64,000 nucleotides of DNA from Deltaproteobacteria bacterium (GCA_034670305.1 JAXMNT010000001.1:1-64000), one strand, 5' to 3'. Shown: positions 1-64,000, counted from the first letter of the stretch. Numbers and translations: made by a program. Notes: a model not told the origin generated them from the sequence alone.

Positions 1-63
1 CCCGCTGGGCATCGCGCTCCGATTCGCGCCTCGCCGTCGCGAAACACACGGCGTCCACGACGC

Positions 64-122
64 GGGCAAGGGCACGGGCAAGGGCAACGGCAAGGGAGCA
101 GGTCGCTTTTCAGCGACCTGCT
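64..122. repeat. GGGCAA-type hexamer run followed by an 11-bp perfect inverted repeat (AGCAGGTCGCT-TTTC-AGCGACCTGCT)
   Basis: Read directly. Lies just downstream of the DUF1015 stop codon; REP-like or terminator-like. Confidence 0.6.
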
Positions 123-154
123 AGCGGAAGCCACGCAGGCTGCGGCGACGACGG

Positions 155-1324
155 CTAGCCCGCGTACGTGTGGCGGTACAGGAAGAGGCCCGTGAGGATC
201 TTCGGGCTGAAGAACGTGCTCTTCTCCGGCATCACGATGTCCGGATTCTCGAGACCGGCATCGGCGACCGCTTTCAGTTCGTGGATCGCCACCGGGTGGA
301 GCGCGACCGCCACCTCGTAGCGTCCCGCGTCGACCGCTGCGGTCATGTCCTCGAGTGCGTTCTCCGGGTAGTAGTCGAAGTGCGCGGGCATCTTCACGTG
401 GGCGTGGGTCAGCCCGAGCAGCGGGTAGAGCTCCCGCTCGAGGATGGCGCAATCGAGGCGTCCGACGACGTCCTCCGGAACCCGCTGGGCCCGCAGCGTC
501 CACGCTCGGCCGTCCGCGTAGAGTGCGAACGAATGTTTGGCAGGCGTGGCGAACGCATCGCGCGGCTCGAGGTCCAGCGTGGCCTGCACATCCTTGAATG
601 GGATGACGCCCTTGATGACGCGGTCGTACGCGAGAATGTTGGCTTCGTCGGTGACGTACGCGAGGAGGTGCGTCTGCCCCCCGAGCAGGGCTGCGTGGTA
701 GCGGTGGTGACCGTCCGCGATGTAGAGCGACTGGCCCCCGAGCACCCGCCGAATCTCCGCGCCGTGCGGTGAGGTCTCGGTGACGCGCCACACCTTCGAG
801 TGCACGCCATGCAGATCCGTGCCTCCGCCGAAGTCCGACGTGAAGTCGTACAGAGGCGTGCCCGACTTCGCGTCGTTCAGCACCGCGCCGAGTCCGCCGC
901 TCGCCGCAGGCTCCTGGGTGAGCAGGAACACCGGTCCGATCGTGTGGCCGGTGTTTCGCGACAGCGCGATGCGGCCCTGGACCTTGTCGTCGAACGTCTT
1001 CTCGTGGCGGATGACCTCGCGCTTGGCGTAGGGGGTGACCTCCGCGGCAACGAACACGCCCGTGCGCGACGTGCCGCCCCACGACTGTTCGTAGACGTAG
1101 AACGCCGCCTCCGTGTCTTCGACGAGCACGCCTTCGCTCACGAGTCGCTGGAGCGCGCCGACGGGATCGTTCCCGAGCGTGACGTGGAACAGCGACTCCG
1201 AGGTCGCCTCGAGACGCCGCCACAGAGGGCTCGCCTCTTTGATGACATCGTACGGGGGGCAGGTCGTTCGGGCGGCGTGCGCCACGGCCGGCCGCAATCC
1301 CACCAGACCTCGGGTCGCTACCAT
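155..1324 (-). CDS. DUF1015 family protein
   Basis: CPPYDVI, RHEKT, YIADGHHRY and MPEKSTFFSPKILTGL motifs. Start placed at ATG 1324. Confidence 0.9.
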   Translation of the reverse strand: MVATRGLVGLRPAVAHAARTTCPPYDVIKEASPLWRRLEATSESLFHVTLGNDPVGALQRLVSEGVLVEDTEAAFYVYEQSWGGTSRTGVFVAAEVTPYAKREVIRHEKTFDDKVQGRIALSRNTGHTIGPVFLLTQEPAASGGLGAVLNDAKSGTPLYDFTSDFGGGTDLHGVHSKVWRVTETSPHGAEIRRVLGGQSLYIADGHHRYHAALLGGQTHLLAYVTDEANILAYDRVIKGVIPFKDVQATLDLEPRDAFATPAKHSFALYADGRAWTLRAQRVPEDVVGRLDCAILERELYPLLGLTHAHVKMPAHFDYYPENALEDMTAAVDAGRYEVAVALHPVAIHELKAVADAGLENPDIVMPEKSTFFSPKILTGLFLYRHTYAG

Positions 1325-1600
1325 GACCGAGTGGTACCCGTGCCTCCCCGATCCTTCAACCAACGGTTGAAGGATCCACCGCTCGTGGGCTGCATCCTAC
1401 AGCCCGGGTGGATCCAGCCAACCACTGTGGGGCAAATCCAACGACGGACCCATGGGCCGAAGATCCCGCGGCGACTGGCGCATCGTTCGCACCCAAATGC
1501 CGTCTGCCCGGGGAAACCTGGCCTGCTGTGCCGTTGTCGGGTGGCTCGGTTTCAGGGCATTCTTGGCTGCATGGGGAACGAAGTCCGCCCCGCCAGGCCA

Positions 1601-1616
1601 TGGCGTGCTCTTTGCA
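1601..1616 (+). promoter_or_regulatory. putative sigma-54 -24/-12 promoter
   Basis: TGGCGTGCTCTTTGCA has the GG-N10-GC spacing and sits upstream of the 1629-6845 operon. Confidence 0.55.
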
Positions 1617-1628
1617 AAATCGCCCGAC

Positions 1629-1964
1629 ATGGCTGCGGAAACACATGTCGTGCTGTTGGGGGCGAGCCCCACCGCCGCGCGACCTGCGTTGCGGAAGTTC
1701 GCGGACGCATCTGCAGCATTCGCGGCGCTGGAAGGCGCGGCCGGGTTGCTGATCGAACTTCCCATGCAGAACTACGGGGTTTTGGTCGCCATGGCACGCA
1801 AACGCACGCCTCCCATCCAGGTCCTGGTATTGTCGGACGAACCTTCGGCGACACGACGAGAACTGCACCGGCTCGGGTTGAGCGCCGAAGTCCTCGCGCG
1901 GCCCTCCGACTGGTCCGAGACCCAGTGGTCTGAGATCCTCCGGCGCTTCGGTGTCGGCCCATGA
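1629..1964 (+). CDS. small hypothetical protein, possibly a degenerate receiver-like domain
   Basis: Alternating beta/alpha pattern (HVVLLG, LLIELP, IQVLVLS). ATGA overlap with the next ORF. Start uncertain. Confidence 0.55.
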   Translation: MAAETHVVLLGASPTAARPALRKFADASAAFAALEGAAGLLIELPMQNYGVLVAMARKRTPPIQVLVLSDEPSATRRELHRLGLSAEVLARPSDWSETQWSEILRRFGVGP

Positions 1965-3016
1965 AGCATCCCTGTCTTTCTTTGTTCGAGTCCCTGCACG
2001 CACGGAGCACCGCCTCTCTCATGTCCTCTCGCACCACCCCCTTGCTCACCGGCAGCTTGCTCACGGGCATCCTGATGCTCGCGGCAGCACCCGCCCTGGC
2101 TCAGCAACCGCAGGTTCAAGCCGACGTATCAGCCGACGTGCAGGCGACCGCACCCGCTGCGTCCGCGTCCGCGAACGCGGATGGCCCAGCGCTCACCGCC
2201 CTCATCCGGACCGAGGTGCCCGATCCGCAGCTGGCCGACTTCGGTCGCGCGATCGAGCGGGTGGTGCGGGCCCAGGCAACCGACCTGGAGGTCGTCGAGT
2301 TCTCCGGCACGCCGGCCCTGGCCCTCAACGACATCCAGTTGATGGTGGGATGTCTCAGTGAGTCCCAAGAGTGTTTCGACCAGTTCGCGGAGCAGCTCCA
2401 AGTCGAAGCGCTGCTCTTGCCCACGATCGAGCGCGCCGACGACGAGTACATGATCACGGTCACCTACTACGACCGGCGCACTCGGGCGCTGCGGAGCGAA
2501 GCCCGCCGAAGCGCGGGGGGGGACGTGGAGTCCAGTCTCATCGCCGCCATCGACATGCTGCTGCGCGAACTCTTCGACCTGCCGCCCGCACCGGAAGGCA
2601 CCTACGACTTCGGACCGCAGGGCAACGGAACGGTCGACGAGGGCGGCGTCTCCGGCCTCGGCATCGCGCTCACCGCGGTCGGCGTCGCGACGTTGGCAGC
2701 CGCCATCGGTGTGGGGGTCGCGGCGAGCAACGCCAACGACGACTACCTCGCGCTTCCGACGCCGGTCACGCGCGCCGAGGTGGACGCTCTTGCGGATGTG
2801 CGTGCGTCCGCAGAGACCAAGGGCACCGCCGCGACCGCGCTGTACATCGCGGGTGGCGCGGTGGCCGCACTGGGGGTCGTGCTCCTCATCGTGCTCTCGG
2901 GCGGTGGCGACGACGACGAAGATGAAGAAGAAGAAGCTGCGCCGGAACCGGAGGTGGCGTTTGCGCCGATGGTTGGACGCGGGATGATCGGACTTTCGAT
3001 TGGAGGCACGCTGTGA
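1961..3016 (+). CDS. exported PEGA-associated-type protein with two hydrophobic helices and a C-terminal beta-hairpin
   Basis: Signal peptide (LAAAPALA/QQ), two Gly/Ala-rich hydrophobic segments, C-terminus VAFAPMVGRGMIGLSIGGTL. Alternative start at 2021. Confidence 0.75.
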   Translation: MKHPCLSLFESLHARSTASLMSSRTTPLLTGSLLTGILMLAAAPALAQQPQVQADVSADVQATAPAASASANADGPALTALIRTEVPDPQLADFGRAIERVVRAQATDLEVVEFSGTPALALNDIQLMVGCLSESQECFDQFAEQLQVEALLLPTIERADDEYMITVTYYDRRTRALRSEARRSAGGDVESSLIAAIDMLLRELFDLPPAPEGTYDFGPQGNGTVDEGGVSGLGIALTAVGVATLAAAIGVGVAASNANDDYLALPTPVTRAEVDALADVRASAETKGTAATALYIAGGAVAALGVVLLIVLSGGGDDDEDEEEEAAPEPEVAFAPMVGRGMIGLSIGGTL

Positions 3017-4848
3017 GCCGCTTGATGAAGAACTTGGCGCTCACCAGCGCACTCGTGGCCCTCGTCGCCTGTGGCGTGGACGATCACCCCGGCGAGGTCT
3101 GCAGCGACACCGAACCCTGTCCTTCGGGGCAGGAGTGTTATCGCGGCTTCTGCGTCGGTGAAGGCTGCGTGGACGACGAGACACGCGGCTGCTTCACCGG
3201 CGACCGCACCCTGATCGGCATCGGTGAGTGTCTCGAGGGCACCCAGACCTGCGTCGAGGGCGCCTTTGGCGCGTGCCTCGGGCAGGTCATTCCCCGCACC
3301 GAGGTCTGCAACACCTTGGACGACGACTGCGATGGCCGCGTCGACGAGATCAGCGGCATGGAGTGTCCGACCGGGATGCCCGGCGTCTGCGGAGTGGGCA
3401 CCTTGGCGTGCGGGGACAGTGGCGCGATCTGTACCCCGACCACCCCCGCGAGCGACGAAGTGTGCAACTCGCGCGACGACGACTGCGACACCCGCGTCGA
3501 CGAAGGCCTCGAGGGCGACGAGTGTTACCCGGCCGAGACCGAGGGCTGCACCATCGACGAAGACGGCGGCGTCCTGTGCGTGGGCGCTTGCCGTCCCGGC
3601 ACGTTCCAGTGCCAAGAAGACATGACCCGGGCGTGCGTGGGCGCGATCGTTCCAAGCGTGGACCCCGACACCTGCACGCCTCCCGGCGAGCTCGCGGCGG
3701 ACGACGACTGCGACGGGCTGATCGACGAGGACTGCGACTGCGAACTCGACGCGACCCAGAGCTGCTACGGCGGCGCCATGGGAACCGACGGAGTCGGGCC
3801 TTGTATGGCCGGCACGCAGACGTGCGAGATGGTCGATGCGAGCACCAACCGGTTCGGCCCGTGCGTCGGCGCGGTCCTCCCGACGACCGAGACGTGCTCC
3901 AACGAAGGCGTCGACAACGATTGCGATGGCATGCCGGACGATGTCGCGATGCGCGGCATGGTCTGCGTCGAAGAGGGCAATGTCGGCGCCTGCCGGAACG
4001 GGGTCCGAGACTGCGTCGGCACCATGCTCGGCTGCGTGACACCCGAGCCGACCGAGGGCGACGTCTGCAACCTGGCGGACGACGACTGCGACGGTATGAC
4101 CGACGAGGACACCGACACGAGCTCCGACGCGGCGCACTGCGGCATGTGTGGCAACGCCTGCGAGAACGAATGCTGCGATGGTGCCTGCACGGATGTTCGT
4201 TTCGACGAGATGAACTGCGGCGGCTGCGGCATGGATGGCATGGCGTGCGGCGTGGGCCAGGAGTGTTGCGGCGGCATGTGCCGGTCCCCGGCCGAGTGCG
4301 CGGGCTGCGCCGAGGACTGCAGCGCCACGGGCACCAGCTGTTGCAGCATGGCGTGCGTGGACACCATGTCCGACGAGAACAACTGCGGCATGTGCGGCAA
4401 CACCTGTGAGGCCGGCTCGTTCTGCTGCGGAGGCAGCTGTGTGCCGGAGAGCCCCGACAGCTGTGGTCAGTCCTGCACCCCATGTGGTGCAACGGACCTC
4501 TGCTGCGCCGGTGGCTGCGTTCCGCAGGGCGCGATGCACTGCAACACCTGCGGCACGGGATGCGGCGGCGATTGCTGCACCGACGCCCACACCGGCGAGT
4601 GCGTGAACCTGCAGACCGACGAGTCCAACTGCGGGGTCTGCGGGGTCGTATGCCCAGGCGACGACACATGCTCCAACGGAATGTGCTGCGGCGCGGGTCT
4701 CACCAACTGTGGCGGAACGTGCCTCAACGTGAACGGGAACGACCGGAACAACTGCGGGTCGTGCGGACGACGCTGTGCGAGCAGCGGTTGCGGGATTGCC
4801 GGGCTCGGGGCGCAGTCCTGTAGCGGAGGGGTGTGTGGCTGCGGATGA
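3013..4848 (+). CDS. Cys-rich lipoprotein with DDDCDG (MopE-like metal-binding) and Stig1-like repeats
   Basis: Lipobox LVAC, repeated CNxxDDDCDGxxDE and DxxNCGxCG. GTGA overlap with the upstream gene. Confidence 0.85.
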   Translation: MSRLMKNLALTSALVALVACGVDDHPGEVCSDTEPCPSGQECYRGFCVGEGCVDDETRGCFTGDRTLIGIGECLEGTQTCVEGAFGACLGQVIPRTEVCNTLDDDCDGRVDEISGMECPTGMPGVCGVGTLACGDSGAICTPTTPASDEVCNSRDDDCDTRVDEGLEGDECYPAETEGCTIDEDGGVLCVGACRPGTFQCQEDMTRACVGAIVPSVDPDTCTPPGELAADDDCDGLIDEDCDCELDATQSCYGGAMGTDGVGPCMAGTQTCEMVDASTNRFGPCVGAVLPTTETCSNEGVDNDCDGMPDDVAMRGMVCVEEGNVGACRNGVRDCVGTMLGCVTPEPTEGDVCNLADDDCDGMTDEDTDTSSDAAHCGMCGNACENECCDGACTDVRFDEMNCGGCGMDGMACGVGQECCGGMCRSPAECAGCAEDCSATGTSCCSMACVDTMSDENNCGMCGNTCEAGSFCCGGSCVPESPDSCGQSCTPCGATDLCCAGGCVPQGAMHCNTCGTGCGGDCCTDAHTGECVNLQTDESNCGVCGVVCPGDDTCSNGMCCGAGLTNCGGTCLNVNGNDRNNCGSCGRRCASSGCGIAGLGAQSCSGGVCGCG

Positions 4849-6845
4849 GTGACGAACCCATGCACGAGCCGGACGGCGACGACGACGAGATCTTCTCGTT
4901 CGCGGCGCCGGACCCGGTCATCGGAACCCTCGTCGGGGGGCGCTACCGCATCATTCGTCAGCTCGGCGAAGGCGGCATGGGGTTGGTCTACGAGGCCGAA
5001 CACGAGGAGCTCGGTCGCCGCCTGGCGGTGAAGATCATCCGTCCGGAGGCCTGTTGGCATCCGGCGGGCGTCGACCGCTTCCTGCACGAGGCGCGGACCG
5101 CGAGCCGGCTGGGGCATCCGAACCTCGTCGACGTGTTCGACATGGGCCGTCTCGAAGACGGCCGGCCCTACATGGTGATGAAGCTGCTGCGTGGCCGAGA
5201 CCTCGAGCAGCTACTCCGGGAAGAGGGCGCGCTGAAACCGACGCGGGTCGCCGAGCTGCTCAAAGGCCCAGCAGCTGCCCTCGACGCGGTCCACGGGCGC
5301 GGGCTCGTCCACCGGGACGTGAAGCTCGAGAACATCTTCGTCGAGACGCACGACGGCGGCGGCGAGAGCGTGAAGCTGATGGACTTCGGCCTGGCCGCGC
5401 TCCAGCACGTGGGCTCGCGACTCACGCAAGAAGGGCGGGTGCTGGGCACCCCGCACTACCTCGCGCCGGAACTGAGTGGTGGCGACAAAGCGAGTTCGAG
5501 CGCGGACATCTATGCGCTCGCGGTGGTCGCGTACGAACTCATCGCCGGCAAGCTGCCGTTCGACGACGACGACCCGATTCGTTTGCTCGCGGCGAAGATG
5601 GTCCAGGACGCGCCCAAGCTCAGCACGCTGGCGCGGCAGAAGATCTCGAGCCGACTCGACGCGCTCTTCCAACGCGCCCTCAGCCGCGACCCCAAGCGGC
5701 GCGCAGCAACCTGCCAAGAGTTCGTGGCCGAGCTGGAGCTCGTCGCCGAGGGCAAGGACGACGCGTCCGGCACCCAGGAGCTTCCGTTCTCCTTCGATGC
5801 GCCCGGTCCGAGCACGGACCCCGCGCCTCCGATGGACCGCGGCGAGACGATGGACGCCCCGGCGCTGGTCGAGGATGTCGGCCGTCCCAGCACCGAGCCG
5901 GGCCTCGGTCCCGCACCGGCAAAGGGCGACGCGAAGGCCGACGCGAAGGGCGACGCGAAGGCCGACGCGAAGAGCGACGCGAAGGGCGACGCGAAGAGCG
6001 ACGCGAAGGGCGACGCGAAGAGCGACGCGAAGAGCGACGCGAAGGCCGACGACGGAAAGAGCGACGCGAAGGGCGACGCGAACGCCGGCGCCAAGGATTC
6101 GAAGGCCAAGGGCCACCGGACCCCGGTCATCCCGCGGGAGCGGGTCGACAGCCCGCCGGTCGACGTCCCGCAGTCGAAGGCCGGGCTCTGGATGCTTGTC
6201 GCGATCTTGCTGCTCGCAGCCGGTATCGGCAGCTGGATCGCGTTTGGCGGGGGAGACGATGGGCTCCCGCCAGTCGCGACGAACACCGACACGACGATGT
6301 CGCAGTCGCCGGTGGACACGACGATGGGGCTCCTCGAAGAAGGGCCTGACGTCTCCATGCAGACCGAGGTCTCGATGGAGACCGAGACCATGGAAACCGA
6401 GACCGTCGATGTGGCGCCCGTCGCCATGGGCATGTGGATGCGCGCGACCATGGGCATTGAGCGGATCGAGCCGGCCATCGACACGATGCAAACCGAGATG
6501 GTCGAGATGGTCGAGATGGTCGAGATGGTCGAGATGGTCGAGATGGTCGACACGAGTGAGATGCTCGAGCGGGTCGCCGCAGACCGCGAGCGTGCGCGTG
6601 CGCTCACCGCCGAAGGCAACAACCTCTCGCTTCGAGGCCAGCTGCCCGGGGCGATCGACCGCTACCAAGATGCGACCCTCGCCGACCCCCGGTTCTCGGG
6701 TGCGTGGAAGGGGCTGGGAATCGCGAACGAACGCATGGGTCGGAACGCCGAAGCCCGAACTGCCTTCCGGCGCTACCTCCAGCTCGCGCCAAACGCGAAC
6801 GACGCAGACCGGATCCGAGCGCGTCTCGAGCAGCTCGGCGGCTGA
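4845..6845 (+). CDS. Hanks-type Ser/Thr kinase with TM helix and C-terminal TPR
   Basis: GEGGMG, AVKII, HRDVKLEN, DFG, GTPHYLAPE motifs; TM WMLVAILLLAAGIGSWIAF; TPR-like tail. ATGA overlap with the upstream gene. Confidence 0.95.
   Translation: MSDEPMHEPDGDDDEIFSFAAPDPVIGTLVGGRYRIIRQLGEGGMGLVYEAEHEELGRRLAVKIIRPEACWHPAGVDRFLHEARTASRLGHPNLVDVFDMGRLEDGRPYMVMKLLRGRDLEQLLREEGALKPTRVAELLKGPAAALDAVHGRGLVHRDVKLENIFVETHDGGGESVKLMDFGLAALQHVGSRLTQEGRVLGTPHYLAPELSGGDKASSSADIYALAVVAYELIAGKLPFDDDDPIRLLAAKMVQDAPKLSTLARQKISSRLDALFQRALSRDPKRRAATCQEFVAELELVAEGKDDASGTQELPFSFDAPGPSTDPAPPMDRGETMDAPALVEDVGRPSTEPGLGPAPAKGDAKADAKGDAKADAKSDAKGDAKSDAKGDAKSDAKSDAKADDGKSDAKGDANAGAKDSKAKGHRTPVIPRERVDSPPVDVPQSKAGLWMLVAILLLAAGIGSWIAFGGGDDGLPPVATNTDTTMSQSPVDTTMGLLEEGPDVSMQTEVSMETETMETETVDVAPVAMGMWMRATMGIERIEPAIDTMQTEMVEMVEMVEMVEMVEMVDTSEMLERVAADRERARALTAEGNNLSLRGQLPGAIDRYQDATLADPRFSGAWKGLGIANERMGRNAEARTAFRRYLQLAPNANDADRIRARLEQLGG
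5922..6083 (+). repeat. 12-bp coding tandem repeat (DAKG/DAKA/DAKS)
   Basis: GACGCGAAG(GGC/GCC/AGC) units in the cytoplasmic linker of the kinase. Confidence 0.9.
6495..6548 (+). repeat. 9-bp coding repeat (GAGATGGTC)x6 encoding (EMV)6
   Basis: Read directly. Confidence 0.95.
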
Positions 6846-6940
6846 GGACTGTGAATGGGGACTGTGATGGGCTGGTCTCAGTGAGTAGCGAAGGTCACGG
6901 TCCGACGGGGTGCTTGGCCACGATCATTGGGCTTTTCCGC

Positions 6941-6956
6941 CGGCATCGTTGTTGCT
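6941..6956 (+). promoter_or_regulatory. putative sigma-54 promoter
   Basis: CGGCATCGTTGTTGCT has GG-N10-GC spacing, upstream of ATG 7000. Confidence 0.45.
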
Positions 6957-6999
6957 TTGTGAACGTTGCGCTTCCAGGCAGGGGGCAGAGGGAGAAATC

Positions 7000-7746
7000 A
7001 TGAGTACGAGGACGAAGGCGACGCGGTACCGCGCGCAAGGATGGACGACCACGGTGCTGTCGGTGGGAGGCGCCATGGCCCTGACGATGGCAGCGACCAC
7101 CGCGTTCGCGCAGGAGGTTCAGGTCGAGGCCCAGGTCGAGGTCCAAGGGGACGTCCAGGTCGTCGATCAGAGCCAGGTCCCGCCCGTCGATCAGAACGGT
7201 TACCCGCAGCAGCAGCAACAGCAGCAGCCGCAGTACGGCCAGCAGCCGCAGTACGGCCAGCAGCAGCCCCAGTACGCGCAGCCCCAGTACGCCCAGCCGC
7301 AGTACGCCCAGCCGTATGCGCCCCAGCCCCGTCGTCACCGCATCCGGTACCACGAAGGCATGGAGCTGCCGCCGGGCGCGGAGATCACCAACCGAGTGAA
7401 GCTCGGCATGTTGATTCCCGGACTCGCGATCTTCGCGGTCCCCTACATCATCACCGCGATGGCGTACTCCATCAGCAACGACACCGGTGGCGGGATCGAC
7501 CCGACCATTCTGATCCCGGTCGTCGGCCCGTTCATCCAGATCCCCGACGCGAGCAACTCGGCCGCCCGGACCGGCCTCGCGTGGGACGGCATTCTCCAGA
7601 CGGTGGGCCTCGTGCTCTTCGCCGTCGGTGTCATTCCCCGCAAGTACGTCACGTACTACGCGGGCGTGGACGGCGAGCAGCGCTTCTCACTGGCGCCTCG
7701 GTTCGGTCCTGGTGGTGGTGGACTCGACGCCGCCATCCGTTTCTGA
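7000..7746 (+). CDS. exported Gln/Pro/Tyr-rich protein with hydrophobic helices and C-terminal beta-hairpin
   Basis: GGAG RBS, signal peptide ending AFA/Q, QPQYA repeats, C-terminus FSLAPRFGPGGGGLDAAIRF. Confidence 0.8.
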   Translation: MSTRTKATRYRAQGWTTTVLSVGGAMALTMAATTAFAQEVQVEAQVEVQGDVQVVDQSQVPPVDQNGYPQQQQQQQPQYGQQPQYGQQQPQYAQPQYAQPQYAQPYAPQPRRHRIRYHEGMELPPGAEITNRVKLGMLIPGLAIFAVPYIITAMAYSISNDTGGGIDPTILIPVVGPFIQIPDASNSAARTGLAWDGILQTVGLVLFAVGVIPRKYVTYYAGVDGEQRFSLAPRFGPGGGGLDAAIRF

Positions 7747-7888
7747 GCTTGCTCCTTGGGGGCTGTGCCCCCAAGCAATCCGACGCGTCGGATTCTGACG
7801 AGTTCATGGCTTCGAACCTTTGGGTTCGAGGCCATGCACGCGTTCTTGGTGGCCGTCACGGCTGGCTCGCTTCGCGAGACTGGCGGGC

Positions 7889-9277
7889 CTATCGGATGCC
7901 GTGTCGGCGGAGCAGGCTGAACAAGTAGCTCCGGTCCATCTGGGCTTTGCGCGCAGCTTCGGAGACATTGCCGTCTCCGGTCTCGAGCAAGTGCGGCAGG
8001 TACATCGCCTCGAATTGCTCGAGCACGGCCTTGCGGGCTTCCTTGTATGGGAGGTCGAGCAAGTGTCCGACCTGGATGCCGCTGCTCCCTTCGGTGGTTG
8101 CGGACGGCGTCGCGTCCGGCACGACCAGGTCCGGCGTCTCGCCCATCGCCACGGTGGCTTCCACCAGGTTGCGAAGTTCACGCACGTTGCCGGGCCACGG
8201 ATGGCGCATGAGCGCGGTCATGACATCGGGCGGGAAGAGGTCTTCGATCGGCGCTTCGTAGCCGACCGAGCGCGCGAAGTGCGCGGCCAAGAGTGGGATG
8301 TCTTCCGGCCGATCCCGCAGCGGCGGAATGCGCAGCGTCACGACGGCGAGCCGGTAGAAGAGGTCCAGCCGGAACGCGTTCGTGTTTACTTCGGTGCGCA
8401 GATCGCGGTTGGTGGCGCTCACCACCCGAACATCGACGCCGAAGTCTTCGCGCCCCCCGACCCGCCGGAAGCGCCTGCGCTCGAGCGCGCCGAGCAAGGT
8501 GGGCTGGAGGTTGGCCGGAAGTTCGCCGACCTCATCCAGAAACAGCGTGCCGCCATGGGCACGCTCGAACGCACCGATGTGTCGACGGTCCGCGCCCGTG
8601 AAGCTGCCCTTGTCGTGCCCGAAGAGTTCGCTCGCGATCAGCTGCGGGGAGAGCGACGCGCAGTCGACGATCTCGTAGGGTTGCGGCGCGCGTTCGCTCA
8701 GCCGGTGCAGGGCCCGTGCGACGAGCTCCTTGCCCGTGCCGGACTCGCCGATGATGAGTACGGACGCTTGGGTCTGGGCGACTTTGACGATCTGCGCCAT
8801 CAGCCGGCGCGTGGCCTGCGACCGGCCCCACATGCCTTCGAGCACGTCGCCGTCGAACACATCCGCGGTGCCGACGCCGCCATCTTCGACCTGCACCCGC
8901 GTGCGTCCGAGTCGGAGCACGGTGCCCACGGCCACGGTGCCGCGTTCGACGAATACGTTGGACGCGAACGTGCCGTTCGTGGAGCCGAGGTCCCGCACCA
9001 GGACGCCGCGTTCGGTGCGGGTCAGCTCGAGGTGGTACCGGGAGACCGTGCTGTCGTTCAGCACCAGATCGTTGCCGTCGGCGGTCCCGATCGTCAGTTG
9101 TTCGGACTCCACGCGGATGCCCTCGCCGGCGTCCGCGCCCTCGAGGACGCGGACCCCGAGCTTGAGCACAGGCACTCCACGAATGGGGGCATTGAGTTGA
9201 GTGGTCTCGGGCTTTGCCAAACGGAGTCTCCTGGATCGCGGTCCCCGCCGCAGCCTACCACTGTAGGCTCGATCCAA
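7889..9277 (-). CDS. FHA-domain sigma-54-dependent Fis-family activator
   Basis: FHA (IGT..DLVL.DSTVSRYH..DLGSTNGT), Walker A GESGTGKE, GSFTGA, LFLDEVG, WPGNVREL, C-terminal HTH. Exact start uncertain. Confidence 0.95.
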   Translation of the reverse strand: MDRAYSGRLRRGPRSRRLRLAKPETTQLNAPIRGVPVLKLGVRVLEGADAGEGIRVESEQLTIGTADGNDLVLNDSTVSRYHLELTRTERGVLVRDLGSTNGTFASNVFVERGTVAVGTVLRLGRTRVQVEDGGVGTADVFDGDVLEGMWGRSQATRRLMAQIVKVAQTQASVLIIGESGTGKELVARALHRLSERAPQPYEIVDCASLSPQLIASELFGHDKGSFTGADRRHIGAFERAHGGTLFLDEVGELPANLQPTLLGALERRRFRRVGGREDFGVDVRVVSATNRDLRTEVNTNAFRLDLFYRLAVVTLRIPPLRDRPEDIPLLAAHFARSVGYEAPIEDLFPPDVMTALMRHPWPGNVRELRNLVEATVAMGETPDLVVPDATPSATTEGSSGIQVGHLLDLPYKEARKAVLEQFEAMYLPHLLETGDGNVSEAARKAQMDRSYLFSLLRRHGIR

Positions 9278-9308
9278 CAGCTCCGACTGATCACGTCGAG
9301 CGCGCGGG

Positions 9309-11282
9309 CTACTCCTCGAGACAATACAGGCGCGCGGTCCGGTCGCATGGGCGGGTACCGGTGCGCATCTCGAAGAAGACGTTCTCGGCGGAGCCGAACG
9401 CAGCGTCGCCAGCCGATGCGGTCCAGCTCGTACAGGTGGCGGTCGTGTCCCCAGTCGTCACGCCGGTCCATACGTGCGGACTGCCGGTGGCGAAGGTTCC
9501 ATCGGCGAGCAAGACGAGCCCGGTCTCCGGAACGATGCGGCGGCTCTCCGCGGTGGCCAGGGAGCCGGTCGCGAGCCAGCGCGCCCCATCGCTTCGCACC
9601 CAGTCGGCGCCAGCGGCGTCGAAGCGGGTCGCCGCCAGAGCGTCGTCCGACTCGAGGAACGCCAGGAAGGTCCGGTCCGTTCCGGGATCGGCACCGCAGT
9701 CCGCGCCGCCGCCCGTCAGCCCTGCCTCGCATGCTTCCAACTGACACAGCGCGTCCGCATCCGCGAGTCCGCCGCCGGGTGTCCACACCGCCTCGGTCAT
9801 GAACGCGAGCCGGCCGGTGTCGGCGGGGGCCGCGAGCGGTGTGTCGTGGTCGATGCTGAAGCACAGGAACGCCTGCGGGAAATTGCAGCGCGCGTTGGCC
9901 GACTGAGAAAGCGCGTTCCGGCTCACGGAGCCGGCGCGGGCGAAGGCCACGCGTTGCCCGTCGGGCATGGTGGTGTAGTCGTCGCAGGTGAAGCCTGCCG
10001 ATGGTTCCAGGAGCGGGTTCAAACCAGTGACGACCTCATGGTCGCCCGTGCCCCCGCCGCCATCTTCCTCGTAGCGAATCGGGTACCAGAGCTCGCCGCG
10101 GCGCAGTTGGTCGATCGTGTCCACGATCGGTTGGCCCTGGGTGTTCACCCAACCGCGCGCGCCGTCGAGACGATCGAGCGGGTTGCATCCGGCGCTGGCC
10201 TCGCCTGGGCAGGACGCGGCCTCGGTCGCCAGCATCGCCACCCACTCGGTCGCGTGCAGGCCCGCGGCGGTTGCGAGCGTCGCGCAGGTCGAGTCTGCAT
10301 TGGCGATCGAACCGATGGCGCCGGGGTTGATCCGCGTCGAGGTGACGAACGCGATGTTGTGGCGAAGTTCCCACGCGAGTCCGACGGTTGTGTCGCCGGC
10401 GATCGCGATCATGCAGTCCGCGCCACTGCACGCAGCGCCGGCATCGGACCAACCGGTGATGCGCGTCGTGTCCGTCGGCGCCGCGTGGACCTCCAGCGCG
10501 TCGCCATCGGCCACCTCGATCTCGCAGCTGTCGGTGCAGACCATGGGACTCCCGTCGACCACGACCGTCCCGGTTCCATCGCCGGTGATCTCGATGTGAA
10601 GGGTGACGATGGCGCTGCACACCCCGTCGGATGTGCGGGCCAGCAACCCCTCTCCGCACACCTCGCACATGTCGCCGGAGGAACCTTCCGGACACATGCA
10701 GGTGCGTCCGTCCCCCACGAAGGGATCGTCGCATGCGCACTCGAACGACCCCTCGGTGTTCGTGCAGGTCGCGTCGTCGGCGCAGTCGTCGTCCCCGTCC
10801 GCGCACTCGTCCACGTCGGTCTCACAGAAGTCGCCCTCGTAGCCGGTGCCTTCGCAACCGCAGGTCGCCCCCGACTCTCCGTCGGTGCACACGCCGCCGT
10901 TCATGCAAGGGTCTGCGGCGCAGCTCGCGCTGCAGGTCGCGCCGTCGCCCACGAAACCGTCGTTGCACGCACACGTGAAGCCGCCGTCGGTGTTCGTGCA
11001 GGTCGCATCCGCGTGGCACGCGGTCGGGTCGTCGGTGCACTCGTCGACGTCGCTCTCGCACCCGGTCCCGGTCCAGCCCTCGTCGCAGCGGCAGCTGCCA
11101 TCGACACACGTTCCAAAGTCACCACACGCCACCGCCGCGCACAGATCGCCCGCGCTGTCCGGTGCGGCATCCTGCATGCCGCCGTCGCCCGTGCCCGCGT
11201 CGCTGCCGGAGGAATCGTCGTCGCCACACCCGGTCGAAACGAGGAAGAGGGCCAGGAGGGTCGTGCAAATCGAGAACTTCAT
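9309..11282 (-). CDS. lipoprotein with Ca-binding EGF-like repeats, a divergent InlB B-repeat and two DUF1554-like domains
   Basis: Lipobox STGC, DVDEC..C.NT.GSF.C.C EGF motifs, GGLADADALC...LYCLEE. Confidence 0.85.
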   Translation of the reverse strand: MKFSICTTLLALFLVSTGCGDDDSSGSDAGTGDGGMQDAAPDSAGDLCAAVACGDFGTCVDGSCRCDEGWTGTGCESDVDECTDDPTACHADATCTNTDGGFTCACNDGFVGDGATCSASCAADPCMNGGVCTDGESGATCGCEGTGYEGDFCETDVDECADGDDDCADDATCTNTEGSFECACDDPFVGDGRTCMCPEGSSGDMCEVCGEGLLARTSDGVCSAIVTLHIEITGDGTGTVVVDGSPMVCTDSCEIEVADGDALEVHAAPTDTTRITGWSDAGAACSGADCMIAIAGDTTVGLAWELRHNIAFVTSTRINPGAIGSIANADSTCATLATAAGLHATEWVAMLATEAASCPGEASAGCNPLDRLDGARGWVNTQGQPIVDTIDQLRRGELWYPIRYEEDGGGGTGDHEVVTGLNPLLEPSAGFTCDDYTTMPDGQRVAFARAGSVSRNALSQSANARCNFPQAFLCFSIDHDTPLAAPADTGRLAFMTEAVWTPGGGLADADALCQLEACEAGLTGGGADCGADPGTDRTFLAFLESDDALAATRFDAAGADWVRSDGARWLATGSLATAESRRIVPETGLVLLADGTFATGSPHVWTGVTTGDTTATCTSWTASAGDAAFGSAENVFFEMRTGTRPCDRTARLYCLEE

Positions 11283-11564
11283 GGCCCGCATGCTCGGGCA
11301 CGTCGGGCGGTGCCTGCAAGAACGGAACGGACCAATGCCTTCAACGAGAGAACGGCTCCTTCGTTGGCATCCAGCGCGCGACCTTCCTGTCGCCCGCAGC
11401 CGCGCTTCCAAAGCCGTCCCTGTTCTGAGACCCGTGCTGCGTCTGGTGCGGTGTCCGGTTCTGTGTAGGGTTCACCCAACAGGCTTGGACTGGATCCCAT
11501 AGGGTCGACACCACATTCGCGGTTCGGATGCGCCAGAACGTCCAAAATCTCGGAAAAATTCGGC

Positions 11565-11585
11565 TGGTACGGCGCCTGCTTTGCA
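11565..11585 (+). promoter_or_regulatory. putative sigma-54 promoter (two overlapping registers)
   Basis: TGGTACGGCGCCTGCT and CGGCGCCTGCTTTGCA both have GG-N10-GC spacing, in an AT-richer intergenic region. Confidence 0.5.
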
Positions 11586-11628
11586 AACCCCCAGACAACG
11601 CGCGGATGTCGCGCTGGGGAGTTTGAGA

Positions 11629-13392
11629 ATGGTCCGAAAAAACTTGGTATGGATTGCTGTCGTCGCTGCGCTCGGGTTGGGCTGTGGCGACGACGACGCG
11701 ATGGTGATGATGGACGCCGGTGGCGGTGACTCCGCGATGGAGGACGCCGGCATCGACACGGGAGAGGACGGCGGGTTCGTGCCCGATCTCAGTCCTCCGT
11801 TGCTCGCCGGTGTGCCAGGCGCCACCAACATGGCGAACCTGTCGATCTCTGGCACGGCGGGCCCCAACCTTCGCATCACGGTGGCCGGTGGGGCTTCGCC
11901 CACGATGACCATGACCGACGACGCGGGCGACTTCACCGTCGACGTGACGCTGCGTCAGAACGCGACGAACACGCTCAACTTCTTTGCGGTGTTCGCGGAG
12001 ACCGGTGAGTCGGGCGACCCGACCACGGTCGTGGTCGTACACGACAACATCGCGCCCGACGCGCCTTCGCTCGACCCCGTCACCTCGCCAACCGGCGCGA
12101 TGCGGGTGCGTCTGAGCGGTGAAGCCGAGCCCAACAGCACCATCGCAGTGACGGGCGGCGCCGCCCCCGGCATGGGTGTGACCAGCGACCTCGGCGCCTA
12201 CCGCGCGGAGGTCATGCTGACCGCCGACAGCGACAACGAGCTCTCGGTCACAGCCACCGATGAAGCGGGCAACGAGAGCGATGCGGCGATGGTCACCATC
12301 ACCCAGGACTCGACCCTGCCTGTCCCCGTCGATGTCGACCCGGTCGACTCGCCGACCTCGGACAACCCCATCACGTTGACGGGCCTGACCGAAGCAGACG
12401 CCGAAGTCTCGGTCACGGGCGGAGCCGCCCCGGCTTCGACGACCGCCGACGGCGACGGCGCCTTCTCGGTCGACGTGATGCTGAACGCCAACGCGCGCAA
12501 CGACCTCCTGGTCATGCGCGTCGGTGGCGAAGCCATCACCACCGTCGTGGTCGTTCACGACGACATCGCGCCGGATGCGCCCGTGCTCGATGGGGTCGCT
12601 TCGCCGACCAACCGGACCGACCCGACCATTGGTGGTTCGACCGAACCCCGCGCCCGCGTGCGCATTCGGGGCGGCGTCGAGGAGGTCCTCGTGACCGCCG
12701 ACGACGTGGGCCGCTTCAGCACCACCGTGATGATTCCCGAAGACACCGAGACGACCTTGATGGTCACCGCGACCGACCGGGCCGCGAACTCGTCGGCGGC
12801 TGCGATGGTCACCATCACGCACTCGAACGACACGGCGGCCGCGCCGGAAGTCGACGCCGTTGATTCGCCCACCAGCGACGCGACCGTCACCCTGACCGGC
12901 CGCGTTGTGGAACCGGGCGCGGGCATCACCATCGAGGTTGCCGGTGGCGCGAGCGCGGCAAGCGCGGCGACCGACGAGTCGACCGGCGCGTTCACCATCG
13001 ACGTCACGCTCAACGCCAACGCGACGAACGAGCTCAGCGTCACCAGTCTGGAAGGCGAGATCTCGAGTCCTCCGACCCTGGTCACGGTGGTGCACGACGA
13101 CATCGCGCCGACCGCGCCCGACTCCGGTCGGATCGCGATCGGCACCCCGGGCGGCCTCGGCTGCACCCTCCGCGGCGCCACGCCGGTCAACGGCATGACG
13201 AGCGCGGTGGAAGGCAACAGCAGCGTGCGCGTGATGAACATGACGGGTGGTGGCAGCAGCACCAGCAACGCCAACCCGGATGGCTCGTTCAACCTCAGCG
13301 TCCCGGCATGTGCGGCGGACATCCTGCGGCTGACGGCGACCGATGCGGCTGGCAACGTCAGCGAGGTCACGGAGATGGTGGTCGGCTCCTGA
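11629..13392 (+). CDS. lipoprotein with about six bacterial Ig-like (Big) domains
   Basis: Lipobox GLGC, repeated VTATDxAGN, F.VDVTL..N..N.L and VVHDDIAPDAP motifs. Confidence 0.85.
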   Translation: MVRKNLVWIAVVAALGLGCGDDDAMVMMDAGGGDSAMEDAGIDTGEDGGFVPDLSPPLLAGVPGATNMANLSISGTAGPNLRITVAGGASPTMTMTDDAGDFTVDVTLRQNATNTLNFFAVFAETGESGDPTTVVVVHDNIAPDAPSLDPVTSPTGAMRVRLSGEAEPNSTIAVTGGAAPGMGVTSDLGAYRAEVMLTADSDNELSVTATDEAGNESDAAMVTITQDSTLPVPVDVDPVDSPTSDNPITLTGLTEADAEVSVTGGAAPASTTADGDGAFSVDVMLNANARNDLLVMRVGGEAITTVVVVHDDIAPDAPVLDGVASPTNRTDPTIGGSTEPRARVRIRGGVEEVLVTADDVGRFSTTVMIPEDTETTLMVTATDRAANSSAAAMVTITHSNDTAAAPEVDAVDSPTSDATVTLTGRVVEPGAGITIEVAGGASAASAATDESTGAFTIDVTLNANATNELSVTSLEGEISSPPTLVTVVHDDIAPTAPDSGRIAIGTPGGLGCTLRGATPVNGMTSAVEGNSSVRVMNMTGGGSSTSNANPDGSFNLSVPACAADILRLTATDAAGNVSEVTEMVVGS

Positions 13393-13414
13393 CACCCATC
13401 CCGATCTGAAGAGG

Positions 13415-13453
13415 AAGGCGCGTCCCCCAGTCGGGGGGCGCGTTTTTTCTTTT
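13415..13453 (+). terminator. intrinsic terminator
   Basis: GC-rich stem (GCGCGTCCCCC/GGGGGGCGCGT) followed by TTTTTCTTTT. Confidence 0.85.
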
Positions 13454-13516
13454 CTGGTCCATTTTCTTCTCGGGGCACTTGCCGTGCTCAACGGAATAGT
13501 CCACTCTAAGCAGAAC

Positions 13517-15160
13517 GTGGCAGCCCTTCCCAGACTCCCTGAAAATCCACTTCCCCGGGAATCTGAGGGGGAGGGTGGCCTCTCCGGTTGGTGCGTGGCC
13601 GTTGTCGACGGCCCCGAGCAAGCAGCCGCGTTGACCCGGCTCGGGGCCATGGTCTGGTCCCTCGCGTCCAACGATCCGGCCGCCACCTTGGTGGGACAAC
13701 TCGACCCCGACGCGGTGGTCGTGTGCGGTGACGCCCCGCCACCGCCTGGCCGCCACGTCGTGGCGGAAGAGCACGGCCCGCATGGTTTGCCGGTTGCGAT
13801 TCGTGCCTTGAACGAAGCCCGCATGCACGCCACCGAAGCACTGGCCGACCAACTCATGGGCCCGTCCCCCGAGGTCGTGGTCGACATCGCGGTCCTCGGG
13901 CCACGCAACCTGTTGCGCCTGCTCTCGGCGAGCCCGCGATCGTGGATCGTTTCGGTCGACGACGGTGCGAACTCGGTCGTCCTGGATGTCATCGCCGGAT
14001 CCGTCTCCGTAGCGAACGGTTGGATGAACAGTCCAAGGGGTCCGCAACGCATCGTCGGTCTCCCGGTCGTGCGGGCGCTGCTCGGGTTCACCGCTGGTGT
14101 GTGCAGCATCGTGCCGCGGGTCAAACACGTGGGCGTGGGGATCGTGACCCTCGAAGGCGCGATGCTTGCGGTGGCCAAAGAGCTGTTGGGCACCCGTTCG
14201 TCCCCCGTGTCGGAGCATCCCGAACTCGAGGGTCACCCGACCTTGGCGGTGGATGGTCACGAGGTGGAGCGACTCGCGCACGAGCTTGGCAGCAAGAGCG
14301 CGTCCTCCATCGCGCCTCCGCCCCCCAAGGGTGCACGCGCCACGGCGGAGCTCAGCACCGAAGAAGTCAGTGCGCTCGTGCACGATCTCAAACGGCGCGC
14401 GCTCACCGAAGCGGATCCGACACCGGTCGTGCCGCACAAGCGCTCCGGCGCCCGGCTCAAGCAGGACGTGGATGTGGACTCCACGCCGACGTTGCCTCCG
14501 CCCGCCGAGATGCTGGCCGAACTGCCCGCCCTCGACGGACCGGTGACCGAGCGACCGCGCCCCAGAGCACCGACGCCCGAACCGCTGCGCGCCGAGGAAC
14601 ATCCCACCCGGCCTCCCAGCGGTTCCAGGCTCAAGGGCTCAGCAATCGAGCGCGCGGCCGCCCGCGCTTCTGAGACCGATGGGATACCCGTCCCAAGAAT
14701 ATTCTCCGAGCCGCCGGTGGAGCTGGACGATGGCATGGACGACGTCCAGTTGACGGGCTTGTCCCTCGTGCCCGACGCGCCCGAATCCAAACCCGCGGAA
14801 GCGCGGATCGACGAATGGGTTTCGGCCGAACCGCCGAGCGCGAGCGAATCCGAGACGCCGATCTCCATGATTCCGATCCCGCTGTGCTCGAAGACGGACG
14901 CCGCGACCCAACCGGACCCACCGGCCGAAGCGGCGTCCCAACCGATCGTCGTACCCCCGCCGCTCGGTACTGCGGTTCCCAAAGACAGCACTGCGACTCC
15001 CAAGGCCAGCACTGCGACTCCCAAGGCCAGCACTGCGGTTCCCAGAGCCAGCACCGCGCCGCTCGTCGAGGCTGCAGACGAGTCGGCGTCCAGTTGGCTC
15101 CTGCTCGCGGTGGGCGCGGTGGCGGCGATCGGCATCGGCCTCGCCGTCGTGCTTCTCTAG
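13517..15160 (+). CDS. hypothetical protein: degenerate receiver/DUF4388-like N-terminus, Pro-rich linker, C-terminal TM anchor
   Basis: ORF downstream of the terminator with GTG start assumed. C-terminal WLLLAVGAVAAIGIGLAVVLL. Domain call tentative. Confidence 0.65.
   Translation: MAALPRLPENPLPRESEGEGGLSGWCVAVVDGPEQAAALTRLGAMVWSLASNDPAATLVGQLDPDAVVVCGDAPPPPGRHVVAEEHGPHGLPVAIRALNEARMHATEALADQLMGPSPEVVVDIAVLGPRNLLRLLSASPRSWIVSVDDGANSVVLDVIAGSVSVANGWMNSPRGPQRIVGLPVVRALLGFTAGVCSIVPRVKHVGVGIVTLEGAMLAVAKELLGTRSSPVSEHPELEGHPTLAVDGHEVERLAHELGSKSASSIAPPPPKGARATAELSTEEVSALVHDLKRRALTEADPTPVVPHKRSGARLKQDVDVDSTPTLPPPAEMLAELPALDGPVTERPRPRAPTPEPLRAEEHPTRPPSGSRLKGSAIERAAARASETDGIPVPRIFSEPPVELDDGMDDVQLTGLSLVPDAPESKPAEARIDEWVSAEPPSASESETPISMIPIPLCSKTDAATQPDPPAEAASQPIVVPPPLGTAVPKDSTATPKASTATPKASTAVPRASTAPLVEAADESASSWLLLAVGAVAAIGIGLAVVLL
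14968..15058 (+). repeat. 21-bp tandem repeat x4 (TAVPKDS/TATPKAS) in frame
   Basis: CACTGCGACTCCCAAGGCCAG-type units. Confidence 0.9.
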
Positions 15161-15263
15161 CGGCAACGCGGACGTCGAACTGGAGTTTTGCGCGGAGGGG
15201 CGGCACGATCAGGGGGTGACTTCCATGCCCTTCTTCTCCCGCACCTTCGCTCTCTCTCGGACG

Positions 15264-16061
15264 ATGTCCCGCGCTCGTGTCCTGTTGGCCGCTTTCCTGG
15301 TGATGGGGGCGGCGTGTGGGGACGACGACGCCACACCCGTCGACGGTGGCGGCTTCGATGCGCCCGCGATCGACACCGGCGGCGGACCGATGGTGAGCGC
15401 CCAGATCCTCGACTACCTGCGAGGCGACCGCGCCTCTTCGCTCACCGTGGAAGTCGACTACGTCGCGGGGACCGAGATCACTTCCGAGGCCCAGGCGCAC
15501 TTCGTCGCCCGGCTTGGCACGGTGCTCGACAAACCGGGCGGCGTGACCGTGCAGCTCGACGAAGTCATCCCGTCCCACGCCGACACCCCGTGGGAACTCG
15601 AGGAGCTGCGGACCCTCGCCGCGGAACGCCAGACCCTCGACGGCGGCGCGGACGGAACCGTGCTGCATCTCATGTTCGTGGACGGCCGCTTCACCATTCG
15701 CGGCGTGCTCGGTGCGGCCCTGAGCGCGACCTCGATCGTCATCTTCCGCGAGACCATCGACCAGGTCTGCGACTCGCCGAGTGTGCTGCCGCTTCAACGC
15801 GCGTCGGTGTGCGGCGCGATCGAAGCCACCGTGCTCCTCCACGAGACCGGCCACGTCATCGGCCTCGTCAACCGCGGACTCCCGATGGTGGAAGACCACG
15901 AAGACCCCGAACGCCGCGGCCACGAGGCCACCGAAGGTTGCCTGATGTACTTCGCGCTCGAGGACGCGGGCGACTTCGCCCTCGATGGCTTCCTCGGCGG
16001 CGACCCCGAGCCGATCGACTTCTGCGCCGGTTCGATGGCCGACATTCAAGCACAGCAGTGA
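15264..16061 (+). CDS. lipoprotein, putative zinc metalloprotease
   Basis: Lipobox GAAC, LLHETGHVIGL (HEXXH), later H and CLM (Met-turn-like). Alternative start at 15225. Confidence 0.8.
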   Translation: MSRARVLLAAFLVMGAACGDDDATPVDGGGFDAPAIDTGGGPMVSAQILDYLRGDRASSLTVEVDYVAGTEITSEAQAHFVARLGTVLDKPGGVTVQLDEVIPSHADTPWELEELRTLAAERQTLDGGADGTVLHLMFVDGRFTIRGVLGAALSATSIVIFRETIDQVCDSPSVLPLQRASVCGAIEATVLLHETGHVIGLVNRGLPMVEDHEDPERRGHEATEGCLMYFALEDAGDFALDGFLGGDPEPIDFCAGSMADIQAQQ

Positions 16062-16064
16062 CCC

Positions 16065-16556
16065 GTGGCCGGGCTGCCGACCAAGAAGCGGGTCCACGAA
16101 GAAGCGTTGAAGGCGCTCGAGGCGGAGTATCAGTCGCTGCTCGAGAAGGCCGAAGCCACGCGTCGCGGCGCCACGCACGAGGAGAGCAAAGCCGAGAACG
16201 ACAAGGACACCCGCGCGATCGAAGCGGGTTACCTCGCGCGCGGACAAGCGGCCCGCGCCGAAGAGATGCTCGAGCAACTCACCCGGCTCCGCTTCGTGGA
16301 CCTGCGCGATCTCGAGGGACGGCCGATCGAGATCTCCGCGCTCGTCGAAGTGCTGGATGAGGACGAAGCGGCGCGGGTGTATTTCCTGGTGCCGGTCGGC
16401 GGCGGCACCCGCTTCGAGGTGGATGGAACCAGCGTGCAGCTGTTGACCCCCGCGTCGCCGGTCGGCCGGGCGCTGCTCGGCAAAGAAGAAGGCGACGACA
16501 TCGAGCTCGTTGTCGCGAAGAAGAAACGTTTCTACGAAGTCGCCCAGGTGCGCTGA
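16065..16556 (+). CDS. GreA/GreB family transcription elongation factor (non-canonical subfamily)
   Basis: N-terminal coiled coil with ENDKDTRAIEAGYLARGQ; C-terminal TPASPVGRALLGKEEGD. Confidence 0.85.
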   Translation: MAGLPTKKRVHEEALKALEAEYQSLLEKAEATRRGATHEESKAENDKDTRAIEAGYLARGQAARAEEMLEQLTRLRFVDLRDLEGRPIEISALVEVLDEDEAARVYFLVPVGGGTRFEVDGTSVQLLTPASPVGRALLGKEEGDDIELVVAKKKRFYEVAQVR

Positions 16557-16587
16557 GGGCCGCCGGCAGTCGAGCGCGAAGTGGCGG

Positions 16588-19500
16588 CTACGACTCGAAC
16601 CAACCCGACATCGTTCGCAACCAGGTGCTCACGGGGTCTTGGCCCTCGGTGTCGTTGGCGAGGAGGCGGCGGGTCTCTTCGGAGGGGTCGGTGAGGCGGG
16701 AGAGCACTTCCAGCGCGACCGCTTGGGGCTCTGCGCTGCCTTCGGCCCGGCGGGCGGCGATGGCGCGGGCGAGCGGGGCGTTGCCCGCGGTCGGGTGGTC
16801 GCCCGCGAACCCATTGAGGGCTTCGGTGACTCGATCGGTGCGGGCTTTGTAGGTGGCGGCGCGCAGGGTCTCGGGGAGCAGCGGGGCGCCGAACGCGATC
16901 TGCTGTGTGCCGTAGCCGACCGGGAACTCGAGCCGCTCTTGGAGCGGTTCGGTGGGGAGTCCGCGGGTGAATCGCACCGGCACAATGGGAAGGTTCGCCG
17001 AGAGCGCGAGGTCGATGAAGATGCCGCTCATCTTCGTGACCGGATCGGCGGCGACCACGGAGCGGGTGCCTTCGACGTGGATGAGCAGGCTCTTGGCCGC
17101 CGTCTCGTCGCGGAGTTGCGAAATGATCGAAGGCATCGAGGCGGGATCGTTCCGGTCGAAGAACGCGATGACGCCGGGGTCGTCGACGCCTGGGTACTGA
17201 AAACACGACTCGATGAGTCGGCCGAGCCAGCTCGTGCGGTGGTCGCTCTTCGCGAGCACCAAGGTCGGGGTCTGTTGCAGCGCACCGGCGACGATCGAGA
17301 AGACCAGCGACTCGATGCCGGTCTGGTGGTTGGCGAGAAAGAGCACGCTCCGGCCGCGCAGCGCGGCGTGCTCGGCCGGTGCTTCGACCGTGACGCGCGA
17401 GAGGAAGGACTCGATGAGTCCGTAGTAGAGGTCGCCGACCAACCACGAGTCCTTGCCGAGCTTCTTCGTCCAGTAGTCTTTCACCGGCGAGAGATCGAAG
17501 CGGTCCTCGAGCCACTGCGCGCGGACCGGATCGCTGCCGCGAAGCTCCACTGAGGTGCGGGTCAGTGGAAGCACCGGTCCGTGGACTTCGACGGTCGACT
17601 CACCGTTCGGTGTGACCGTCAGCAACGACGGGTGGGTGCCGGTCATCGTGGCGACCAGGTCTTTGGCGACCACGTCTCGGGTGAGCGCATCGACGGTGGT
17701 CGCGCCGCTGCCGTACACACGCGCGACGGTCCCGGGCAGCCAGTCGCTCGCGCGCACGTCCGCGGGCGCGAGGCGGAAGCCGTCCGCGTCGGTCGCGCTG
17801 AGCGTCATGCCGGGCACGTGGACGTTGTCTCGCAGAAACGCGCGCCGGTCGTCGGGCCGTGCCATGCCGAGCGGTCCTTTGGGCAGCAGCACTTCGGTGA
17901 GGCGCATGTCGACGAGCGGGCCGGCGTCGTCCGAGAGCTGCACCCGGAACACCGCGAAGCGCGCGTCTTCGAGACCGAGCAAACGCACCTCGCAGGCGAC
18001 GTCTCCGGTTCGCGGCATCGCTCGGTAGAAGCGCGCGTCGAGCCGGTACGGGTAGGCCACGAGATCGTCGCGCACGCCCTCGTGCCAGTCCGCGAGCGCG
18101 TCGTGCGGGATCGCGTGGGTCGCGGCGTCGAGCAACCCTGGGTGCACCGCCCCGTACGGAACCTTGGCCGCGGCGGCCGAGAGTACGGCGCTGCTGCCGG
18201 CGGCGCCCGACGCGGTGCGCCCGAAGGTCAGCGAACGCAGTGCTTGGAAGGCGGGGCCGTGAAAGAGCGCGCCGCCCGCTTCGGCGTACGGAAGCGGTTG
18301 AACGGTCGTCGTCGCGAGTGGCTCGAGTGCGGGGAACGAGCCAGCGGTGTCACCGGGACGGGGTTTGGCGGCTGTGCCCCCAAGCAGCATGGCGCGTGCT
18401 GCGACTTCGAAGCGCGAGAGTTTCGGATCCCGTGCGTCGCGCCACACCAGCAAACGCACTTCGTCGCCGTCGCGTTCGACCTTCGTGCGCGCGCTGGGGT
18501 CGAGGGTGACCCAGCGCTCGACCCGGAGGTCGGACCAGCCTTGTGCTTCGACCGGCAGTTCGCCGGTCGCCTGCACGAAGCGGTCGAGCACGCTCATCAT
18601 CGGAAGCGAAGGCACGGTGAAGGTCGGGCGGTGGTCGCCGAGCCAGGGGTGCGACTGCAGTGTGTAGACGACCTCGCCGTCGGAGGCTTCCGCGCTCGGC
18701 TTCGACTTCGGGTCGACCGGCGCGGGCGCGTCGCTCCGAACCGCGATGCCGAGGTTGGATTCGTAGATGCGTTTGCCATCGACCCAGAGCGAGGACTTGC
18801 CGCGCACGATGCGGCGCTCTACGCCCGCGTCGTCGGTCGCGTCTTCGATCGAAAGAACATCGAGCGTGGTGGTGACGCACGAGTTCGCGATGACCACCTG
18901 GCCGCGGTACTTCCAGGAGTGTTCGTCGCCGAACGCGATCGGTTCGAAGCGGGGGTTCGGCAGATCGTCCGCGAGTCCGCTCTCGATGACGAACGCCTGC
19001 AGGAGCTGGATCATCGCTTCGATGCCGAGCGAGCCCGGCTGCACCGGGTCCTCGAAGAAGTGCGCTTTGAACGACCACTCGTTCGGGTCGACGTCCTTCT
19101 CGCCCCGGATGAACCCGAGCCCTTCGCTGCCGCCCTTGGGATCGAACGCGGTGAGCCGGTCGAGCATCATCAGGCTCGGTCGCGGCAGACAGAGCGGCGC
19201 GTCGAAGTAGCGGGACGCCGCGCTTCGGTCGGTGAGGTCGACGGTGAAGTCGTGCGGCGCGTTCAAGATGGCGCGCATCTCATCCGTCATCGGTAGGCCG
19301 ACCTGGTTGGCGAGCGCGGCCTCCGGGAAGAACCCGAACACGGTGTCGAGTTCGTAGACCAGCGCCTTGCCGCGTTCGGTCTCGAGCCAGACGCGGACTT
19401 CGAAGCTTTCGATGACCATGCCGCCGACCTTCGATTGCCCGACGATGGTCGAGGTGGTGCGCAAGGTGAGCGGCCGGCTCGGGTCCTCTTGTGCGAGCAG

Positions 19501-22500
19501 GCCGGGCATCACGTCGCGGTGCACCGTGCCCTTGCCGTCGAGGTTGCGGAACGCGAGATCGATGTCGACGTCGAGCGTGCTGCCGACGTAGCTCGCGAGC
19601 CACCCACAGGGCTGGAGCGCGGCTTCGAGCAGCACGCAGAACGGCATGGTGCCAGGTGCGCTGTCCGGCCCGTTGTCGTCCAGGTACCAGGCGTCCGGGG
19701 CGACCTCGTAGACCACTTCGACGCGGGTGCCCTTGTGGTACGCGCCCATCGGGCCATCGAGCTCCGCGATGCGGCTCATGAAGTGGTAGGGCGGGCCCGG
19801 CAGGCGCGCGACGCTGCGCGGTCCGTCGAAGCGCGCGTACATCGGGCCGAACGCATCGCTCGGTTTGCCCCACGCGCAGGCGAGCAGGGAGTGGAAGTCG
19901 AACTCGTGGGCGACGCCATCGTAGGTCGCGCTCACGCCCGAGGTCTCGAGTGGGAACGAGCCGGTGCGGGTCAGTGGGGCATCCGGTCGGCCGAGCGCGA
20001 CGTGCGGTGGAAGCGTGACGGTGTCGGTCGCGCTGGTTCCGGTGTTGCTGGTTCCGGCGTTGCTGGTTCCGGCGTTGCTGGTTCCGGAGATTTCGACGAG
20101 CGGGTAGTCCGGGACGAGCTTCAGTCCCACCGCGCGGGCGTGGAACGCTTTGAGTCCGTCCACGGTGCAGAGCAGGTCGGCGACCAGCGTCGGTTCGCCG
20201 GTCTCGCTCCCGTCGTGGACCTCGCGCACGAAGATCTCGTAGGTGAGTTCTTTGGACGTTGGGATCACCTGACCGCGGCAGCGCATCAGGTACGGACGTT
20301 CGGTGAGCGGTTCGAACACCCAGCCGTCGCGCTCGAGCGTGAAGCCGAGGCCGGCCAGGTAGAAGGTCATCGCCTGCACGCAGCCTTCGAACATCAGCGT
20401 GCCCGGCATGCAGGGGTCGTTCTTGAAGTGGCCTTCGAAGAACCAGGCGTCCGGGGTGATCGGGAGCGTCGCGCGCAGGTACCCGCGGCCCCACGGACCG
20501 CCTTCGGGATCGAACTCGTCGACGGTGTCGAAGAACAGATGGTCCGCGTCGATGCCGGGCGTGCGCACGTGCGCCTGCGTGGGGTAGAACGCGTCGCCGA
20601 AGCAGTCGGTGAGGTGGCCGCTGGCGAACTGGCGCACGGCGTCTTTGTCGAAGCTGCGGTGGGTGCGGCACACCGGCGGCGCGACGGGTGCGTCTTGGAG
20701 GGTGTCGTCTTCGGGGGACCAGAGCACGCCGGCGGAGTCGGCGAGTTCTTCTTTGGTGAAGAAGCCCGCTTGGCCGGAGCGCACCGAGATCATCTTGCGG
20801 ACCGAACCGTCGGGGCTCAGCAGCTCGCAGTCGTAGTGGAAGAAGAACAAGCGCACGTCGCCCTGGCGGGCGTGGCCGTCGACGTGGATCGCGTAGCGCA
20901 GGCGGTCGCCGACCTTGGGCAGTTCGCCGTGGTAGGTCAGCTCGCACCCGAGCAGGCGGTACGCACGTTCGCCGAGGTTGAGCAGATCGGCGCCGAGGTA
21001 GCTGATGAGGAAGAGATCGGCCTGGCCGGACTCGATGAGCACGCCGGCGGGCATGCGGCCGCGCAGCAGGTACCAGGCGTCTTCCGAGATGTCGGTCTCG
21101 GTCCAGATGGTGCCCTTGCCGAGCTCGGTGGAGCCTTCGGCGAGCGGCTCGCCCTGCAGGCCGACCACGCGGCTCGCGAGCAGGAGCGGGGGCTCCGGCA
21201 TGCGGCACTGGATGGCGTGGGGATCTTGCGCGGCGAAGCGCGGCCCGAAGATCTCGCTGATGGTTCCGCCGGCATGCACCTCGAGGTCCGCGCGGGAGAA
21301 GGTGGGTCCGACCGGCGCGGGCAACGTCCAGGTCGACGTCGAGGCGGGCTTCGAAGCGGCGGTCTTCTCGGCGGCGGACTTCGGCGCCGTCTGCTTCAGC
21401 GCGGCGGTCTTCGGGGCGGTCGGCTCCGGCGTGGGCTTCGTGGAAGGCGCGGGAGCGGTGGCGGGGGCCGCTGGCGGGCGCGAGGTGATGGGCGAGGGTG
21501 GGACGCTCGGTGCAGGCGTCGGGGCGGCCGGAGGTGCGGGCCGAGGCGGGGTGGGCCGAGGCAAGGTGGGCCGAGGCAAGGTGGGAACGGCCCCCGCGTG
21601 AGGCGCGGCCGTCTGCATTTGCGCGGCGCCCATCAAGGTGAACATCGCGTTCTGCTGAACCTGGAGGAACTGCGTGTGCAGCGCGGTCTGTTGCGCGACG
21701 TAGGCTTCGTGCATCGCGGCCATCTGCGCGTTGAAGACCGCGGCCACGCCAGCAGGCGACGTCGGCGCGATGGCGGCGACGACGGCGGTTGGTGCGCTCG
21801 GCGGAGCGGCGGCGGGCGCTGCAACCGGTGCCGGGGCGTGGCCGTTCGAGGTGGGGGAGACATACGGCTCGAACACCGACGGCAAGCTCGGGGCGGGCGG
21901 CATCTTCTGGTGGGGTGCGGTCATGGAGGCTGCTGCGTGCGGGGTCGTGAGAGCGGAAGCGGAAGCGGGAGCGGGCGCGGGAGCGGGAGCGGGAGCGGGA
22001 GCGGGAGCGGGAGCGGGAGCGGGAGCGGAAGCCGACGCCGAATCCGAATCCGAATCCGATGCCGAAGCCGAAGCCGAAGCCGAAGCCGATGCCGAAGCCG
22101 AATCCGAATCCGAATCCGAAGCCGATGCCGAAGCCGACGCCGAATCCGAAGCCGAAGCCGAATCCGAATCCGAATCCGAAGCCGATGCCGAAGCCGACGC
22201 CGACGCCGAAGCCGAAGCCGACGCCGAAGCCGAATCCGAATCCGAAGCCGAAGCCGATGCCGAAGCCGACGCCGAATCCGATGCCGATTGGCCGACTTCG
22301 GGCCAGTGGGCGGGGAGGGTGAGGGTGGGGGGGGCCAGTTCGAAGGCGGGCGGCATGGCGGGGCCGCCTTGCACGGTGACGCTGCGTTGGAAGCCGAGCA
22401 GCGAGGTGACGCGGACGGTGGCGGTGGCGCCCTCGTTCAGGCCGAGGATGGCGTCGAGGACGCAGGCCAGGCCGTGCGCTGCGTGCGCCACGCCGGTGCG

Positions 22501-24567
22501 GGCGCTCAGACGCTCTGGCCAGTCGGGTGCGTCCCCTTCCATGTCGAGGGTGGCGAGCACGGGGAGTTCGTACCGGGCCGCGTCGCCGGCGCGCATCAGG
22601 ACGAGCGCTATGGCGGCGTCGCCGGTCGGAACAGAACCGTTGCCGGTGACGGCGGCGAGCGCGGCTTCGTGCACGGGCTCGACGCTCAGATCCACCGCGC
22701 CGACGATCGCCGCTTCCACGTGTCGATCGCGCAGCGCGATCCGGGCGAGCTCGAGGGCGCGGATGCCGCTCAGTTGTTCTTCCGCGACGGTGAAACTCGG
22801 TCCGTGCAGGTCGAGCGCGCTGCTGATGCGGTTGGCGGGAATGTTCGGCATCGTGCCGAGCACGCCGCTCGAGCGCAGCGTGGGCCGGAACTCGTCGCCG
22901 CTGCGTCCGGGCCACTCGGACGCGCGCCAGCGCGCGCCGTAGCGTGAGACTTCGGGGTCGCACTGCGCGCCGACGAACACTGCGGTGGCGGGGGTGATCG
23001 GCAGGCCGGCCACCGCTTCGAGCGCGGCGGCCAACATGGAGGTCTGTTGCCCGTGGCAATCCTTGAGATCGTTCGGCGGAAATCCGAGGCCCTTCATCGG
23101 CAGGACGACCGACTCCATTCGGCGCCGCGCCGCGGACCCATCGGCGGCGGTCTCGAGGAGCGCCGCGAGCGCCACCGCCGAGGTCGCGCTGCCGACGCGC
23201 GCGCCGACGCCGACGACGACAAGCGCCTCTTTGATTGCGGCCCGGGGCACCGCGACGGAAGCGCTGCGCTGGGCCAGCGCGAGATCTTCGACGACCACAT
23301 GCGCATCGTTGCCTCCGAACCCGAACGCACTGACGGCGGCCCGGCGCGGACCGGTCCAAGGTTCGGGCGCGTGCAATACCCGGCAGTCGCCGAGCGCGGC
23401 GCTCGGGCGATCGACGTGGGGCGTCGGAGGCAAGACGCCGTGGCGCAACGCTTCGACGACCTTGATCACGCCGGCCGCGCCAGCCGCCGTGATCAGGTGG
23501 CCGAGGTTCGCTTTGAGCGAGCCGACCAAGAGCGGCTGCTCCGCGGTCGGTCCGTAGACCAACGCGAGGCTCTCGAGTTCCGTCGCGTCGCCGAGCGTGG
23601 TGCCGGTCGCATGGCATTCGACGTACGAGACGTCCCGAGGGCTGCATCCGGCCTCCGCGAGCGCCGCGCGCATCGCCCGGACTTGGCCGCCATGGGCGGG
23701 CGCGAGGAACCCGCGCGCGCGTCCGTCGTTCGACAAGCCGACCCCGCGGATGACGCCGAGCACGTTGTGTCCATCGCGGAGCGCGTCGTCGAGCCGCTCG
23801 AGGACCAACATCGCGCAGCCCTCGGCCGGGACCAGACCGTCCGCCTCCGCGTGGAAGGGCCGACTGCGCCCGGTCTTGCTCATCGCGTCGAGGGCGCAGA
23901 AGCCGACGTGGATGAAGAGGTCGTCGCAGCGGTTGACCGCGCCGGCCAACATCGCGTCCATGCGGCGGTCACGGAGCGCATCGCATGCGATGCCGAGTGC
24001 GTAGAGAGACGACGCGCAGGCGGAGTCCAGCGCGAACGCCTCGGACAGGCCAAGCGCGCGGGCGAGCAAGAGCGCCGGCAGACCCGAAGAGAACCGCTCG
24101 CGCGGGTCGGGTTGGGTGCGGCCGAGCCGTTCGGCCAGTGCGCCGAGCCAGTGCTGTTCCGCGAACGCCGCATGGCCGGCGGTCGGAAACGAGAGGTTGC
24201 CGAGCACCGCGCCGATGCGGCGGGTGCTGGGGTCGAGGTGTGCGTCGGCGAGCGCGCGCTTTCCCACGTGCAGGGGCAGGGTGAACACCGGGTCCAGGCC
24301 TGCGAGTTCGCCGGCGGGGACTTCGAATCCGTGCGGGTCGAACTCGAACCCGCGCACGTAGCCGCCCCGGTCCGACCACGTTCGGTCGGCTGCGTCCTTC
24401 GCCCGCCTCGCTTCGGTGAAGGTGTGCTCGGGCCCAAGGCCCCAGCGATCTCTCGGAGCGCTCGTGACGAGGTCGCGTCCAGCGACGACGGCGTCCCAGA
24501 GCGCTTCCGGGTCGTGGGCACCCGGCAGGACGCATGCGCGTCCCACGATGGCAATCGGTTCAGTCAT
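16588..24567 (-). CDS. pfa3: PUFA synthase Pfa3 (PfaC-like): KS-CLF-linker-FabA-like DH/pseudo-DH pairs-PKS-type DH-AGPAT
   Basis: [49 protein letters not shown] and [22 protein letters not shown]; acyltransferase [11 protein letters not shown] and HVEGTRS. Confidence 0.92.
21953..22288 (+). repeat. hexamer array (GCGGRA)n-(GCCGAN/TCCGAA)n inserted in frame in pfa3
   Basis: Encodes (SA/SD)n(AP)n on the minus strand. Confidence 0.95.
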
Positions 24568-24626
24568 GGGCTCGTTCGTTGGCGAGGAGACGCGCGCACC
24601 CGCGGGCACACGCAGAGGGTCGGCTG

Positions 24627-27600
24627 CTAGGCGTCGGTTTCGGTGTCGCGCGAACCCGGAAGCACGTGGGTCGTCACCCCTACGAGTTCTGCGACCGGGG
24701 CGCCTTCGCCGTCGACGAAGAAGATGTCGCACACGGCTTTGTCGCCGCTCGCCTCGCGGCCCCGCACGATGCCGCGCGTGATGCCGTGCGGCAGGCCGGG
24801 CTGGTGGATCTCGAGGGACTCGAGACCGGTCGGGAGCGCTGCGCCGCCGAGACGGTGGGTGGTCCACAGCACCGCGAGTTGCAGTCCGCCGTCCAGCAGG
24901 GCCGGGTCGGTCTGCCAGCCGTCGTCGAGGTCGGGCCATCCGGCCGAACGCGCGCCGCCGAGCTGTCCGTCGGCGCCCTCGGTGCCCACGTCGGGCACGT
25001 CCTGGATGACCTGGAAGTCCTCGCCGTGGAAGAGCACGACTCCGTCGTAGACCGCGCCCTGCAGACCGTGCAGCCCCTCGGGGCGCGCGATGGTGGCGGT
25101 GCTCTTGGCGCGGGCACGCGTCATGCGGGCCGTCGCGGTGTAGTGCTTGGGACCGGGCTGGCCGTCCTTGCCCTGTGCGTGCAGCGCGAGCGCCAGGTGG
25201 GCGCCGTCGCCGTTCTGGACCTGCGACACGCGCACTTCCAGATGCAGTGCTTCGCCTTCTTCGAACCCGAGCGCGCGAATGCCGCGAAGCACCCGCACGT
25301 CGCTCACGCCGCTGAGGACCAGATCCGGCCGGTGCACGCTCGCCGCGCGGGCGAACCACTCGAGCGCGAGCGCGACCGGTACGACGGCGATGCCCTGGAC
25401 GCGGTGGCCGAGGAGGTAGGGGTGAAGGTCGCGGTCGACGACCACCGACAGACACGTTTCGTCCGCCCGATCGACCGAGACGAAGCGGGCGGGGTCGCCG
25501 CCGATCACGACGTCGATGGCGCCGGGGCTCGAGAGTTCGGCGACGAATCGTCGGGCTCCGTCGTCGAGTGCGATCATCGGCACCCCGAGCGCTGCGAAGT
25601 GCGCCTTCAGTGCGCCAGTGACCATGCCGGCCTGCCAGGGGCCCCAGCCGATCGACTTCACGACGGTGTTCGGGCGCGCCACGGCTTCCGCCACGAGCAC
25701 CTTGTTCAGGGTCTCGTTGGCCATCGCGTAATCGCACTGGCCGAGGTTGCCGACGCGGGCGGCGACGCTGGAGAACGCGCACAGGACCTTCAGGGTGTCG
25801 TTCGCGGTGGCGTCGAGCAGCGCGCGCAGGCCGCGCACCTTGGTGTCGAACACGCGGTCGAACTGCGCGTCGGTCTTGTCGGCGATCATGCGGTCCGCCA
25901 GCACCCCGGCGCCGTGCACGACGCCCTGGATGGGGCCCCATTCGGTGCGGACCCGATCGAGCAGCGCGCCGAGTGTGGTCGCATCGGTCACGTCGACCGC
26001 TTCGTAACGGGCTTCGCCACCGGCGGCCTGAATGTCGGAGAGGGTCTGCCGGATCTCGCGCGCGCCGAGGATGCGCGCGGCCTCTGCACCGAGCTCGGTC
26101 GGCTTCGGCATCTCGCCGCGTGCGCGCGCCAGTTGGAGCAGCACCTTCTTGATCGCGGCGTCGTCCTTGGCGTCCGCGAAGTCGGTGGCCTCGGCTGCGA
26201 GCGGGGTGCGCCCGAGCAGCACCAGTCGGCAGCCGGAGGCGCGGGCGAGTTCGACCAGGCAACGTGCGGTCACGCCGCGCGCGCCTCCAGAGGCCACCAC
26301 GACGTCGCCGCGTCCGAGCGGGCAGACGCCGCTTGTGGCTGCGGTCTCGGTGGAGACGAGCGTCTGGCGTTTGCCATCGCGCAGCCCGACCTCGACGGCC
26401 GTGCCGCCGGTGTAGAGTTCGCGCTCGATCAAGCGCGCGGTGGTTTCGGCCGAGGCCGATGGCACCAGATCGATCGCGCGCACCGAAGCGAGCGGCCACT
26501 CGTGGGAGGCGGTCTTCACGAGGCCGGGCAAACCGCCGAGCCACGCGCGCGGACCACCGGTGCCCGCGGCGCCGAGCGAACCATCGACGTGCTGGACCGA
26601 GACGAAGAGGCCGCCTCCAGCGGTGTGGTGCCCCGCGACGGTGCGGGCGGCGGCGAACACTTCACGCTGAATGGCGCGCGCGTCGTCGAGGGTGGCGACC
26701 GGCCGGAGCCCGGCGAGCGAGACGACCCCATCGACGGCGTCGGTGGGCGCGCCGATGGTGACGTTCAGTCCTCGGCGGGCGAGACGAGCTTGGAGAGCCT
26801 CCGCCACGGGACCGTTGCCGGTCGTGGTGTCGGAGAGGATGGCGAGGGTGCGCGCGGTCGGTAGCCCGGCCATCGCGAAGCCCGCCGGCGGTGCGTCGGC
26901 GAGCGACACCACGTAGCGCGACACGGCGGCGTCCGGAGCGGACGCCGTGGCGGTCGCGGGGCCGGCGGTCGCTGCGTCGGCGCCTGGAAGCAGCGGCCGG
27001 TACATGTCGACGATCTGGGTGAGGGTGCGGAGCTTCGCGAGCTCGCCCGCATCGACGTCCGGCAGACCGGGCACCTGCTCGCGCATGGCGGAGAGGATTT
27101 CGACGCGTTTGATGGAGTCGACGCCGAGGTCGGCTTCGAGGTCCATGTCGAGTCCGAGCATGTCGGTCGGGTATCCGGTCTTCTCGGCGACGACCGCGAG
27201 CAAGATCGCTGTGAGGTCGACCTGCGCGGCGGGCGCTGGCGCGGCAGCCGGTGGGGTCTGCGCGGCAGCCGGTGCGGTCTGCGCGGCAGCCGGTGCGGTC
27301 TGCGCGGCAGCCGGTGCGGTCTGGGCGGCCGGGAGAAGCGGTCGGTACATGTCGACGATCTGGGTGAGCGTGCGGAGCTTCGCGAGTTCGCCCGCGTCCA
27401 CGTCCGGAAGTCCCGGCACCTGCTCGCGCATGGCGGAGAGGATCTCCACGCGTTTGATGGAGTCGACGCCGAGGTCGGCTTCAAGATCCATGTCGAGCCC
27501 GAGCATGTCCGTGGGGTAGCCGGTCTTCTCGGCGACGACGGCCAGCAGGATCGCGGTCAAGTCGACCGGGGGCGCCGCGGATGTGGATGCGGTGGCCGAT

Positions 27601-30600
27601 GCTGCCGGCGCCGACGCGGGCGCGGACGGACTCGGGGCGTCGGTGCCGGTGGGCGGCAGGAGCGGGCGGTACATGTCGACGATCTGTCCGAGCGTGCGGA
27701 GCTTCGCGAGCTCGCCCGGATCGACATCGGGCAGACCGGGGACCTGCTCGCGCATGGCGGAGAGGATCTCGACACGTTTGATGGAGTCGACGCCGAGGTC
27801 GGCTTCGAGATCCATGTCGAGTCCGAGCATGTCGGTCGGGTAGCCGGTCTTCTCGGCGACCACGTTCAGGAGGATCGCCGTGAGGTCGACCTGCGGCGCC
27901 TGGGCGGCGGGTGTGGGGGGCGCGGTCGCCGTGCTGGTGGACGCGGGGAGCGCGTCGCCGGCCGGCAAGAGCGGGCGGTACATGTCGACGATCTGTCCGA
28001 GCGTGCGGAGCTTGGCGAGCTCGCCCGGATCGACGTCGGGCAGACCGGGCACCTGCTCGCGCATGGCGGAGAGGATCTCGACACGTTTGATGGAGTCGAC
28101 GCCGAGATCGGCTTCGAGGTCCATGTCGAGTCCGAGCATGTCGGTGGGGTAGCCGGTCTTCTCGGCGACGACGTTCAGGAGGATCGCCGTCAGATCGATC
28201 TTCGGCGCGGGCGCGGTGACCTGCGGCGCAGAAACGACCGCGGGCGCCTGCGGCTGAACCTGAGTCTGCGGCTGAGGCTGAACCTGTGGCTGAACCTGTG
28301 GCTGAACCTGAGGCTGAACCTGAACCTGCGGCTGCACCGGCATCTGCGGCTGCACCGGCATCTGCGGCTGCACTGGCATCTGCGGCTGCACCGGCATCTG
28401 CGGGACCGGCATCTGTGGGACCGCCAGCTGCGGCTGCGGCGCACTCAACGCGCCGATCCCGAACATGCTCGCCTGCGCCGTCTGCAGGAACGCGGCGTGG
28501 CTCTGCGCCATGGCCTGCTGGAACGCGGTGTGGGCCTGGGCGGTCTGTGCCTGCGCCTGCGCGAAGGCGTCGAGCCACGCGCTCGGTGCCGCAGCCGCCA
28601 CCCCTGCGCCAGGCGGGACGTGCACACCCGGCACAGCAGGCTGCGCGGCGACGGGGACCTCGACGATCTTCTCGACCACCTTCTCGACGATGCGCACTTC
28701 GGGTTCGACCGGCGGAAGCTCCGCGTTCGGTCCCGGGCGCGCCGACGCGCCTTCCGTGGGCGGGTAGGGTTTGCCGTAGTTCGCTCCGTCGATGGGCATC
28801 GCGAGCTTCGGCTTCGTCGCCGTGCGCGGATCGTCGACGTGGTCGTACTCGTTCCAGAGCGCGTCGAGGGTCATCGCCCGACCTTCCGAGACCAGCCGCG
28901 CGAGCGCGTGCTGAAGAGAGGTCATGCCGTCGCGGCCCTTGCGGTCGGTCGCGATCGCCGCGTGGGCCTTGCCCTTGAGAATGCGTCCGACGAGACCGGT
29001 CAGCACCGAACCCGGGCCGACCTCGACGAAGGTGCGCACGCCGCGCGCGTACATCGCCTCGATGAGTTCCACGAAACGCACTGGCTCGGCGATCGCTTCC
29101 GCGAGCACCTTCCGCATCGTGCCCGCGTCGTGCGGCGCGGCTTTGCTCCCCGCGAAGACGGTGGTGGTCGGCGCTTGGAAGCGCACGCCTTCGAGCCACG
29201 TGCCGAACGGGCCGACCGCGTCCGCGACCACCGGCGAGTGGAACGCGGTGGCGACGTCGAGACGCACCGCGCCCACGCCCTCGGTCTTCGCGGCGGCTTC
29301 GGCATCGTCGATCTGTGTGACGGTGCCCGAGAGCACGACCTGTCCTGGGTGGTTGTGGTTGGCGACCGTGGCGCCGCTCGTGATCGCGATCGAACGCGCG
29401 ACGTCGATGTCGGCTCGGAGCGCGAGCATGGCCCCTTCGTTCGACTTGGCCGCGTCCCGCATCGCCTCCCCGCGTTTGCGGGACACCTTGAGGAAGTCGG
29501 ACGCGCTGAGCGCGCCCGCGGCGTGGAGCGCCGTCACTTCGCCGTAGCTGTGGCCGGCGAACGCGGCCGGCTCGAGACCGGCCTGCTTCAGGAGCGCCAG
29601 CACGCTCGCGCTCGCGGCACCGATGGCGGGCTGGGCCCACTCGGTGGCGCGGAGAGCGTCCTCTTGGACCTGGCGCGCGGCGTCGTCGAACACCGGCTTC
29701 GGGAACACCACGTCGTGGAGCGGGCGCTCTGCGTCCGCCAAGGCATCGGCCAGGACGTCGACCGAGTGGTCCCAGATCGCGATCGCTTCGTCGTGCGCCA
29801 TCGCGAGCGCGGCGCCCATATTCACGTATTGGCTTCCCTGTCCGGGAAACACGAACGCGACGTCGCCGGCGGTCGCACCGAAGCCGACGTAGATGCCCTT
29901 CGGCGAATCGGCGGCGACGCCCTTCTTGGCCATGGCGGCGGCGTCGGCGAGTTTCGCGATCAGGTCGGCTTCGTCGGTCGCGACGATCGCGGCGCGGGCG
30001 GACTTCGACGCGTCGTACAGGGTCTGCGAAGCGCGGGCGACGAAGCGCAGCGTGCGGGGCAGGGTGCCGAGTTCGTTCGCGAGCGTGGTGCACGCAGCGG
30101 CGAGCGCGTCCGGACTGTCCGCGGTGAGCACCACCATCTCGGTCGACGCAGTGCGGCGGCGTTTGGCGATGCGCGCCAGAGAGGCGGGCGCTTCTTCGAC
30201 CGCGACGTGGAAGTTGCTGCCGCCGAAACCGAACGCGCTGACGCCAGCCCGGCGCGGGTGATCGCTGCCCCGAACCCACGGTCGGGCCTCGGTGCTCAGG
30301 TAGAAGGGCGAGGTCTCGATCTCCATGAGCGGGTTCGGCCGGTCGACTTTGATCGTCGGCGGAAGCACCCGGTGGTGCAGTGCGAGCACCGCTTTGACCA
30401 GACCAGCGGCGCCCGCGGCGGCTTTGGTGTGGCCGATCTGCGATTTGACCGAGCCGAGCGCGCACCACTGATGGTCGTCTCGGGCCGCTTCTCCGAAGGC
30501 CATGTTGAGACCCGCGACTTCGGCGGCGTCGCCGGCGCGGGTGCCGGTGCCGTGCGCTTCGAGCAGTTCGATCGTGCCGGCGTCGATCTCGGCTTGTTCG

Positions 30601-31625
30601 TAGGCGCGGCGGATCGCGCGGGCCTGTCCTTCGCTCAGCGGCGCGTAGATGCTCTTCGCGCGGCCATCGCTCGAGGAACCGATGCCGCGGATGGTCGCGT
30701 AGACCTGATCGCCATCGCGCTCGGCGTCGGAGAGCCGCTTGAGCGCGACCATGCCGATGCCTTCGCCGAGCATCGTGCCGTCGGCTTCGTCGCTGAACGG
30801 GCGGCAGTCGCCGGTCATGCTGAGCGCCGGCGTCTTGCTGAAGCACATGTACATGAAGATGTCGTTCATCGTGTCCGCGCCGCCGCAGATCACGAGGTCC
30901 GACTGGCCGAGGCGCAGTTCGCCGATGCCCATCGAGAGCGCACTCAACGTGCTCGCGCACGCCGCGTCAGAGACACAGTTGGTGCCGTGCAGGTCGAGGC
31001 GGTTGGCGATGCGGCCGGCGACGACGTTGCCGAGCAAGCCAGGGAAGCTGCTCTCTTGCCAATCGTTGTAGTGGCTCGAGATGCGCTCGCACGCGTCGAC
31101 GACTTGGCTCTCCGGCAGACCCGCTTCGCGCAGCGCTTTGACCCACACCGGGCGCTGGAGGCGCGACACCATGGAGCCGAGCAGCTCCTGTGCGCTCGTG
31201 ACCCCGAGCATGACGCTGATGCGTTCCCGGTCGACGGTGTCGAACGAGCCACGGGTGGCGTCCTGCAAGACTTGCTGCGCGACGATGAGCGCGAGCAGCT
31301 GGCAGGTGTCGGTCGCCGGCACGATCGACGGGGGCACGCCCCAGGCGAGTGGATCGAAGTCGACCTTCGGCAAGAACGCGCCGCGTTTGGCGTAGGTCTT
31401 GTCCTGCGCCTTGGGGTCGGCGTCGTAGTAGTCCTCGATGAGCCAATGCGAAGCGGGCACGTCCGTCATGCGGTCGGTGCCGGCGAGGATGTCGGTCCAG
31501 AAGCCGGTCTCGTCGAGCGAACCCGGGAACAGGCAGCTCAGACCGACGACCGCGATCGGTTCGCGGGCCAGTTGCTGGCGGGCTTCGGAGGAGATCGGGG
31601 CGGAGGGGGTGTGGTCGTCTTGCAT
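24627..31625 (-). CDS. pfa2: PUFA synthase Pfa2 (PfaA-like): KS-MAT-4xACP-KR-DH
   Basis: DAACAS, EAHGTGT, GHTKAAAG, GHSYG, four LGVDSIKRVEIL, GGARGVT/GQCDYAMAN, HPYLLGHRVQG. Confidence 0.95.
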   Translation of the reverse strand: MQDDHTPSAPISSEARQQLAREPIAVVGLSCLFPGSLDETGFWTDILAGTDRMTDVPASHWLIEDYYDADPKAQDKTYAKRGAFLPKVDFDPLAWGVPPSIVPATDTCQLLALIVAQQVLQDATRGSFDTVDRERISVMLGVTSAQELLGSMVSRLQRPVWVKALREAGLPESQVVDACERISSHYNDWQESSFPGLLGNVVAGRIANRLDLHGTNCVSDAACASTLSALSMGIGELRLGQSDLVICGGADTMNDIFMYMCFSKTPALSMTGDCRPFSDEADGTMLGEGIGMVALKRLSDAERDGDQVYATIRGIGSSSDGRAKSIYAPLSEGQARAIRRAYEQAEIDAGTIELLEAHGTGTRAGDAAEVAGLNMAFGEAARDDHQWCALGSVKSQIGHTKAAAGAAGLVKAVLALHHRVLPPTIKVDRPNPLMEIETSPFYLSTEARPWVRGSDHPRRAGVSAFGFGGSNFHVAVEEAPASLARIAKRRRTASTEMVVLTADSPDALAAACTTLANELGTLPRTLRFVARASQTLYDASKSARAAIVATDEADLIAKLADAAAMAKKGVAADSPKGIYVGFGATAGDVAFVFPGQGSQYVNMGAALAMAHDEAIAIWDHSVDVLADALADAERPLHDVVFPKPVFDDAARQVQEDALRATEWAQPAIGAASASVLALLKQAGLEPAAFAGHSYGEVTALHAAGALSASDFLKVSRKRGEAMRDAAKSNEGAMLALRADIDVARSIAITSGATVANHNHPGQVVLSGTVTQIDDAEAAAKTEGVGAVRLDVATAFHSPVVADAVGPFGTWLEGVRFQAPTTTVFAGSKAAPHDAGTMRKVLAEAIAEPVRFVELIEAMYARGVRTFVEVGPGSVLTGLVGRILKGKAHAAIATDRKGRDGMTSLQHALARLVSEGRAMTLDALWNEYDHVDDPRTATKPKLAMPIDGANYGKPYPPTEGASARPGPNAELPPVEPEVRIVEKVVEKIVEVPVAAQPAVPGVHVPPGAGVAAAAPSAWLDAFAQAQAQTAQAHTAFQQAMAQSHAAFLQTAQASMFGIGALSAPQPQLAVPQMPVPQMPVQPQMPVQPQMPVQPQMPVQPQVQVQPQVQPQVQPQVQPQPQTQVQPQAPAVVSAPQVTAPAPKIDLTAILLNVVAEKTGYPTDMLGLDMDLEADLGVDSIKRVEILSAMREQVPGLPDVDPGELAKLRTLGQIVDMYRPLLPAGDALPASTSTATAPPTPAAQAPQVDLTAILLNVVAEKTGYPTDMLGLDMDLEADLGVDSIKRVEILSAMREQVPGLPDVDPGELAKLRTLGQIVDMYRPLLPPTGTDAPSPSAPASAPAASATASTSAAPPVDLTAILLAVVAEKTGYPTDMLGLDMDLEADLGVDSIKRVEILSAMREQVPGLPDVDAGELAKLRTLTQIVDMYRPLLPAAQTAPAAAQTAPAAAQTAPAAAQTPPAAAPAPAAQVDLTAILLAVVAEKTGYPTDMLGLDMDLEADLGVDSIKRVEILSAMREQVPGLPDVDAGELAKLRTLTQIVDMYRPLLPGADAATAGPATATASAPDAAVSRYVVSLADAPPAGFAMAGLPTARTLAILSDTTTGNGPVAEALQARLARRGLNVTIGAPTDAVDGVVSLAGLRPVATLDDARAIQREVFAAARTVAGHHTAGGGLFVSVQHVDGSLGAAGTGGPRAWLGGLPGLVKTASHEWPLASVRAIDLVPSASAETTARLIERELYTGGTAVEVGLRDGKRQTLVSTETAATSGVCPLGRGDVVVASGGARGVTARCLVELARASGCRLVLLGRTPLAAEATDFADAKDDAAIKKVLLQLARARGEMPKPTELGAEAARILGAREIRQTLSDIQAAGGEARYEAVDVTDATTLGALLDRVRTEWGPIQGVVHGAGVLADRMIADKTDAQFDRVFDTKVRGLRALLDATANDTLKVLCAFSSVAARVGNLGQCDYAMANETLNKVLVAEAVARPNTVVKSIGWGPWQAGMVTGALKAHFAALGVPMIALDDGARRFVAELSSPGAIDVVIGGDPARFVSVDRADETCLSVVVDRDLHPYLLGHRVQGIAVVPVALALEWFARAASVHRPDLVLSGVSDVRVLRGIRALGFEEGEALHLEVRVSQVQNGDGAHLALALHAQGKDGQPGPKHYTATARMTRARAKSTATIARPEGLHGLQGAVYDGVVLFHGEDFQVIQDVPDVGTEGADGQLGGARSAGWPDLDDGWQTDPALLDGGLQLAVLWTTHRLGGAALPTGLESLEIHQPGLPHGITRGIVRGREASGDKAVCDIFFVDGEGAPVAELVGVTTHVLPGSRDTETDA
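26995..28200 (-). repeat. four near-identical tandem ACP coding units
   Basis: DLTAILL.VVAEKTGYPTDMLGLDMDLEADLGVDSIKRVEILSAM repeated four times, with Pro/Ala linkers (one contains an AAAQTAP 21-bp repeat). Confidence 0.95.
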
Positions 31626-31692
31626 GATGATGTTTGGTGAACGTGTCGAGCTGAACTCTGGAGGTCAGCACGGGGCGGCGCGGGCGCCGTGA

Positions 31693-33279
31693 CTACGCGA
31701 GGGGGCGCGGTCGGAAGTCGAACGCTTCGTCGGGCATCGGGGCGCCGAACGTGCGGAGTTGGTGGGCGCGCGTGCCGGCGGCCGCACCTTCGAGCAGGTT
31801 GAGTGCGATCTGCACCACCGTCCGTGCTTCGGGCGGCTCGAGAAAACTGCCGCGGACCCAGTCGTTGAACGCGGCCATCGCGGGGCCGCACCAGATCTGG
31901 TAGTCGAGCCGCCGGCCTGCGTCGCCGACGATGGCCCACCGGCTCGAGAGCCCGAGGTACCAGCGGAACACCAGCGCCATCTCGTGTTTCGGATCGCGCG
32001 CGGCGCGCTCGTTTTCGCGCGGATCGCGGTCGGTCCAGAACGCGCGGGTCGAATCGCGGACTTCGGCGAGCGGGGCACCGAGCACCTCGCGTTCGAGTTT
32101 TGCGACGACCTCCGGCGCGATCGCGTCGAGCCCCGGGTGCGCGATGTAGAGGTCGTAGAGGCGCTGGGATCGCGGTCCGAACATCGTGCCGCGTTTGAGC
32201 ACCTGGACCTCGACCCCCATCTCGAACATGTCGGCGGCCGGCGCCATCATCACATCGCCCATGCCCGCTTGGGCGAGCAGCGCTTTGCCCGCGGGGGAGA
32301 GACCGGATTCGATCGCGCTCTGGTTCACGCTGCCGGTGAGCACATACGCGGCGCCGAGCGAGAACGCGGCGGCGACGGATCGAGGCGTGCCGAGACCGCC
32401 TGCCGCGCCGACGCGGATCGGCCGGGCGTAGCCGCGTTCGCGCTGCACCCGATCGCGCAGTCGGCAGACCACCGGGAGGACCGCGGTGAGTGCTTGGTTG
32501 TCGGTGTGCCCACCCGAGTCCGCTTCGACGGTGATGTCTTCGGCGACCGGGACTTCGCTCGCGAGCGCGGCTTCGTCGGCGGTGATCGCTCCGTCGCGTA
32601 CCAGCGTGGCGAGCATCTCGGCGGGCGCCGGTTGCATGAACCGCGCGGCCACTTCTGGGCGGCTGACCTTCGCGAACACGTGGTGGCGTCGCGCGACGGA
32701 ACCATCACCCGCGCGCTTCAGTCCGGAGACGGCGACCTTCACCAGCGGCAGGGTCAGACCCATGTACGCGGACGCGGAGACGAACCGGACGCCGCGCTGG
32801 ATGAACAGGTCCGCGACCGCGGCCTCGAGCGAAGGTTCGTTCGGCGAGTGAATGAGGTTGGCACCCCACACGCCGTCGCCGAGCGCGTCGCGCATCTCGT
32901 CGAGGCCGCGCGTCACGCGATCGGCGGTGAGACCGGCGGCACCGAAGAAGCCGAGCATGCCCGCGCGCGACATCGCGATGACGAGTTCGGCGGTGGCGAT
33001 GCCGTTGGCCATCGCGCCCGCGACGTACGGGAACCGCACGCCGTGCACTTCGTTGAACGCGCGGTCGCCGAGCCACTCGGGGTAGAGCGGCGGGAGCGTG
33101 GCGATCGTTTGCTGCGTTTGGTCGAACTGCACGCCGACCCGGCCGTCCGCGGCACGCACCACGTGGGTGGTCTCTCGGAACCTCGCGGCCGCCTGCGCGA
33201 GGCCGTCGCGGTCGAACACCGGTCGGTCGGTCGCGTGCACGGGGGCCGCGCCGCCGGTTGCGCGTTGAAGCGAGGGCAT
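31693..33279 (-). CDS. pfa1: PUFA synthase enoyl reductase Pfa1 (PfaD-like)
   Basis: AGAMANGIA, EADSGGHTDN, GAAGGLGTP, MAPAADMFEMG, DYQIWCGPAMAAFNDW. Confidence 0.95.
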   Translation of the reverse strand: MPSLQRATGGAAPVHATDRPVFDRDGLAQAAARFRETTHVVRAADGRVGVQFDQTQQTIATLPPLYPEWLGDRAFNEVHGVRFPYVAGAMANGIATAELVIAMSRAGMLGFFGAAGLTADRVTRGLDEMRDALGDGVWGANLIHSPNEPSLEAAVADLFIQRGVRFVSASAYMGLTLPLVKVAVSGLKRAGDGSVARRHHVFAKVSRPEVAARFMQPAPAEMLATLVRDGAITADEAALASEVPVAEDITVEADSGGHTDNQALTAVLPVVCRLRDRVQRERGYARPIRVGAAGGLGTPRSVAAAFSLGAAYVLTGSVNQSAIESGLSPAGKALLAQAGMGDVMMAPAADMFEMGVEVQVLKRGTMFGPRSQRLYDLYIAHPGLDAIAPEVVAKLEREVLGAPLAEVRDSTRAFWTDRDPRENERAARDPKHEMALVFRWYLGLSSRWAIVGDAGRRLDYQIWCGPAMAAFNDWVRGSFLEPPEARTVVQIALNLLEGAAAGTRAHQLRTFGAPMPDEAFDFRPRPLA

Positions 33280-33459
33280 GAAGCAGGTCTACCGCCTGAC
33301 TCCCCCTTGTTCTGTCATCGTTTCGTCATTCCCGCGCCGGGGCGAGAGAGATCACAGAGCGGTCACGGAACAGACCCAAAAACGTCGATGGCTGGAGTCG
33401 AAATCCGTGCCGGATCCGTCACCACATCGGGTACGACGCGTTGCGTCAGCGACAGGTGT

Positions 33460-34137
33460 TCAGCGGACGCGGCTCAGCGTCCACCGCCGCGCGTCCGCGC
33501 ACTGCTCGAGCGTCGACGCCCAGGTCTCGGCGTCGTCCGTGCAGACCTCGTTGCGGCGGGCATGGTCGACTTGCCGTCGCAGGGTCCAGCCCTCGGCGGT
33601 TCGTTCGAACCAGGTCCGGTACCGGAGCGCGACACAGGACGCTCGAAGGCTGCGCACGACATGCAGATCGTAGACGTAGCTCTCCGAATCGGCTCCAGGC
33701 GCCCGCTCGAGCGCGACCGGGAACACCATGGCGTTCTGCCAGTCGACCTCGGCCCCGGGCTGGGGGCATTCGTCGCAGGTCTCGAGCAAGAGCGAGAGCG
33801 GGATCGGCGGTGGCCCGATGCCGAGGCTGTGCCGTTGCGCGACCAGCGCACAGGTCGGGTCGTCCGCACACCCGTGCAGCACGACGCTCTGCAGCGGACC
33901 TCCTCGCAGCACGAAGAACGGCACCTCGCTGAGGTCGCCTTCTTCGAGCACACAACCGGACTCTGCGGTGTCCACTCGGTAACGCCCAACCACATCGTGT
34001 TCGGCCCGGGCGTCGGACGATCGACCCGCGCGCATCCACACGAAGACCAGGCCGGCGAGGATCACGCACGCCGCGATCGACGCTTGCCACACCGCCTTGG
34101 GCACGGCCGCGAAGACCGACGGACCATGCTCGGGCAC
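33460..34137 (-). CDS. hypothetical membrane-anchored protein
   Basis: N-terminal TM, Cys-containing soluble domain, starts 8 bp after the tolB stop. Confidence 0.65.
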   Translation of the reverse strand: MPEHGPSVFAAVPKAVWQASIAACVILAGLVFVWMRAGRSSDARAEHDVVGRYRVDTAESGCVLEEGDLSEVPFFVLRGGPLQSVVLHGCADDPTCALVAQRHSLGIGPPPIPLSLLLETCDECPQPGAEVDWQNAMVFPVALERAPGADSESYVYDLHVVRSLRASCVALRYRTWFERTAEGWTLRRQVDHARRNEVCTDDAETWASTLEQCADARRWTLSRVR

Positions 34138-34144
34138 GCTGGTT

Positions 34145-35422
34145 TCAGCGCCAGCGCAACGTTTCGGCCGCGCCTCGGATCACCATGTTCTGGTTCAACC
34201 CCTCGGGGTTGGAGACGAAGATGCCGCCGCGGCTCGAGCTGAAGGCCACCATGCGGCAATCGGGCGAGAACGCCGGGTCCTTGTTGGTGCCCTGGCCCTG
34301 GGTGAGGCGGCGGTATTCCTGGGTCGCGATGTTGACGGTGAAGATGTCCATGCCGCCGCTGCGTCCGGTGAACGCGATGAGGCCGCCCCGCTGACACCAC
34401 TGCGGCGTCTGGTTGTGGGCGCCCCGGAAGGTCACTCGGCGCACGCCGCTGCCGTTGCCGTTCATCACGAAGATCTGCGGCGAGCCGTGCCGGGTGCTGA
34501 CGAACGCGATCCGTCCGCCCGGCCCACACGCGGGGCTCACGTCGATGGCGGGGTGGCGGGTGATGCGGCGCACGTTCGAGCCGTCGACGTCGGCGGCGTA
34601 GATCTCAGAGTTGCCGTCGCGGGTCGAGGTGAAGAACACGCGGCCGCCGCACACACTCGGGCCCATGTTCAGTCCGTCGCCGTCGATGATGCGGCGGTCG
34701 TTCGCGTTCGAGTGGGTGATGAACATGCCGGTCTCGGTGAGCCGGCTGAACCACACTCCACCCGGACCGAAGCTCGGCAACATGCTCACGCCTTGGCCGC
34801 TCGAGACCCGGCCTTCTTGGTGCCCATCCCAGTGCGCGACGTAGACGTCCTTGCGACCCGGACCTGCGCGCCGACCGAAGGTGATGCGGCTGTTGAAGGC
34901 GCCCGCTTGTCCGGTCAGAACCCGCAGCACTTCGTTCGCGAACTCGTGCATGAACCCGCGCAGTTCGCCTTCGCCGCCTCGGTAGGTGCGCTGGAGCGTG
35001 GGGCTTCCGCCGCGCGCGATCTCGTACAGGCGCATCTCGACTTCGATCTGGTTGCCGGTCTGCCGGATCTCCCCCTTGATCACGCCCTGCGCGCCCACCG
35101 CGGTCCAGGCCGCCGGCGCGATCTCGAGGCCTTCCCGTTCCAGGTCCGCGATGAACGAACGCGAGTCGAGCACCTGGAAGAGGGAGACAAGCGAGAGGTC
35201 GTTGCGAATCACGCCTGCGCCGCCGGCACCCATGGCCGCGGGACCGCGCAGGTTCGGGATCGCGATCTTGTAGAGCGCGCGCTCCGGCGAGTCGATTTCG
35301 ATCACGACGCCCCGCTCGGGGAGCGGTTCGTCCGCCTGCTCCTGGGAATGGCCGGGGTGGGAGACCACGGCGATCGAGACGCACGCGAGGGAGGCGGCGA
35401 GGATGGCGGGGAGACGTTTCAC
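34145..35422 (-). CDS. tolB: TolB-like periplasmic beta-propeller
   Basis: TolB N-domain (IAIP, IRNDL.L..LF, HEFANEV..LTG..GAF.SRI) plus PD40 repeats (STRDGNSEIY, PAFSPD). GTG start. Confidence 0.9.
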   Translation of the reverse strand: MKRLPAILAASLACVSIAVVSHPGHSQEQADEPLPERGVVIEIDSPERALYKIAIPNLRGPAAMGAGGAGVIRNDLSLVSLFQVLDSRSFIADLEREGLEIAPAAWTAVGAQGVIKGEIRQTGNQIEVEMRLYEIARGGSPTLQRTYRGGEGELRGFMHEFANEVLRVLTGQAGAFNSRITFGRRAGPGRKDVYVAHWDGHQEGRVSSGQGVSMLPSFGPGGVWFSRLTETGMFITHSNANDRRIIDGDGLNMGPSVCGGRVFFTSTRDGNSEIYAADVDGSNVRRITRHPAIDVSPACGPGGRIAFVSTRHGSPQIFVMNGNGSGVRRVTFRGAHNQTPQWCQRGGLIAFTGRSGGMDIFTVNIATQEYRRLTQGQGTNKDPAFSPDCRMVAFSSSRGGIFVSNPEGLNQNMVIRGAAETLRWR

Positions 35423-35557
35423 AAGAGCTCCAATAGGGCGTTCGGTCAGAGAACCGAAGGGTAGACGAGACTGACCCAACTTCGCTTCATCGGCCAGGCC
35501 CGTTGGGAGGGTGAAAAAAACCCCAATTTAGGGACGCTACGTTGATATAGTTCCAGT

Positions 35558-37777
35558 ATGAATAGAAGAACCGCCCTCCTCGCCTTACTCCTCTCCACCG
35601 GTCTCGCCTGCGGCGACGACGACGTTTCCACCATGGATACAGGTGGAATCGACGGAGGCGCCGCCTGTGCGGTGGGCGAGACCATGTGTGGCGCCGACTG
35701 TGTCAACATCGACAACGATCTTGACCATTGTGGGGGATGCGGCGTGGCCTGCGGGGCGGGGGAAGTCTGCTCGGCCGGACGCTGCGGGCTCACGTGCAGC
35801 GGCGGCACCACCCGCTGTGGCGATGCGTGCGTGGCCACGGCCAACGACCCGGCCCACTGCGGGGGTTGCGACGTCGCGTGCGCAGACGGCGAAGTCTGCT
35901 CGGCCGGCGCATGCGGTCTGAGCTGCAGCGGCGGCACCACGATGTGCGGCGACGTGTGTGTGGTGACGGACACCGACCCGGCCCACTGCGGCGGGTGCGA
36001 TGTCGCGTGCGACGCCGGCGAAGTCTGTTCGGCCGGCAGCTGCGGACTGAGCTGCAGCGGGGGCACGACGATGTGCGGCGACCTCTGTGTCGAGACCGAC
36101 AACAACCCGGCGCACTGCGGCGGTTGTGATGTGGCCTGCGACGCGGGCGACGTCTGCTCCGCCGGCGCCTGTGGTCTGAGCTGCAGCGGCGGCACGACGA
36201 TGTGCGGCGACCTCTGCGTCGAGACCGACAACGACCCGGCGCACTGCGGCGGCTGCGACGTCGCGTGCGACGCGGGCGACGTCTGCTCGGGCGGCACCTG
36301 TGGTCTGAGCTGCAGCGGCGGCACGACGATGTGCGGCGACCTCTGCGTCGAGACCGACAACGACCCGGCGCACTGCGGCGGCTGCGACGTGGCGTGTGCG
36401 GCCGGCGAGGTCTGTTCGATGGGCGCGTGTGGTCTGACCTGCCTCGGCGGCTCGACGATGTGCGGTGACTCGTGCGTGGACACAGTCAACGACCCGGCGC
36501 ACTGCGGCGGCTGCGACGTGGCGTGTGCGGCCGGCGAGGTCTGTTCGATGGGCGCGTGTGGTCTGACCTGCCTCGGCGGCTCGACGATGTGCGGCGACTC
36601 GTGCGTCGACACCCGATCCGACCCCGCGCACTGCGGCGGATGCGATGCGGCCTGCGCGGCCGGCACGGTGTGTTCGATGGGCGCCTGTTCGGTGACCTGC
36701 CTCGGCGGCTCGACCCTGTGCGGCACCGACTGCGTCGACACCACGAACGATGGAGCGAACTGCGGCGGATGCGGCATGGCCTGTGGGGCCGGCGAAGTCT
36801 GTTCGATGGGATCCTGCGGCGTCGTCTGCCTCGGTGGCGCGACCGCGTGCGGCACCGACTGCGTCGACACGACCAACGACCCGGCGCACTGCGGCGGATG
36901 CGACACCGCGTGCGGCGCCGGCGAGGTGTGCACGATGGGCACCTGTGCGGTCACTTGCCTCGGCGGTTCGACCATGTGCGGCAGCGGCTGCGTGGACACC
37001 GACAGCGATCCGGCGCACTGCGGCGGATGCGATGCGGCGTGTGCCGGGGACGAGTACTGCGACGCGGGCACCTGCACGCCGGACTGTCCGGCGCCCCTGT
37101 CGGTGTGCGGTGCAAGCTGCACCAACACGGCGAACGACCCGCTGCACTGCGGCGGTTGCGGCATGGCGTGCGGCGCGCGCGAGGCCTGTGTCTCGGGCAC
37201 TTGCGCGATGCTCGCGAGCTCCTGCGACGCATTCCCCGGCCCGGATGGCACCGTGGTGCCGGGCTGGACCGAGCGGACGGGCGACTTCTTCCTCTCCAGC
37301 AACCAGCTCGGCATCACCACCACGGGCGGCAGCTACACCAACCACATCACGATGGACGGCACGACGCACGACGACGGCTGCGCGAGCATGACCGCCAACT
37401 ACGGCAACGGCAGCGGCGTTCGTTCGCTCGGCATCGTGCTTCGCTGGACCGCGCCCAACAGCTACATCGTCGCGGTCATTCAAGACAACTCGAGTTCGGG
37501 CACCTTCAACTCCATGTGGATCTACGAGGCGAGTCCGGGCATCACCCACCTCAACGGAACCTCTGGGTTAGCGCTCGGAACCAACCCCGAAGTTCGGGCG
37601 AGCGTCACTGGGACGACGGTCCTGCTCGAGGTCGACGTCGACCGAGACGGTACCTACGACGAGACGATGACCGCGACCACCTCACGCACCGCGCCAGGCC
37701 TCGCCGGCATGATGCACTTGACCTTCAACGCGGGCCAATCGCCCTTGGTCGAAGAGTTCTGTCCGACCTGCTCCTGA
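35558..37777 (+). CDS. Cys-rich lipoprotein with 12 x 43-aa Stig1-like repeats and a C-terminal beta domain
   Basis: Lipobox GLAC, repeat [18 protein letters not shown]...C, ends EEFCPTCS. Confidence 0.9.
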   Translation: MNRRTALLALLLSTGLACGDDDVSTMDTGGIDGGAACAVGETMCGADCVNIDNDLDHCGGCGVACGAGEVCSAGRCGLTCSGGTTRCGDACVATANDPAHCGGCDVACADGEVCSAGACGLSCSGGTTMCGDVCVVTDTDPAHCGGCDVACDAGEVCSAGSCGLSCSGGTTMCGDLCVETDNNPAHCGGCDVACDAGDVCSAGACGLSCSGGTTMCGDLCVETDNDPAHCGGCDVACDAGDVCSGGTCGLSCSGGTTMCGDLCVETDNDPAHCGGCDVACAAGEVCSMGACGLTCLGGSTMCGDSCVDTVNDPAHCGGCDVACAAGEVCSMGACGLTCLGGSTMCGDSCVDTRSDPAHCGGCDAACAAGTVCSMGACSVTCLGGSTLCGTDCVDTTNDGANCGGCGMACGAGEVCSMGSCGVVCLGGATACGTDCVDTTNDPAHCGGCDTACGAGEVCTMGTCAVTCLGGSTMCGSGCVDTDSDPAHCGGCDAACAGDEYCDAGTCTPDCPAPLSVCGASCTNTANDPLHCGGCGMACGAREACVSGTCAMLASSCDAFPGPDGTVVPGWTERTGDFFLSSNQLGITTTGGSYTNHITMDGTTHDDGCASMTANYGNGSGVRSLGIVLRWTAPNSYIVAVIQDNSSSGTFNSMWIYEASPGITHLNGTSGLALGTNPEVRASVTGTTVLLEVDVDRDGTYDETMTATTSRTAPGLAGMMHLTFNAGQSPLVEEFCPTCS

Positions 37778-37797
37778 ACCAGGAATCGTAGCGACTG

Positions 37798-37829
37798 GCG
37801 GCCGTCCGAGAGGGCGGCCGCTTTCGTTT
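37798..37829 (+). terminator. hairpin terminator with GAGA loop
   Basis: GCGGCCGTCC-GAGA-GGGCGGCCGC followed by TTTCGTTT. Confidence 0.7.
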
Positions 37830-37884
37830 GAAGCGGACTCGAGAAACTTTCCGACTGAGGCGCGGGCGCCGGTAAAATCGCCCG

Positions 37885-39450
37885 ATGCGCACAAAGTCCG
37901 CCCTCTTGGTTCTCTTGCTCTCCACCGGTCTTGCATGTGGGGACGACGACGTGGGCACCGTGGACAGCGGGGCGACCGACGGCGGCGCCGGCTGCCCCGG
38001 CACGATGTGCGGTGCTGCGTGTGTCGACCTCGGCACCGACATCGACCATTGCGGAGCGTGCGGTGCCATGTGCGCGGTGGGCGAAATCTGCTCGGCGGGC
38101 AGTTGCGGGCTCGTCTGCGGCGGCGGCACCACCCGCTGTGGCGACGCGTGCGTGGTGACCACCAGCGACCCGGCCCACTGTGGCGGGTGCGACGTCGCGT
38201 GTGAGGCGGGCGAGGTGTGCACGTCCGGCGTGTGTGGTCTGAGCTGCGGCGGAGGCACCACGATGTGCGGCGACGTCTGCGTGTCGACGGCCAGCGATCC
38301 GGCCCACTGCGGTGCGTGCGAGGTGGTCTGCGAGGCGGGCGAGGTCTGTTCGGGCGGCAGCTGTGGGCTCACATGTGGAGGCGGCACCACGATGTGCGGC
38401 GACGCGTGCGTCGAGACCGACAACAACCCGGCGCACTGCGGCGGGTGCGACGTTGCCTGTGGTGCAGACGAAGTGTGTTCGGCCGGGGTGTGCGGACTGA
38501 CCTGCTTCGGCAGCTCGACGCGCTGCGGCGATCGGTGTGTGGATCTCAACAACGACCCGTTCCACTGCGGCGGCTGCGATGTGGCATGCGCGGGCGGCGA
38601 AATCTGCAACGCGAGCATTTGCGAAGTCGTGTGCTTCGGCGGCTCGACGATGTGCGGGGACGTCTGTGCAGACACGGACAGCGACCCCGCGCACTGCGGC
38701 GCCTGCGACGCGGCCTGCGGCGACGGCGAGTTCTGCGACGCCGGCACCTGTGCGCCCGAGTGTCCAGCGCCGCTGACGGTGTGCGGTGCGAGCTGCACGA
38801 ACACCGCGCACGATCCGCTGAACTGCGGTGGCTGCGACATGGCGTGCGCGCCGGGTGAAGCGTGTGATGCAGGCACCTGCGCGAGGCTCGCGGGCGGATG
38901 CGACGGATTCAACGCGCCCGACGGCACCGATGTGCCTGGCTGGACGGAGCAGACTGGGGACTTCTTCCTCGACGCGGGCCGGGTCGGGCTGACCACGACC
39001 GGCGGCGTCTACCGCAACCACATGACGATGGACGGGACGATGCACGACGACGGCTGCGCGACCATGTCCATCAGCTACGGCGCGGGCTCGGGCCTCCGCT
39101 CGATCGGCATCGTGCTTCGCTGGACGTCTCCCACCAGCTACGTCGTTGCGCTCGTTCAAGACAACTCGAACTCGGGCACGTTCGACTCGATGTGGATCTA
39201 CGAATACAGCCCCACCAGCCGCCACCTCAACGGCACGTCCGGTTTCGCGCTCGGCACCAACCCCGAGATCCGGGCGAGCGTCACCGGGACCACGGTCCTG
39301 CTCGAGGTCGACGTCGACCGCGACGGCACCTACGACGAGACGATGACCGCCACCACATCCATCACCGGAAGCGGTCAGGCCGGGCTGATGCAACTCAGCT
39401 CTGCGTCCGGCACGGCGTTGGCCGAGGAGTTCTGCCCGACCTGCTCCTGA
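37885..39450 (+). CDS. tandem paralog of the upstream Cys-rich lipoprotein with 7 repeats
   Basis: Same signal ([13 protein letters not shown]), repeats and C-terminal domain, ending EEFCPTCS. Confidence 0.9.
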
Positions 39451-39467
39451 TCTCAGAACCCTGATGC

Positions 39468-39504
39468 GCCGGCCGTCCGAGAGGGCGGCCGGCCGGCGTT
39501 CTTT
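39468..39504 (+). terminator. duplicated hairpin terminator
   Basis: GCCGGCCGTCC-GAGA-GGGCGGCCGGC, same core as the hairpin at 37798. Confidence 0.65.
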
Positions 39505-39509
39505 GAGGA

Positions 39510-39749
39510 GCGGAAGCGGAAGCGGAAGCCTGAAGCTGAAGCCGAAGCCAAAGCCGAAGCCGAAGCCGAATCCGAATCCGAAGCCGAAGCCGAAGCCGAA
39601 GCCGAAGCCGAAGCCGATTCCGAAGCCGACGCCGAAGACGCCGAAGCCGAAGCCGAAGCCGAAGCCGAAGCCGAAGACGCCGAAGCCGACGGCGAATCCG
39701 AAGCCGAAGCCGACGCCGCCGACGACGCCGAAGCCGATGCCATGCCGAC
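39510..39749 (+). repeat. intergenic hexamer array (GCGGAA)n-(GCCGAA)n
   Basis: Read directly. Lies between convergent genes. Confidence 0.95.
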
Positions 39750-39819
39750 CTGGTTTCAGGGGCAAGGTTGGGTTCGGGCCGACGAAGTCGGCCCATGCCG
39801 AAGCCCGCAGGGCTTTGGC

Positions 39820-40518
39820 TTAGAGGATGCTGCCTTCGACTCGGACGCTCATGCGGACCTGCACGTCGATGGCGCCTTCGGGCCAGCGCTGGCCGGGGTC
39901 GAGGTCGACGGTGGTGCGGGTGAAGAAGCGGAAGCGGTGGCTGGTGGTCTCGAAGTGGCTGCTGAACGCGGCGTTGCCGGCGGCGTCGAGGGTGATCGCG
40001 CCTTCGCCGGTCGTGCCGGCGTCGACCGCGGGCACCGTGCCGAGGAGGTGCACGCCGGGCGAGTCGATGTCGACGGCGCCGGCCGGGCCCCAGTAGATCT
40101 CCAGCGGCTCGGTCGGAATGGTCAGCGTGTTGCGCTCGATGTTGTAGTCGAGGGCGAGGATCTCGATCGTGTCGATGCTCGAGAAGATCTCGCCCACGTC
40201 TCCGGCCAGTTCATCGATGTCTGCGTCACCGACCACCGCGGAGACGGTCTGCGCGGCCGGGTCGCAGGTTCCGGCTTCGCAGGTGATGGGCACGTCGCCC
40301 GAGGATGGGCACATGCCCATGGGACCGCAGGGCAGGGCGCGCACGCGGTCGCCGGAAGGATCCTCTTCCCGAAGCTCCATCGGGAGCGCGAAATCCGCGG
40401 TGTCGAGCGATGCCTCGACGCCGACGGGGAAGGTCGCGGACGCGCCGCCCGCGCAACTCGCGGAGAGGCCGCACAGGCCGAGAAAAAGGAAGACGCTGCC
40501 GAATCGATCGAGAGACAT
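39820..40518 (-). CDS. hypothetical lipoprotein
   Basis: Signal [22 protein letters not shown], acidic beta-rich body. Confidence 0.75.
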
Positions 40519-40661
40519 GCCCCGATGGTAGTGGAGACGGCCGCGAGAGGCACCGTTTGTGGAGGAACCACGGCGCGAGTTGCGGCACCGACGCCCGAAC
40601 TCCACGTGGTTGGAGCTCAGCGCTTGAAAGGGTGCGCGGCGAGAAGGTTCGCGCGTAGAAC

Positions 40662-41243
40662 TCAGGGACGCGGTGTGAGGTTGAACGGCACGCTGACGTC
40701 GGCGCAGTTGCCGGCGACCGCGGGGAACGTCCACGACTGCGCCAAGCGGCGCACACACGCGAAGACTTCGTTGTCGCGGAGCGAACCGCCGACCCGCACC
40801 TGCTCCACCGCGCCGGTTCGGCCGATGCGGAGCGTGACGTTGACCCGTCCTTGTAGGACGTTGTTCACCTTCAGGCGTCGCTCGTAACAGCTTCGCACCT
40901 GAGAGCGGTGCTGCGCGATGACGCTGGTCAGACCGGCGCGATCGACCTGTCCGTTGCACTCGACGACGCGCACACGCATCGTGCTCATCATCGTGGTCTC
41001 GACCTCTTCGGGACCCGTGTCGGGATCACCGGCGTCGGGTTCTTCCTCGGGGATCTCGATCTCGGGCTCGAACGTGTTCGTGCGAAGGGCCACGCCCGCG
41101 TCTTCGGGCACGTTGGCCACTGGCTCTGGCTCGGGTTCTTGGGTGAGACAGTAGAGCCCCCCAGCCCCCAGCAACAGAAGCAGACCCAATAGTGCGTATC
41201 GCATGCCCCCTCCGGTCGGGGGCGGCGGCGTCGACTCAGTCAA
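40662..41243 (-). CDS. membrane-anchored protein with AgmX/PglI-like (TonB-C-like) C-terminal domain
   Basis: TM helix, acidic linker, VRSCYERRL....LQGRV....I...G.V, CV......WTFP. GAGG RBS before the TTG. Confidence 0.85.
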   Translation of the reverse strand: MTESTPPPPTGGGMRYALLGLLLLLGAGGLYCLTQEPEPEPVANVPEDAGVALRTNTFEPEIEIPEEEPDAGDPDTGPEEVETTMMSTMRVRVVECNGQVDRAGLTSVIAQHRSQVRSCYERRLKVNNVLQGRVNVTLRIGRTGAVEQVRVGGSLRDNEVFACVRRLAQSWTFPAVAGNCADVSVPFNLTPRP

Positions 41244-41439
41244 GACGTTCCCTCTCTGTGGCCGGCGACCTTAGCAGGGATCATTGAGGATGGTGTTCTA
41301 TTTGTCGGAAGCCCCAAACGAGACTCTTTCGCCGGTTCGGACCTTGGGTCGCTGGGCTCGAGGCGAACAGCTGCGATGGGCCGCCGCCGGGTCTCGCGAC
41401 GCGCACCAGGTTCGGATGGGAGAAGGTATAGTCCGCGCC

Positions 41440-42585
41440 GTGTGGTTTCGAGCAGTCGCGGCATGCGTGTTCGCCTTCGCCTCCGTGTCGGCCCGCGCCC
41501 AACCCACCGAACGGGCAGCGGTCTACCGACTGAACGGAAGTGCAGAATGGGCGGGCCGCATCGAGTCCGCTGGTGGCCGGCCGCTCTCCGCGCTGCGGTA
41601 CTCCAGCGGCGTGCATCGGGACCGCCTTTTGGCCCTTCACCGTGCCGAAGATCTGGTTCGGGATGCGCGGCGCGCGGCCGGTCGCTTCGACGAAGCCGGT
41701 GCGCTCCGGCGGTTGGTCGAAGCACGCGGGCTGGTGGAGACCCACGCGGACGTCCCTGGGAGCTCTCAGTGGCTGGCGGAAGTCGAACTCACCCTGGGTC
41801 TCGTGGCGGCGCAAGCGGGGCTCGACGCCATCGCCGACGAGTCGTTCCGCCGAGCCGCTGCACTCGATCCCGAACGGGTGATCGCTGCGGCGGAAGCGGC
41901 CCCGACCGTGGTCGCCCGGGCCACCGCCGCCGCCGCGGTTCAAGGACTGCGCGCGCTCGGTACGTTGCCCATCGCGTCCCCGGTCGGTGCCCGCGTCTTC
42001 TTGGACGACCGGGAGATCGGGCGTGTGCCCCTCGAGGTTCGCGCGCGGGCTGGCCGCCACGTACTCCGGATCGAGTTCGAGGAGCACGTGCCGTGGGGGC
42101 AGGTGCTGGACGTACGCGAAGGCGTGGCCTCCTCGATCCGGGTGCGGCTCGCGTCGCGTCCGGAGGCCAGAGCCCGAGATCGGCTCGCGGCGCTAGAAGC
42201 CCCTGATCCGCGGGTGCTCTCAACCATTGCAAGCGAACTCGGGCACCTCGTGTGGTGGGTGGATGCCACCGAGGAGCGGGCGTTGCTCCTCGAATGCGGG
42301 CCGGTCGGATGCGCGGCCCCCGTGCGGCTCGGAGCGTTTCGAGACCCGGGTCCACCGATCCCGGAAGCCCGTGTCCGCGCCCAACTCCGCCATGGCCGAG
42401 CCTGGATGCATTGGCGACCGGGCGTCGTCGACCCCCCGCCCGGCGTCGTCTGGTGGAAGCGGTGGCCCCTCTGGGTGGGCGTCGGCGCGGCGGTCGCGGC
42501 GGGTGCCGTGGGGGTGGGTGTGGCGCTGCGCCCAGAGCCCGATCGCCAGCGCGTACTGATCGTCGATACAGCGGATCTCTTGTAG
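41440..42585 (+). CDS. PEGA-domain protein with C-terminal TM helix
   Basis: SPVGARVFLDDREIGRVPL...AGRHVLRIE; WWKRWPLWVGVG anchor. Start uncertain (41416 or 41440). Confidence 0.8.
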   Translation: MWFRAVAACVFAFASVSARAQPTERAAVYRLNGSAEWAGRIESAGGRPLSALRYSSGVHRDRLLALHRAEDLVRDARRAAGRFDEAGALRRLVEARGLVETHADVPGSSQWLAEVELTLGLVAAQAGLDAIADESFRRAAALDPERVIAAAEAAPTVVARATAAAAVQGLRALGTLPIASPVGARVFLDDREIGRVPLEVRARAGRHVLRIEFEEHVPWGQVLDVREGVASSIRVRLASRPEARARDRLAALEAPDPRVLSTIASELGHLVWWVDATEERALLLECGPVGCAAPVRLGAFRDPGPPIPEARVRAQLRHGRAWMHWRPGVVDPPPGVVWWKRWPLWVGVGAAVAAGAVGVGVALRPEPDRQRVLIVDTADLL

Positions 42586-42669
42586 GCCGCCAACGCATTG
42601 CAGCCGCGCGGGGGCTCGCCTATGGTGCGCGACCCTTGACCTGGCCGCCTTGGCCACTTGGATCACGAG

Positions 42670-44688
42670 ATGTTCGAGAAGTTCGCCGCACGATTCCAGA
42701 CCTACGTCCTGATTGCGCTCGTCACCTTGCTGAGCGCGGTCTTCATTCTTCAGTTCGGCGGCCCGCAGGCCGAAGGCTGCACCACGGGAGGCTCGTCGTA
42801 CGCGGCCCAGGTGGACGGCGAGGTCGTGAGCGCCGGTGAGTACCGGTCGGTCTACTACCTCCTCGGGTTCAACCGCGCGCCGGCCGAACAGCAGCGCAGC
42901 GAGAAGCTGTGGTCGGTGGTCCTCGACGGGCTGATCGAACGCAGCTTGCTCGCGAACGCCGCGCGCGAGATCGGCTACCACGTCACCGAAGACGAAGTGA
43001 TGCAGCGCCTCGCGACCGAGGGCACCATCCGTGTCTCGCTCGGCGCCTCGAGCACCTACGGCGGCGCCCGCGAAATCCAGGTCGACGGAGCGATTCAGAA
43101 CCGCGACGGCGTCTTCGATGTCGAGCGCGCGAAGTCGTTCATCCAGAACACGCTCCGCCGCAGCGTGGGCGAGTTCACCGTGGCGCAGATCGAAGAAGAG
43201 CTCGCCGAGCGCATGCGCCAGACGGTGCTCGCCACGGTCGAGGTCAGCGAACGCGAAGTCTGGGACGCGTACATCCGCGAGGCCGACCGCGCCCGCATCG
43301 AGTACGTGCGTTTCGCGCCCGCCTACTACCGCGAGACCATCGAACCGACGGATGCCGAACTCGACGCCTGGATCGAAGCCCACCCGGAAGAGGTCAACCA
43401 GGAGTACGAGCAGAACCGCCACCGGTACACCGACCTCGACGAGCAGGTCCGCGCACGGCACATCCTCATCAAGGCCGGTTCGGACGCGAGCGAAGACGAG
43501 AAGGCGGAAGCCCGTGGTCGCGCCGAGTCGCTCCTGCGTCAGGTCCGCGCCGGCGCCGACTTCGCCGCGCTCGCGACCGCCAACAGCGAAGACACCGGCA
43601 GCGCCCGCCGCGGCGGCGACCTCGGGTTCAACCCGCGCGGCCGGATGGTCGGCGCGTTCGACGAAGCGCAGTTCGGCCTCGAGGTCGGCGGCGTCTCGGA
43701 CCTGGTGGAGACCCAGTTCGGTTTCCACATCATCCGCGTCGAAGCCAAACGCGAAGGCGATGTGCCCGAAGCGGAAGCGAAGCGCGAGCTGGCCGACCGC
43801 CTCTACCGAGACGACCGCGCGGAGACCTTGGCGCGCGACGCGGCGACGGCTGCGCTCGCGGCCTGGAAGGGCGGCCTGAGCCGGGACGACCTCGATGCGT
43901 GGCTGCTGCGCCGCGAGCGCGGCGAACCCGAACCCGAGCCGGTGGATCCCGACGCGGAAGTGGCCGCGGACGCGGACCCCGATGCGGAGGTCGAAGAAGA
44001 GGAAGTCGAAGAGCGCAACCCGCTGGCGCCACGCGTCGCGGAGTCGAGCAGTTTCGGCCAGACGGACAACCCCATTCGCGGACCGTTCGACTCGGGTCCC
44101 CTCGTGCGCGACGTGTTCTCACGCAACCTCGAGGACCCCACGCCCGAAGAGCCGATCCAGCTCGGCAACGACTTCGTGATCTACACGCTCACCGAGCGCA
44201 CCGAGGCGAACCAAGAAGGCTTCACCGACGAGGTGCGTCAGCGTCTACGGATGGGCCTGTTGCGGTCGAAGCGCGCCGACGCGCTCACGAGCTACGTGCG
44301 CGACCTTCGAACCGAAGCCGAGCGCGCCGGCAAGATCCGCATCCAGACCTTTGAGCTCGAAGCCCACACAGAAGGCAACGGCGAAGTCCGCTCCATCCCC
44401 GAAGGCATCAGCTGCGGTCGGGACTGCACCGCGGCCTACGACTTCGGCACCATGGTTCAGCTGACCGCGCGCGTCGGCGACGGCGCCCGCTTCCTCGGCT
44501 GGGTCGGCGCCTGTTCCGGCTCCGACGAGACCTGCGTCGTCACCCTCGACGAAGCCCGCGAAGTCACCGCCCGTTTCCGAGGCGGCTCCGCGGCACCCGA
44601 GTCCGAGAGCGACGAAGGCGGCGACTCGAACGAAGACTCTACGGACGACGAAGAGCCCGAGCCGGAACCCGAAGAAGCCGAAGGCTGA
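42670..44688 (+). CDS. PpiD/SurA-like parvulin PPIase with an extra C-terminal InlB B-repeat-like domain
   Basis: N-terminal TM, SurA_N-like region, [29 protein letters not shown], then GNGEV.S.PEGISCG.DC...FLGW.GACSG. Confidence 0.88.
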
Positions 44689-44711
44689 ACCCGCGCGACT
44701 GAACGAAGACG

Positions 44712-44742
44712 AACGCCGCGCCCCAACGGGTGCGGCGTTTCT
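44712..44742 (+). terminator. hairpin terminator
   Basis: AACGCCGCGCCC-CAAC-GGGTGCGGCGTT followed by TCT. Confidence 0.7.
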
Positions 44743-44766
44743 CGTTGGGATGGCGCCGGGCTGGTT

Positions 44767-44889
44767 GGCGTCGGGGTCGGCTTCGGCTTCGGCTTCGGGG
44801 TCGGCTTCGGCTTCGGCTTCAGGGTCGGTTTCGGGGTCGGCTGCGGCTTCGGGGTCGGCGTCGGCATCGGCGTCGGCTTCGCCTTCGGC
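44767..44889 (-). repeat. intergenic (GCCGAA/GCCGAC/CCCGAA)n hexamer array
   Basis: TTCGGC/GTCGGC units on the plus strand, between convergent genes. Confidence 0.9.
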
Positions 44890-44901
44890 CCTCATCGTCG
44901 C

Positions 44902-45516
44902 TCAGGGCAGCACCGCGACGCCTTGGAACCAGTGGGACGTGATCGTCGGGCGCCCGAGATCGAACGCGTCGAGCGTGACCAACTCGAAGCCGGCGCGCTC
45001 CAGCAGCGCGGGAATGTCGCGGTCGAGTCGGCAGCCGCCTGCGATGGGGGCGTAGACGGGGTTGATGCGGCGCTGCCACTTCCGGAGGCGTGGCAGGTGC
45101 GATGCGCCGTGTTCGAGAAAACAGAACGGTGCGCCGGGACGGAGCACGCGCCGAACTTCAGAGAGTGCCTGCCCGATGTGTTCGATGGAGCAGAGCGTGA
45201 ACGTACTCAGCACGCCATCGACCGACGCGTCGTCGAACGGAAGTCGCGCCGCATCGAGCCCCACAAATTCCACCGGAACCGAAGTGTCCCGCAGGCGCTC
45301 CTTCGCCATCTTCCGCCCGACCTGGTCCGGATCCACCGCGCGCAGCGAAGTGACCGCGGCAGGCAACGCGGGCAGGTTCAACCCCGCGCCAAACCCAAGC
45401 TCGACGATGTCCCCCGAGAGCGGTCGTGCGGTCTGCATCCGCAGCTCGTGAATGCGCGGATGGTCGAGCAACCACCGCGTGACGCGGGGCAGAACCTGTC
45501 GGGTGTAGAAGCCCAT
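44902..45516 (-). CDS. class I SAM-dependent methyltransferase
   Basis: VELGFGAGLN, LPFDDASVD, TFTLCSI, RRVLRPG, FLEHG. Confidence 0.9.
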   Translation of the reverse strand: MGFYTRQVLPRVTRWLLDHPRIHELRMQTARPLSGDIVELGFGAGLNLPALPAAVTSLRAVDPDQVGRKMAKERLRDTSVPVEFVGLDAARLPFDDASVDGVLSTFTLCSIEHIGQALSEVRRVLRPGAPFCFLEHGASHLPRLRKWQRRINPVYAPIAGGCRLDRDIPALLERAGFELVTLDAFDLGRPTITSHWFQGVAVLP

Positions 45517-45579
45517 GCAGCAGACGATACGCGCTTCGCAAGGCGTGGGCCCATCCTTGAACCGGGTCTGCCGGTCTGG

Positions 45580-46620
45580 TCACTCCAGCGTTAGGAACAG
45601 GTCGAAACGCGGCACGCTGCTGGGCATGCCGAAGAGCAGGACCGTTTCGGTCGAGTCGGATGTGTTTGCGTAGCGGGCCACACCGAAACTGGGTGGCTCA
45701 CCGATGCAGGTGAGCACCCCGTCCAGATCGGGGCAGCTCCGCGCGATGACCACGGTCGGAGGTGTGAAGGAGCCTCCCCCAAACTCGCCCGAGCGCGACT
45801 CGGCTTCGGCGCGCAGCGTCGCGCCGGCGGGTACGTCCACTTCGACGAACATGCCCTCTGTGGAGAGGCCATCGAGCGCGAACGCACGGGGGCAGTCGAT
45901 CTCCGTCGCGGACTCGACGCCCATGGAGCTGAGCGCGGTCAGGGTCGATGGAGCAGACGCGACGCGGGGGGTCGCGCAGTCCACGTACGGCTCGATCGGG
46001 TTGAACCGTACCCGTGCTTCCCGCGTGAAGGAGTCGCTGTCGCCCGCGAACACGGCGGTCACGTGGACCACGTCGTCGCCGCGGTTGAGGTGGCGTTGCC
46101 CACGCACGCCTTCTTCGAATGCGTCGCCGCAACCGCTGTCGCAGTCCGTGCGCTCACCGACGAACACACCTCGGCTCACGATGTCGACGCCTTCGCCCGG
46201 GCCCACCTCGATGTCGTAGTAGAGGACTCCGTCGATCGTTCTTGGCGAACCTGCTTCCGCGCACACGTCGGTGGCTCCATCGCGTGGGATGGTGATGACC
46301 CGGTCGACGCCGCCCAGCGAAGCGCTTGAGAGCGGCTCTGCCGCCCCGCAGGTCAGTGGTGGCCCAGCGTCCGACATTCCGGCGTCCGGTTGGCCGACGT
46401 CCGCTGCGCCAACGTCCAGCATGCCCGCGTCCAGTGATCCCCCATCGGTTGCCGCGTCGAGCCCTGCATCCTCGAGACCACTGTCGCGCGGTGTGAATCC
46501 GTCCCCACGGTGTGCATCGGCCAACGCGGCGTCGGCGGGGCCGGGCGAATCGCCGCAACCAATGAGGTTGGGCGTGGCACCCAAGGCGAGAAGAACCAGA
46601 ACCAGTCGTCGTGATTTCAT
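45580..46620 (-). CDS. hypothetical lipoprotein
   Basis: Lipobox LIGC, DAG-rich tether, Cys-containing beta domains. Confidence 0.75.
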   Translation of the reverse strand: MKSRRLVLVLLALGATPNLIGCGDSPGPADAALADAHRGDGFTPRDSGLEDAGLDAATDGGSLDAGMLDVGAADVGQPDAGMSDAGPPLTCGAAEPLSSASLGGVDRVITIPRDGATDVCAEAGSPRTIDGVLYYDIEVGPGEGVDIVSRGVFVGERTDCDSGCGDAFEEGVRGQRHLNRGDDVVHVTAVFAGDSDSFTREARVRFNPIEPYVDCATPRVASAPSTLTALSSMGVESATEIDCPRAFALDGLSTEGMFVEVDVPAGATLRAEAESRSGEFGGGSFTPPTVVIARSCPDLDGVLTCIGEPPSFGVARYANTSDSTETVLLFGMPSSVPRFDLFLTLE

Positions 46621-46869
46621 GGTCCACGACAGAGCAAGCGGTGTGCCGCTGCAGACCCGTGGGTCGAGGCGCCGAACTGTCGCTCAACAAGAAACAGTTC
46701 GCGCCCAAACGTGAACCTCGGTTCACACGCCAAACGAACCGCGAAACCAGGATCACGCCGCCGGTCAGAGGCCGGTGCAGCCCCAGGTCGCGGCGTGGAG
46801 TTGTGTCTCGGGGCCCTCGGCTGGTCACTTGGACACCGAGTGGTTCGGGAAGGTCCCGTTCGTCTAGGC

Positions 46870-47066
46870 GCCGACGCCGAAGCCGAAGCCGACGCCGACG
46901 CCGAAGCCGAAGCCGAAGCCGACGCCGAAGCCGAAGCCGACGCCGACACGGAAGCCGACGCCGATGCCGAAGCCGAAGCCGACGCCGAAGCCGATCCCGA
47001 AGCCGAAGCCGAAGCCGAAGCCGAAGCCGATGCCGATGCCGACGCCGACGGCGATGCGGATGCCGA
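46870..47066 (+). repeat. intergenic (GCCGAA/GCCGAC/GCCGAT)n hexamer array
   Basis: Read directly. Abuts the stop codon of the 47072 gene. Confidence 0.95.
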
Positions 47067-47071
47067 GCTTC

Positions 47072-48466
47072 TCAGTGGATGCAGCGTTCTTCGCAGCCGC
47101 GTAGGAGGTTGGTTTGGTAGCGGCCGGGAGATTGGGGGGGGAGGTCGAGGGGCTGTTCGCACACGTCTTCGTACGTCGAGGTGATGCCTCGGTAGCGGAT
47201 TGTGAGCGCGGTCGGCGCGGCGCCGTGGGCGCACCATTCGGTGACCGCGGTCCGAAGGCTGGCTGGGTGCCAGAGCCGCTCGCGCGCGATCGCACTCAGG
47301 GCCGCGCGTCCCCGCACTGGGCCGCCGACCTCGATGTCCTCCACGCGGACGTAGGGATCGTAGAGGCGCACGCGCTCGGGGACGAAGAGGTGGTTCCAGC
47401 ATTCGTCGTCGATGCGCAGGTTGCTGAGCATCGCGCTCGTGTGGTGGAACTGCACTCCGAGGTAGGGCGTCATGCCGTTGCCGACGAGGGTCACAACGAA
47501 CAGGACTGGAAGCAGCCGGCGCACGCCCGGCGCGACCGGTGCGCGCCACACGCTCCGGTGAAAGAGCGTCCGCGGTGCACGCAGCATGGCGGCGAGGATC
47601 CAGACGGCGAGTGGCCAGAGAAGGAACTCTTTGATCTGCCAGGCGGGGTAGGAGACCCAGTGGTCGATGAAGTAGAGCCCTTGGCTGAGCAGGCCGAGCA
47701 CGAGGCCGACCGCGAGGATGCGGGTTCGGTGGCGGCGACCGAACGCGCAGAAGTACCGGACGTCGCGGGGCGAAGCGAACGCCACCCAGCCTGGGATCAT
47801 CACCCAGGCGAACGATGGCGCGAACACGATCGTGAGCGGCAGATGCATCGCGATGGCGAGGGCGAAGGCCAAACGCGGCCAGAATCGAAACGAGAGGGCG
47901 AGGCCCACCTCCACCGTGAGGAAGAGCGGAGGCCAGAGGGGACCGAGTCCGTCCGGCGGCGCGCGCAGACTCCAGTTCTCCGCCAGCAGCCGCATGCCGC
48001 CGGTGGCGCAGCTCAACGCCGGGTCGAGGAAGTCGTGGTTCATCTTGTGGAACGCCGCGAGCGCGTACGCGGTGACGAAGATCCAGCGCACCGTGCGCAT
48101 CAGCGTGCGGTCGTCGGGGGCGCGCCAGGGCATCGACGCCAGGGTCGCGAGCGCGCCCGCCAGCATCGTCACCGACTGGGTGAGCTGGTCGCCAAGCCAG
48201 AGCAGGGGCCAAAGAACGCCGATCGCGCACAGCGCCCACGGCACGACGGCGCGGTGATTGGTCGGCGCCCGCCAGAGCAGCCAGACGGCGCCGATCGCGA
48301 GCGCGAGGTTCGGCGCGAACCAGCTCCATTGGAGCGCATCGGGAAGGGTGAGGTGCGCGAACGCGCCGAGCCCATAGAGCCGCGCCCACAGCCGGTACCG
48401 AACGAACGCGCTCGAGGGATTGGTGCCAAGTGGCGGGGAGGCGGGCGATGGAGGGGCCGACACCAT
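47072..48466 (-). CDS. polytopic membrane protein, HTTM-like
   Basis: Multiple TM helices, [17 protein letters not shown]......MLSNL motifs. Family call tentative. Confidence 0.7.
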
Positions 48467-48470
48467 GCGC

Positions 48471-50063
48471 TCAAAGGGCGAGCAACGTGATGAACCCGTT
48501 GTGGGTCAGGTGGGCCAGCGCGGGCACCAGGGTGGACCGCGTCAGTGCCCGGAGCGCGGTGAGCGCCACACCGGTCATGGTCACCGACGCGAACGCGCCC
48601 CACGCGCCCCATTGTTGCGGCAGGTGGACCAGCGCGAAGAGCACGACGGTGACCACGCTTGCGACCCAGGGACCGCGCGCGCGCTCGAGCGTGCCGAACA
48701 GGAACCCGCGAAAGAAGAGCTCCTCCGCGACCGGCACACACACCGCCACGCACCCCACCGCGAGTCCGCCGCTCGGGTACGACACGAACGCCTCGATCGG
48801 CGCCTGCCCGGTCGAGGGCACCAACATCATCACCACCCGCCCCCCGATCCAAAGCACCACCCCCACCAACGGCGCCAGCCCCAGCACCCACGCCGCGTAC
48901 CGAGGCCGCACCAGCCCAAGCCCCGCCGATCGAGAAGGGGGATCGAGGACATGCGCAGGCGCGGCAGCCCCGGCTTCGGCTTCGGCTTCGGCTTCGGCTT
49001 CGGCGTCGGCATCGGCGTCGGATTCGGCTTCGGCGTCGGATTCGGCTTCGGCTTCGGATTCGGCATCGGCATCGGCATCGGCATCGGCGTCGGCTTCGGC
49101 GTCGGCATCGGCATCGGCGTCGGCATCGGCGTCGGCATCGGCATCGGCATCGGCGTCGGCTTCGGCTTCCGCTTCCGCTTCCACTTCCGCCTCCGCTGCC
49201 GCTTTCGCGCCCGCTCCCACTTCCGGCGCCCTCGCCGACGCCGGATCCGCGTCCGGCCGCACCTGCTGCACCAGCCACCACGCGACCGCGACCTCGACCC
49301 CCGCGATGACGACCCCGCGCGCGAGCCCCATCGCGGAGCCGAAGAGCGGCACCAGCGCCAGCGCGAACATGCCGCCGAGCAAGAGCAGGACGCCGATGCC
49401 CACCCGCAGCAACGGCCGGAAGCGTTGGCCGGATTCGGTCCGGCCGCTCGCGGCGGGTTCGGTCGCGTTCATCTCCCGCTGCATCTGCGCGTAGGGGTCG
49501 GGTTTGGGCCGCGCAGCCATGCCCGCGAGCAGCAAGAGCGCGCCGAGCAAGAGCATCCCGACAAGCGCGCGATCCACCCCGCCGAGCGGTCGCCACGCGA
49601 GCACCCGTCCACGCACGTTCGCATCCGCAGGTGGATCGCCGCCGAGCCCGACCGCGTAGTCTCCACCGATCGGCAGCGACTCCCCGTTCGCGAACACCAC
49701 ACAGGCCGCGCCGGACTCCGCCCGTTCGATCCGGTTCGCGAACCGCTCGTCGTACGCGACCTCCGACACCAGGTCGTGCGGGTCGGTCCCGGTGAACCAC
49801 ACCTGAAAGAGCGCCCCGCCCCAGCGGTCCTCGGTGAGCCCATCGTCGGTGCACAGCTCGAACATGGCCGCCTGCCCGGCGCGCACATCCGCCACCACCA
49901 TCTCCCGATGCACCACCGCACCAAGGTCCTCGACCGACTGCCACTCGCCCGCGTGGTCCCGCTCATCTGCCTCGAGCGAATGCGTCCGAAACACCGCCGC
50001 CCCGAGAGCAACGACGAGCAGCACCCAAGCGGTCCCCAGAAGCGCACGACGCATGCGTCGCAT
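48471..50063 (-). CDS. CPBP (Abi/CAAX) intramembrane metalloprotease with N-terminal extracytoplasmic domain and EA/DA insert
   Basis: [21 protein letters not shown] motifs. Confidence 0.88.
48971..49200 (-). repeat. hexamer array (GCGGAA)n-(GCCGAN/TCCGAA)n in frame in the CPBP gene
   Basis: Encodes (EA/DA)n. Confidence 0.95.
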
Positions 50064-50165
50064 GATGCACGATCAGCGCGGCCACGGGGCGTCTGGCATC
50101 GGGACGGCATCGCGCCGAACGCGGTCAGACTTGGGTTTCGCGCGGCGCGGCCGCATGCTTCGCGT

Positions 50166-50771
50166 ATGACGACCTGGGAAGAACACTGGAAGACCCTCGA
50201 GACGCCGTGGGACGCCGGCAAGGCGTGTCCCGCGCTCACCGACTTGCTCGAGGCGCAGTTCGCGCCGGGCACGGATCGCGTTGGACGGGCGCTCGTGCCC
50301 GGGTGCGGTCGGGGCTGGGACGTCTTTGAGATCGCGGCGCGCTCGCCGATGCATGCGTTCGGTCTCGATCTGGCGCCGAGCGCGCGCGGACCCTTCGAAG
50401 AGACCCGGCAGTCCCTCGGCGTCCCGGAGACCCACGCGGAGCTCTTGGTCGCCGACTTCTTCGAGTTCGAACCCGAGACCCGCTTCGACTTCGCCTGGGA
50501 CTACACCTTCCTGTGCGCGATCGATCCGGAGCTGCGCCCGGACTGGGGGGCGGCCTACGGGCGGCTTGTTCGGCCCGGCGGTCTGCTCGCCGTGCTCGCG
50601 TTCCCCATCCCGCTGCCCGACACCGACGACGGCGGTCCGCCCCATCCGGTGATCCCCGAGACGGTGCCCGCGCTGCTGCCCGCCTTCGAACTCGAGGACA
50701 CCCGTTTGAAGGTTCGGTCGCATCCCGCCCGGGAGGGGCGCGAGGTGCTCCAGCTCTACCGCGCCCGCTGA
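50166..50771 (+). CDS. TPMT/thiol-halide methyltransferase family protein
   Basis: TPWDAG, RALVPGCGRGWD, ADFF, WDYTFLCAI, GGPP. Confidence 0.88.
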   Translation: MTTWEEHWKTLETPWDAGKACPALTDLLEAQFAPGTDRVGRALVPGCGRGWDVFEIAARSPMHAFGLDLAPSARGPFEETRQSLGVPETHAELLVADFFEFEPETRFDFAWDYTFLCAIDPELRPDWGAAYGRLVRPGGLLAVLAFPIPLPDTDDGGPPHPVIPETVPALLPAFELEDTRLKVRSHPAREGREVLQLYRAR

Positions 50772-50818
50772 CACAACGTCGGCTTGTTTCGCCGGTCGCG
50801 GGAGGCCAGGGTCCGCGG

Positions 50819-51319
50819 ATGGCGATGACGACGTACTTTCAGATGGTATCCAAGGCCGAGCTGGACGCCCTGCTCGCGGACCCCACCACCATCAACGAAC
50901 TCGACCAGCCGGAAGAGCAGTGCGCCATGACGCAGCTCCAGCAATCGCTGTGCTTCTTCTTGTGCGGCGACGCGTACCCGAACCCGACGGAACATGGCCC
51001 CCTCGCGGGCGGCCTCACCGGCTACCAGAACGTCGAGACCAACACCCTCGAGAACGGCTCGTTCGACGTGGTGCCGAAGAACAAGTGCGAAGAAGTCGCC
51101 GACGCGCTCCAAGCGGTCGATCTCGACAAGTTCAAGCGCCGGATCGCGAAGGCCGACGTCGAGGGCCTCGTCGAAGAAGAAGAACTCTACGACCTCGAAG
51201 CCTGCATCGCCGATGGCGACGATCTCGGCGAGCTCCTCAGCGACCAGATCTCGAACCTGCGCGCCTTCTACGCCGACGCCGCGGAACAGTCCCTCGCGGT
51301 CGTGCTCTACACGACGTAG
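50819..51319 (+). CDS. DUF1877 (YfbM-like) protein
   Basis: Small acidic protein, EVADAL.AVD, LRAFYADAA...LAVV C-terminus. Confidence 0.75.
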   Translation: MAMTTYFQMVSKAELDALLADPTTINELDQPEEQCAMTQLQQSLCFFLCGDAYPNPTEHGPLAGGLTGYQNVETNTLENGSFDVVPKNKCEEVADALQAVDLDKFKRRIAKADVEGLVEEEELYDLEACIADGDDLGELLSDQISNLRAFYADAAEQSLAVVLYTT

Positions 51320-51353
51320 ACGACCCCGGCTGCCGTCGGAATCGGGGGTGGTT

Positions 51354-51539
51354 GCGGAAGCGGTAGCGGAAGCGGAAAACGGAAGCGGAAGCGGAAGCGG
51401 AAGCGGAAGCGGAAGCCGATTCCGAAGCCGATTCCGAAGCCGACCCCGAAGCCGATTCCGAAGCCGATCCCGATCCCGAAGCCGACGCCGAAGCCGAAGC
51501 CGACGCCGATCCGATCCCGAAGCCGACGCCGAAGCCGAC
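51354..51539 (+). repeat. intergenic hexamer array (GCGGAA)n-(GCCGAN/TCCGAA)n
   Basis: Read directly. Lies between convergent genes. Confidence 0.95.
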
Positions 51540-51574
51540 CAAGGCGGGCGCGCCATTCGCGCCCGCCGCTGCGT

Positions 51575-54331
51575 TCATCGCGGGGGGCAGGTGAGGGCGC
51601 CGGTGACGAAGACGCCGTTGTTCGGGTCCGTGTAGGCGAACCTCGGCTGGCCGTCGACGCTGAACGCGCCGCTGACCCGCGCGTTGGGCGGGCTGTCCTG
51701 GGTCAGCTGCACTGCGCACGGGTTGTTGCACATCTCTTCGGCGCTCGGGAAACACTCGGAGCAGCCGGTCGTGCGCGCGGGTTCGCCGTCGTGCACGGTC
51801 GCGGTGCGCATGAAGAGGCGGGCTTCGGTCGCGGTGCTGAGGTGCGCGAAGACCACGCGCCATCCGCCCGGCTGTTCCACGACGCTGTCGCCGCGCATGG
51901 TGCCCAGCGTCAGCACACCGTCCGGCACGTACACGAGCGATGGCGCGCCGAGTAGCGGCTCGCGGTGGCTCATGTGCGTGACCGGTGCGATGGCGCGCAC
52001 GCCGGTCGGGGTGAGGACCTCGTCGCATCCGACGACGCCGCAGGTGCCGCCGCCACCGGCGCATTCGCACTCGGTGTGGAAGGTGACGCTGGTGAAGCCG
52101 ATGCGCTGACCCATCTCGCTGATCTCGCGCCAGGCGACGCCCATCACGACGCCGTCGCGGCTGGCGGGACCAACCGCCATCACGAGGTCTTCGATCTGCG
52201 CGTCCGGGAGCGGGCCGTCGCCGCCGGGCACGAGCTCGAGCGGGTCGGTGGCCAGGCACTGGCGGATCGACTCGGGCGACCGCTGGGTCTGCGTGAGGCT
52301 CTCCTTGTTGCCGGGCTCGCTGTCTGGACGTCGCCGGTCACGGGTGGTCGGGGTGCCTTCGTCGATGGTGCCGTCGCAGTCGTCGTCGATCCCGTTGCAG
52401 TCCTCGGTGGGGTTCGCGACGCACGCCTCGGTGCAGCCGTTGTCCAGGATGCCGTTGCAGTCGTCGTCCTGGCCGTTGCACAGCTCCGGCTGAGGTCCGA
52501 CGTCGCCCATGCAGATCGTGCGGCCGGCGAAACATTGCCAGGTGCCCTGCGAGCACTCTCCGGTGCTGCTGCCGCAGGCGTCGCCTTCGGTGTTCTCGTC
52601 GGTCATGCCGTCGCAGTCGTCGTCGAGGCCGTTGCACATGTCCGCGCCGGTCTCGTCGCCGGTGGTCGGCACGCAGTCGTCGGTGCAGTTGGTCTCGTCG
52701 ACGCCGCCGTCGCAGTCCTCGTCGACCCCGTTCGCGCAGAGTTCCGGCTGGGGCATGACGGCGCCGTCGCAGTACACCTCGCCGCCATCGCAGCGGAAGG
52801 TGCCGGAGACGCAGGCGCCGATTTCGATGCCGCAGCTCGTCTCGCCACACACCGAGGGTTGAGCGGCCGTGTCGGACACACACATCTGAGACTCGTCGCC
52901 GGCCGGCTCGCACATCTGCGCGGCCACGAGACGCGCGTCCGGAATCGCGAGCAGGTGGATCCGGAGTCGGCCTTCCTGCTCGGATGCGACCGCGTAGGTC
53001 TCGCCGATGGCGGCGATGCCGGGTGCGGTGGTCGAACGGGTCTGCCCGAGCACGGTGGGCTCGCCCTCACCACTCACGTTGACGAAACGGATGCGGTTGG
53101 AGGCTGCGGTCTGCAGATGGGCGCCCCAGACGAGCACGTCGTGCAGCGACTCGTCTTCTTCCGTGCCGCTGAGGTCTTCGGTGATGCAGCGGCCGAGCGC
53201 ATGCGATCCCGAGACGGCGGCCACGACCGCCTCCACGTCCACGTCGGCCTGGTCGCCCGGGAGCGCTGCGAGGGCGATGTCCTTCACGCCGCACGCATGG
53301 CTGATCGCGACCTGCGCGCTGGACGAACAACTGCCGCACAGACACTGCACGGCATTGGGGCTGTCGCACTCGCTCATCGAGTTGCAGCTCTGCGGTTCGC
53401 AGCGGCCGCCGTTGCACGTCTGGGCGTGCGGGCATTGCGCGTCGGATGCACAGGTGGACGGGACGCACGCGCCGCGGACGCAGCGTTCGCTGCCGGCGCA
53501 GGTCGGGCAGCCCTGGGTCTCGAAGGCCACCGCGAGCTGGGCCGCTTCGCAGCGGTCGGTGTCGGCGGCGGAGCATCGCCCGTTGTGGGTCAGCGAGACC
53601 CCCGCGAATGCATTCGAGCGTCCGGACGGTCCGAGGTTGAAGATCTCGGTGCCGGCTTCGTAGTGGCCGATTCGGAGCTGGCCCTGCACGCACCGGGCCG
53701 AGGAGACCGACGCGGCGATGCCGCTGTCGCCGGCCATGCCCACTTCGAGCTGCGCGAAGTTGCAGTTGCCCTCGGTGGGCACGATGCCGGTGATGGGGGT
53801 GTCCATCGCGCCGGTTCCGTCGCGGTTGATGCCCCAGCAGCCGGGCTCTTCCGTCGGCCCCGCTTCGACATCGTTGCTCTCGTTCTTCACGTAGTTGGCG
53901 CGTACTGGCGCGGGGAGTTCCCCCGACACCGGGAGGACCACGGCGAGCGCGTCCGCTTCGGTCCACAGGGCCCGCACGGAGGTCGCGCCTTCGGCGAACG
54001 TGATGCCGGTCGGTGTGCCGAGGATCAGATCGGCCCGTCGAATGTCGGACACCGGGTCCGCGCCTTCGTCGCTGTTGCCGTCGCAGTCGTTGTCGGCTCC
54101 GTCGCAGATCTCTTCGTCGCTGCGCACACACTGTCCGTCGAGGCAGCGCCAAGGCCGGCAGGCGGCCGGCAGGCCGAACGACCCGTTGAGCGCGTCGGCG
54201 CAGGCTTGTTCGAACTCACCCTGGGTGGTGCCGAACTCGTCGCAGCGGTCGAACTCGTCGAGCCCGAGGACGCTGCAGCCCGCCAGAAGCGCGAGCGCGG
54301 GAAGAACCATCGTCGTTTGCAAACGGCGCAT
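51575..54331 (-). CDS. large Cys-rich lipoprotein with DDDCDG (MopE-like) repeats
   Basis: Lipobox LAGC, multiple CNGxDDDCDG motifs. TGATG overlap with the upstream gene. Confidence 0.85.
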   Translation of the reverse strand: MRRLQTTMVLPALALLAGCSVLGLDEFDRCDEFGTTQGEFEQACADALNGSFGLPAACRPWRCLDGQCVRSDEEICDGADNDCDGNSDEGADPVSDIRRADLILGTPTGITFAEGATSVRALWTEADALAVVLPVSGELPAPVRANYVKNESNDVEAGPTEEPGCWGINRDGTGAMDTPITGIVPTEGNCNFAQLEVGMAGDSGIAASVSSARCVQGQLRIGHYEAGTEIFNLGPSGRSNAFAGVSLTHNGRCSAADTDRCEAAQLAVAFETQGCPTCAGSERCVRGACVPSTCASDAQCPHAQTCNGGRCEPQSCNSMSECDSPNAVQCLCGSCSSSAQVAISHACGVKDIALAALPGDQADVDVEAVVAAVSGSHALGRCITEDLSGTEEDESLHDVLVWGAHLQTAASNRIRFVNVSGEGEPTVLGQTRSTTAPGIAAIGETYAVASEQEGRLRIHLLAIPDARLVAAQMCEPAGDESQMCVSDTAAQPSVCGETSCGIEIGACVSGTFRCDGGEVYCDGAVMPQPELCANGVDEDCDGGVDETNCTDDCVPTTGDETGADMCNGLDDDCDGMTDENTEGDACGSSTGECSQGTWQCFAGRTICMGDVGPQPELCNGQDDDCNGILDNGCTEACVANPTEDCNGIDDDCDGTIDEGTPTTRDRRRPDSEPGNKESLTQTQRSPESIRQCLATDPLELVPGGDGPLPDAQIEDLVMAVGPASRDGVVMGVAWREISEMGQRIGFTSVTFHTECECAGGGGTCGVVGCDEVLTPTGVRAIAPVTHMSHREPLLGAPSLVYVPDGVLTLGTMRGDSVVEQPGGWRVVFAHLSTATEARLFMRTATVHDGEPARTTGCSECFPSAEEMCNNPCAVQLTQDSPPNARVSGAFSVDGQPRFAYTDPNNGVFVTGALTCPPR

Positions 54332-55359
54332 CAGAACGACCCTCCGAGCGAGAGGCCGGCGGCGGTGCGGGAGACGATCGGCGCGACCTGGAGCCGGAGC
54401 CGCGCTTCGGCCTCGTCGGTCGAGATCGCGTTCGGGTCTTCTTCGTCGTCCCAGTCGGTCAAGACCGCGAAGATGATGGCGGTCGTCGCAAGCAAGGCCG
54501 CGGTGCCGAAGAGGATGTCCGCGTTGCGGGCGTTGCGCTGGATCGAGTCGACCTCGTCGGCGGTCGCGAGCCGCGGCGAGCGACCGTCCGGTTCGTTGCC
54601 CTTGTTGAGCGCGACCAGGCCGAACGCCATCCCGCCGAGCGCCGCACCGACCGCCGCACCCGCGGTGACCCAGAACAGGACCGGCGGCAGCCCTTCGTAT
54701 TCTTCCGCCAGCCGCTCGAGCTCGAACGTGGCGGTCGCCTCCGACTGGGCGGCGACCTGAACTTCTTGTTGCTCCGGCGTGTACCCGTCGGAGCGGATCT
54801 CGACGACGTGCGCGCCACCCGGCACCAGGATCTCGGTCTGGTTCTCACCGATGCGGCGGGAGTCGACCCAGACTTCGTAGTTGCGGAGGTTCACCGTGAT
54901 GCGGACGGTTCCGAGCAGACCGTTGAGCAGCTCGATCTTCGCCCGCACATCGGCGGCGTGGTCGGTGAACGCGCCGCCTTCTTCCAGGAACGAGGCGTAC
55001 GACGCCATCGCTTCGCTGTAACGGAACAGGCGCTCCTGGCAGCGGGCGATGTTGTAGAGCACGAGGAAGCGGAGCTGGTGGCCTCGGAGCAACTCGCGGG
55101 TCGTGTTGAACTCGGCGAGCGCGGCTTCGTAGTTGTTCTCTTCGTACAGGGCTTCGCCCCGCGCGATGCGCTCGCGCGCTTCGGCGATGCGCGGGTCCTC
55201 CGCGGGTTCCTCCGCGGCGGGTGCTTCGGCTTCCGCCTCCACATCCGCGGCTTCGCCGGCAGCACCCTCTTCTCCAACGGGCTCCTGTGCCATCGCCAAC
55301 GAGCCAACGCTCATCCACCACAGCAAGAGAAGTCCGCGCCCCATTCGACGTCCCATCAC
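54331..55359 (-). CDS. TPR-PEGA protein with hydrophobic helices and C-terminal beta-hairpin
   Basis: Signal peptide, TPR (VLYNIARCQERL), PEGA (VWVD...GAHVVEIRSDGY), C-terminus LQVAPIVSRTAAGLSLGGSF. Confidence 0.85.
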   Translation of the reverse strand: MMGRRMGRGLLLLWWMSVGSLAMAQEPVGEEGAAGEAADVEAEAEAPAAEEPAEDPRIAEARERIARGEALYEENNYEAALAEFNTTRELLRGHQLRFLVLYNIARCQERLFRYSEAMASYASFLEEGGAFTDHAADVRAKIELLNGLLGTVRITVNLRNYEVWVDSRRIGENQTEILVPGGAHVVEIRSDGYTPEQQEVQVAAQSEATATFELERLAEEYEGLPPVLFWVTAGAAVGAALGGMAFGLVALNKGNEPDGRSPRLATADEVDSIQRNARNADILFGTAALLATTAIIFAVLTDWDDEEDPNAISTDEAEARLRLQVAPIVSRTAAGLSLGGSF

Positions 55360-55483
55360 CCGCGCACTTTACCGGAAAGCCGCGGAAGATGGGCGCTCTT
55401 GCCGCTCGCATTCCGCTTGGCTCGAAACGGGGAGAAACGCTCCGAACCAAAGCCACAAAACGGAGCCACATGTGTTCGAGCCG

Positions 55484-56272
55484 CTAGTAACGGTGAATTC
55501 CGGCGGAATCGATGCGCAGCAGGGCGAGGTCGCCGCGTTGTTCGAGGCGGCCTTCGATCCGGACCGGTTCGGCGACGTAGGAGAGGACCTCGGGTCCAAG
55601 CGGTCCACCCTCGGCGTTCGCGAGCAGCAGATGGGTCTCAGTGCCCTCTGCGTCGCGGGTCACAAGCACCGGCGCGATGCCGCCTCGGATGCAGAGCTGT
55701 GCGCAGCCCCGGTGGGCGCGCCCGTCGCCTGGCCGCATCTGACCGTAGAAGCACTTGCTGTCGACGATCTCTCCAGACACTTCGATCGACGCGCCCGTGA
55801 GGACCGATGGTGCCTCGTTCAAACGTGTGAGCGCGGCCTCCGACAACGCGGCGTCGGCGGCGCCACCGCTCACCACCAAGAGTGCGCCGCCGTTGCGGGC
55901 GAAGAGCCGACCGCGCAGCTCGGTGGGTTGTCCGTCTCGGTCGGCGTAGCTCTCCCCGAGGCCGGACTTCCAAGCGCGCGCGGTCAACACGGTGAAGAGC
56001 GCGCCATCCGCGCCCACGGTGCGCAAGTGCGGGTAGGGCGACTGCACGAAGAGGCCTTGCAAGGTGACCTGTCGACCGGCTTCGAGCCCTTCGCCCGGGT
56101 GGCGTTGAAAGACCGCACCCGAGGCCGCGATCGACGCCGCGGCGACGACGAGCCCGCCGGCCAGCAGAAGGGAGAAACGTTTGAGCTTGGGCGGGGTCGG
56201 CAGGTAGCCGACGAAGAACTCGTCGCTGGGCTGGAGCGGCTCGAGGGCCGGATCGTCGGGCGCGTCGCTCAT
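55484..56272 (-). CDS. membrane-anchored hypothetical protein with Cys/His cluster
   Basis: EFFVGYLP, TM helix, GEIVDSKCFYGQM.PG....HRGCAQLCIRGG. ATGA overlap with the upstream gene. Confidence 0.8.
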   Translation of the reverse strand: MSDAPDDPALEPLQPSDEFFVGYLPTPPKLKRFSLLLAGGLVVAAASIAASGAVFQRHPGEGLEAGRQVTLQGLFVQSPYPHLRTVGADGALFTVLTARAWKSGLGESYADRDGQPTELRGRLFARNGGALLVVSGGAADAALSEAALTRLNEAPSVLTGASIEVSGEIVDSKCFYGQMRPGDGRAHRGCAQLCIRGGIAPVLVTRDAEGTETHLLLANAEGGPLGPEVLSYVAEPVRIEGRLEQRGDLALLRIDSAGIHRY

Positions 56273-57360
56273 GAGGGCTCCTCCCGGGCGAGACGCGCGA
56301 CGGCGACATCGAACTCGGCGGGTGCGGTGGCGGTGCCGGGCGCGAGCGCGACCGGACGCACCAGAATGCGCCCGTCTTTCAACCGCACTTCGTAGGTGGG
56401 GATCTTCTCGGTGAATGGCGGCGGCGACTGACCGTCTTCGGGCCGGTACTGCCATCCATGCCACGGGCAGGTGAGCGATCCGTCGATCACCTTGCCCTCG
56501 TAGAGCGGTCCGTTCTGGTGGGCGCAGTGTCCGTGCAGCGCGGCGACCTTGCCTTGCCATCGCACGACGGCGATGCGCTCATGGCCCGGAATGCACAGCG
56601 CGCGCGCCCGCCCCTCCGGGATGTCCTCCGGCCGGCCCGCGTCGACGTAGCGTTCGCCGTCGAACTCGACCCACGCGACCTCCTCGCGCTCGCAGGCCAA
56701 GGAGCGGCGGGCCGCGAGCAAATGCAGCCCGCCGACCAGCACGACGCTGCCGAAGACGAGCGCTGCGTTCATCGGATGCGGCTCCGACTTCATCAATCCG
56801 AACGCCACGTGCAGGACCGCGAGCGCGAACACCAAGTAGACGCCCATGTGGAGGGTCTTCCACGCGGCCGGACCGATGGTCCTCTGCCAGAAGTCGTGGC
56901 TGGTCGCGGCCATCACCGCCAAATACAGCAGCGCCGCGAGGCCGAAGAGTGGGAAGGGCCACGAGGCGCCGGTGAACTCGTTGTCGCTCAGAAAGAGCGC
57001 GCTGACCCGGTCCAGATCGCCGGTGTAGTTGTAGTAGTACCCGAGCACCGTGTTCGCGTGCATCGCCGCCACGAAGAACATCAGCACCCCGAAGTGCCGC
57101 CGGTTGTAGAGCAGCGGAATGAACTTCGGGCTCAGGCGCGCGAGCGGTCCGATGCAGAGGATCAGGGTCAGCATCAGAAACGCGCAGCTGCCCCACGCGC
57201 GCATCGAGACGATCTGTCCGGTCAACACCCCGTCGCCGGAATGCAGCCAGCGGGTCACGACCCCGAAGAGCACGATGTAGATCGCCACCGCCACGACGAC
57301 GATGGCGTCGTAGAAGATCTTGCGCGCGGTCCACTGCACCGGGACGTACTGCGTGCTCAT
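56269..57360 (-). CDS. ferric-reductase-like (MsrQ-type) TM domain fused to a Rieske 2Fe-2S domain
   Basis: NRRHFG, MH, ATSHDFW, WKTLHMGVY, LH; C-terminal CAHQNGPL...CPWHGW. Confidence 0.9.
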   Translation of the reverse strand: MSTQYVPVQWTARKIFYDAIVVVAVAIYIVLFGVVTRWLHSGDGVLTGQIVSMRAWGSCAFLMLTLILCIGPLARLSPKFIPLLYNRRHFGVLMFFVAAMHANTVLGYYYNYTGDLDRVSALFLSDNEFTGASWPFPLFGLAALLYLAVMAATSHDFWQRTIGPAAWKTLHMGVYLVFALAVLHVAFGLMKSEPHPMNAALVFGSVVLVGGLHLLAARRSLACEREEVAWVEFDGERYVDAGRPEDIPEGRARALCIPGHERIAVVRWQGKVAALHGHCAHQNGPLYEGKVIDGSLTCPWHGWQYRPEDGQSPPPFTEKIPTYEVRLKDGRILVRPVALAPGTATAPAEFDVAVARLAREEPS

Positions 57361-57370
57361 CGGCGCGGCC

Positions 57371-57523
57371 TCATCGGGCCGCCTCTGGGCGACGGGCTTG
57401 CAGCGGACTCGGCTCGGCCGGGGCCTGGCTCGGCATCGACGCGGCCCAGCCACACAGAGCCAGCAGCGCCGGCAGCAGCAGCCACCAGACGAGCGCGTGG
57501 GCTTTTCGTTGCGGCCGGATCAC
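57371..57523 (-). CDS. 50-aa single-TM protein
   Basis: GTGA overlap with the upstream small gene; RPQRKAHALVWWLLLP. Confidence 0.6.
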   Translation of the reverse strand: MIRPQRKAHALVWWLLLPALLALCGWAASMPSQAPAEPSPLQARRPEAAR

Positions 57524-57720
57524 GACGGAGCACCGCGGACCCAGCGCCAAGCGATCACCGGCCAGAGCAGCGCACAGGAAGGAAGGATCAGCACGCGGAA
57601 GAGCATCGAACTCCCCGCGCCGGCCGGGTCGACCCGTGGCAACCCGACCGCGAGGAACGCGAGCGCGACGAGCAGACCGAAGCCCATCCATCCCGCCGCA
57701 GCGTGGAGCATCCACGCCAT
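57520..57720 (-). CDS. 66-aa two-TM protein
   Basis: ATG 2 nt after the upstream stop; GLLVALAFL..G..RVDP..AGSS..FR.LILP...LLWP. Confidence 0.7.
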   Translation of the reverse strand: MAWMLHAAAGWMGFGLLVALAFLAVGLPRVDPAGAGSSMLFRVLILPSCALLWPVIAWRWVRGAPS

Positions 57721-57722
57721 GA

Positions 57723-59348
57723 TCAGAGCGGGGTCATGCCGGCGTATCGCACGCCCGTGAGGTGCGCGATGTCCCGCTTCCAGGTCGTGAGATCGTCCAC
57801 GCAGAGTTTCGCGAGGGCGTCGTGTCCACAGGCGCGCGCCAGGATCTTCATGAGCTCGACCGTGGCCTCGAAGTAGCGGGCGAGGCGCTGCGCCGAGTGC
57901 TTCACGTCCAGGCGCTCGCGCAAGTGCGGCTTCTGGGTCGCGATGCCCACCGGGCAGTTGTTGCTGTGGCAGGCCCGCATGCCGAGGCACCCGATCGCCT
58001 GCAACGCCGAGTTCGACACCGCGACCGCGTCGGCGCCGAGCGCCATCGCTTTGACGAAGTCCGCCTCGGTGCGAAGCCCGCCGGTCACCACCAGGGTCAC
58101 GTCCGACGCGCCGCAGGCGTCGAGGTGTCTGCGGGCGCGGGGCAACGCAGCGAGCGTCGGCACCGAGATGTTCTGCTTGAAGATCTCGGGCGCCGCGCCG
58201 GTGCCGCCGCCACGCCCGTCGAGGATCACGTAATCCGCGCCGACCGCCAGGCAGAAGTCGAGGTCGCGCTCGATGTGTTGGGCGCTGAGCTTGAATCCGA
58301 CCGGGATGCCGCCCGAGGTCTCGCGGACTTGTGCCGCGATCTCCTGGAAGCCCGCGACTCCGTGAATGTCCGGAAAGGTCGAAGGGCTGATCGCCGCTTT
58401 CCCGGGCGGGAGTTTGCGGACCTCGGCGATCTTGCCTTGGACCTTCTCGCCTGGGAGGTGTCCCCCGGTGCCGGTCTTGGCGCCCTGGCCGCCCTTGAAG
58501 TGAAACGCCTGCACCTTCTTCACGAGCTGCAGATCCCAGCCGAAACGCGCGCTCGCGAGCTCGTAGAAGTAGCGGCTGTTCTCGGCTTGTTCTTCCGGCA
58601 GCATACCGCCTTCGCCGGAGCAGATGCCGGTGCCCGCCAGCTCTGCGCCCATCGAAAGCGCGGTCTTCGCTTCTTCGCTCAACGCGCCGAAGCTCATGTC
58701 GCTCACGAAGATGGGGATCTCGAGGCTCAGCGGCTTCTTCGCGCGCGGTCCGATGACCACCGAGGTCGCGACCGGTGCGTCGTCGAGCCGCGGCTGCTTC
58801 CACATCTGCGCCGTCACGATCTGGATGTCCTGCCAGCGCGGAAGTTCGGTCAGCGCGACGCCCATCGCGCTCGTCTCGCCGTGGTGGCCGGTGCGCGAGA
58901 GGCCGTGTTCGGCGAGCTCGTGAATGTGTTTGGCGTAGGGCTCCGCCGACGTGCCGTGGTGGTCGGCGTACAGACCCAGGTAGGTCTTGCGGTCGTAGGG
59001 CTGCGGGTTGTCGACGGCCCACGTCCGGATCTCCGCTTCATCGACGAACACGGCGTCGCCGTCGATCCAGGCGCGGAACTTGTGGAGCACTTCTTTGGAG
59101 TCGTAGGCGCTCACCCCGGTCGCGACCCGGTAGTCCCACTGGTGCACGCCGCAGATGAGGTCGTCCCCCTTCACGAAGCCGTCCGCCATCAGCGCGCCGC
59201 GGTGCAAGCAGCGCCCGTACAGCACACTCACGTCGTCGTCGTAGCGCACCACGACCAGGTCGACGTTGGCGACCAGCGCGTACGTCGGCGTGCGGTCTTC
59301 GAGGGTCGACCACGTGGCGACCTCGACCGGCTTTCTTTCCGTCCCCAT
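57723..59348 (-). CDS. Rieske domain fused to an FMN-binding glutamate-synthase-family domain
   Basis: CLHRG..CGVHQW; MSFGALS, SGEGG, GQGAKTGTGGHLPG, DGRGGGTGAAP, CLGMRACHSNNC (3Fe-4S). GAGGAG RBS. Confidence 0.92.
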   Translation of the reverse strand: MGTERKPVEVATWSTLEDRTPTYALVANVDLVVVRYDDDVSVLYGRCLHRGALMADGFVKGDDLICGVHQWDYRVATGVSAYDSKEVLHKFRAWIDGDAVFVDEAEIRTWAVDNPQPYDRKTYLGLYADHHGTSAEPYAKHIHELAEHGLSRTGHHGETSAMGVALTELPRWQDIQIVTAQMWKQPRLDDAPVATSVVIGPRAKKPLSLEIPIFVSDMSFGALSEEAKTALSMGAELAGTGICSGEGGMLPEEQAENSRYFYELASARFGWDLQLVKKVQAFHFKGGQGAKTGTGGHLPGEKVQGKIAEVRKLPPGKAAISPSTFPDIHGVAGFQEIAAQVRETSGGIPVGFKLSAQHIERDLDFCLAVGADYVILDGRGGGTGAAPEIFKQNISVPTLAALPRARRHLDACGASDVTLVVTGGLRTEADFVKAMALGADAVAVSNSALQAIGCLGMRACHSNNCPVGIATQKPHLRERLDVKHSAQRLARYFEATVELMKILARACGHDALAKLCVDDLTTWKRDIAHLTGVRYAGMTPL

Positions 59349-59498
59349 CTCAGCTCCTCTTCAGACGAGCGATGGTACGCGGACTGGTCGATCGCGTTAC
59401 GGATTCCTTGGCATAGCAGGTGGCCGCTGAGCGCCGCGTCTGCGAAGGCGGCCGCCTAGCCGATTGCCCTTCGATCCGGCCCAGCCTCCGAGAGGAGA

Positions 59499-61043
59499 TC
59501 ACTCGATCTGGACGATCACGCCTTCGCTCTCGACGCCTCGGCGGTCGATGGCGCTCAGGGCCCATTCGCCCGGCTCCAGGCCGACACCGGTCCCTTCTTC
59601 CGAACCGGCGGGGACGAGCCGATCGAGCGTGAAGACGCCGGGTTCGATCGCGCCGTACACGCCGACGTAGCGCAGCGGGGACGCGTGGGTGACGGTGGCG
59701 ATGGCGCCGTCGATCCGCACCGCCGGGGGGGCGAGGGTCGCGCCGAACGCATCGGCGATCGGCGGCGTGGCGGCGGGGACGACGTAGTGGTTTTGCAGCA
59801 CCTCCGCGATCTCCGGTGCGCGGCCGTCGAGCGGCGCGACGTGGAAGTACAGGTTGCCCTCCACCCCGGGGGCTTCGCGCGTCATGCGGAGTTGGGTCCG
59901 CAGCTCGTCGAGATCCCAGGCGGTCTCCGTGCCGACCTTCGAGAGGTAGTTGCCGATGAAGATGAGTCGGCCCTCGGTGGCCAGCGCGCCCCACCACTGC
60001 GCGAGTGGCTCGTAGGCTTGGCGGGTCTGGGTGGACGGCCAGTAGAGTTGCGGCGCGAGGTAGTCGACCCAGCCGTTGCGGATCCACAGCGGCGGGTCCG
60101 CGTAGATGCTGGCGTATTGATCGAGTCCAGTGATGCCTTCGGGCATGCCGGGCCGGTAGATGCCGAACGGTGAGATCCCCCAGCGGACCGTGGGCGCGAC
60201 TTCGCGCACGATCTCCGCGATGCGTTCAACCAGGTGGTTGACGTTGTCGCGTCGCCAGTCGCCTCGGTCGAGCGTGCCGCCCCCGGACCGGTAGGCATCG
60301 AACGAGTCGTCGTCGGGAAACGGCCCGTCGGGGTAGGGGTAGAAGTAGTCGTCGAAGTGCAGCCCATCGACGTCGTATCGGGTCAGCACGTCGCGAATCA
60401 CCGCGAGCGTGTGGTCTTGTACCGCCTCGGCCCCGGGATCCATCCAGAGCAGATCCCCGTAGCGGATCATGTGTTCGGAGAGCGTGACCGCGGCGTGCGG
60501 TGCGACCGCGGTCGAGGACGCGCTGGCTTTGGCGCGGTACGGGTTCATCCAGGCGTGCAGTTCGAGTCCGCGCGCGTGCGCCATCCGAATGGCGGTCTCG
60601 AGCGGGTCCCAGCCCGGGGCGACGCCCTGGGTGCCGGAGAGGAAGCGGCTCCACGGTTCGAGCTCCGATGGGTAGAACGCGTCGCCTTCCGGTCGCACCT
60701 GCAGGAACACCGCGTTGAGTCCCGCGTTGGCCGCGTCGTCCATCCGGGCTTCGAGTTCGCTTCGCTGGGCTTCGGCGGACAGCCCCGTGCGACTCGGCCA
60801 GTTGATGTTGTAGACGGACGCGATCCAGCCGCCCCGCATCTCGCGCGCGTGGCCGACCCGCACGGTCTCCTGGTCGAGCGCGTCGGCGGAGGCGTCGCGT
60901 TCCTCGCCGCCGGAGTCCAAGGCTTCGTCTCCGGTGTCCGTGGACCCATCGACGGCCGCATCGCGCGCGGCGGCGTCGGGGCCGGGAGGGGTGGAACCGC
61001 ACGCGAGCGCGAACAAGAGACCCAAGGGGATGACGAGTTTCAC
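59499..61043 (-). CDS. GHL10 (YddW/DigH-like) glycoside hydrolase lipoprotein
   Basis: Lipobox ALAC, EMRGGWIASVYNINWP, LQVRP, HAWMNPYR, DGLHFDDYFYP, GISPFG, DYLAPQLYW. Confidence 0.92.
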   Translation of the reverse strand: MKLVIPLGLLFALACGSTPPGPDAAARDAAVDGSTDTGDEALDSGGEERDASADALDQETVRVGHAREMRGGWIASVYNINWPSRTGLSAEAQRSELEARMDDAANAGLNAVFLQVRPEGDAFYPSELEPWSRFLSGTQGVAPGWDPLETAIRMAHARGLELHAWMNPYRAKASASSTAVAPHAAVTLSEHMIRYGDLLWMDPGAEAVQDHTLAVIRDVLTRYDVDGLHFDDYFYPYPDGPFPDDDSFDAYRSGGGTLDRGDWRRDNVNHLVERIAEIVREVAPTVRWGISPFGIYRPGMPEGITGLDQYASIYADPPLWIRNGWVDYLAPQLYWPSTQTRQAYEPLAQWWGALATEGRLIFIGNYLSKVGTETAWDLDELRTQLRMTREAPGVEGNLYFHVAPLDGRAPEIAEVLQNHYVVPAATPPIADAFGATLAPPAVRIDGAIATVTHASPLRYVGVYGAIEPGVFTLDRLVPAGSEEGTGVGLEPGEWALSAIDRRGVESEGVIVQIE

Positions 61044-61224
61044 GCCAGGCAGGTTTGCACACCCCGTGCCCCCGCGCGCGCCGACCGTCGCCGTGCGGTT
61101 CGTGGTTCGGCAGGCCCCGGCCACGCGCCGCCACGGACACAACCGCACACCTGCTCGGCGGTGGTGTTCAGGAGTTGAGCAGTCGGCGCGTAACATCTTT
61201 GTGCGAGCACGGTAGGGTTGCGGA

Positions 61225-62580
61225 ATGGGCACCCCGGCCAGCGCTGAACCGCACGAAGACGGCTGGGGAGGCGTGTCGACTGAACCTCCACCCGCGGCGT
61301 GGTCGGACGCGGTCCACGCGCTGCTGGGTCACCGCGCGACCCTGGTCGGGTGCATCGACGCGGTCCGCGCGGCCTCGCCGGAGTTCGTTCCGGCCCGCTG
61401 CGTCCAGGGATTCGGGCTGCTGTTCAAGGGGCGCGTCGAGCTGCGCGGGCGGGCACTTCGTCTGGCGGACGAGGTCGCGCCTCTGTGCCGAACCCCGCGC
61501 GAACAGTTGCTCGTGGCCGCGATCCGAGCTTGGGCGAACGACGACGCCTTGGGTGCGCTGCGCGCCTTGCGCGAGATCCTGGAGCGGCACCCAACCGACG
61601 CGCTGACGATCAAAGTGCACCACGGGCTCGCCTTCTTATACGGCGACCGCGTGGCGATGCTCGGCGCGCTCGAAGGGGTGGCGACGGCGTGGTCCGATGC
61701 GACGCCTGGCAGCGGGTACATGCACGGATGCCACGCGTTCGCGCTCTGCGAAGACGGACAGTTCGAGCGGTCCGAAGCGGTGGGGCGGCGCGCGGTCGAA
61801 CTCGAACCCAGCGACGCCTGGGGCATTCACGCCGTCTCGCACAGTTTCGAGATGCGGGACCGGCCGGAGGTTGCCGCGCAATGGCTCGATGCACATCGGG
61901 CCGGGTACGACGGATGTTCGGTCTTCCGCGGGCACGTGTACTGGCACCGCGCGATGATCGACTGCGAGCTCGGCCGTCCGCGCGACGCGCTCGCGCTGTA
62001 CGACGCGCACGTGGCGCGGCCCTGGGTCGGCGACTACCGGGACATGAGCAACTGCACGACGCTGCTCTGGCGGCTCGAGTCCGATGGCATCGACGTGGGC
62101 GACCGCTGGGTCGGTCTCGCGGAGATCGCCGCGACGTTCGGGCTCGACCACGGCTCGGCGTTCGCGGATGCCCACTACGCGCTGGCGCTCCGCCAGGCCG
62201 GGGATCCCGCGCCGATGCGGGCCTCGCTCGCGGCCCACTGCGCCGAAGACGCGACCGGTGCGCAGCGTGCGGTGCAGCGAGAGGTCGGCGCGCCGTTGGT
62301 CGAAGCGATCGCACTTGGGCCGAGCGAACCGGCGCGCAGTTTCGAAAAGCTCGTGCGGTTGCAGAAGCACCTGGTGCGGATGGGCGGAAGCAACGCGCAG
62401 CGCGATGTGTTCGAGCTCATCCGGCTCCAGGCCGCGCTCGACGGGGGCCAGCGCGCGCCAGAGACCCTGCGACGAGCGCAACGGGCGCTGCGCCAACGGC
62501 TGGGGGAGCGTCCCGGTCACCAGTGGGCGAAACAACGCGTGGCGCCAGGCTCGCACCACGAAGCGGGCATCCTCGCCTGA
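61225..62580 (+). CDS. TTC38-like TPR protein
   Basis: HPTDAL, HAFALCE, DAWGIHAVSH, HVYWH, LLWRL, MGGSNAQRDVF. Confidence 0.85.
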   Translation: MGTPASAEPHEDGWGGVSTEPPPAAWSDAVHALLGHRATLVGCIDAVRAASPEFVPARCVQGFGLLFKGRVELRGRALRLADEVAPLCRTPREQLLVAAIRAWANDDALGALRALREILERHPTDALTIKVHHGLAFLYGDRVAMLGALEGVATAWSDATPGSGYMHGCHAFALCEDGQFERSEAVGRRAVELEPSDAWGIHAVSHSFEMRDRPEVAAQWLDAHRAGYDGCSVFRGHVYWHRAMIDCELGRPRDALALYDAHVARPWVGDYRDMSNCTTLLWRLESDGIDVGDRWVGLAEIAATFGLDHGSAFADAHYALALRQAGDPAPMRASLAAHCAEDATGAQRAVQREVGAPLVEAIALGPSEPARSFEKLVRLQKHLVRMGGSNAQRDVFELIRLQAALDGGQRAPETLRRAQRALRQRLGERPGHQWAKQRVAPGSHHEAGILA

Positions 62581-62688
62581 TCGTGCGCTTGCGGCTCCCC
62601 AGGGCCAGCGAGCGCTTGCCGCTTCGTCCGTGCGCGGACACGTAGGGCCAGTGCAGCGCGTTCCAGATCCCGACCTCGGAGGTACACG

Positions 62689-62814
62689 GTGTTGTCTGCG
62701 CGAATCGCAGTGTTGTCTGCGCGAATCGCAGTGTTGTCTGCGCGAATCGCAGTGCAGTCCTCGAGAATCGCAGTGCAGTCCTCGAGAGCAGCAGTGCTGT
62801 GCCCAGCGACCGCA
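62689..62814. repeat. intergenic 21-bp tandem repeat, 6 units (3 identical, then diverging)
   Basis: GTGTTGTCTGCGCGAATCGCA x3, GTGCAGTCCTCGAGAATCGCA, GTGCAGTCCTCGAGAGCAGCA, GTGCTGTGCCCAGCGACCGCA. Confidence 0.9.
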
Positions 62815-62829
62815 CCGTAGGGAAGCGCA

Positions 62830-63750
62830 GTGAAGATCTTGAAGATCATCGGCCTCGTCGTGTTCCTGGTCGGCTTGGTGGTGCTGTGCGTCGTGTACCA
62901 GCGCGTCACGTCGCAGGTCGCGGAGAATCTGATCCGCCCGCGCAACCTCGGACGCAGCTACGAGGATCCACCCGACGAGGTGACGCGGGCCTTTCGCGTG
63001 TCGGTCGACGACGGCGTCGAGCTCGACGTCTGGTACACCGAGGCGTGGGGCGAGCCGCCGCCGGATCCGGTCGACCTGATGATCATCCTGCACGGGATCG
63101 GCGACAACAAACGCACGATGTGGCCGCTCGCTAGGCGCTACGCCGTGCATGGCGTCTCCTCGGTGCTGGTTGATCTGCGCGGGCACGGCCGTTCGAGTTC
63201 GGTCCCGATCACGTACGGAGCCAAAGACCGCTTCGATCTGATCGCGGTGCTCGATCATCTGGAGGCCGAAGGCATGCAACTCGACGACGTCGGCGTGTAC
63301 GGCCCGTCCTATGGCGGCGCAGTCGCCCTGCAGCTCGGATGTCAGGATCCGCGGGTCACCCGCGTCGTCAGCGCCGGTGGTTTCGGATCGATGCGCCGGC
63401 TCATGCGGCCGTACCTGCGCTCCGCGAGCGAACACTTCGCGTGGCTGGTGCCGACCGACTTCGTGCAGCGCACCGTCGAGCTCGCCGGTGCCCGCGGCGG
63501 CTTCGATCCCGACGATGCGTCGGCCACCGCGTGCATCGCAGATTCTCCGAGTGCGCACTACGTCCTCGTGCACAGCCCGGTCGACGAAGTGGTCGAGTAC
63601 AGCGACGTGCTCGACGTGATGGCGGCCTGTGGCGACCGGTGCGAGCTGCTCACCCTCGAGGGCATGACCCACCACGAAACCCTCAGCAATGAACCGCTGC
63701 GCCAACGCCTCCACGAGTTCACCGCGGGCGAGCCGCTCAGCAGCTTGTAG
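62830..63750 (+). CDS. membrane-anchored alpha/beta hydrolase
   Basis: N-terminal TM, LHGIGD, DLRGHGRS, GPSYGG nucleophile elbow, D and H of the triad near the C-terminus. Confidence 0.9.
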   Translation: MKILKIIGLVVFLVGLVVLCVVYQRVTSQVAENLIRPRNLGRSYEDPPDEVTRAFRVSVDDGVELDVWYTEAWGEPPPDPVDLMIILHGIGDNKRTMWPLARRYAVHGVSSVLVDLRGHGRSSSVPITYGAKDRFDLIAVLDHLEAEGMQLDDVGVYGPSYGGAVALQLGCQDPRVTRVVSAGGFGSMRRLMRPYLRSASEHFAWLVPTDFVQRTVELAGARGGFDPDDASATACIADSPSAHYVLVHSPVDEVVEYSDVLDVMAACGDRCELLTLEGMTHHETLSNEPLRQRLHEFTAGEPLSSL

Positions 63751-63846
63751 GTCAAAGCCTCCAAGGTTGGGGACGCTCCCTGTTGTGCGCAACGCCTGTC
63801 AGGAGCGGGTCTTGTGCCTCGAGCCAACTTCTGGGCTCAATGGGGC

Positions 63847-64000
63847 ATGTTTGGCTCCCGCGCTGTCCCGTCTGTCTTCGTGCTCGCATCCATCGCCGTT
63901 GCCGCCGTTGCGTTCTCCTCCCCGATCGTGATCGCCAAGGCTGGCTCCACCGAGCCGTGGCTCGACCCGCTCGCGCTCGAACGGACCGAGGCCGCGCTCG
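63847..64000 (+). CDS. 5' part of an exported protein (runs off the window)
   Basis: MFGSRAVPSVFVLASIAVAAVAFSSP... is signal-like and open to the window end. Confidence 0.5.
   Translation, partial: MFGSRAVPSVFVLASIAVAAVAFSSPIVIAKAGSTEPWLDPLALERTEAAL

What the first reader, a model, noticed from the sequence alone, without database searches (positions are those of the whole stretch)
3013..54331. Compartment-specific lysine avoidance in exported proteins, with Met at Lys-like positions
Seen: reading the translations by eye, I find no Lys after the signal peptide in seven lipoproteins (3013, 9309, 11629, 35558, 37885, 39820, 45580; more than 3,000 residues in total). I find only 1-4 Lys in the mature 1961, 15264, 51575, TolB and GHL10 proteins. 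Cytoplasmic proteins of the same GC background keep Lys (Gre factor 10/163, DUF1877 6/166). Lys persists in signal n-regions (MKN, MKF, MVRK, MRTK, MKS). Met appears at polar, exposed-looking positions (GPCMAGTQTC, DDDCDGMTDE, HCGMCG, GTTMCG, PCMNGG), and AAG to ATG is a single base change. Inference: selection purges primary amines from the envelope, for example as self-protection from a secreted Lys-specific protease, amine oxidase or cross-linker, or from reactive aldehydes. This would be a proteome-wide immunity strategy encoded in composition rather than in a gene.
Basis: partly seen in the sequence, partly recalled or inferred. Interest (0 to 1): 0.82.

Follow-up and report, generated by a model that had tools for sequence, protein, structure and literature searches.

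The report
Lysine-poor exported proteome in a myxobacterium
In this GC-rich myxobacterium and many of its relatives, proteins sent out of the cytoplasm contain about five times less lysine than proteins that stay inside and use arginine instead; base composition alone does not explain this, and its cause is still open.

Summary
Five window lipoproteins have no Lys in 3,026 mature residues. Genome-wide, predicted exported proteins hold 0.61% Lys (n=1,317) against 3.24% in cytoplasmic proteins (n=2,469), at identical GC3. Among proteins of 200 aa or more, 22.8% of 1,069 exported and 1.9% of 1,812 cytoplasmic ones have no Lys.

The trait is shared by sampled relatives of the same family and order. 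It is weak or absent in low-GC Myxococcota, and absent in four GC3-matched proteobacterial replicons. So it is neither a private feature of this organism nor a generic GC effect.

Protein acidity does not explain it. Met is not a Lys surrogate.

No gene was found for six Lys-directed enzyme families. Periplasmic loops of membrane proteins and the periplasmic chaperone Skp keep Lys, which argues against a general purge of amines from the envelope.

My best reading (confidence 0.45) is GC-driven Lys-to-Arg decay in proteins where this lineage has no need for Lys. Active selection against Lys outside the cell is not excluded.

Earlier scan notes record Lys-free exported proteins at single loci in other organisms, but nothing proteome-wide in Myxococcota.

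The parts
3013..4848 (+). Cys-rich lipoprotein (Stig1-like and MopE-type motifs); 0 Lys in 592 mature residues
9309..11291 (-). Lipoprotein with EGF-like domains; 0 Lys in 639 mature residues
11629..13392 (+). Lipoprotein with bacterial Ig-like (Big_6, Big_13) domains; 0 Lys in 569 mature residues
35558..37777 (+). Lipoprotein with 12 matched Stig1-like Cys-repeat stretches; 0 Lys in 722 mature residues; repeat position TT[M/R/L/A]CG
37885..39450 (+). Lipoprotein with 7 matched Stig1-like Cys-repeat stretches; 0 Lys in 504 mature residues
39820..40518 (-).
45580..46620 (-). Lipoprotein (MKSRRLVLVLLALGATPNLIGC...); its only Lys is residue 2, in the signal n-region; no Pfam family
1961..3016 (+). 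Exported protein; Lys only at residues 2 and 287; no Pfam family
15264..16061 (+). Lipoprotein; one Lys (residue 90) in 265 residues
51575..54331 (-). Cys-rich lipoprotein with a MopE-type metal-binding motif; 3 Lys and 45 Arg in 900 mature residues
34145..35422 (-). TolB; 5 Lys (1 in the signal; K116 and K191 invariant and K381 nearly invariant among 23 orthologues) and 41 Arg; E. coli TolB has 14 Lys and 20 Arg
59499..61124 (-). GHL10-family lipoprotein; 3 Lys (1 before the lipobox) and 39 Arg
42670..44688 (+). PpiD/SurA-like periplasmic rotamase with an N-terminal anchor; 10 Lys and 66 Arg in 672 residues
16065..16556 (+).
50819..51319 (+).

Best explanation
This is a lineage-wide compositional state of the extracytoplasmic proteome, not a dedicated immunity device. 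In this GC-rich (68%) Polyangiales/Sandaracinaceae-like myxobacterium, soluble exported proteins and lipoproteins place Arg, or no basic residue, where other bacteria place Lys. Lys survives mainly where it is functionally fixed, such as the invariant TolB lysines and Skp.

The most likely mechanism is as follows. Strong GC-biased substitution pressure constantly converts AAR (Lys) codons. In cytoplasmic proteins, Lys-specific roles hold Lys at about 3%. In exported proteins of this lineage Lys has no advantage over Arg, so it has decayed almost to its mutational-equilibrium frequency and now turns over at that low level.

Shown here: the depletion, its compartment specificity, its independence from GC3, conservation and net charge, its phylogenetic spread, and the fate of Lys columns. 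Inferred: that the driver is near-neutral decay rather than harm done by Lys. Why GC-matched Proteobacteria keep Lys outside the cytoplasm remains unexplained.
For: 1. Lys in lipoproteins (0.43%) is only 1.6 times the frequency expected from third-position base frequencies alone (0.27%). Asn, Ile, Phe, Tyr and Met stay 7 to 13 times above their expectation.
2. Basic positions that only need a charge are Arg even on the cytoplasmic side. MYXO-CTERM-like tails hold 7 Lys and 142 Arg. That share (0.047) is close to the share in mature exported proteins (0.06-0.08).
3. There is no Lys-specific difference between periplasmic and cytoplasmic short or medium loops of 286 polytopic membrane proteins. 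Long domains differ only modestly (0.157 vs 0.218).
4. Skp, a genuine periplasmic protein, keeps 7.6% Lys. TolB keeps its invariant lysines.
5. Between this genome and Lys-poor relatives, Lys counts in exported orthologues are balanced (276 vs 243). Residual lysines are no better conserved than cytoplasmic ones (36-41% vs 46-49%). This looks like turnover at equilibrium.
6. Lys content rises with conservation in both compartments.
7. Within Myxococcota the exported/cytoplasmic Lys ratio falls with GC. All 9 samples with GC of 0.66 or more have a ratio of 0.64 or less. Five of the 6 samples below GC 0.61 have 0.71-0.94; the sixth, G055, has 0.46.
8. Arg is the commonest replacement of relative-Lys columns (20-22%). 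Exported homologues shared with Proteobacteria hold twice as much Arg in this genome (141 vs 72 over 4 pairs).
9. None of six Lys-directed enzyme families searched was found in this 96%-complete genome.
Against: 1. Four proteobacterial replicons with the same GC3 (0.81-0.88) show no depletion. Their ratios are 1.0-1.7, and exported K/(K+R) is 0.29-0.48 against 0.20-0.25 in the cytoplasm. GC pressure plus exchangeability therefore cannot be the whole story; something differs between the lineages.
2. Other amino acids with AT-rich codons are not depleted in exported proteins. Asn is even higher, and the conservative Ile-to-Val shift is not accelerated.
3. At equal conservation, exported proteins still hold 2 to 5 times less Lys than cytoplasmic ones. 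Conserved orthologues such as TolB are also depleted.
4. Two lower-GC genomes (G012 at GC 0.61 and G102 at 0.62) are as depleted as this one. G051 and G029 at similar GC are not.
5. The neutral expectation from third positions is crude. The tail baseline is small (149 basic residues) and may carry its own constraint.
6. Compartment classes are heuristic. Samples of relatives are 100-200 kb each, and kin are not independent.
Confidence: 0.45

Rival explanations
1. Lys is actively selected against outside the cytoplasm, or outside the outer membrane, in this clade. Its primary amine would be a liability there. It could be a target of a Lys-preferring secreted protease. It could be a nucleophile in adventitious cross-linking, for example by L,D-transpeptidases, sorting transpeptidases or matrix enzymes. 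It could also be a site of reaction with secreted electrophilic metabolites.
For: - GC3-matched Proteobacteria keep Lys outside the cytoplasm.
- The effect is specific to Lys among AT-codon residues.
- It holds at matched conservation and at every net charge, including basic exported proteins (K/(K+R) 0.061 at 13% Arg).
- It is strongest in Cys-rich, probably surface or matrix proteins (0.14% Lys).
- Long periplasmic domains of membrane proteins are somewhat Lys-poorer than long cytoplasmic ones (0.157 vs 0.218, p=1.6e-11).
- YkuD-type transpeptidase genes are more numerous in the Lys-poor genomes (2-13) than in the Lys-keeping ones (0-3).
Against: - No match to six Lys-directed enzyme families.
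- The best S1 protease resembles classical trypsins, which cut after both Lys and Arg (recalled). Two other S1 candidates have no solved relative at E<=1e-8, so nothing Lys-C-like was recognised.
- Periplasmic loops keep Lys, and Skp keeps 7.6% Lys.
- Exported Lys is not below the baseline set by cytoplasm-facing Arg-rich tails.
- Residual lysines turn over rather than being restricted to conserved sites.
Confidence: 0.3
2. The Lys-poor, acidic exported proteome is a physico-chemical adaptation of proteins that face the medium. The model is either salt adaptation in an organism that keeps salt out of its cytoplasm, or alkaline adaptation. Both are known to lower Lys and to favour Arg and acidic residues.
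For: - Exported proteins are strongly acidic: net charge is -8.7 per 100 residues in lipoproteins against -2.2 in cytoplasmic proteins, and Asp is 9.3% against 6.7%.
- G102 combines 0.6% exported Lys with 13.4% Asp in lipoproteins.
- Passages of a 2026 review (PMC13696103) describe the removal of surface Lys as stabilising at high salt, citing Tadeo 2009.
Against: - Acidity and Lys loss are uncoupled. G037 has 0.66% exported Lys with a net charge of only -2.8.
- G055, G051 and G071 have very acidic exported proteins (-6 to -11) but keep K/(K+R) at 0.39-0.44.
- Within this genome, K/(K+R) is 0.05-0.09 in every net-charge bin.
- The trait spans many genera and several families.
- No habitat data were used, so salinity and pH themselves were not tested.
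Confidence: 0.1
3. The pattern is an artefact. It could come from my gene calls or signal-peptide heuristic. It could also reflect a few expanded Lys-free repeat families rather than the compartment.
For: - The classifier is home-made.
- 13-16% of genes are called lipoproteins.
- Cys-rich repeat proteins are the most extreme class.
Against: - GC3 is equal in all classes.
- The window proteins have Pfam domains.
- Exported proteins with under 1% Cys still hold only 0.99% Lys, despite contamination by cytoplasmic false positives.
- Orthologue pairs show the loss directly, and TolB shows it.
- The same pipeline gives ratios of about 1 or more in Proteobacteria and in low-GC Myxococcota.
- Misclassification works against the effect.
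Confidence: 0.03

Closest known systems
Lysine deserts (Kampmeyer et al. 2023, PMC10169902, seen as a search listing and abstract; Szulc et al. 2023, PMC10665810, passages read; 2026 review PMC13696103, passages read)
   Same: Long stretches without any Lys occur here too: 500-720 residues in the window lipoproteins. Arg is kept. In both cases there is debate over whether GC bias or selection is the cause.
   Different: Described deserts are tied to the cytoplasm and to ubiquitylation or pupylation. Here the Lys-free proteins are exported, and the effect covers a whole compartment of the proteome. In the 2026 review the words 'secreted', 'periplasm' and 'extracellular' do not occur. In Szulc et al., 'secreted' and 'extracellular' each occur once, in an unrelated context, and 'signal peptide' does not occur.
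GC-driven Lys-to-Arg shift of bacterial proteomes (Lightfield et al. 2011, PMC3053387, seen as a search listing and abstract; Sueoka and Lobry, recalled)
   Same: Lys falls and Arg is preferred as GC rises. Cytoplasmic K/(K+R) goes from 0.42 at GC 0.48 to about 0.2-0.27 at GC 0.7 in my samples.
   Different: That rule says genomes of similar GC have similar amino-acid usage across phyla. Here, exported proteins of GC3-matched Myxococcota and Proteobacteria differ roughly four-fold in K/(K+R) (0.06-0.16 against 0.29-0.48), while cytoplasmic proteins agree.
Acidic, Lys-poor proteins of halophiles, and Lys-to-Arg changes in secreted enzymes of alkaliphiles (Fukuchi 2003 and Tadeo 2009, as cited in PMC13696103; the alkaliphile work is recalled)
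   Same: There is an excess of Asp and Glu, Lys is lost more than Arg, and the change is confined to proteins that face the medium.
   Different: Lys loss here is independent of net charge, both within the genome and between genomes. Nothing on the salt or pH preference of the organism is known.
Lys-poor catalytic chains of AB toxins, and Arg/Lys bias by toxin domain (London and Luongo 1989, seen only as a reference in PMC13696103)
   Same: The choice of Arg over Lys is dictated by the compartment.
   Different: In the toxins, the purpose is escape from ubiquitylation inside a host cell, and it concerns single proteins. Here it concerns about 1,300 exported proteins of a free-living bacterium.

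Membership tests
Lysine desert (continuous Lys-free region of at least 150 residues or at least 50% of the protein) | Length of the Lys-free stretch | tested here: met
   Five window lipoproteins are Lys-free over their whole mature length of 504-722 residues. 22.8% of 1,069 exported proteins of 200 aa or more have no Lys at all.
Lysine desert (continuous Lys-free region of at least 150 residues or at least 50% of the protein) | Link to a Lys-directed tagging system (ubiquitin or Pup) | not tested
   The proteins are exported, so a cytoplasmic tagging system is an unlikely driver. I did not search the genome for Pup or PafA.
Generic GC-driven Lys-to-Arg shift | Same amino-acid usage in genomes of the same GC, whatever the phylum | tested here: not met
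   Exported/cytoplasmic Lys ratio is 0.19-0.25 in G000, G013, G022, G036 and G037. It is 1.0-1.7 in the Ralstonia, Azospirillum, Methylorubrum and Paracoccus replicons at GC3 0.81-0.88.
Generic GC-driven Lys-to-Arg shift | Equal effect on all genes with the same GC3 | tested here: not met
   GC3 is 0.857 in cytoplasmic and 0.858 in exported genes, yet Lys is 3.24% against 0.61%.
Halophile-type acidic exported proteome | Excess of acidic residues in exported proteins | tested here: met
   Net charge is -8.7 per 100 residues in lipoproteins, -4.5 in Sec proteins and -2.2 in cytoplasmic proteins.
Halophile-type acidic exported proteome | Lys loss coupled to acidification | tested here: not met
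   K/(K+R) is 0.05-0.09 in all net-charge bins, including basic proteins. G037 is Lys-poor but only mildly acidic, while G055, G051 and G071 are acidic but keep Lys.
Halophile-type acidic exported proteome | Saline or alkaline habitat | not testable with these tools
   No habitat or physiology data were used. Relatives are known to me only as record titles of metagenome-assembled genomes.
Self-protection against the organism's own Lys-directed secreted enzyme | A gene for a Lys-specific protease, oxidase or cross-linker | tested here: not met
   There were 0 matches in the own genome (96% complete) to PF01186, PF14521, PF17990, PF09017, PF01364 and PF01179. For four of these six (PF01186, PF14521, PF09017, PF01364) the 14 control genomes were also silent, so sensitivity is unproven. 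There were 18 PF00089 matches. The best resembles classical trypsins. Two others have no solved relative at E<=1e-8, and six of the nine scanned have no NCBIfam name, so their specificity is unknown.
Self-protection against the organism's own Lys-directed secreted enzyme | Lys avoided in every envelope-exposed polypeptide | tested here: not met
   Periplasmic short and medium loops have the same K/(K+R) as cytoplasmic loops. Skp has 7.6% Lys.

The most novel reading that the evidence does not exclude
Across a large clade of GC-rich Myxococcota, Lys is actively excluded from soluble exported, surface and matrix proteins, because its side-chain amine is a liability outside the cytoplasm in these social, heavily secreting bacteria. 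Candidate liabilities are adventitious transpeptidation or cross-linking, a Lys-preferring protease of still unknown family, and reaction with secreted electrophiles. If so, amino-acid composition itself serves as a proteome-wide protective trait. That trait would have evolved, or been kept, in several families and been lost in the small, lower-GC lineages.
Probability: 0.28. Interest if true: 0.8.

Novelty: new variant of a known kind. Interest (0 to 1): 0.55.

Why it matters
- It would be a clean natural case in which subcellular location, not base composition, sets the use of one amino acid across more than a thousand proteins. The contrast with GC-matched Proteobacteria is built in. The question of whether lysine deserts are selected or mutational becomes testable outside the ubiquitin and Pup context.
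- It has practical consequences. Amine-reactive surface labelling and cross-linking (NHS esters), Lys-C digestion and Lys-based conjugation will largely miss the exported proteome of these bacteria.
- Lys content could serve as an extra feature when predicting localisation in these genomes.
- If the cause is an amine-directed hazard, it points to envelope chemistry in myxobacteria that has not been described.

Tried and rejected
- **Met as a Lys surrogate:** rejected.
- **Differences in gene-level GC:** rejected.
- **Relaxed constraint alone:** rejected as sufficient.
- **Acidity alone:** rejected.
- **Lipoprotein sorting by a Lys at +2, used to separate inner- from outer-membrane lipoproteins** (idea from PMC3222651, passages read): only 6 of 904 lipoproteins have Lys at +2, so the split was uninformative.
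- **Candidate enzyme families:** six families gave no match.
- **S1 proteases:**
  - One is trypsin-like.
  - One is DegP-like by PDB, and two others are DegP/HtrA-like by NCBIfam.
  - Two have no solved relative at E<=1e-8.
  - Six of the nine scanned have no NCBIfam name.
- **Naming cultured relatives to bring in habitat:** all 80 loci returned were metagenome-assembled genomes.
- **Actinobacterial controls:** the accession I recalled for SCP1 is not in the collection. The 50-kb Rhodococcus sample gave only 2 exported proteins and is uninformative.
- **A wider sample of the phylum:** The spread outside the 19 sampled genomes therefore remains open.
- **Literature:** eight searches and passages of four papers turned up no description of compartment-specific Lys depletion in Myxococcota. 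Subscription journals and supplements were not searched.
- **Earlier scan notes:** there are notes on Lys-free exported proteins at single loci in other organisms, but none on this trait.

Full report
**What was checked first**

The window has 68-69% GC, and long ORFs overlap on both strands. I therefore laid the whole genome: 7.93 Mb in 105 contigs, 68.1% GC, with the window at C1:1-64000.

I wrote my own gene finder. It scores codon log-odds against the shifted and antisense frames and selects genes greedily. It called 5,955 genes covering 88% of the DNA.

I also wrote a heuristic classifier. It requires a positive n-region, an uncharged hydrophobic core, and either a lipobox or an AXA-type cleavage site, and it counts further hydrophobic segments. 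Nothing in it looks at Lys in the mature part.

These are home-made tools, and they make errors. The Lys-rich members of the 'exported' class are almost all cytoplasmic enzymes with Rossmann-type N-termini. Misclassification therefore dilutes the effect described below rather than creating it.

- Five window lipoproteins (3013, 9309, 11629, 35558, 37885) have no Lys in 3,026 mature residues.
- The 45580 protein has Lys only at residue 2. The 39820 protein has none in its called 232 residues.
- The 1961, 15264, 51575, TolB and GHL10 proteins have 1-4 mature Lys.
- The two cytoplasmic comparators have 10 of 163 and 6 of 166.
- At the cytoplasmic rate, 3,026 residues would hold about 98 Lys.
- The lipoproteins are real proteins. 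They carry EGF-like, bacterial Ig-like, Stig1-like Cys-repeat, MopE-type and GHL10 domains.

**It is genome-wide**

First pass:

| Class | Genes | Lys | Met | Arg | Asp |
|---|---|---|---|---|---|
| Cytoplasmic | 2,555 | 3.3% | 2.0% | 8.5% | 6.7% |
| Sec-type exported | 747 | 1.1% | 1.6% | 8.8% | 7.6% |
| Lipoproteins | 931 | 0.4% | 1.6% | 6.6% | 9.3% |

With a stricter signal rule and bootstrap over proteins:

| Class | n | Lys | 95% interval | GC3 |
|---|---|---|---|---|
| Cytoplasmic | 2,469 | 3.24% | 3.15-3.34 | 0.857 |
| Exported | 1,317 | 0.61% | 0.56-0.65 | 0.858 |

- Among proteins of 200 aa or more, 22.8% of 1,069 exported and 1.9% of 1,812 cytoplasmic ones have no Lys.
- The share of AAA among Lys codons is the same in all classes (0.24-0.26).
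- Only Lys is affected. Phe, Tyr, Met, Ile and Asn together make 12.6% of cytoplasmic proteins, 12.5% of Sec-type proteins and 12.2% of lipoproteins.

**What it is not**

*Not a difference in gene-level base composition.* GC3 is equal in all classes.

*Not relaxed constraint alone.* In orthologue pairs with seven relatives, binned by identity, exported proteins hold 0.64-2.08% Lys. Cytoplasmic ones hold 2.60-4.25% in the same bins.

*Not acidity alone.* K/(K+R) is 0.05-0.09 in exported proteins of every net-charge bin, including 31 basic ones with 13% Arg. It is 0.20-0.39 in cytoplasmic proteins.

*Not Met replacing Lys.*
- Columns holding Lys in twelve relatives are Met in this genome in 5 of 540 cases for exported proteins and 30 of 4,490 for cytoplasmic ones.
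- Met in this genome's exported proteins aligns with Leu (27%), Met (22%) and Val; it aligns with Lys in 1.5%.
Met content is 1.55-1.69% in exported proteins whatever their Cys content.

*What did replace Lys.* In exported orthologues compared with Lys-keeping relatives, 402 Lys became 120 over 32 pairs. In cytoplasmic orthologues, 2,557 became 2,317 over 145 pairs. The exported Lys columns are now Arg (20%), Ala, Lys (10%), Glu, Gln and Asp.

**Who shares it**

TolB was found in all 41 genomes searched among relatives.
- Of the 30 loci examined (one is the window's own), most orthologues from the same family have 4-7 Lys. These include four from loci of only 61-64% GC.
- Seven of the 30 have 14-20 Lys. 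E. coli TolB has 14 Lys and 20 Arg.
- All 80 loci returned by the search for related loci are metagenome-assembled genomes. Their titles call them Polyangiaceae, Sandaracinaceae, Polyangiales, Myxococcales or Myxococcota, or give more general labels.

I ran the same pipeline on 100-200 kb from each of 18 other Myxococcota genomes and on replicons of named bacteria. The table gives the exported/cytoplasmic Lys ratio.

| Group | Genomes and ratios |
|---|---|
| Depleted (0.19-0.32) | G000; G012, G013, G022 (same family); G036, G037 (same order); G102 (same phylum only, GC 0.62) |
| Intermediate (0.46-0.64) | G055, G136, G007, G115, G085, G025 |
| Little or none (0.71-0.94) | G071, G051, G050, G125, G029, G095 (GC 0.48-0.62) |
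| Proteobacterial replicons, GC3 0.81-0.88 | Ralstonia megaplasmid 1.01; Azospirillum pAB510a 1.33; Methylorubrum megaplasmid 1.53; Paracoccus plasmid 1.74 (only 5 exported proteins) |
| Other | E. coli, 50 kb: 0.92 |

- Cytoplasmic Lys is alike in GC-rich Myxococcota and Proteobacteria, at about 2-3.5%.
- In 40 cytoplasmic homologue pairs with the Proteobacteria, this genome has more Lys (3.68% against 2.12%). In 4 exported pairs it has less (0.80% against 2.71%) and twice the Arg. Four pairs is a small sample.

As an independent replicate I used the TolB neighbourhoods of related genomes, taking the 63 of 80 loci that had GC of 0.60 or more and at least 8 kb.
- In the 30 loci of GC 0.70 or more, pooled Lys is 2.44% in cytoplasmic proteins and 0.68% in exported ones.
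- The 0.65-0.70 bin is heterogeneous (3.18% against 2.13%).
- In 24 of the 40 loci with enough residues, exported Lys is less than half of cytoplasmic Lys.

So the trait is old, widespread in GC-rich members of the phylum, variable even within the family, and not a general property of GC-rich Gram-negative bacteria. Kin are not independent and the samples are small.

**Is Lys harmful outside, or merely unnecessary?**

*Evidence for 'unnecessary':*
- Third-position base frequencies alone predict 0.27% Lys, and lipoproteins have 0.43%. Asn, Ile, Phe, Tyr and Met stay 7 to 13 times above their predictions.
- The cytoplasm-facing basic tails behind MYXO-CTERM-like anchors hold 7 Lys and 142 Arg. 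Positions that only need a positive charge are therefore Arg on either side of the membrane.
- In 286 polytopic membrane proteins oriented by the positive-inside rule, K/(K+R) is 0.230 inside and 0.199 outside for short loops. It is 0.255 and 0.238 for medium loops. Neither difference is significant (a first version is).
- Only domains longer than 60 residues differ (0.218 against 0.157, p=1.6e-11).
- The one clearly genuine Lys-rich exported protein is the periplasmic chaperone Skp/OmpH, with 7.6% Lys.
- TolB keeps its invariant lysines K116 and K191 and the nearly invariant K381.
- Between this genome and Lys-poor relatives, Lys counts in exported orthologues are balanced (276 against 243), and the lysines turn over.

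*Evidence for 'harmful':*
- The contrast with Proteobacteria.
- The restriction of the effect to Lys.
- Its persistence at equal conservation.
- Its extreme in Cys-rich, probably surface or matrix proteins (0.14% Lys).

- The genome, 96% complete, has no match to lysyl oxidase, Aspzincin M35, LodA, microbial transglutaminase, gingipain C25 or copper amine oxidase. For four of these six families the control genomes were silent too, so sensitivity is unproven.
- Of the 18 trypsin-family matches, I extracted 10 and examined them.
- The best is a lipoprotein resembling classical trypsins. These cut after both Lys and Arg (recalled).
- One is DegP-like by PDB, and two others are DegP/HtrA-like by NCBIfam.
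- Two have no solved relative at E<=1e-8. Six of the nine scanned have no NCBIfam name, so their specificity is unknown.

*Signal n-regions.* Lys in signal n-regions is real: K/(K+R) is 0.165 there against 0.076 in mature parts. Part of it is the general enrichment of Lys near N-termini, which cytoplasmic proteins show too (0.374 against 0.274).

**Verdict**

Compartment-specific Lys scarcity is real and is not a by-product of GC alone. There is no evidence for a purge of amines from the whole envelope, for Met as a substitute, or for a Lys-directed enzyme, and the trait is not private to this organism.

- **Best reading (0.45):** GC-driven decay of Lys to Arg, or to no basic residue, in a class of proteins for which this lineage has no Lys-specific need.
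- **Main rival (0.30):** active avoidance of Lys outside the cell.
- **Salt or alkaline adaptation (0.10):** disfavoured, because acidity and Lys loss are uncoupled.
- **Artefact (0.03).**

**Literature**

I found no description of this trait in eight literature searches.
- In a 2026 review of lysine deserts, the words 'secreted', 'periplasm' and 'extracellular' do not occur.
- In Szulc et al. 2023, 'secreted' and 'extracellular' each occur once, in an unrelated context.

These searches cover open-access full text only. Earlier notes of this scan record Lys-free exported proteins at single loci in other organisms, but nothing proteome-wide in Myxococcota.

Noticed in passing
window 16588-33279 (-): Three genes look like a PUFA-synthase-type cluster. 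One encodes 2,332 aa with KS, AT, four ACP, KR and DH domains. One encodes 2,659 aa with KS, two FabA-like dehydratases and a C-terminal acyltransferase domain. The third is an NMO-type enoyl reductase with a FabD-like insert. The comparison with myxobacterial PUFA synthases is recalled, not tested.
   Followed up: partly
whole genome G000: 13-16% of all called genes (779-931 of about 5,940) are predicted lipoproteins. 411 of 904 have Gly at +2 and 215 have Asp at +3, giving a typical start of C-G-D-D-D. Only 6 have Lys at +2.
   Followed up: partly
whole genome G000, C-termini of 41 exported proteins: These proteins carry MYXO-CTERM-like sorting tags: a Gly/Cys motif, a hydrophobic helix and a poly-Arg tail. 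The tails hold 142 Arg and 7 Lys.
   Followed up: no
G000:C70:29321-30817 (-), locus L262: A predicted lipoprotein with a full-length trypsin domain. Its best matches among solved structures are animal trypsins (E about 1e-43). It has 3 Lys in 485 mature residues.
   Followed up: partly
G000:C4:85496-86062 (-), locus L283: The Skp/OmpH periplasmic chaperone keeps 7.6% Lys. It is the only clearly genuine Lys-rich exported protein I saw in the list.
   Followed up: yes
G102:C3:150001-250000 (loci L257-L261): A genome related only at phylum level, with 62% GC, has an extremely acidic exported proteome. Lipoproteins have 13.4% Asp and a net charge of -15 per 100 residues. Exported Lys is 0.6%.
   Followed up: no
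window 35558-37777 (+) and 37885-39450 (+): Two tandem lipoproteins are built of near-identical Cys repeats of about 60 residues ([33 protein letters not shown]...). They match the plant Stig1 family model; 12 and 7 stretches are matched.
   Followed up: no
19 Myxococcota genomes: YkuD-type L,D-transpeptidase genes number 2-13 in the seven Lys-poor genomes and 0-3 in the seven Lys-keeping ones.
   Followed up: partly
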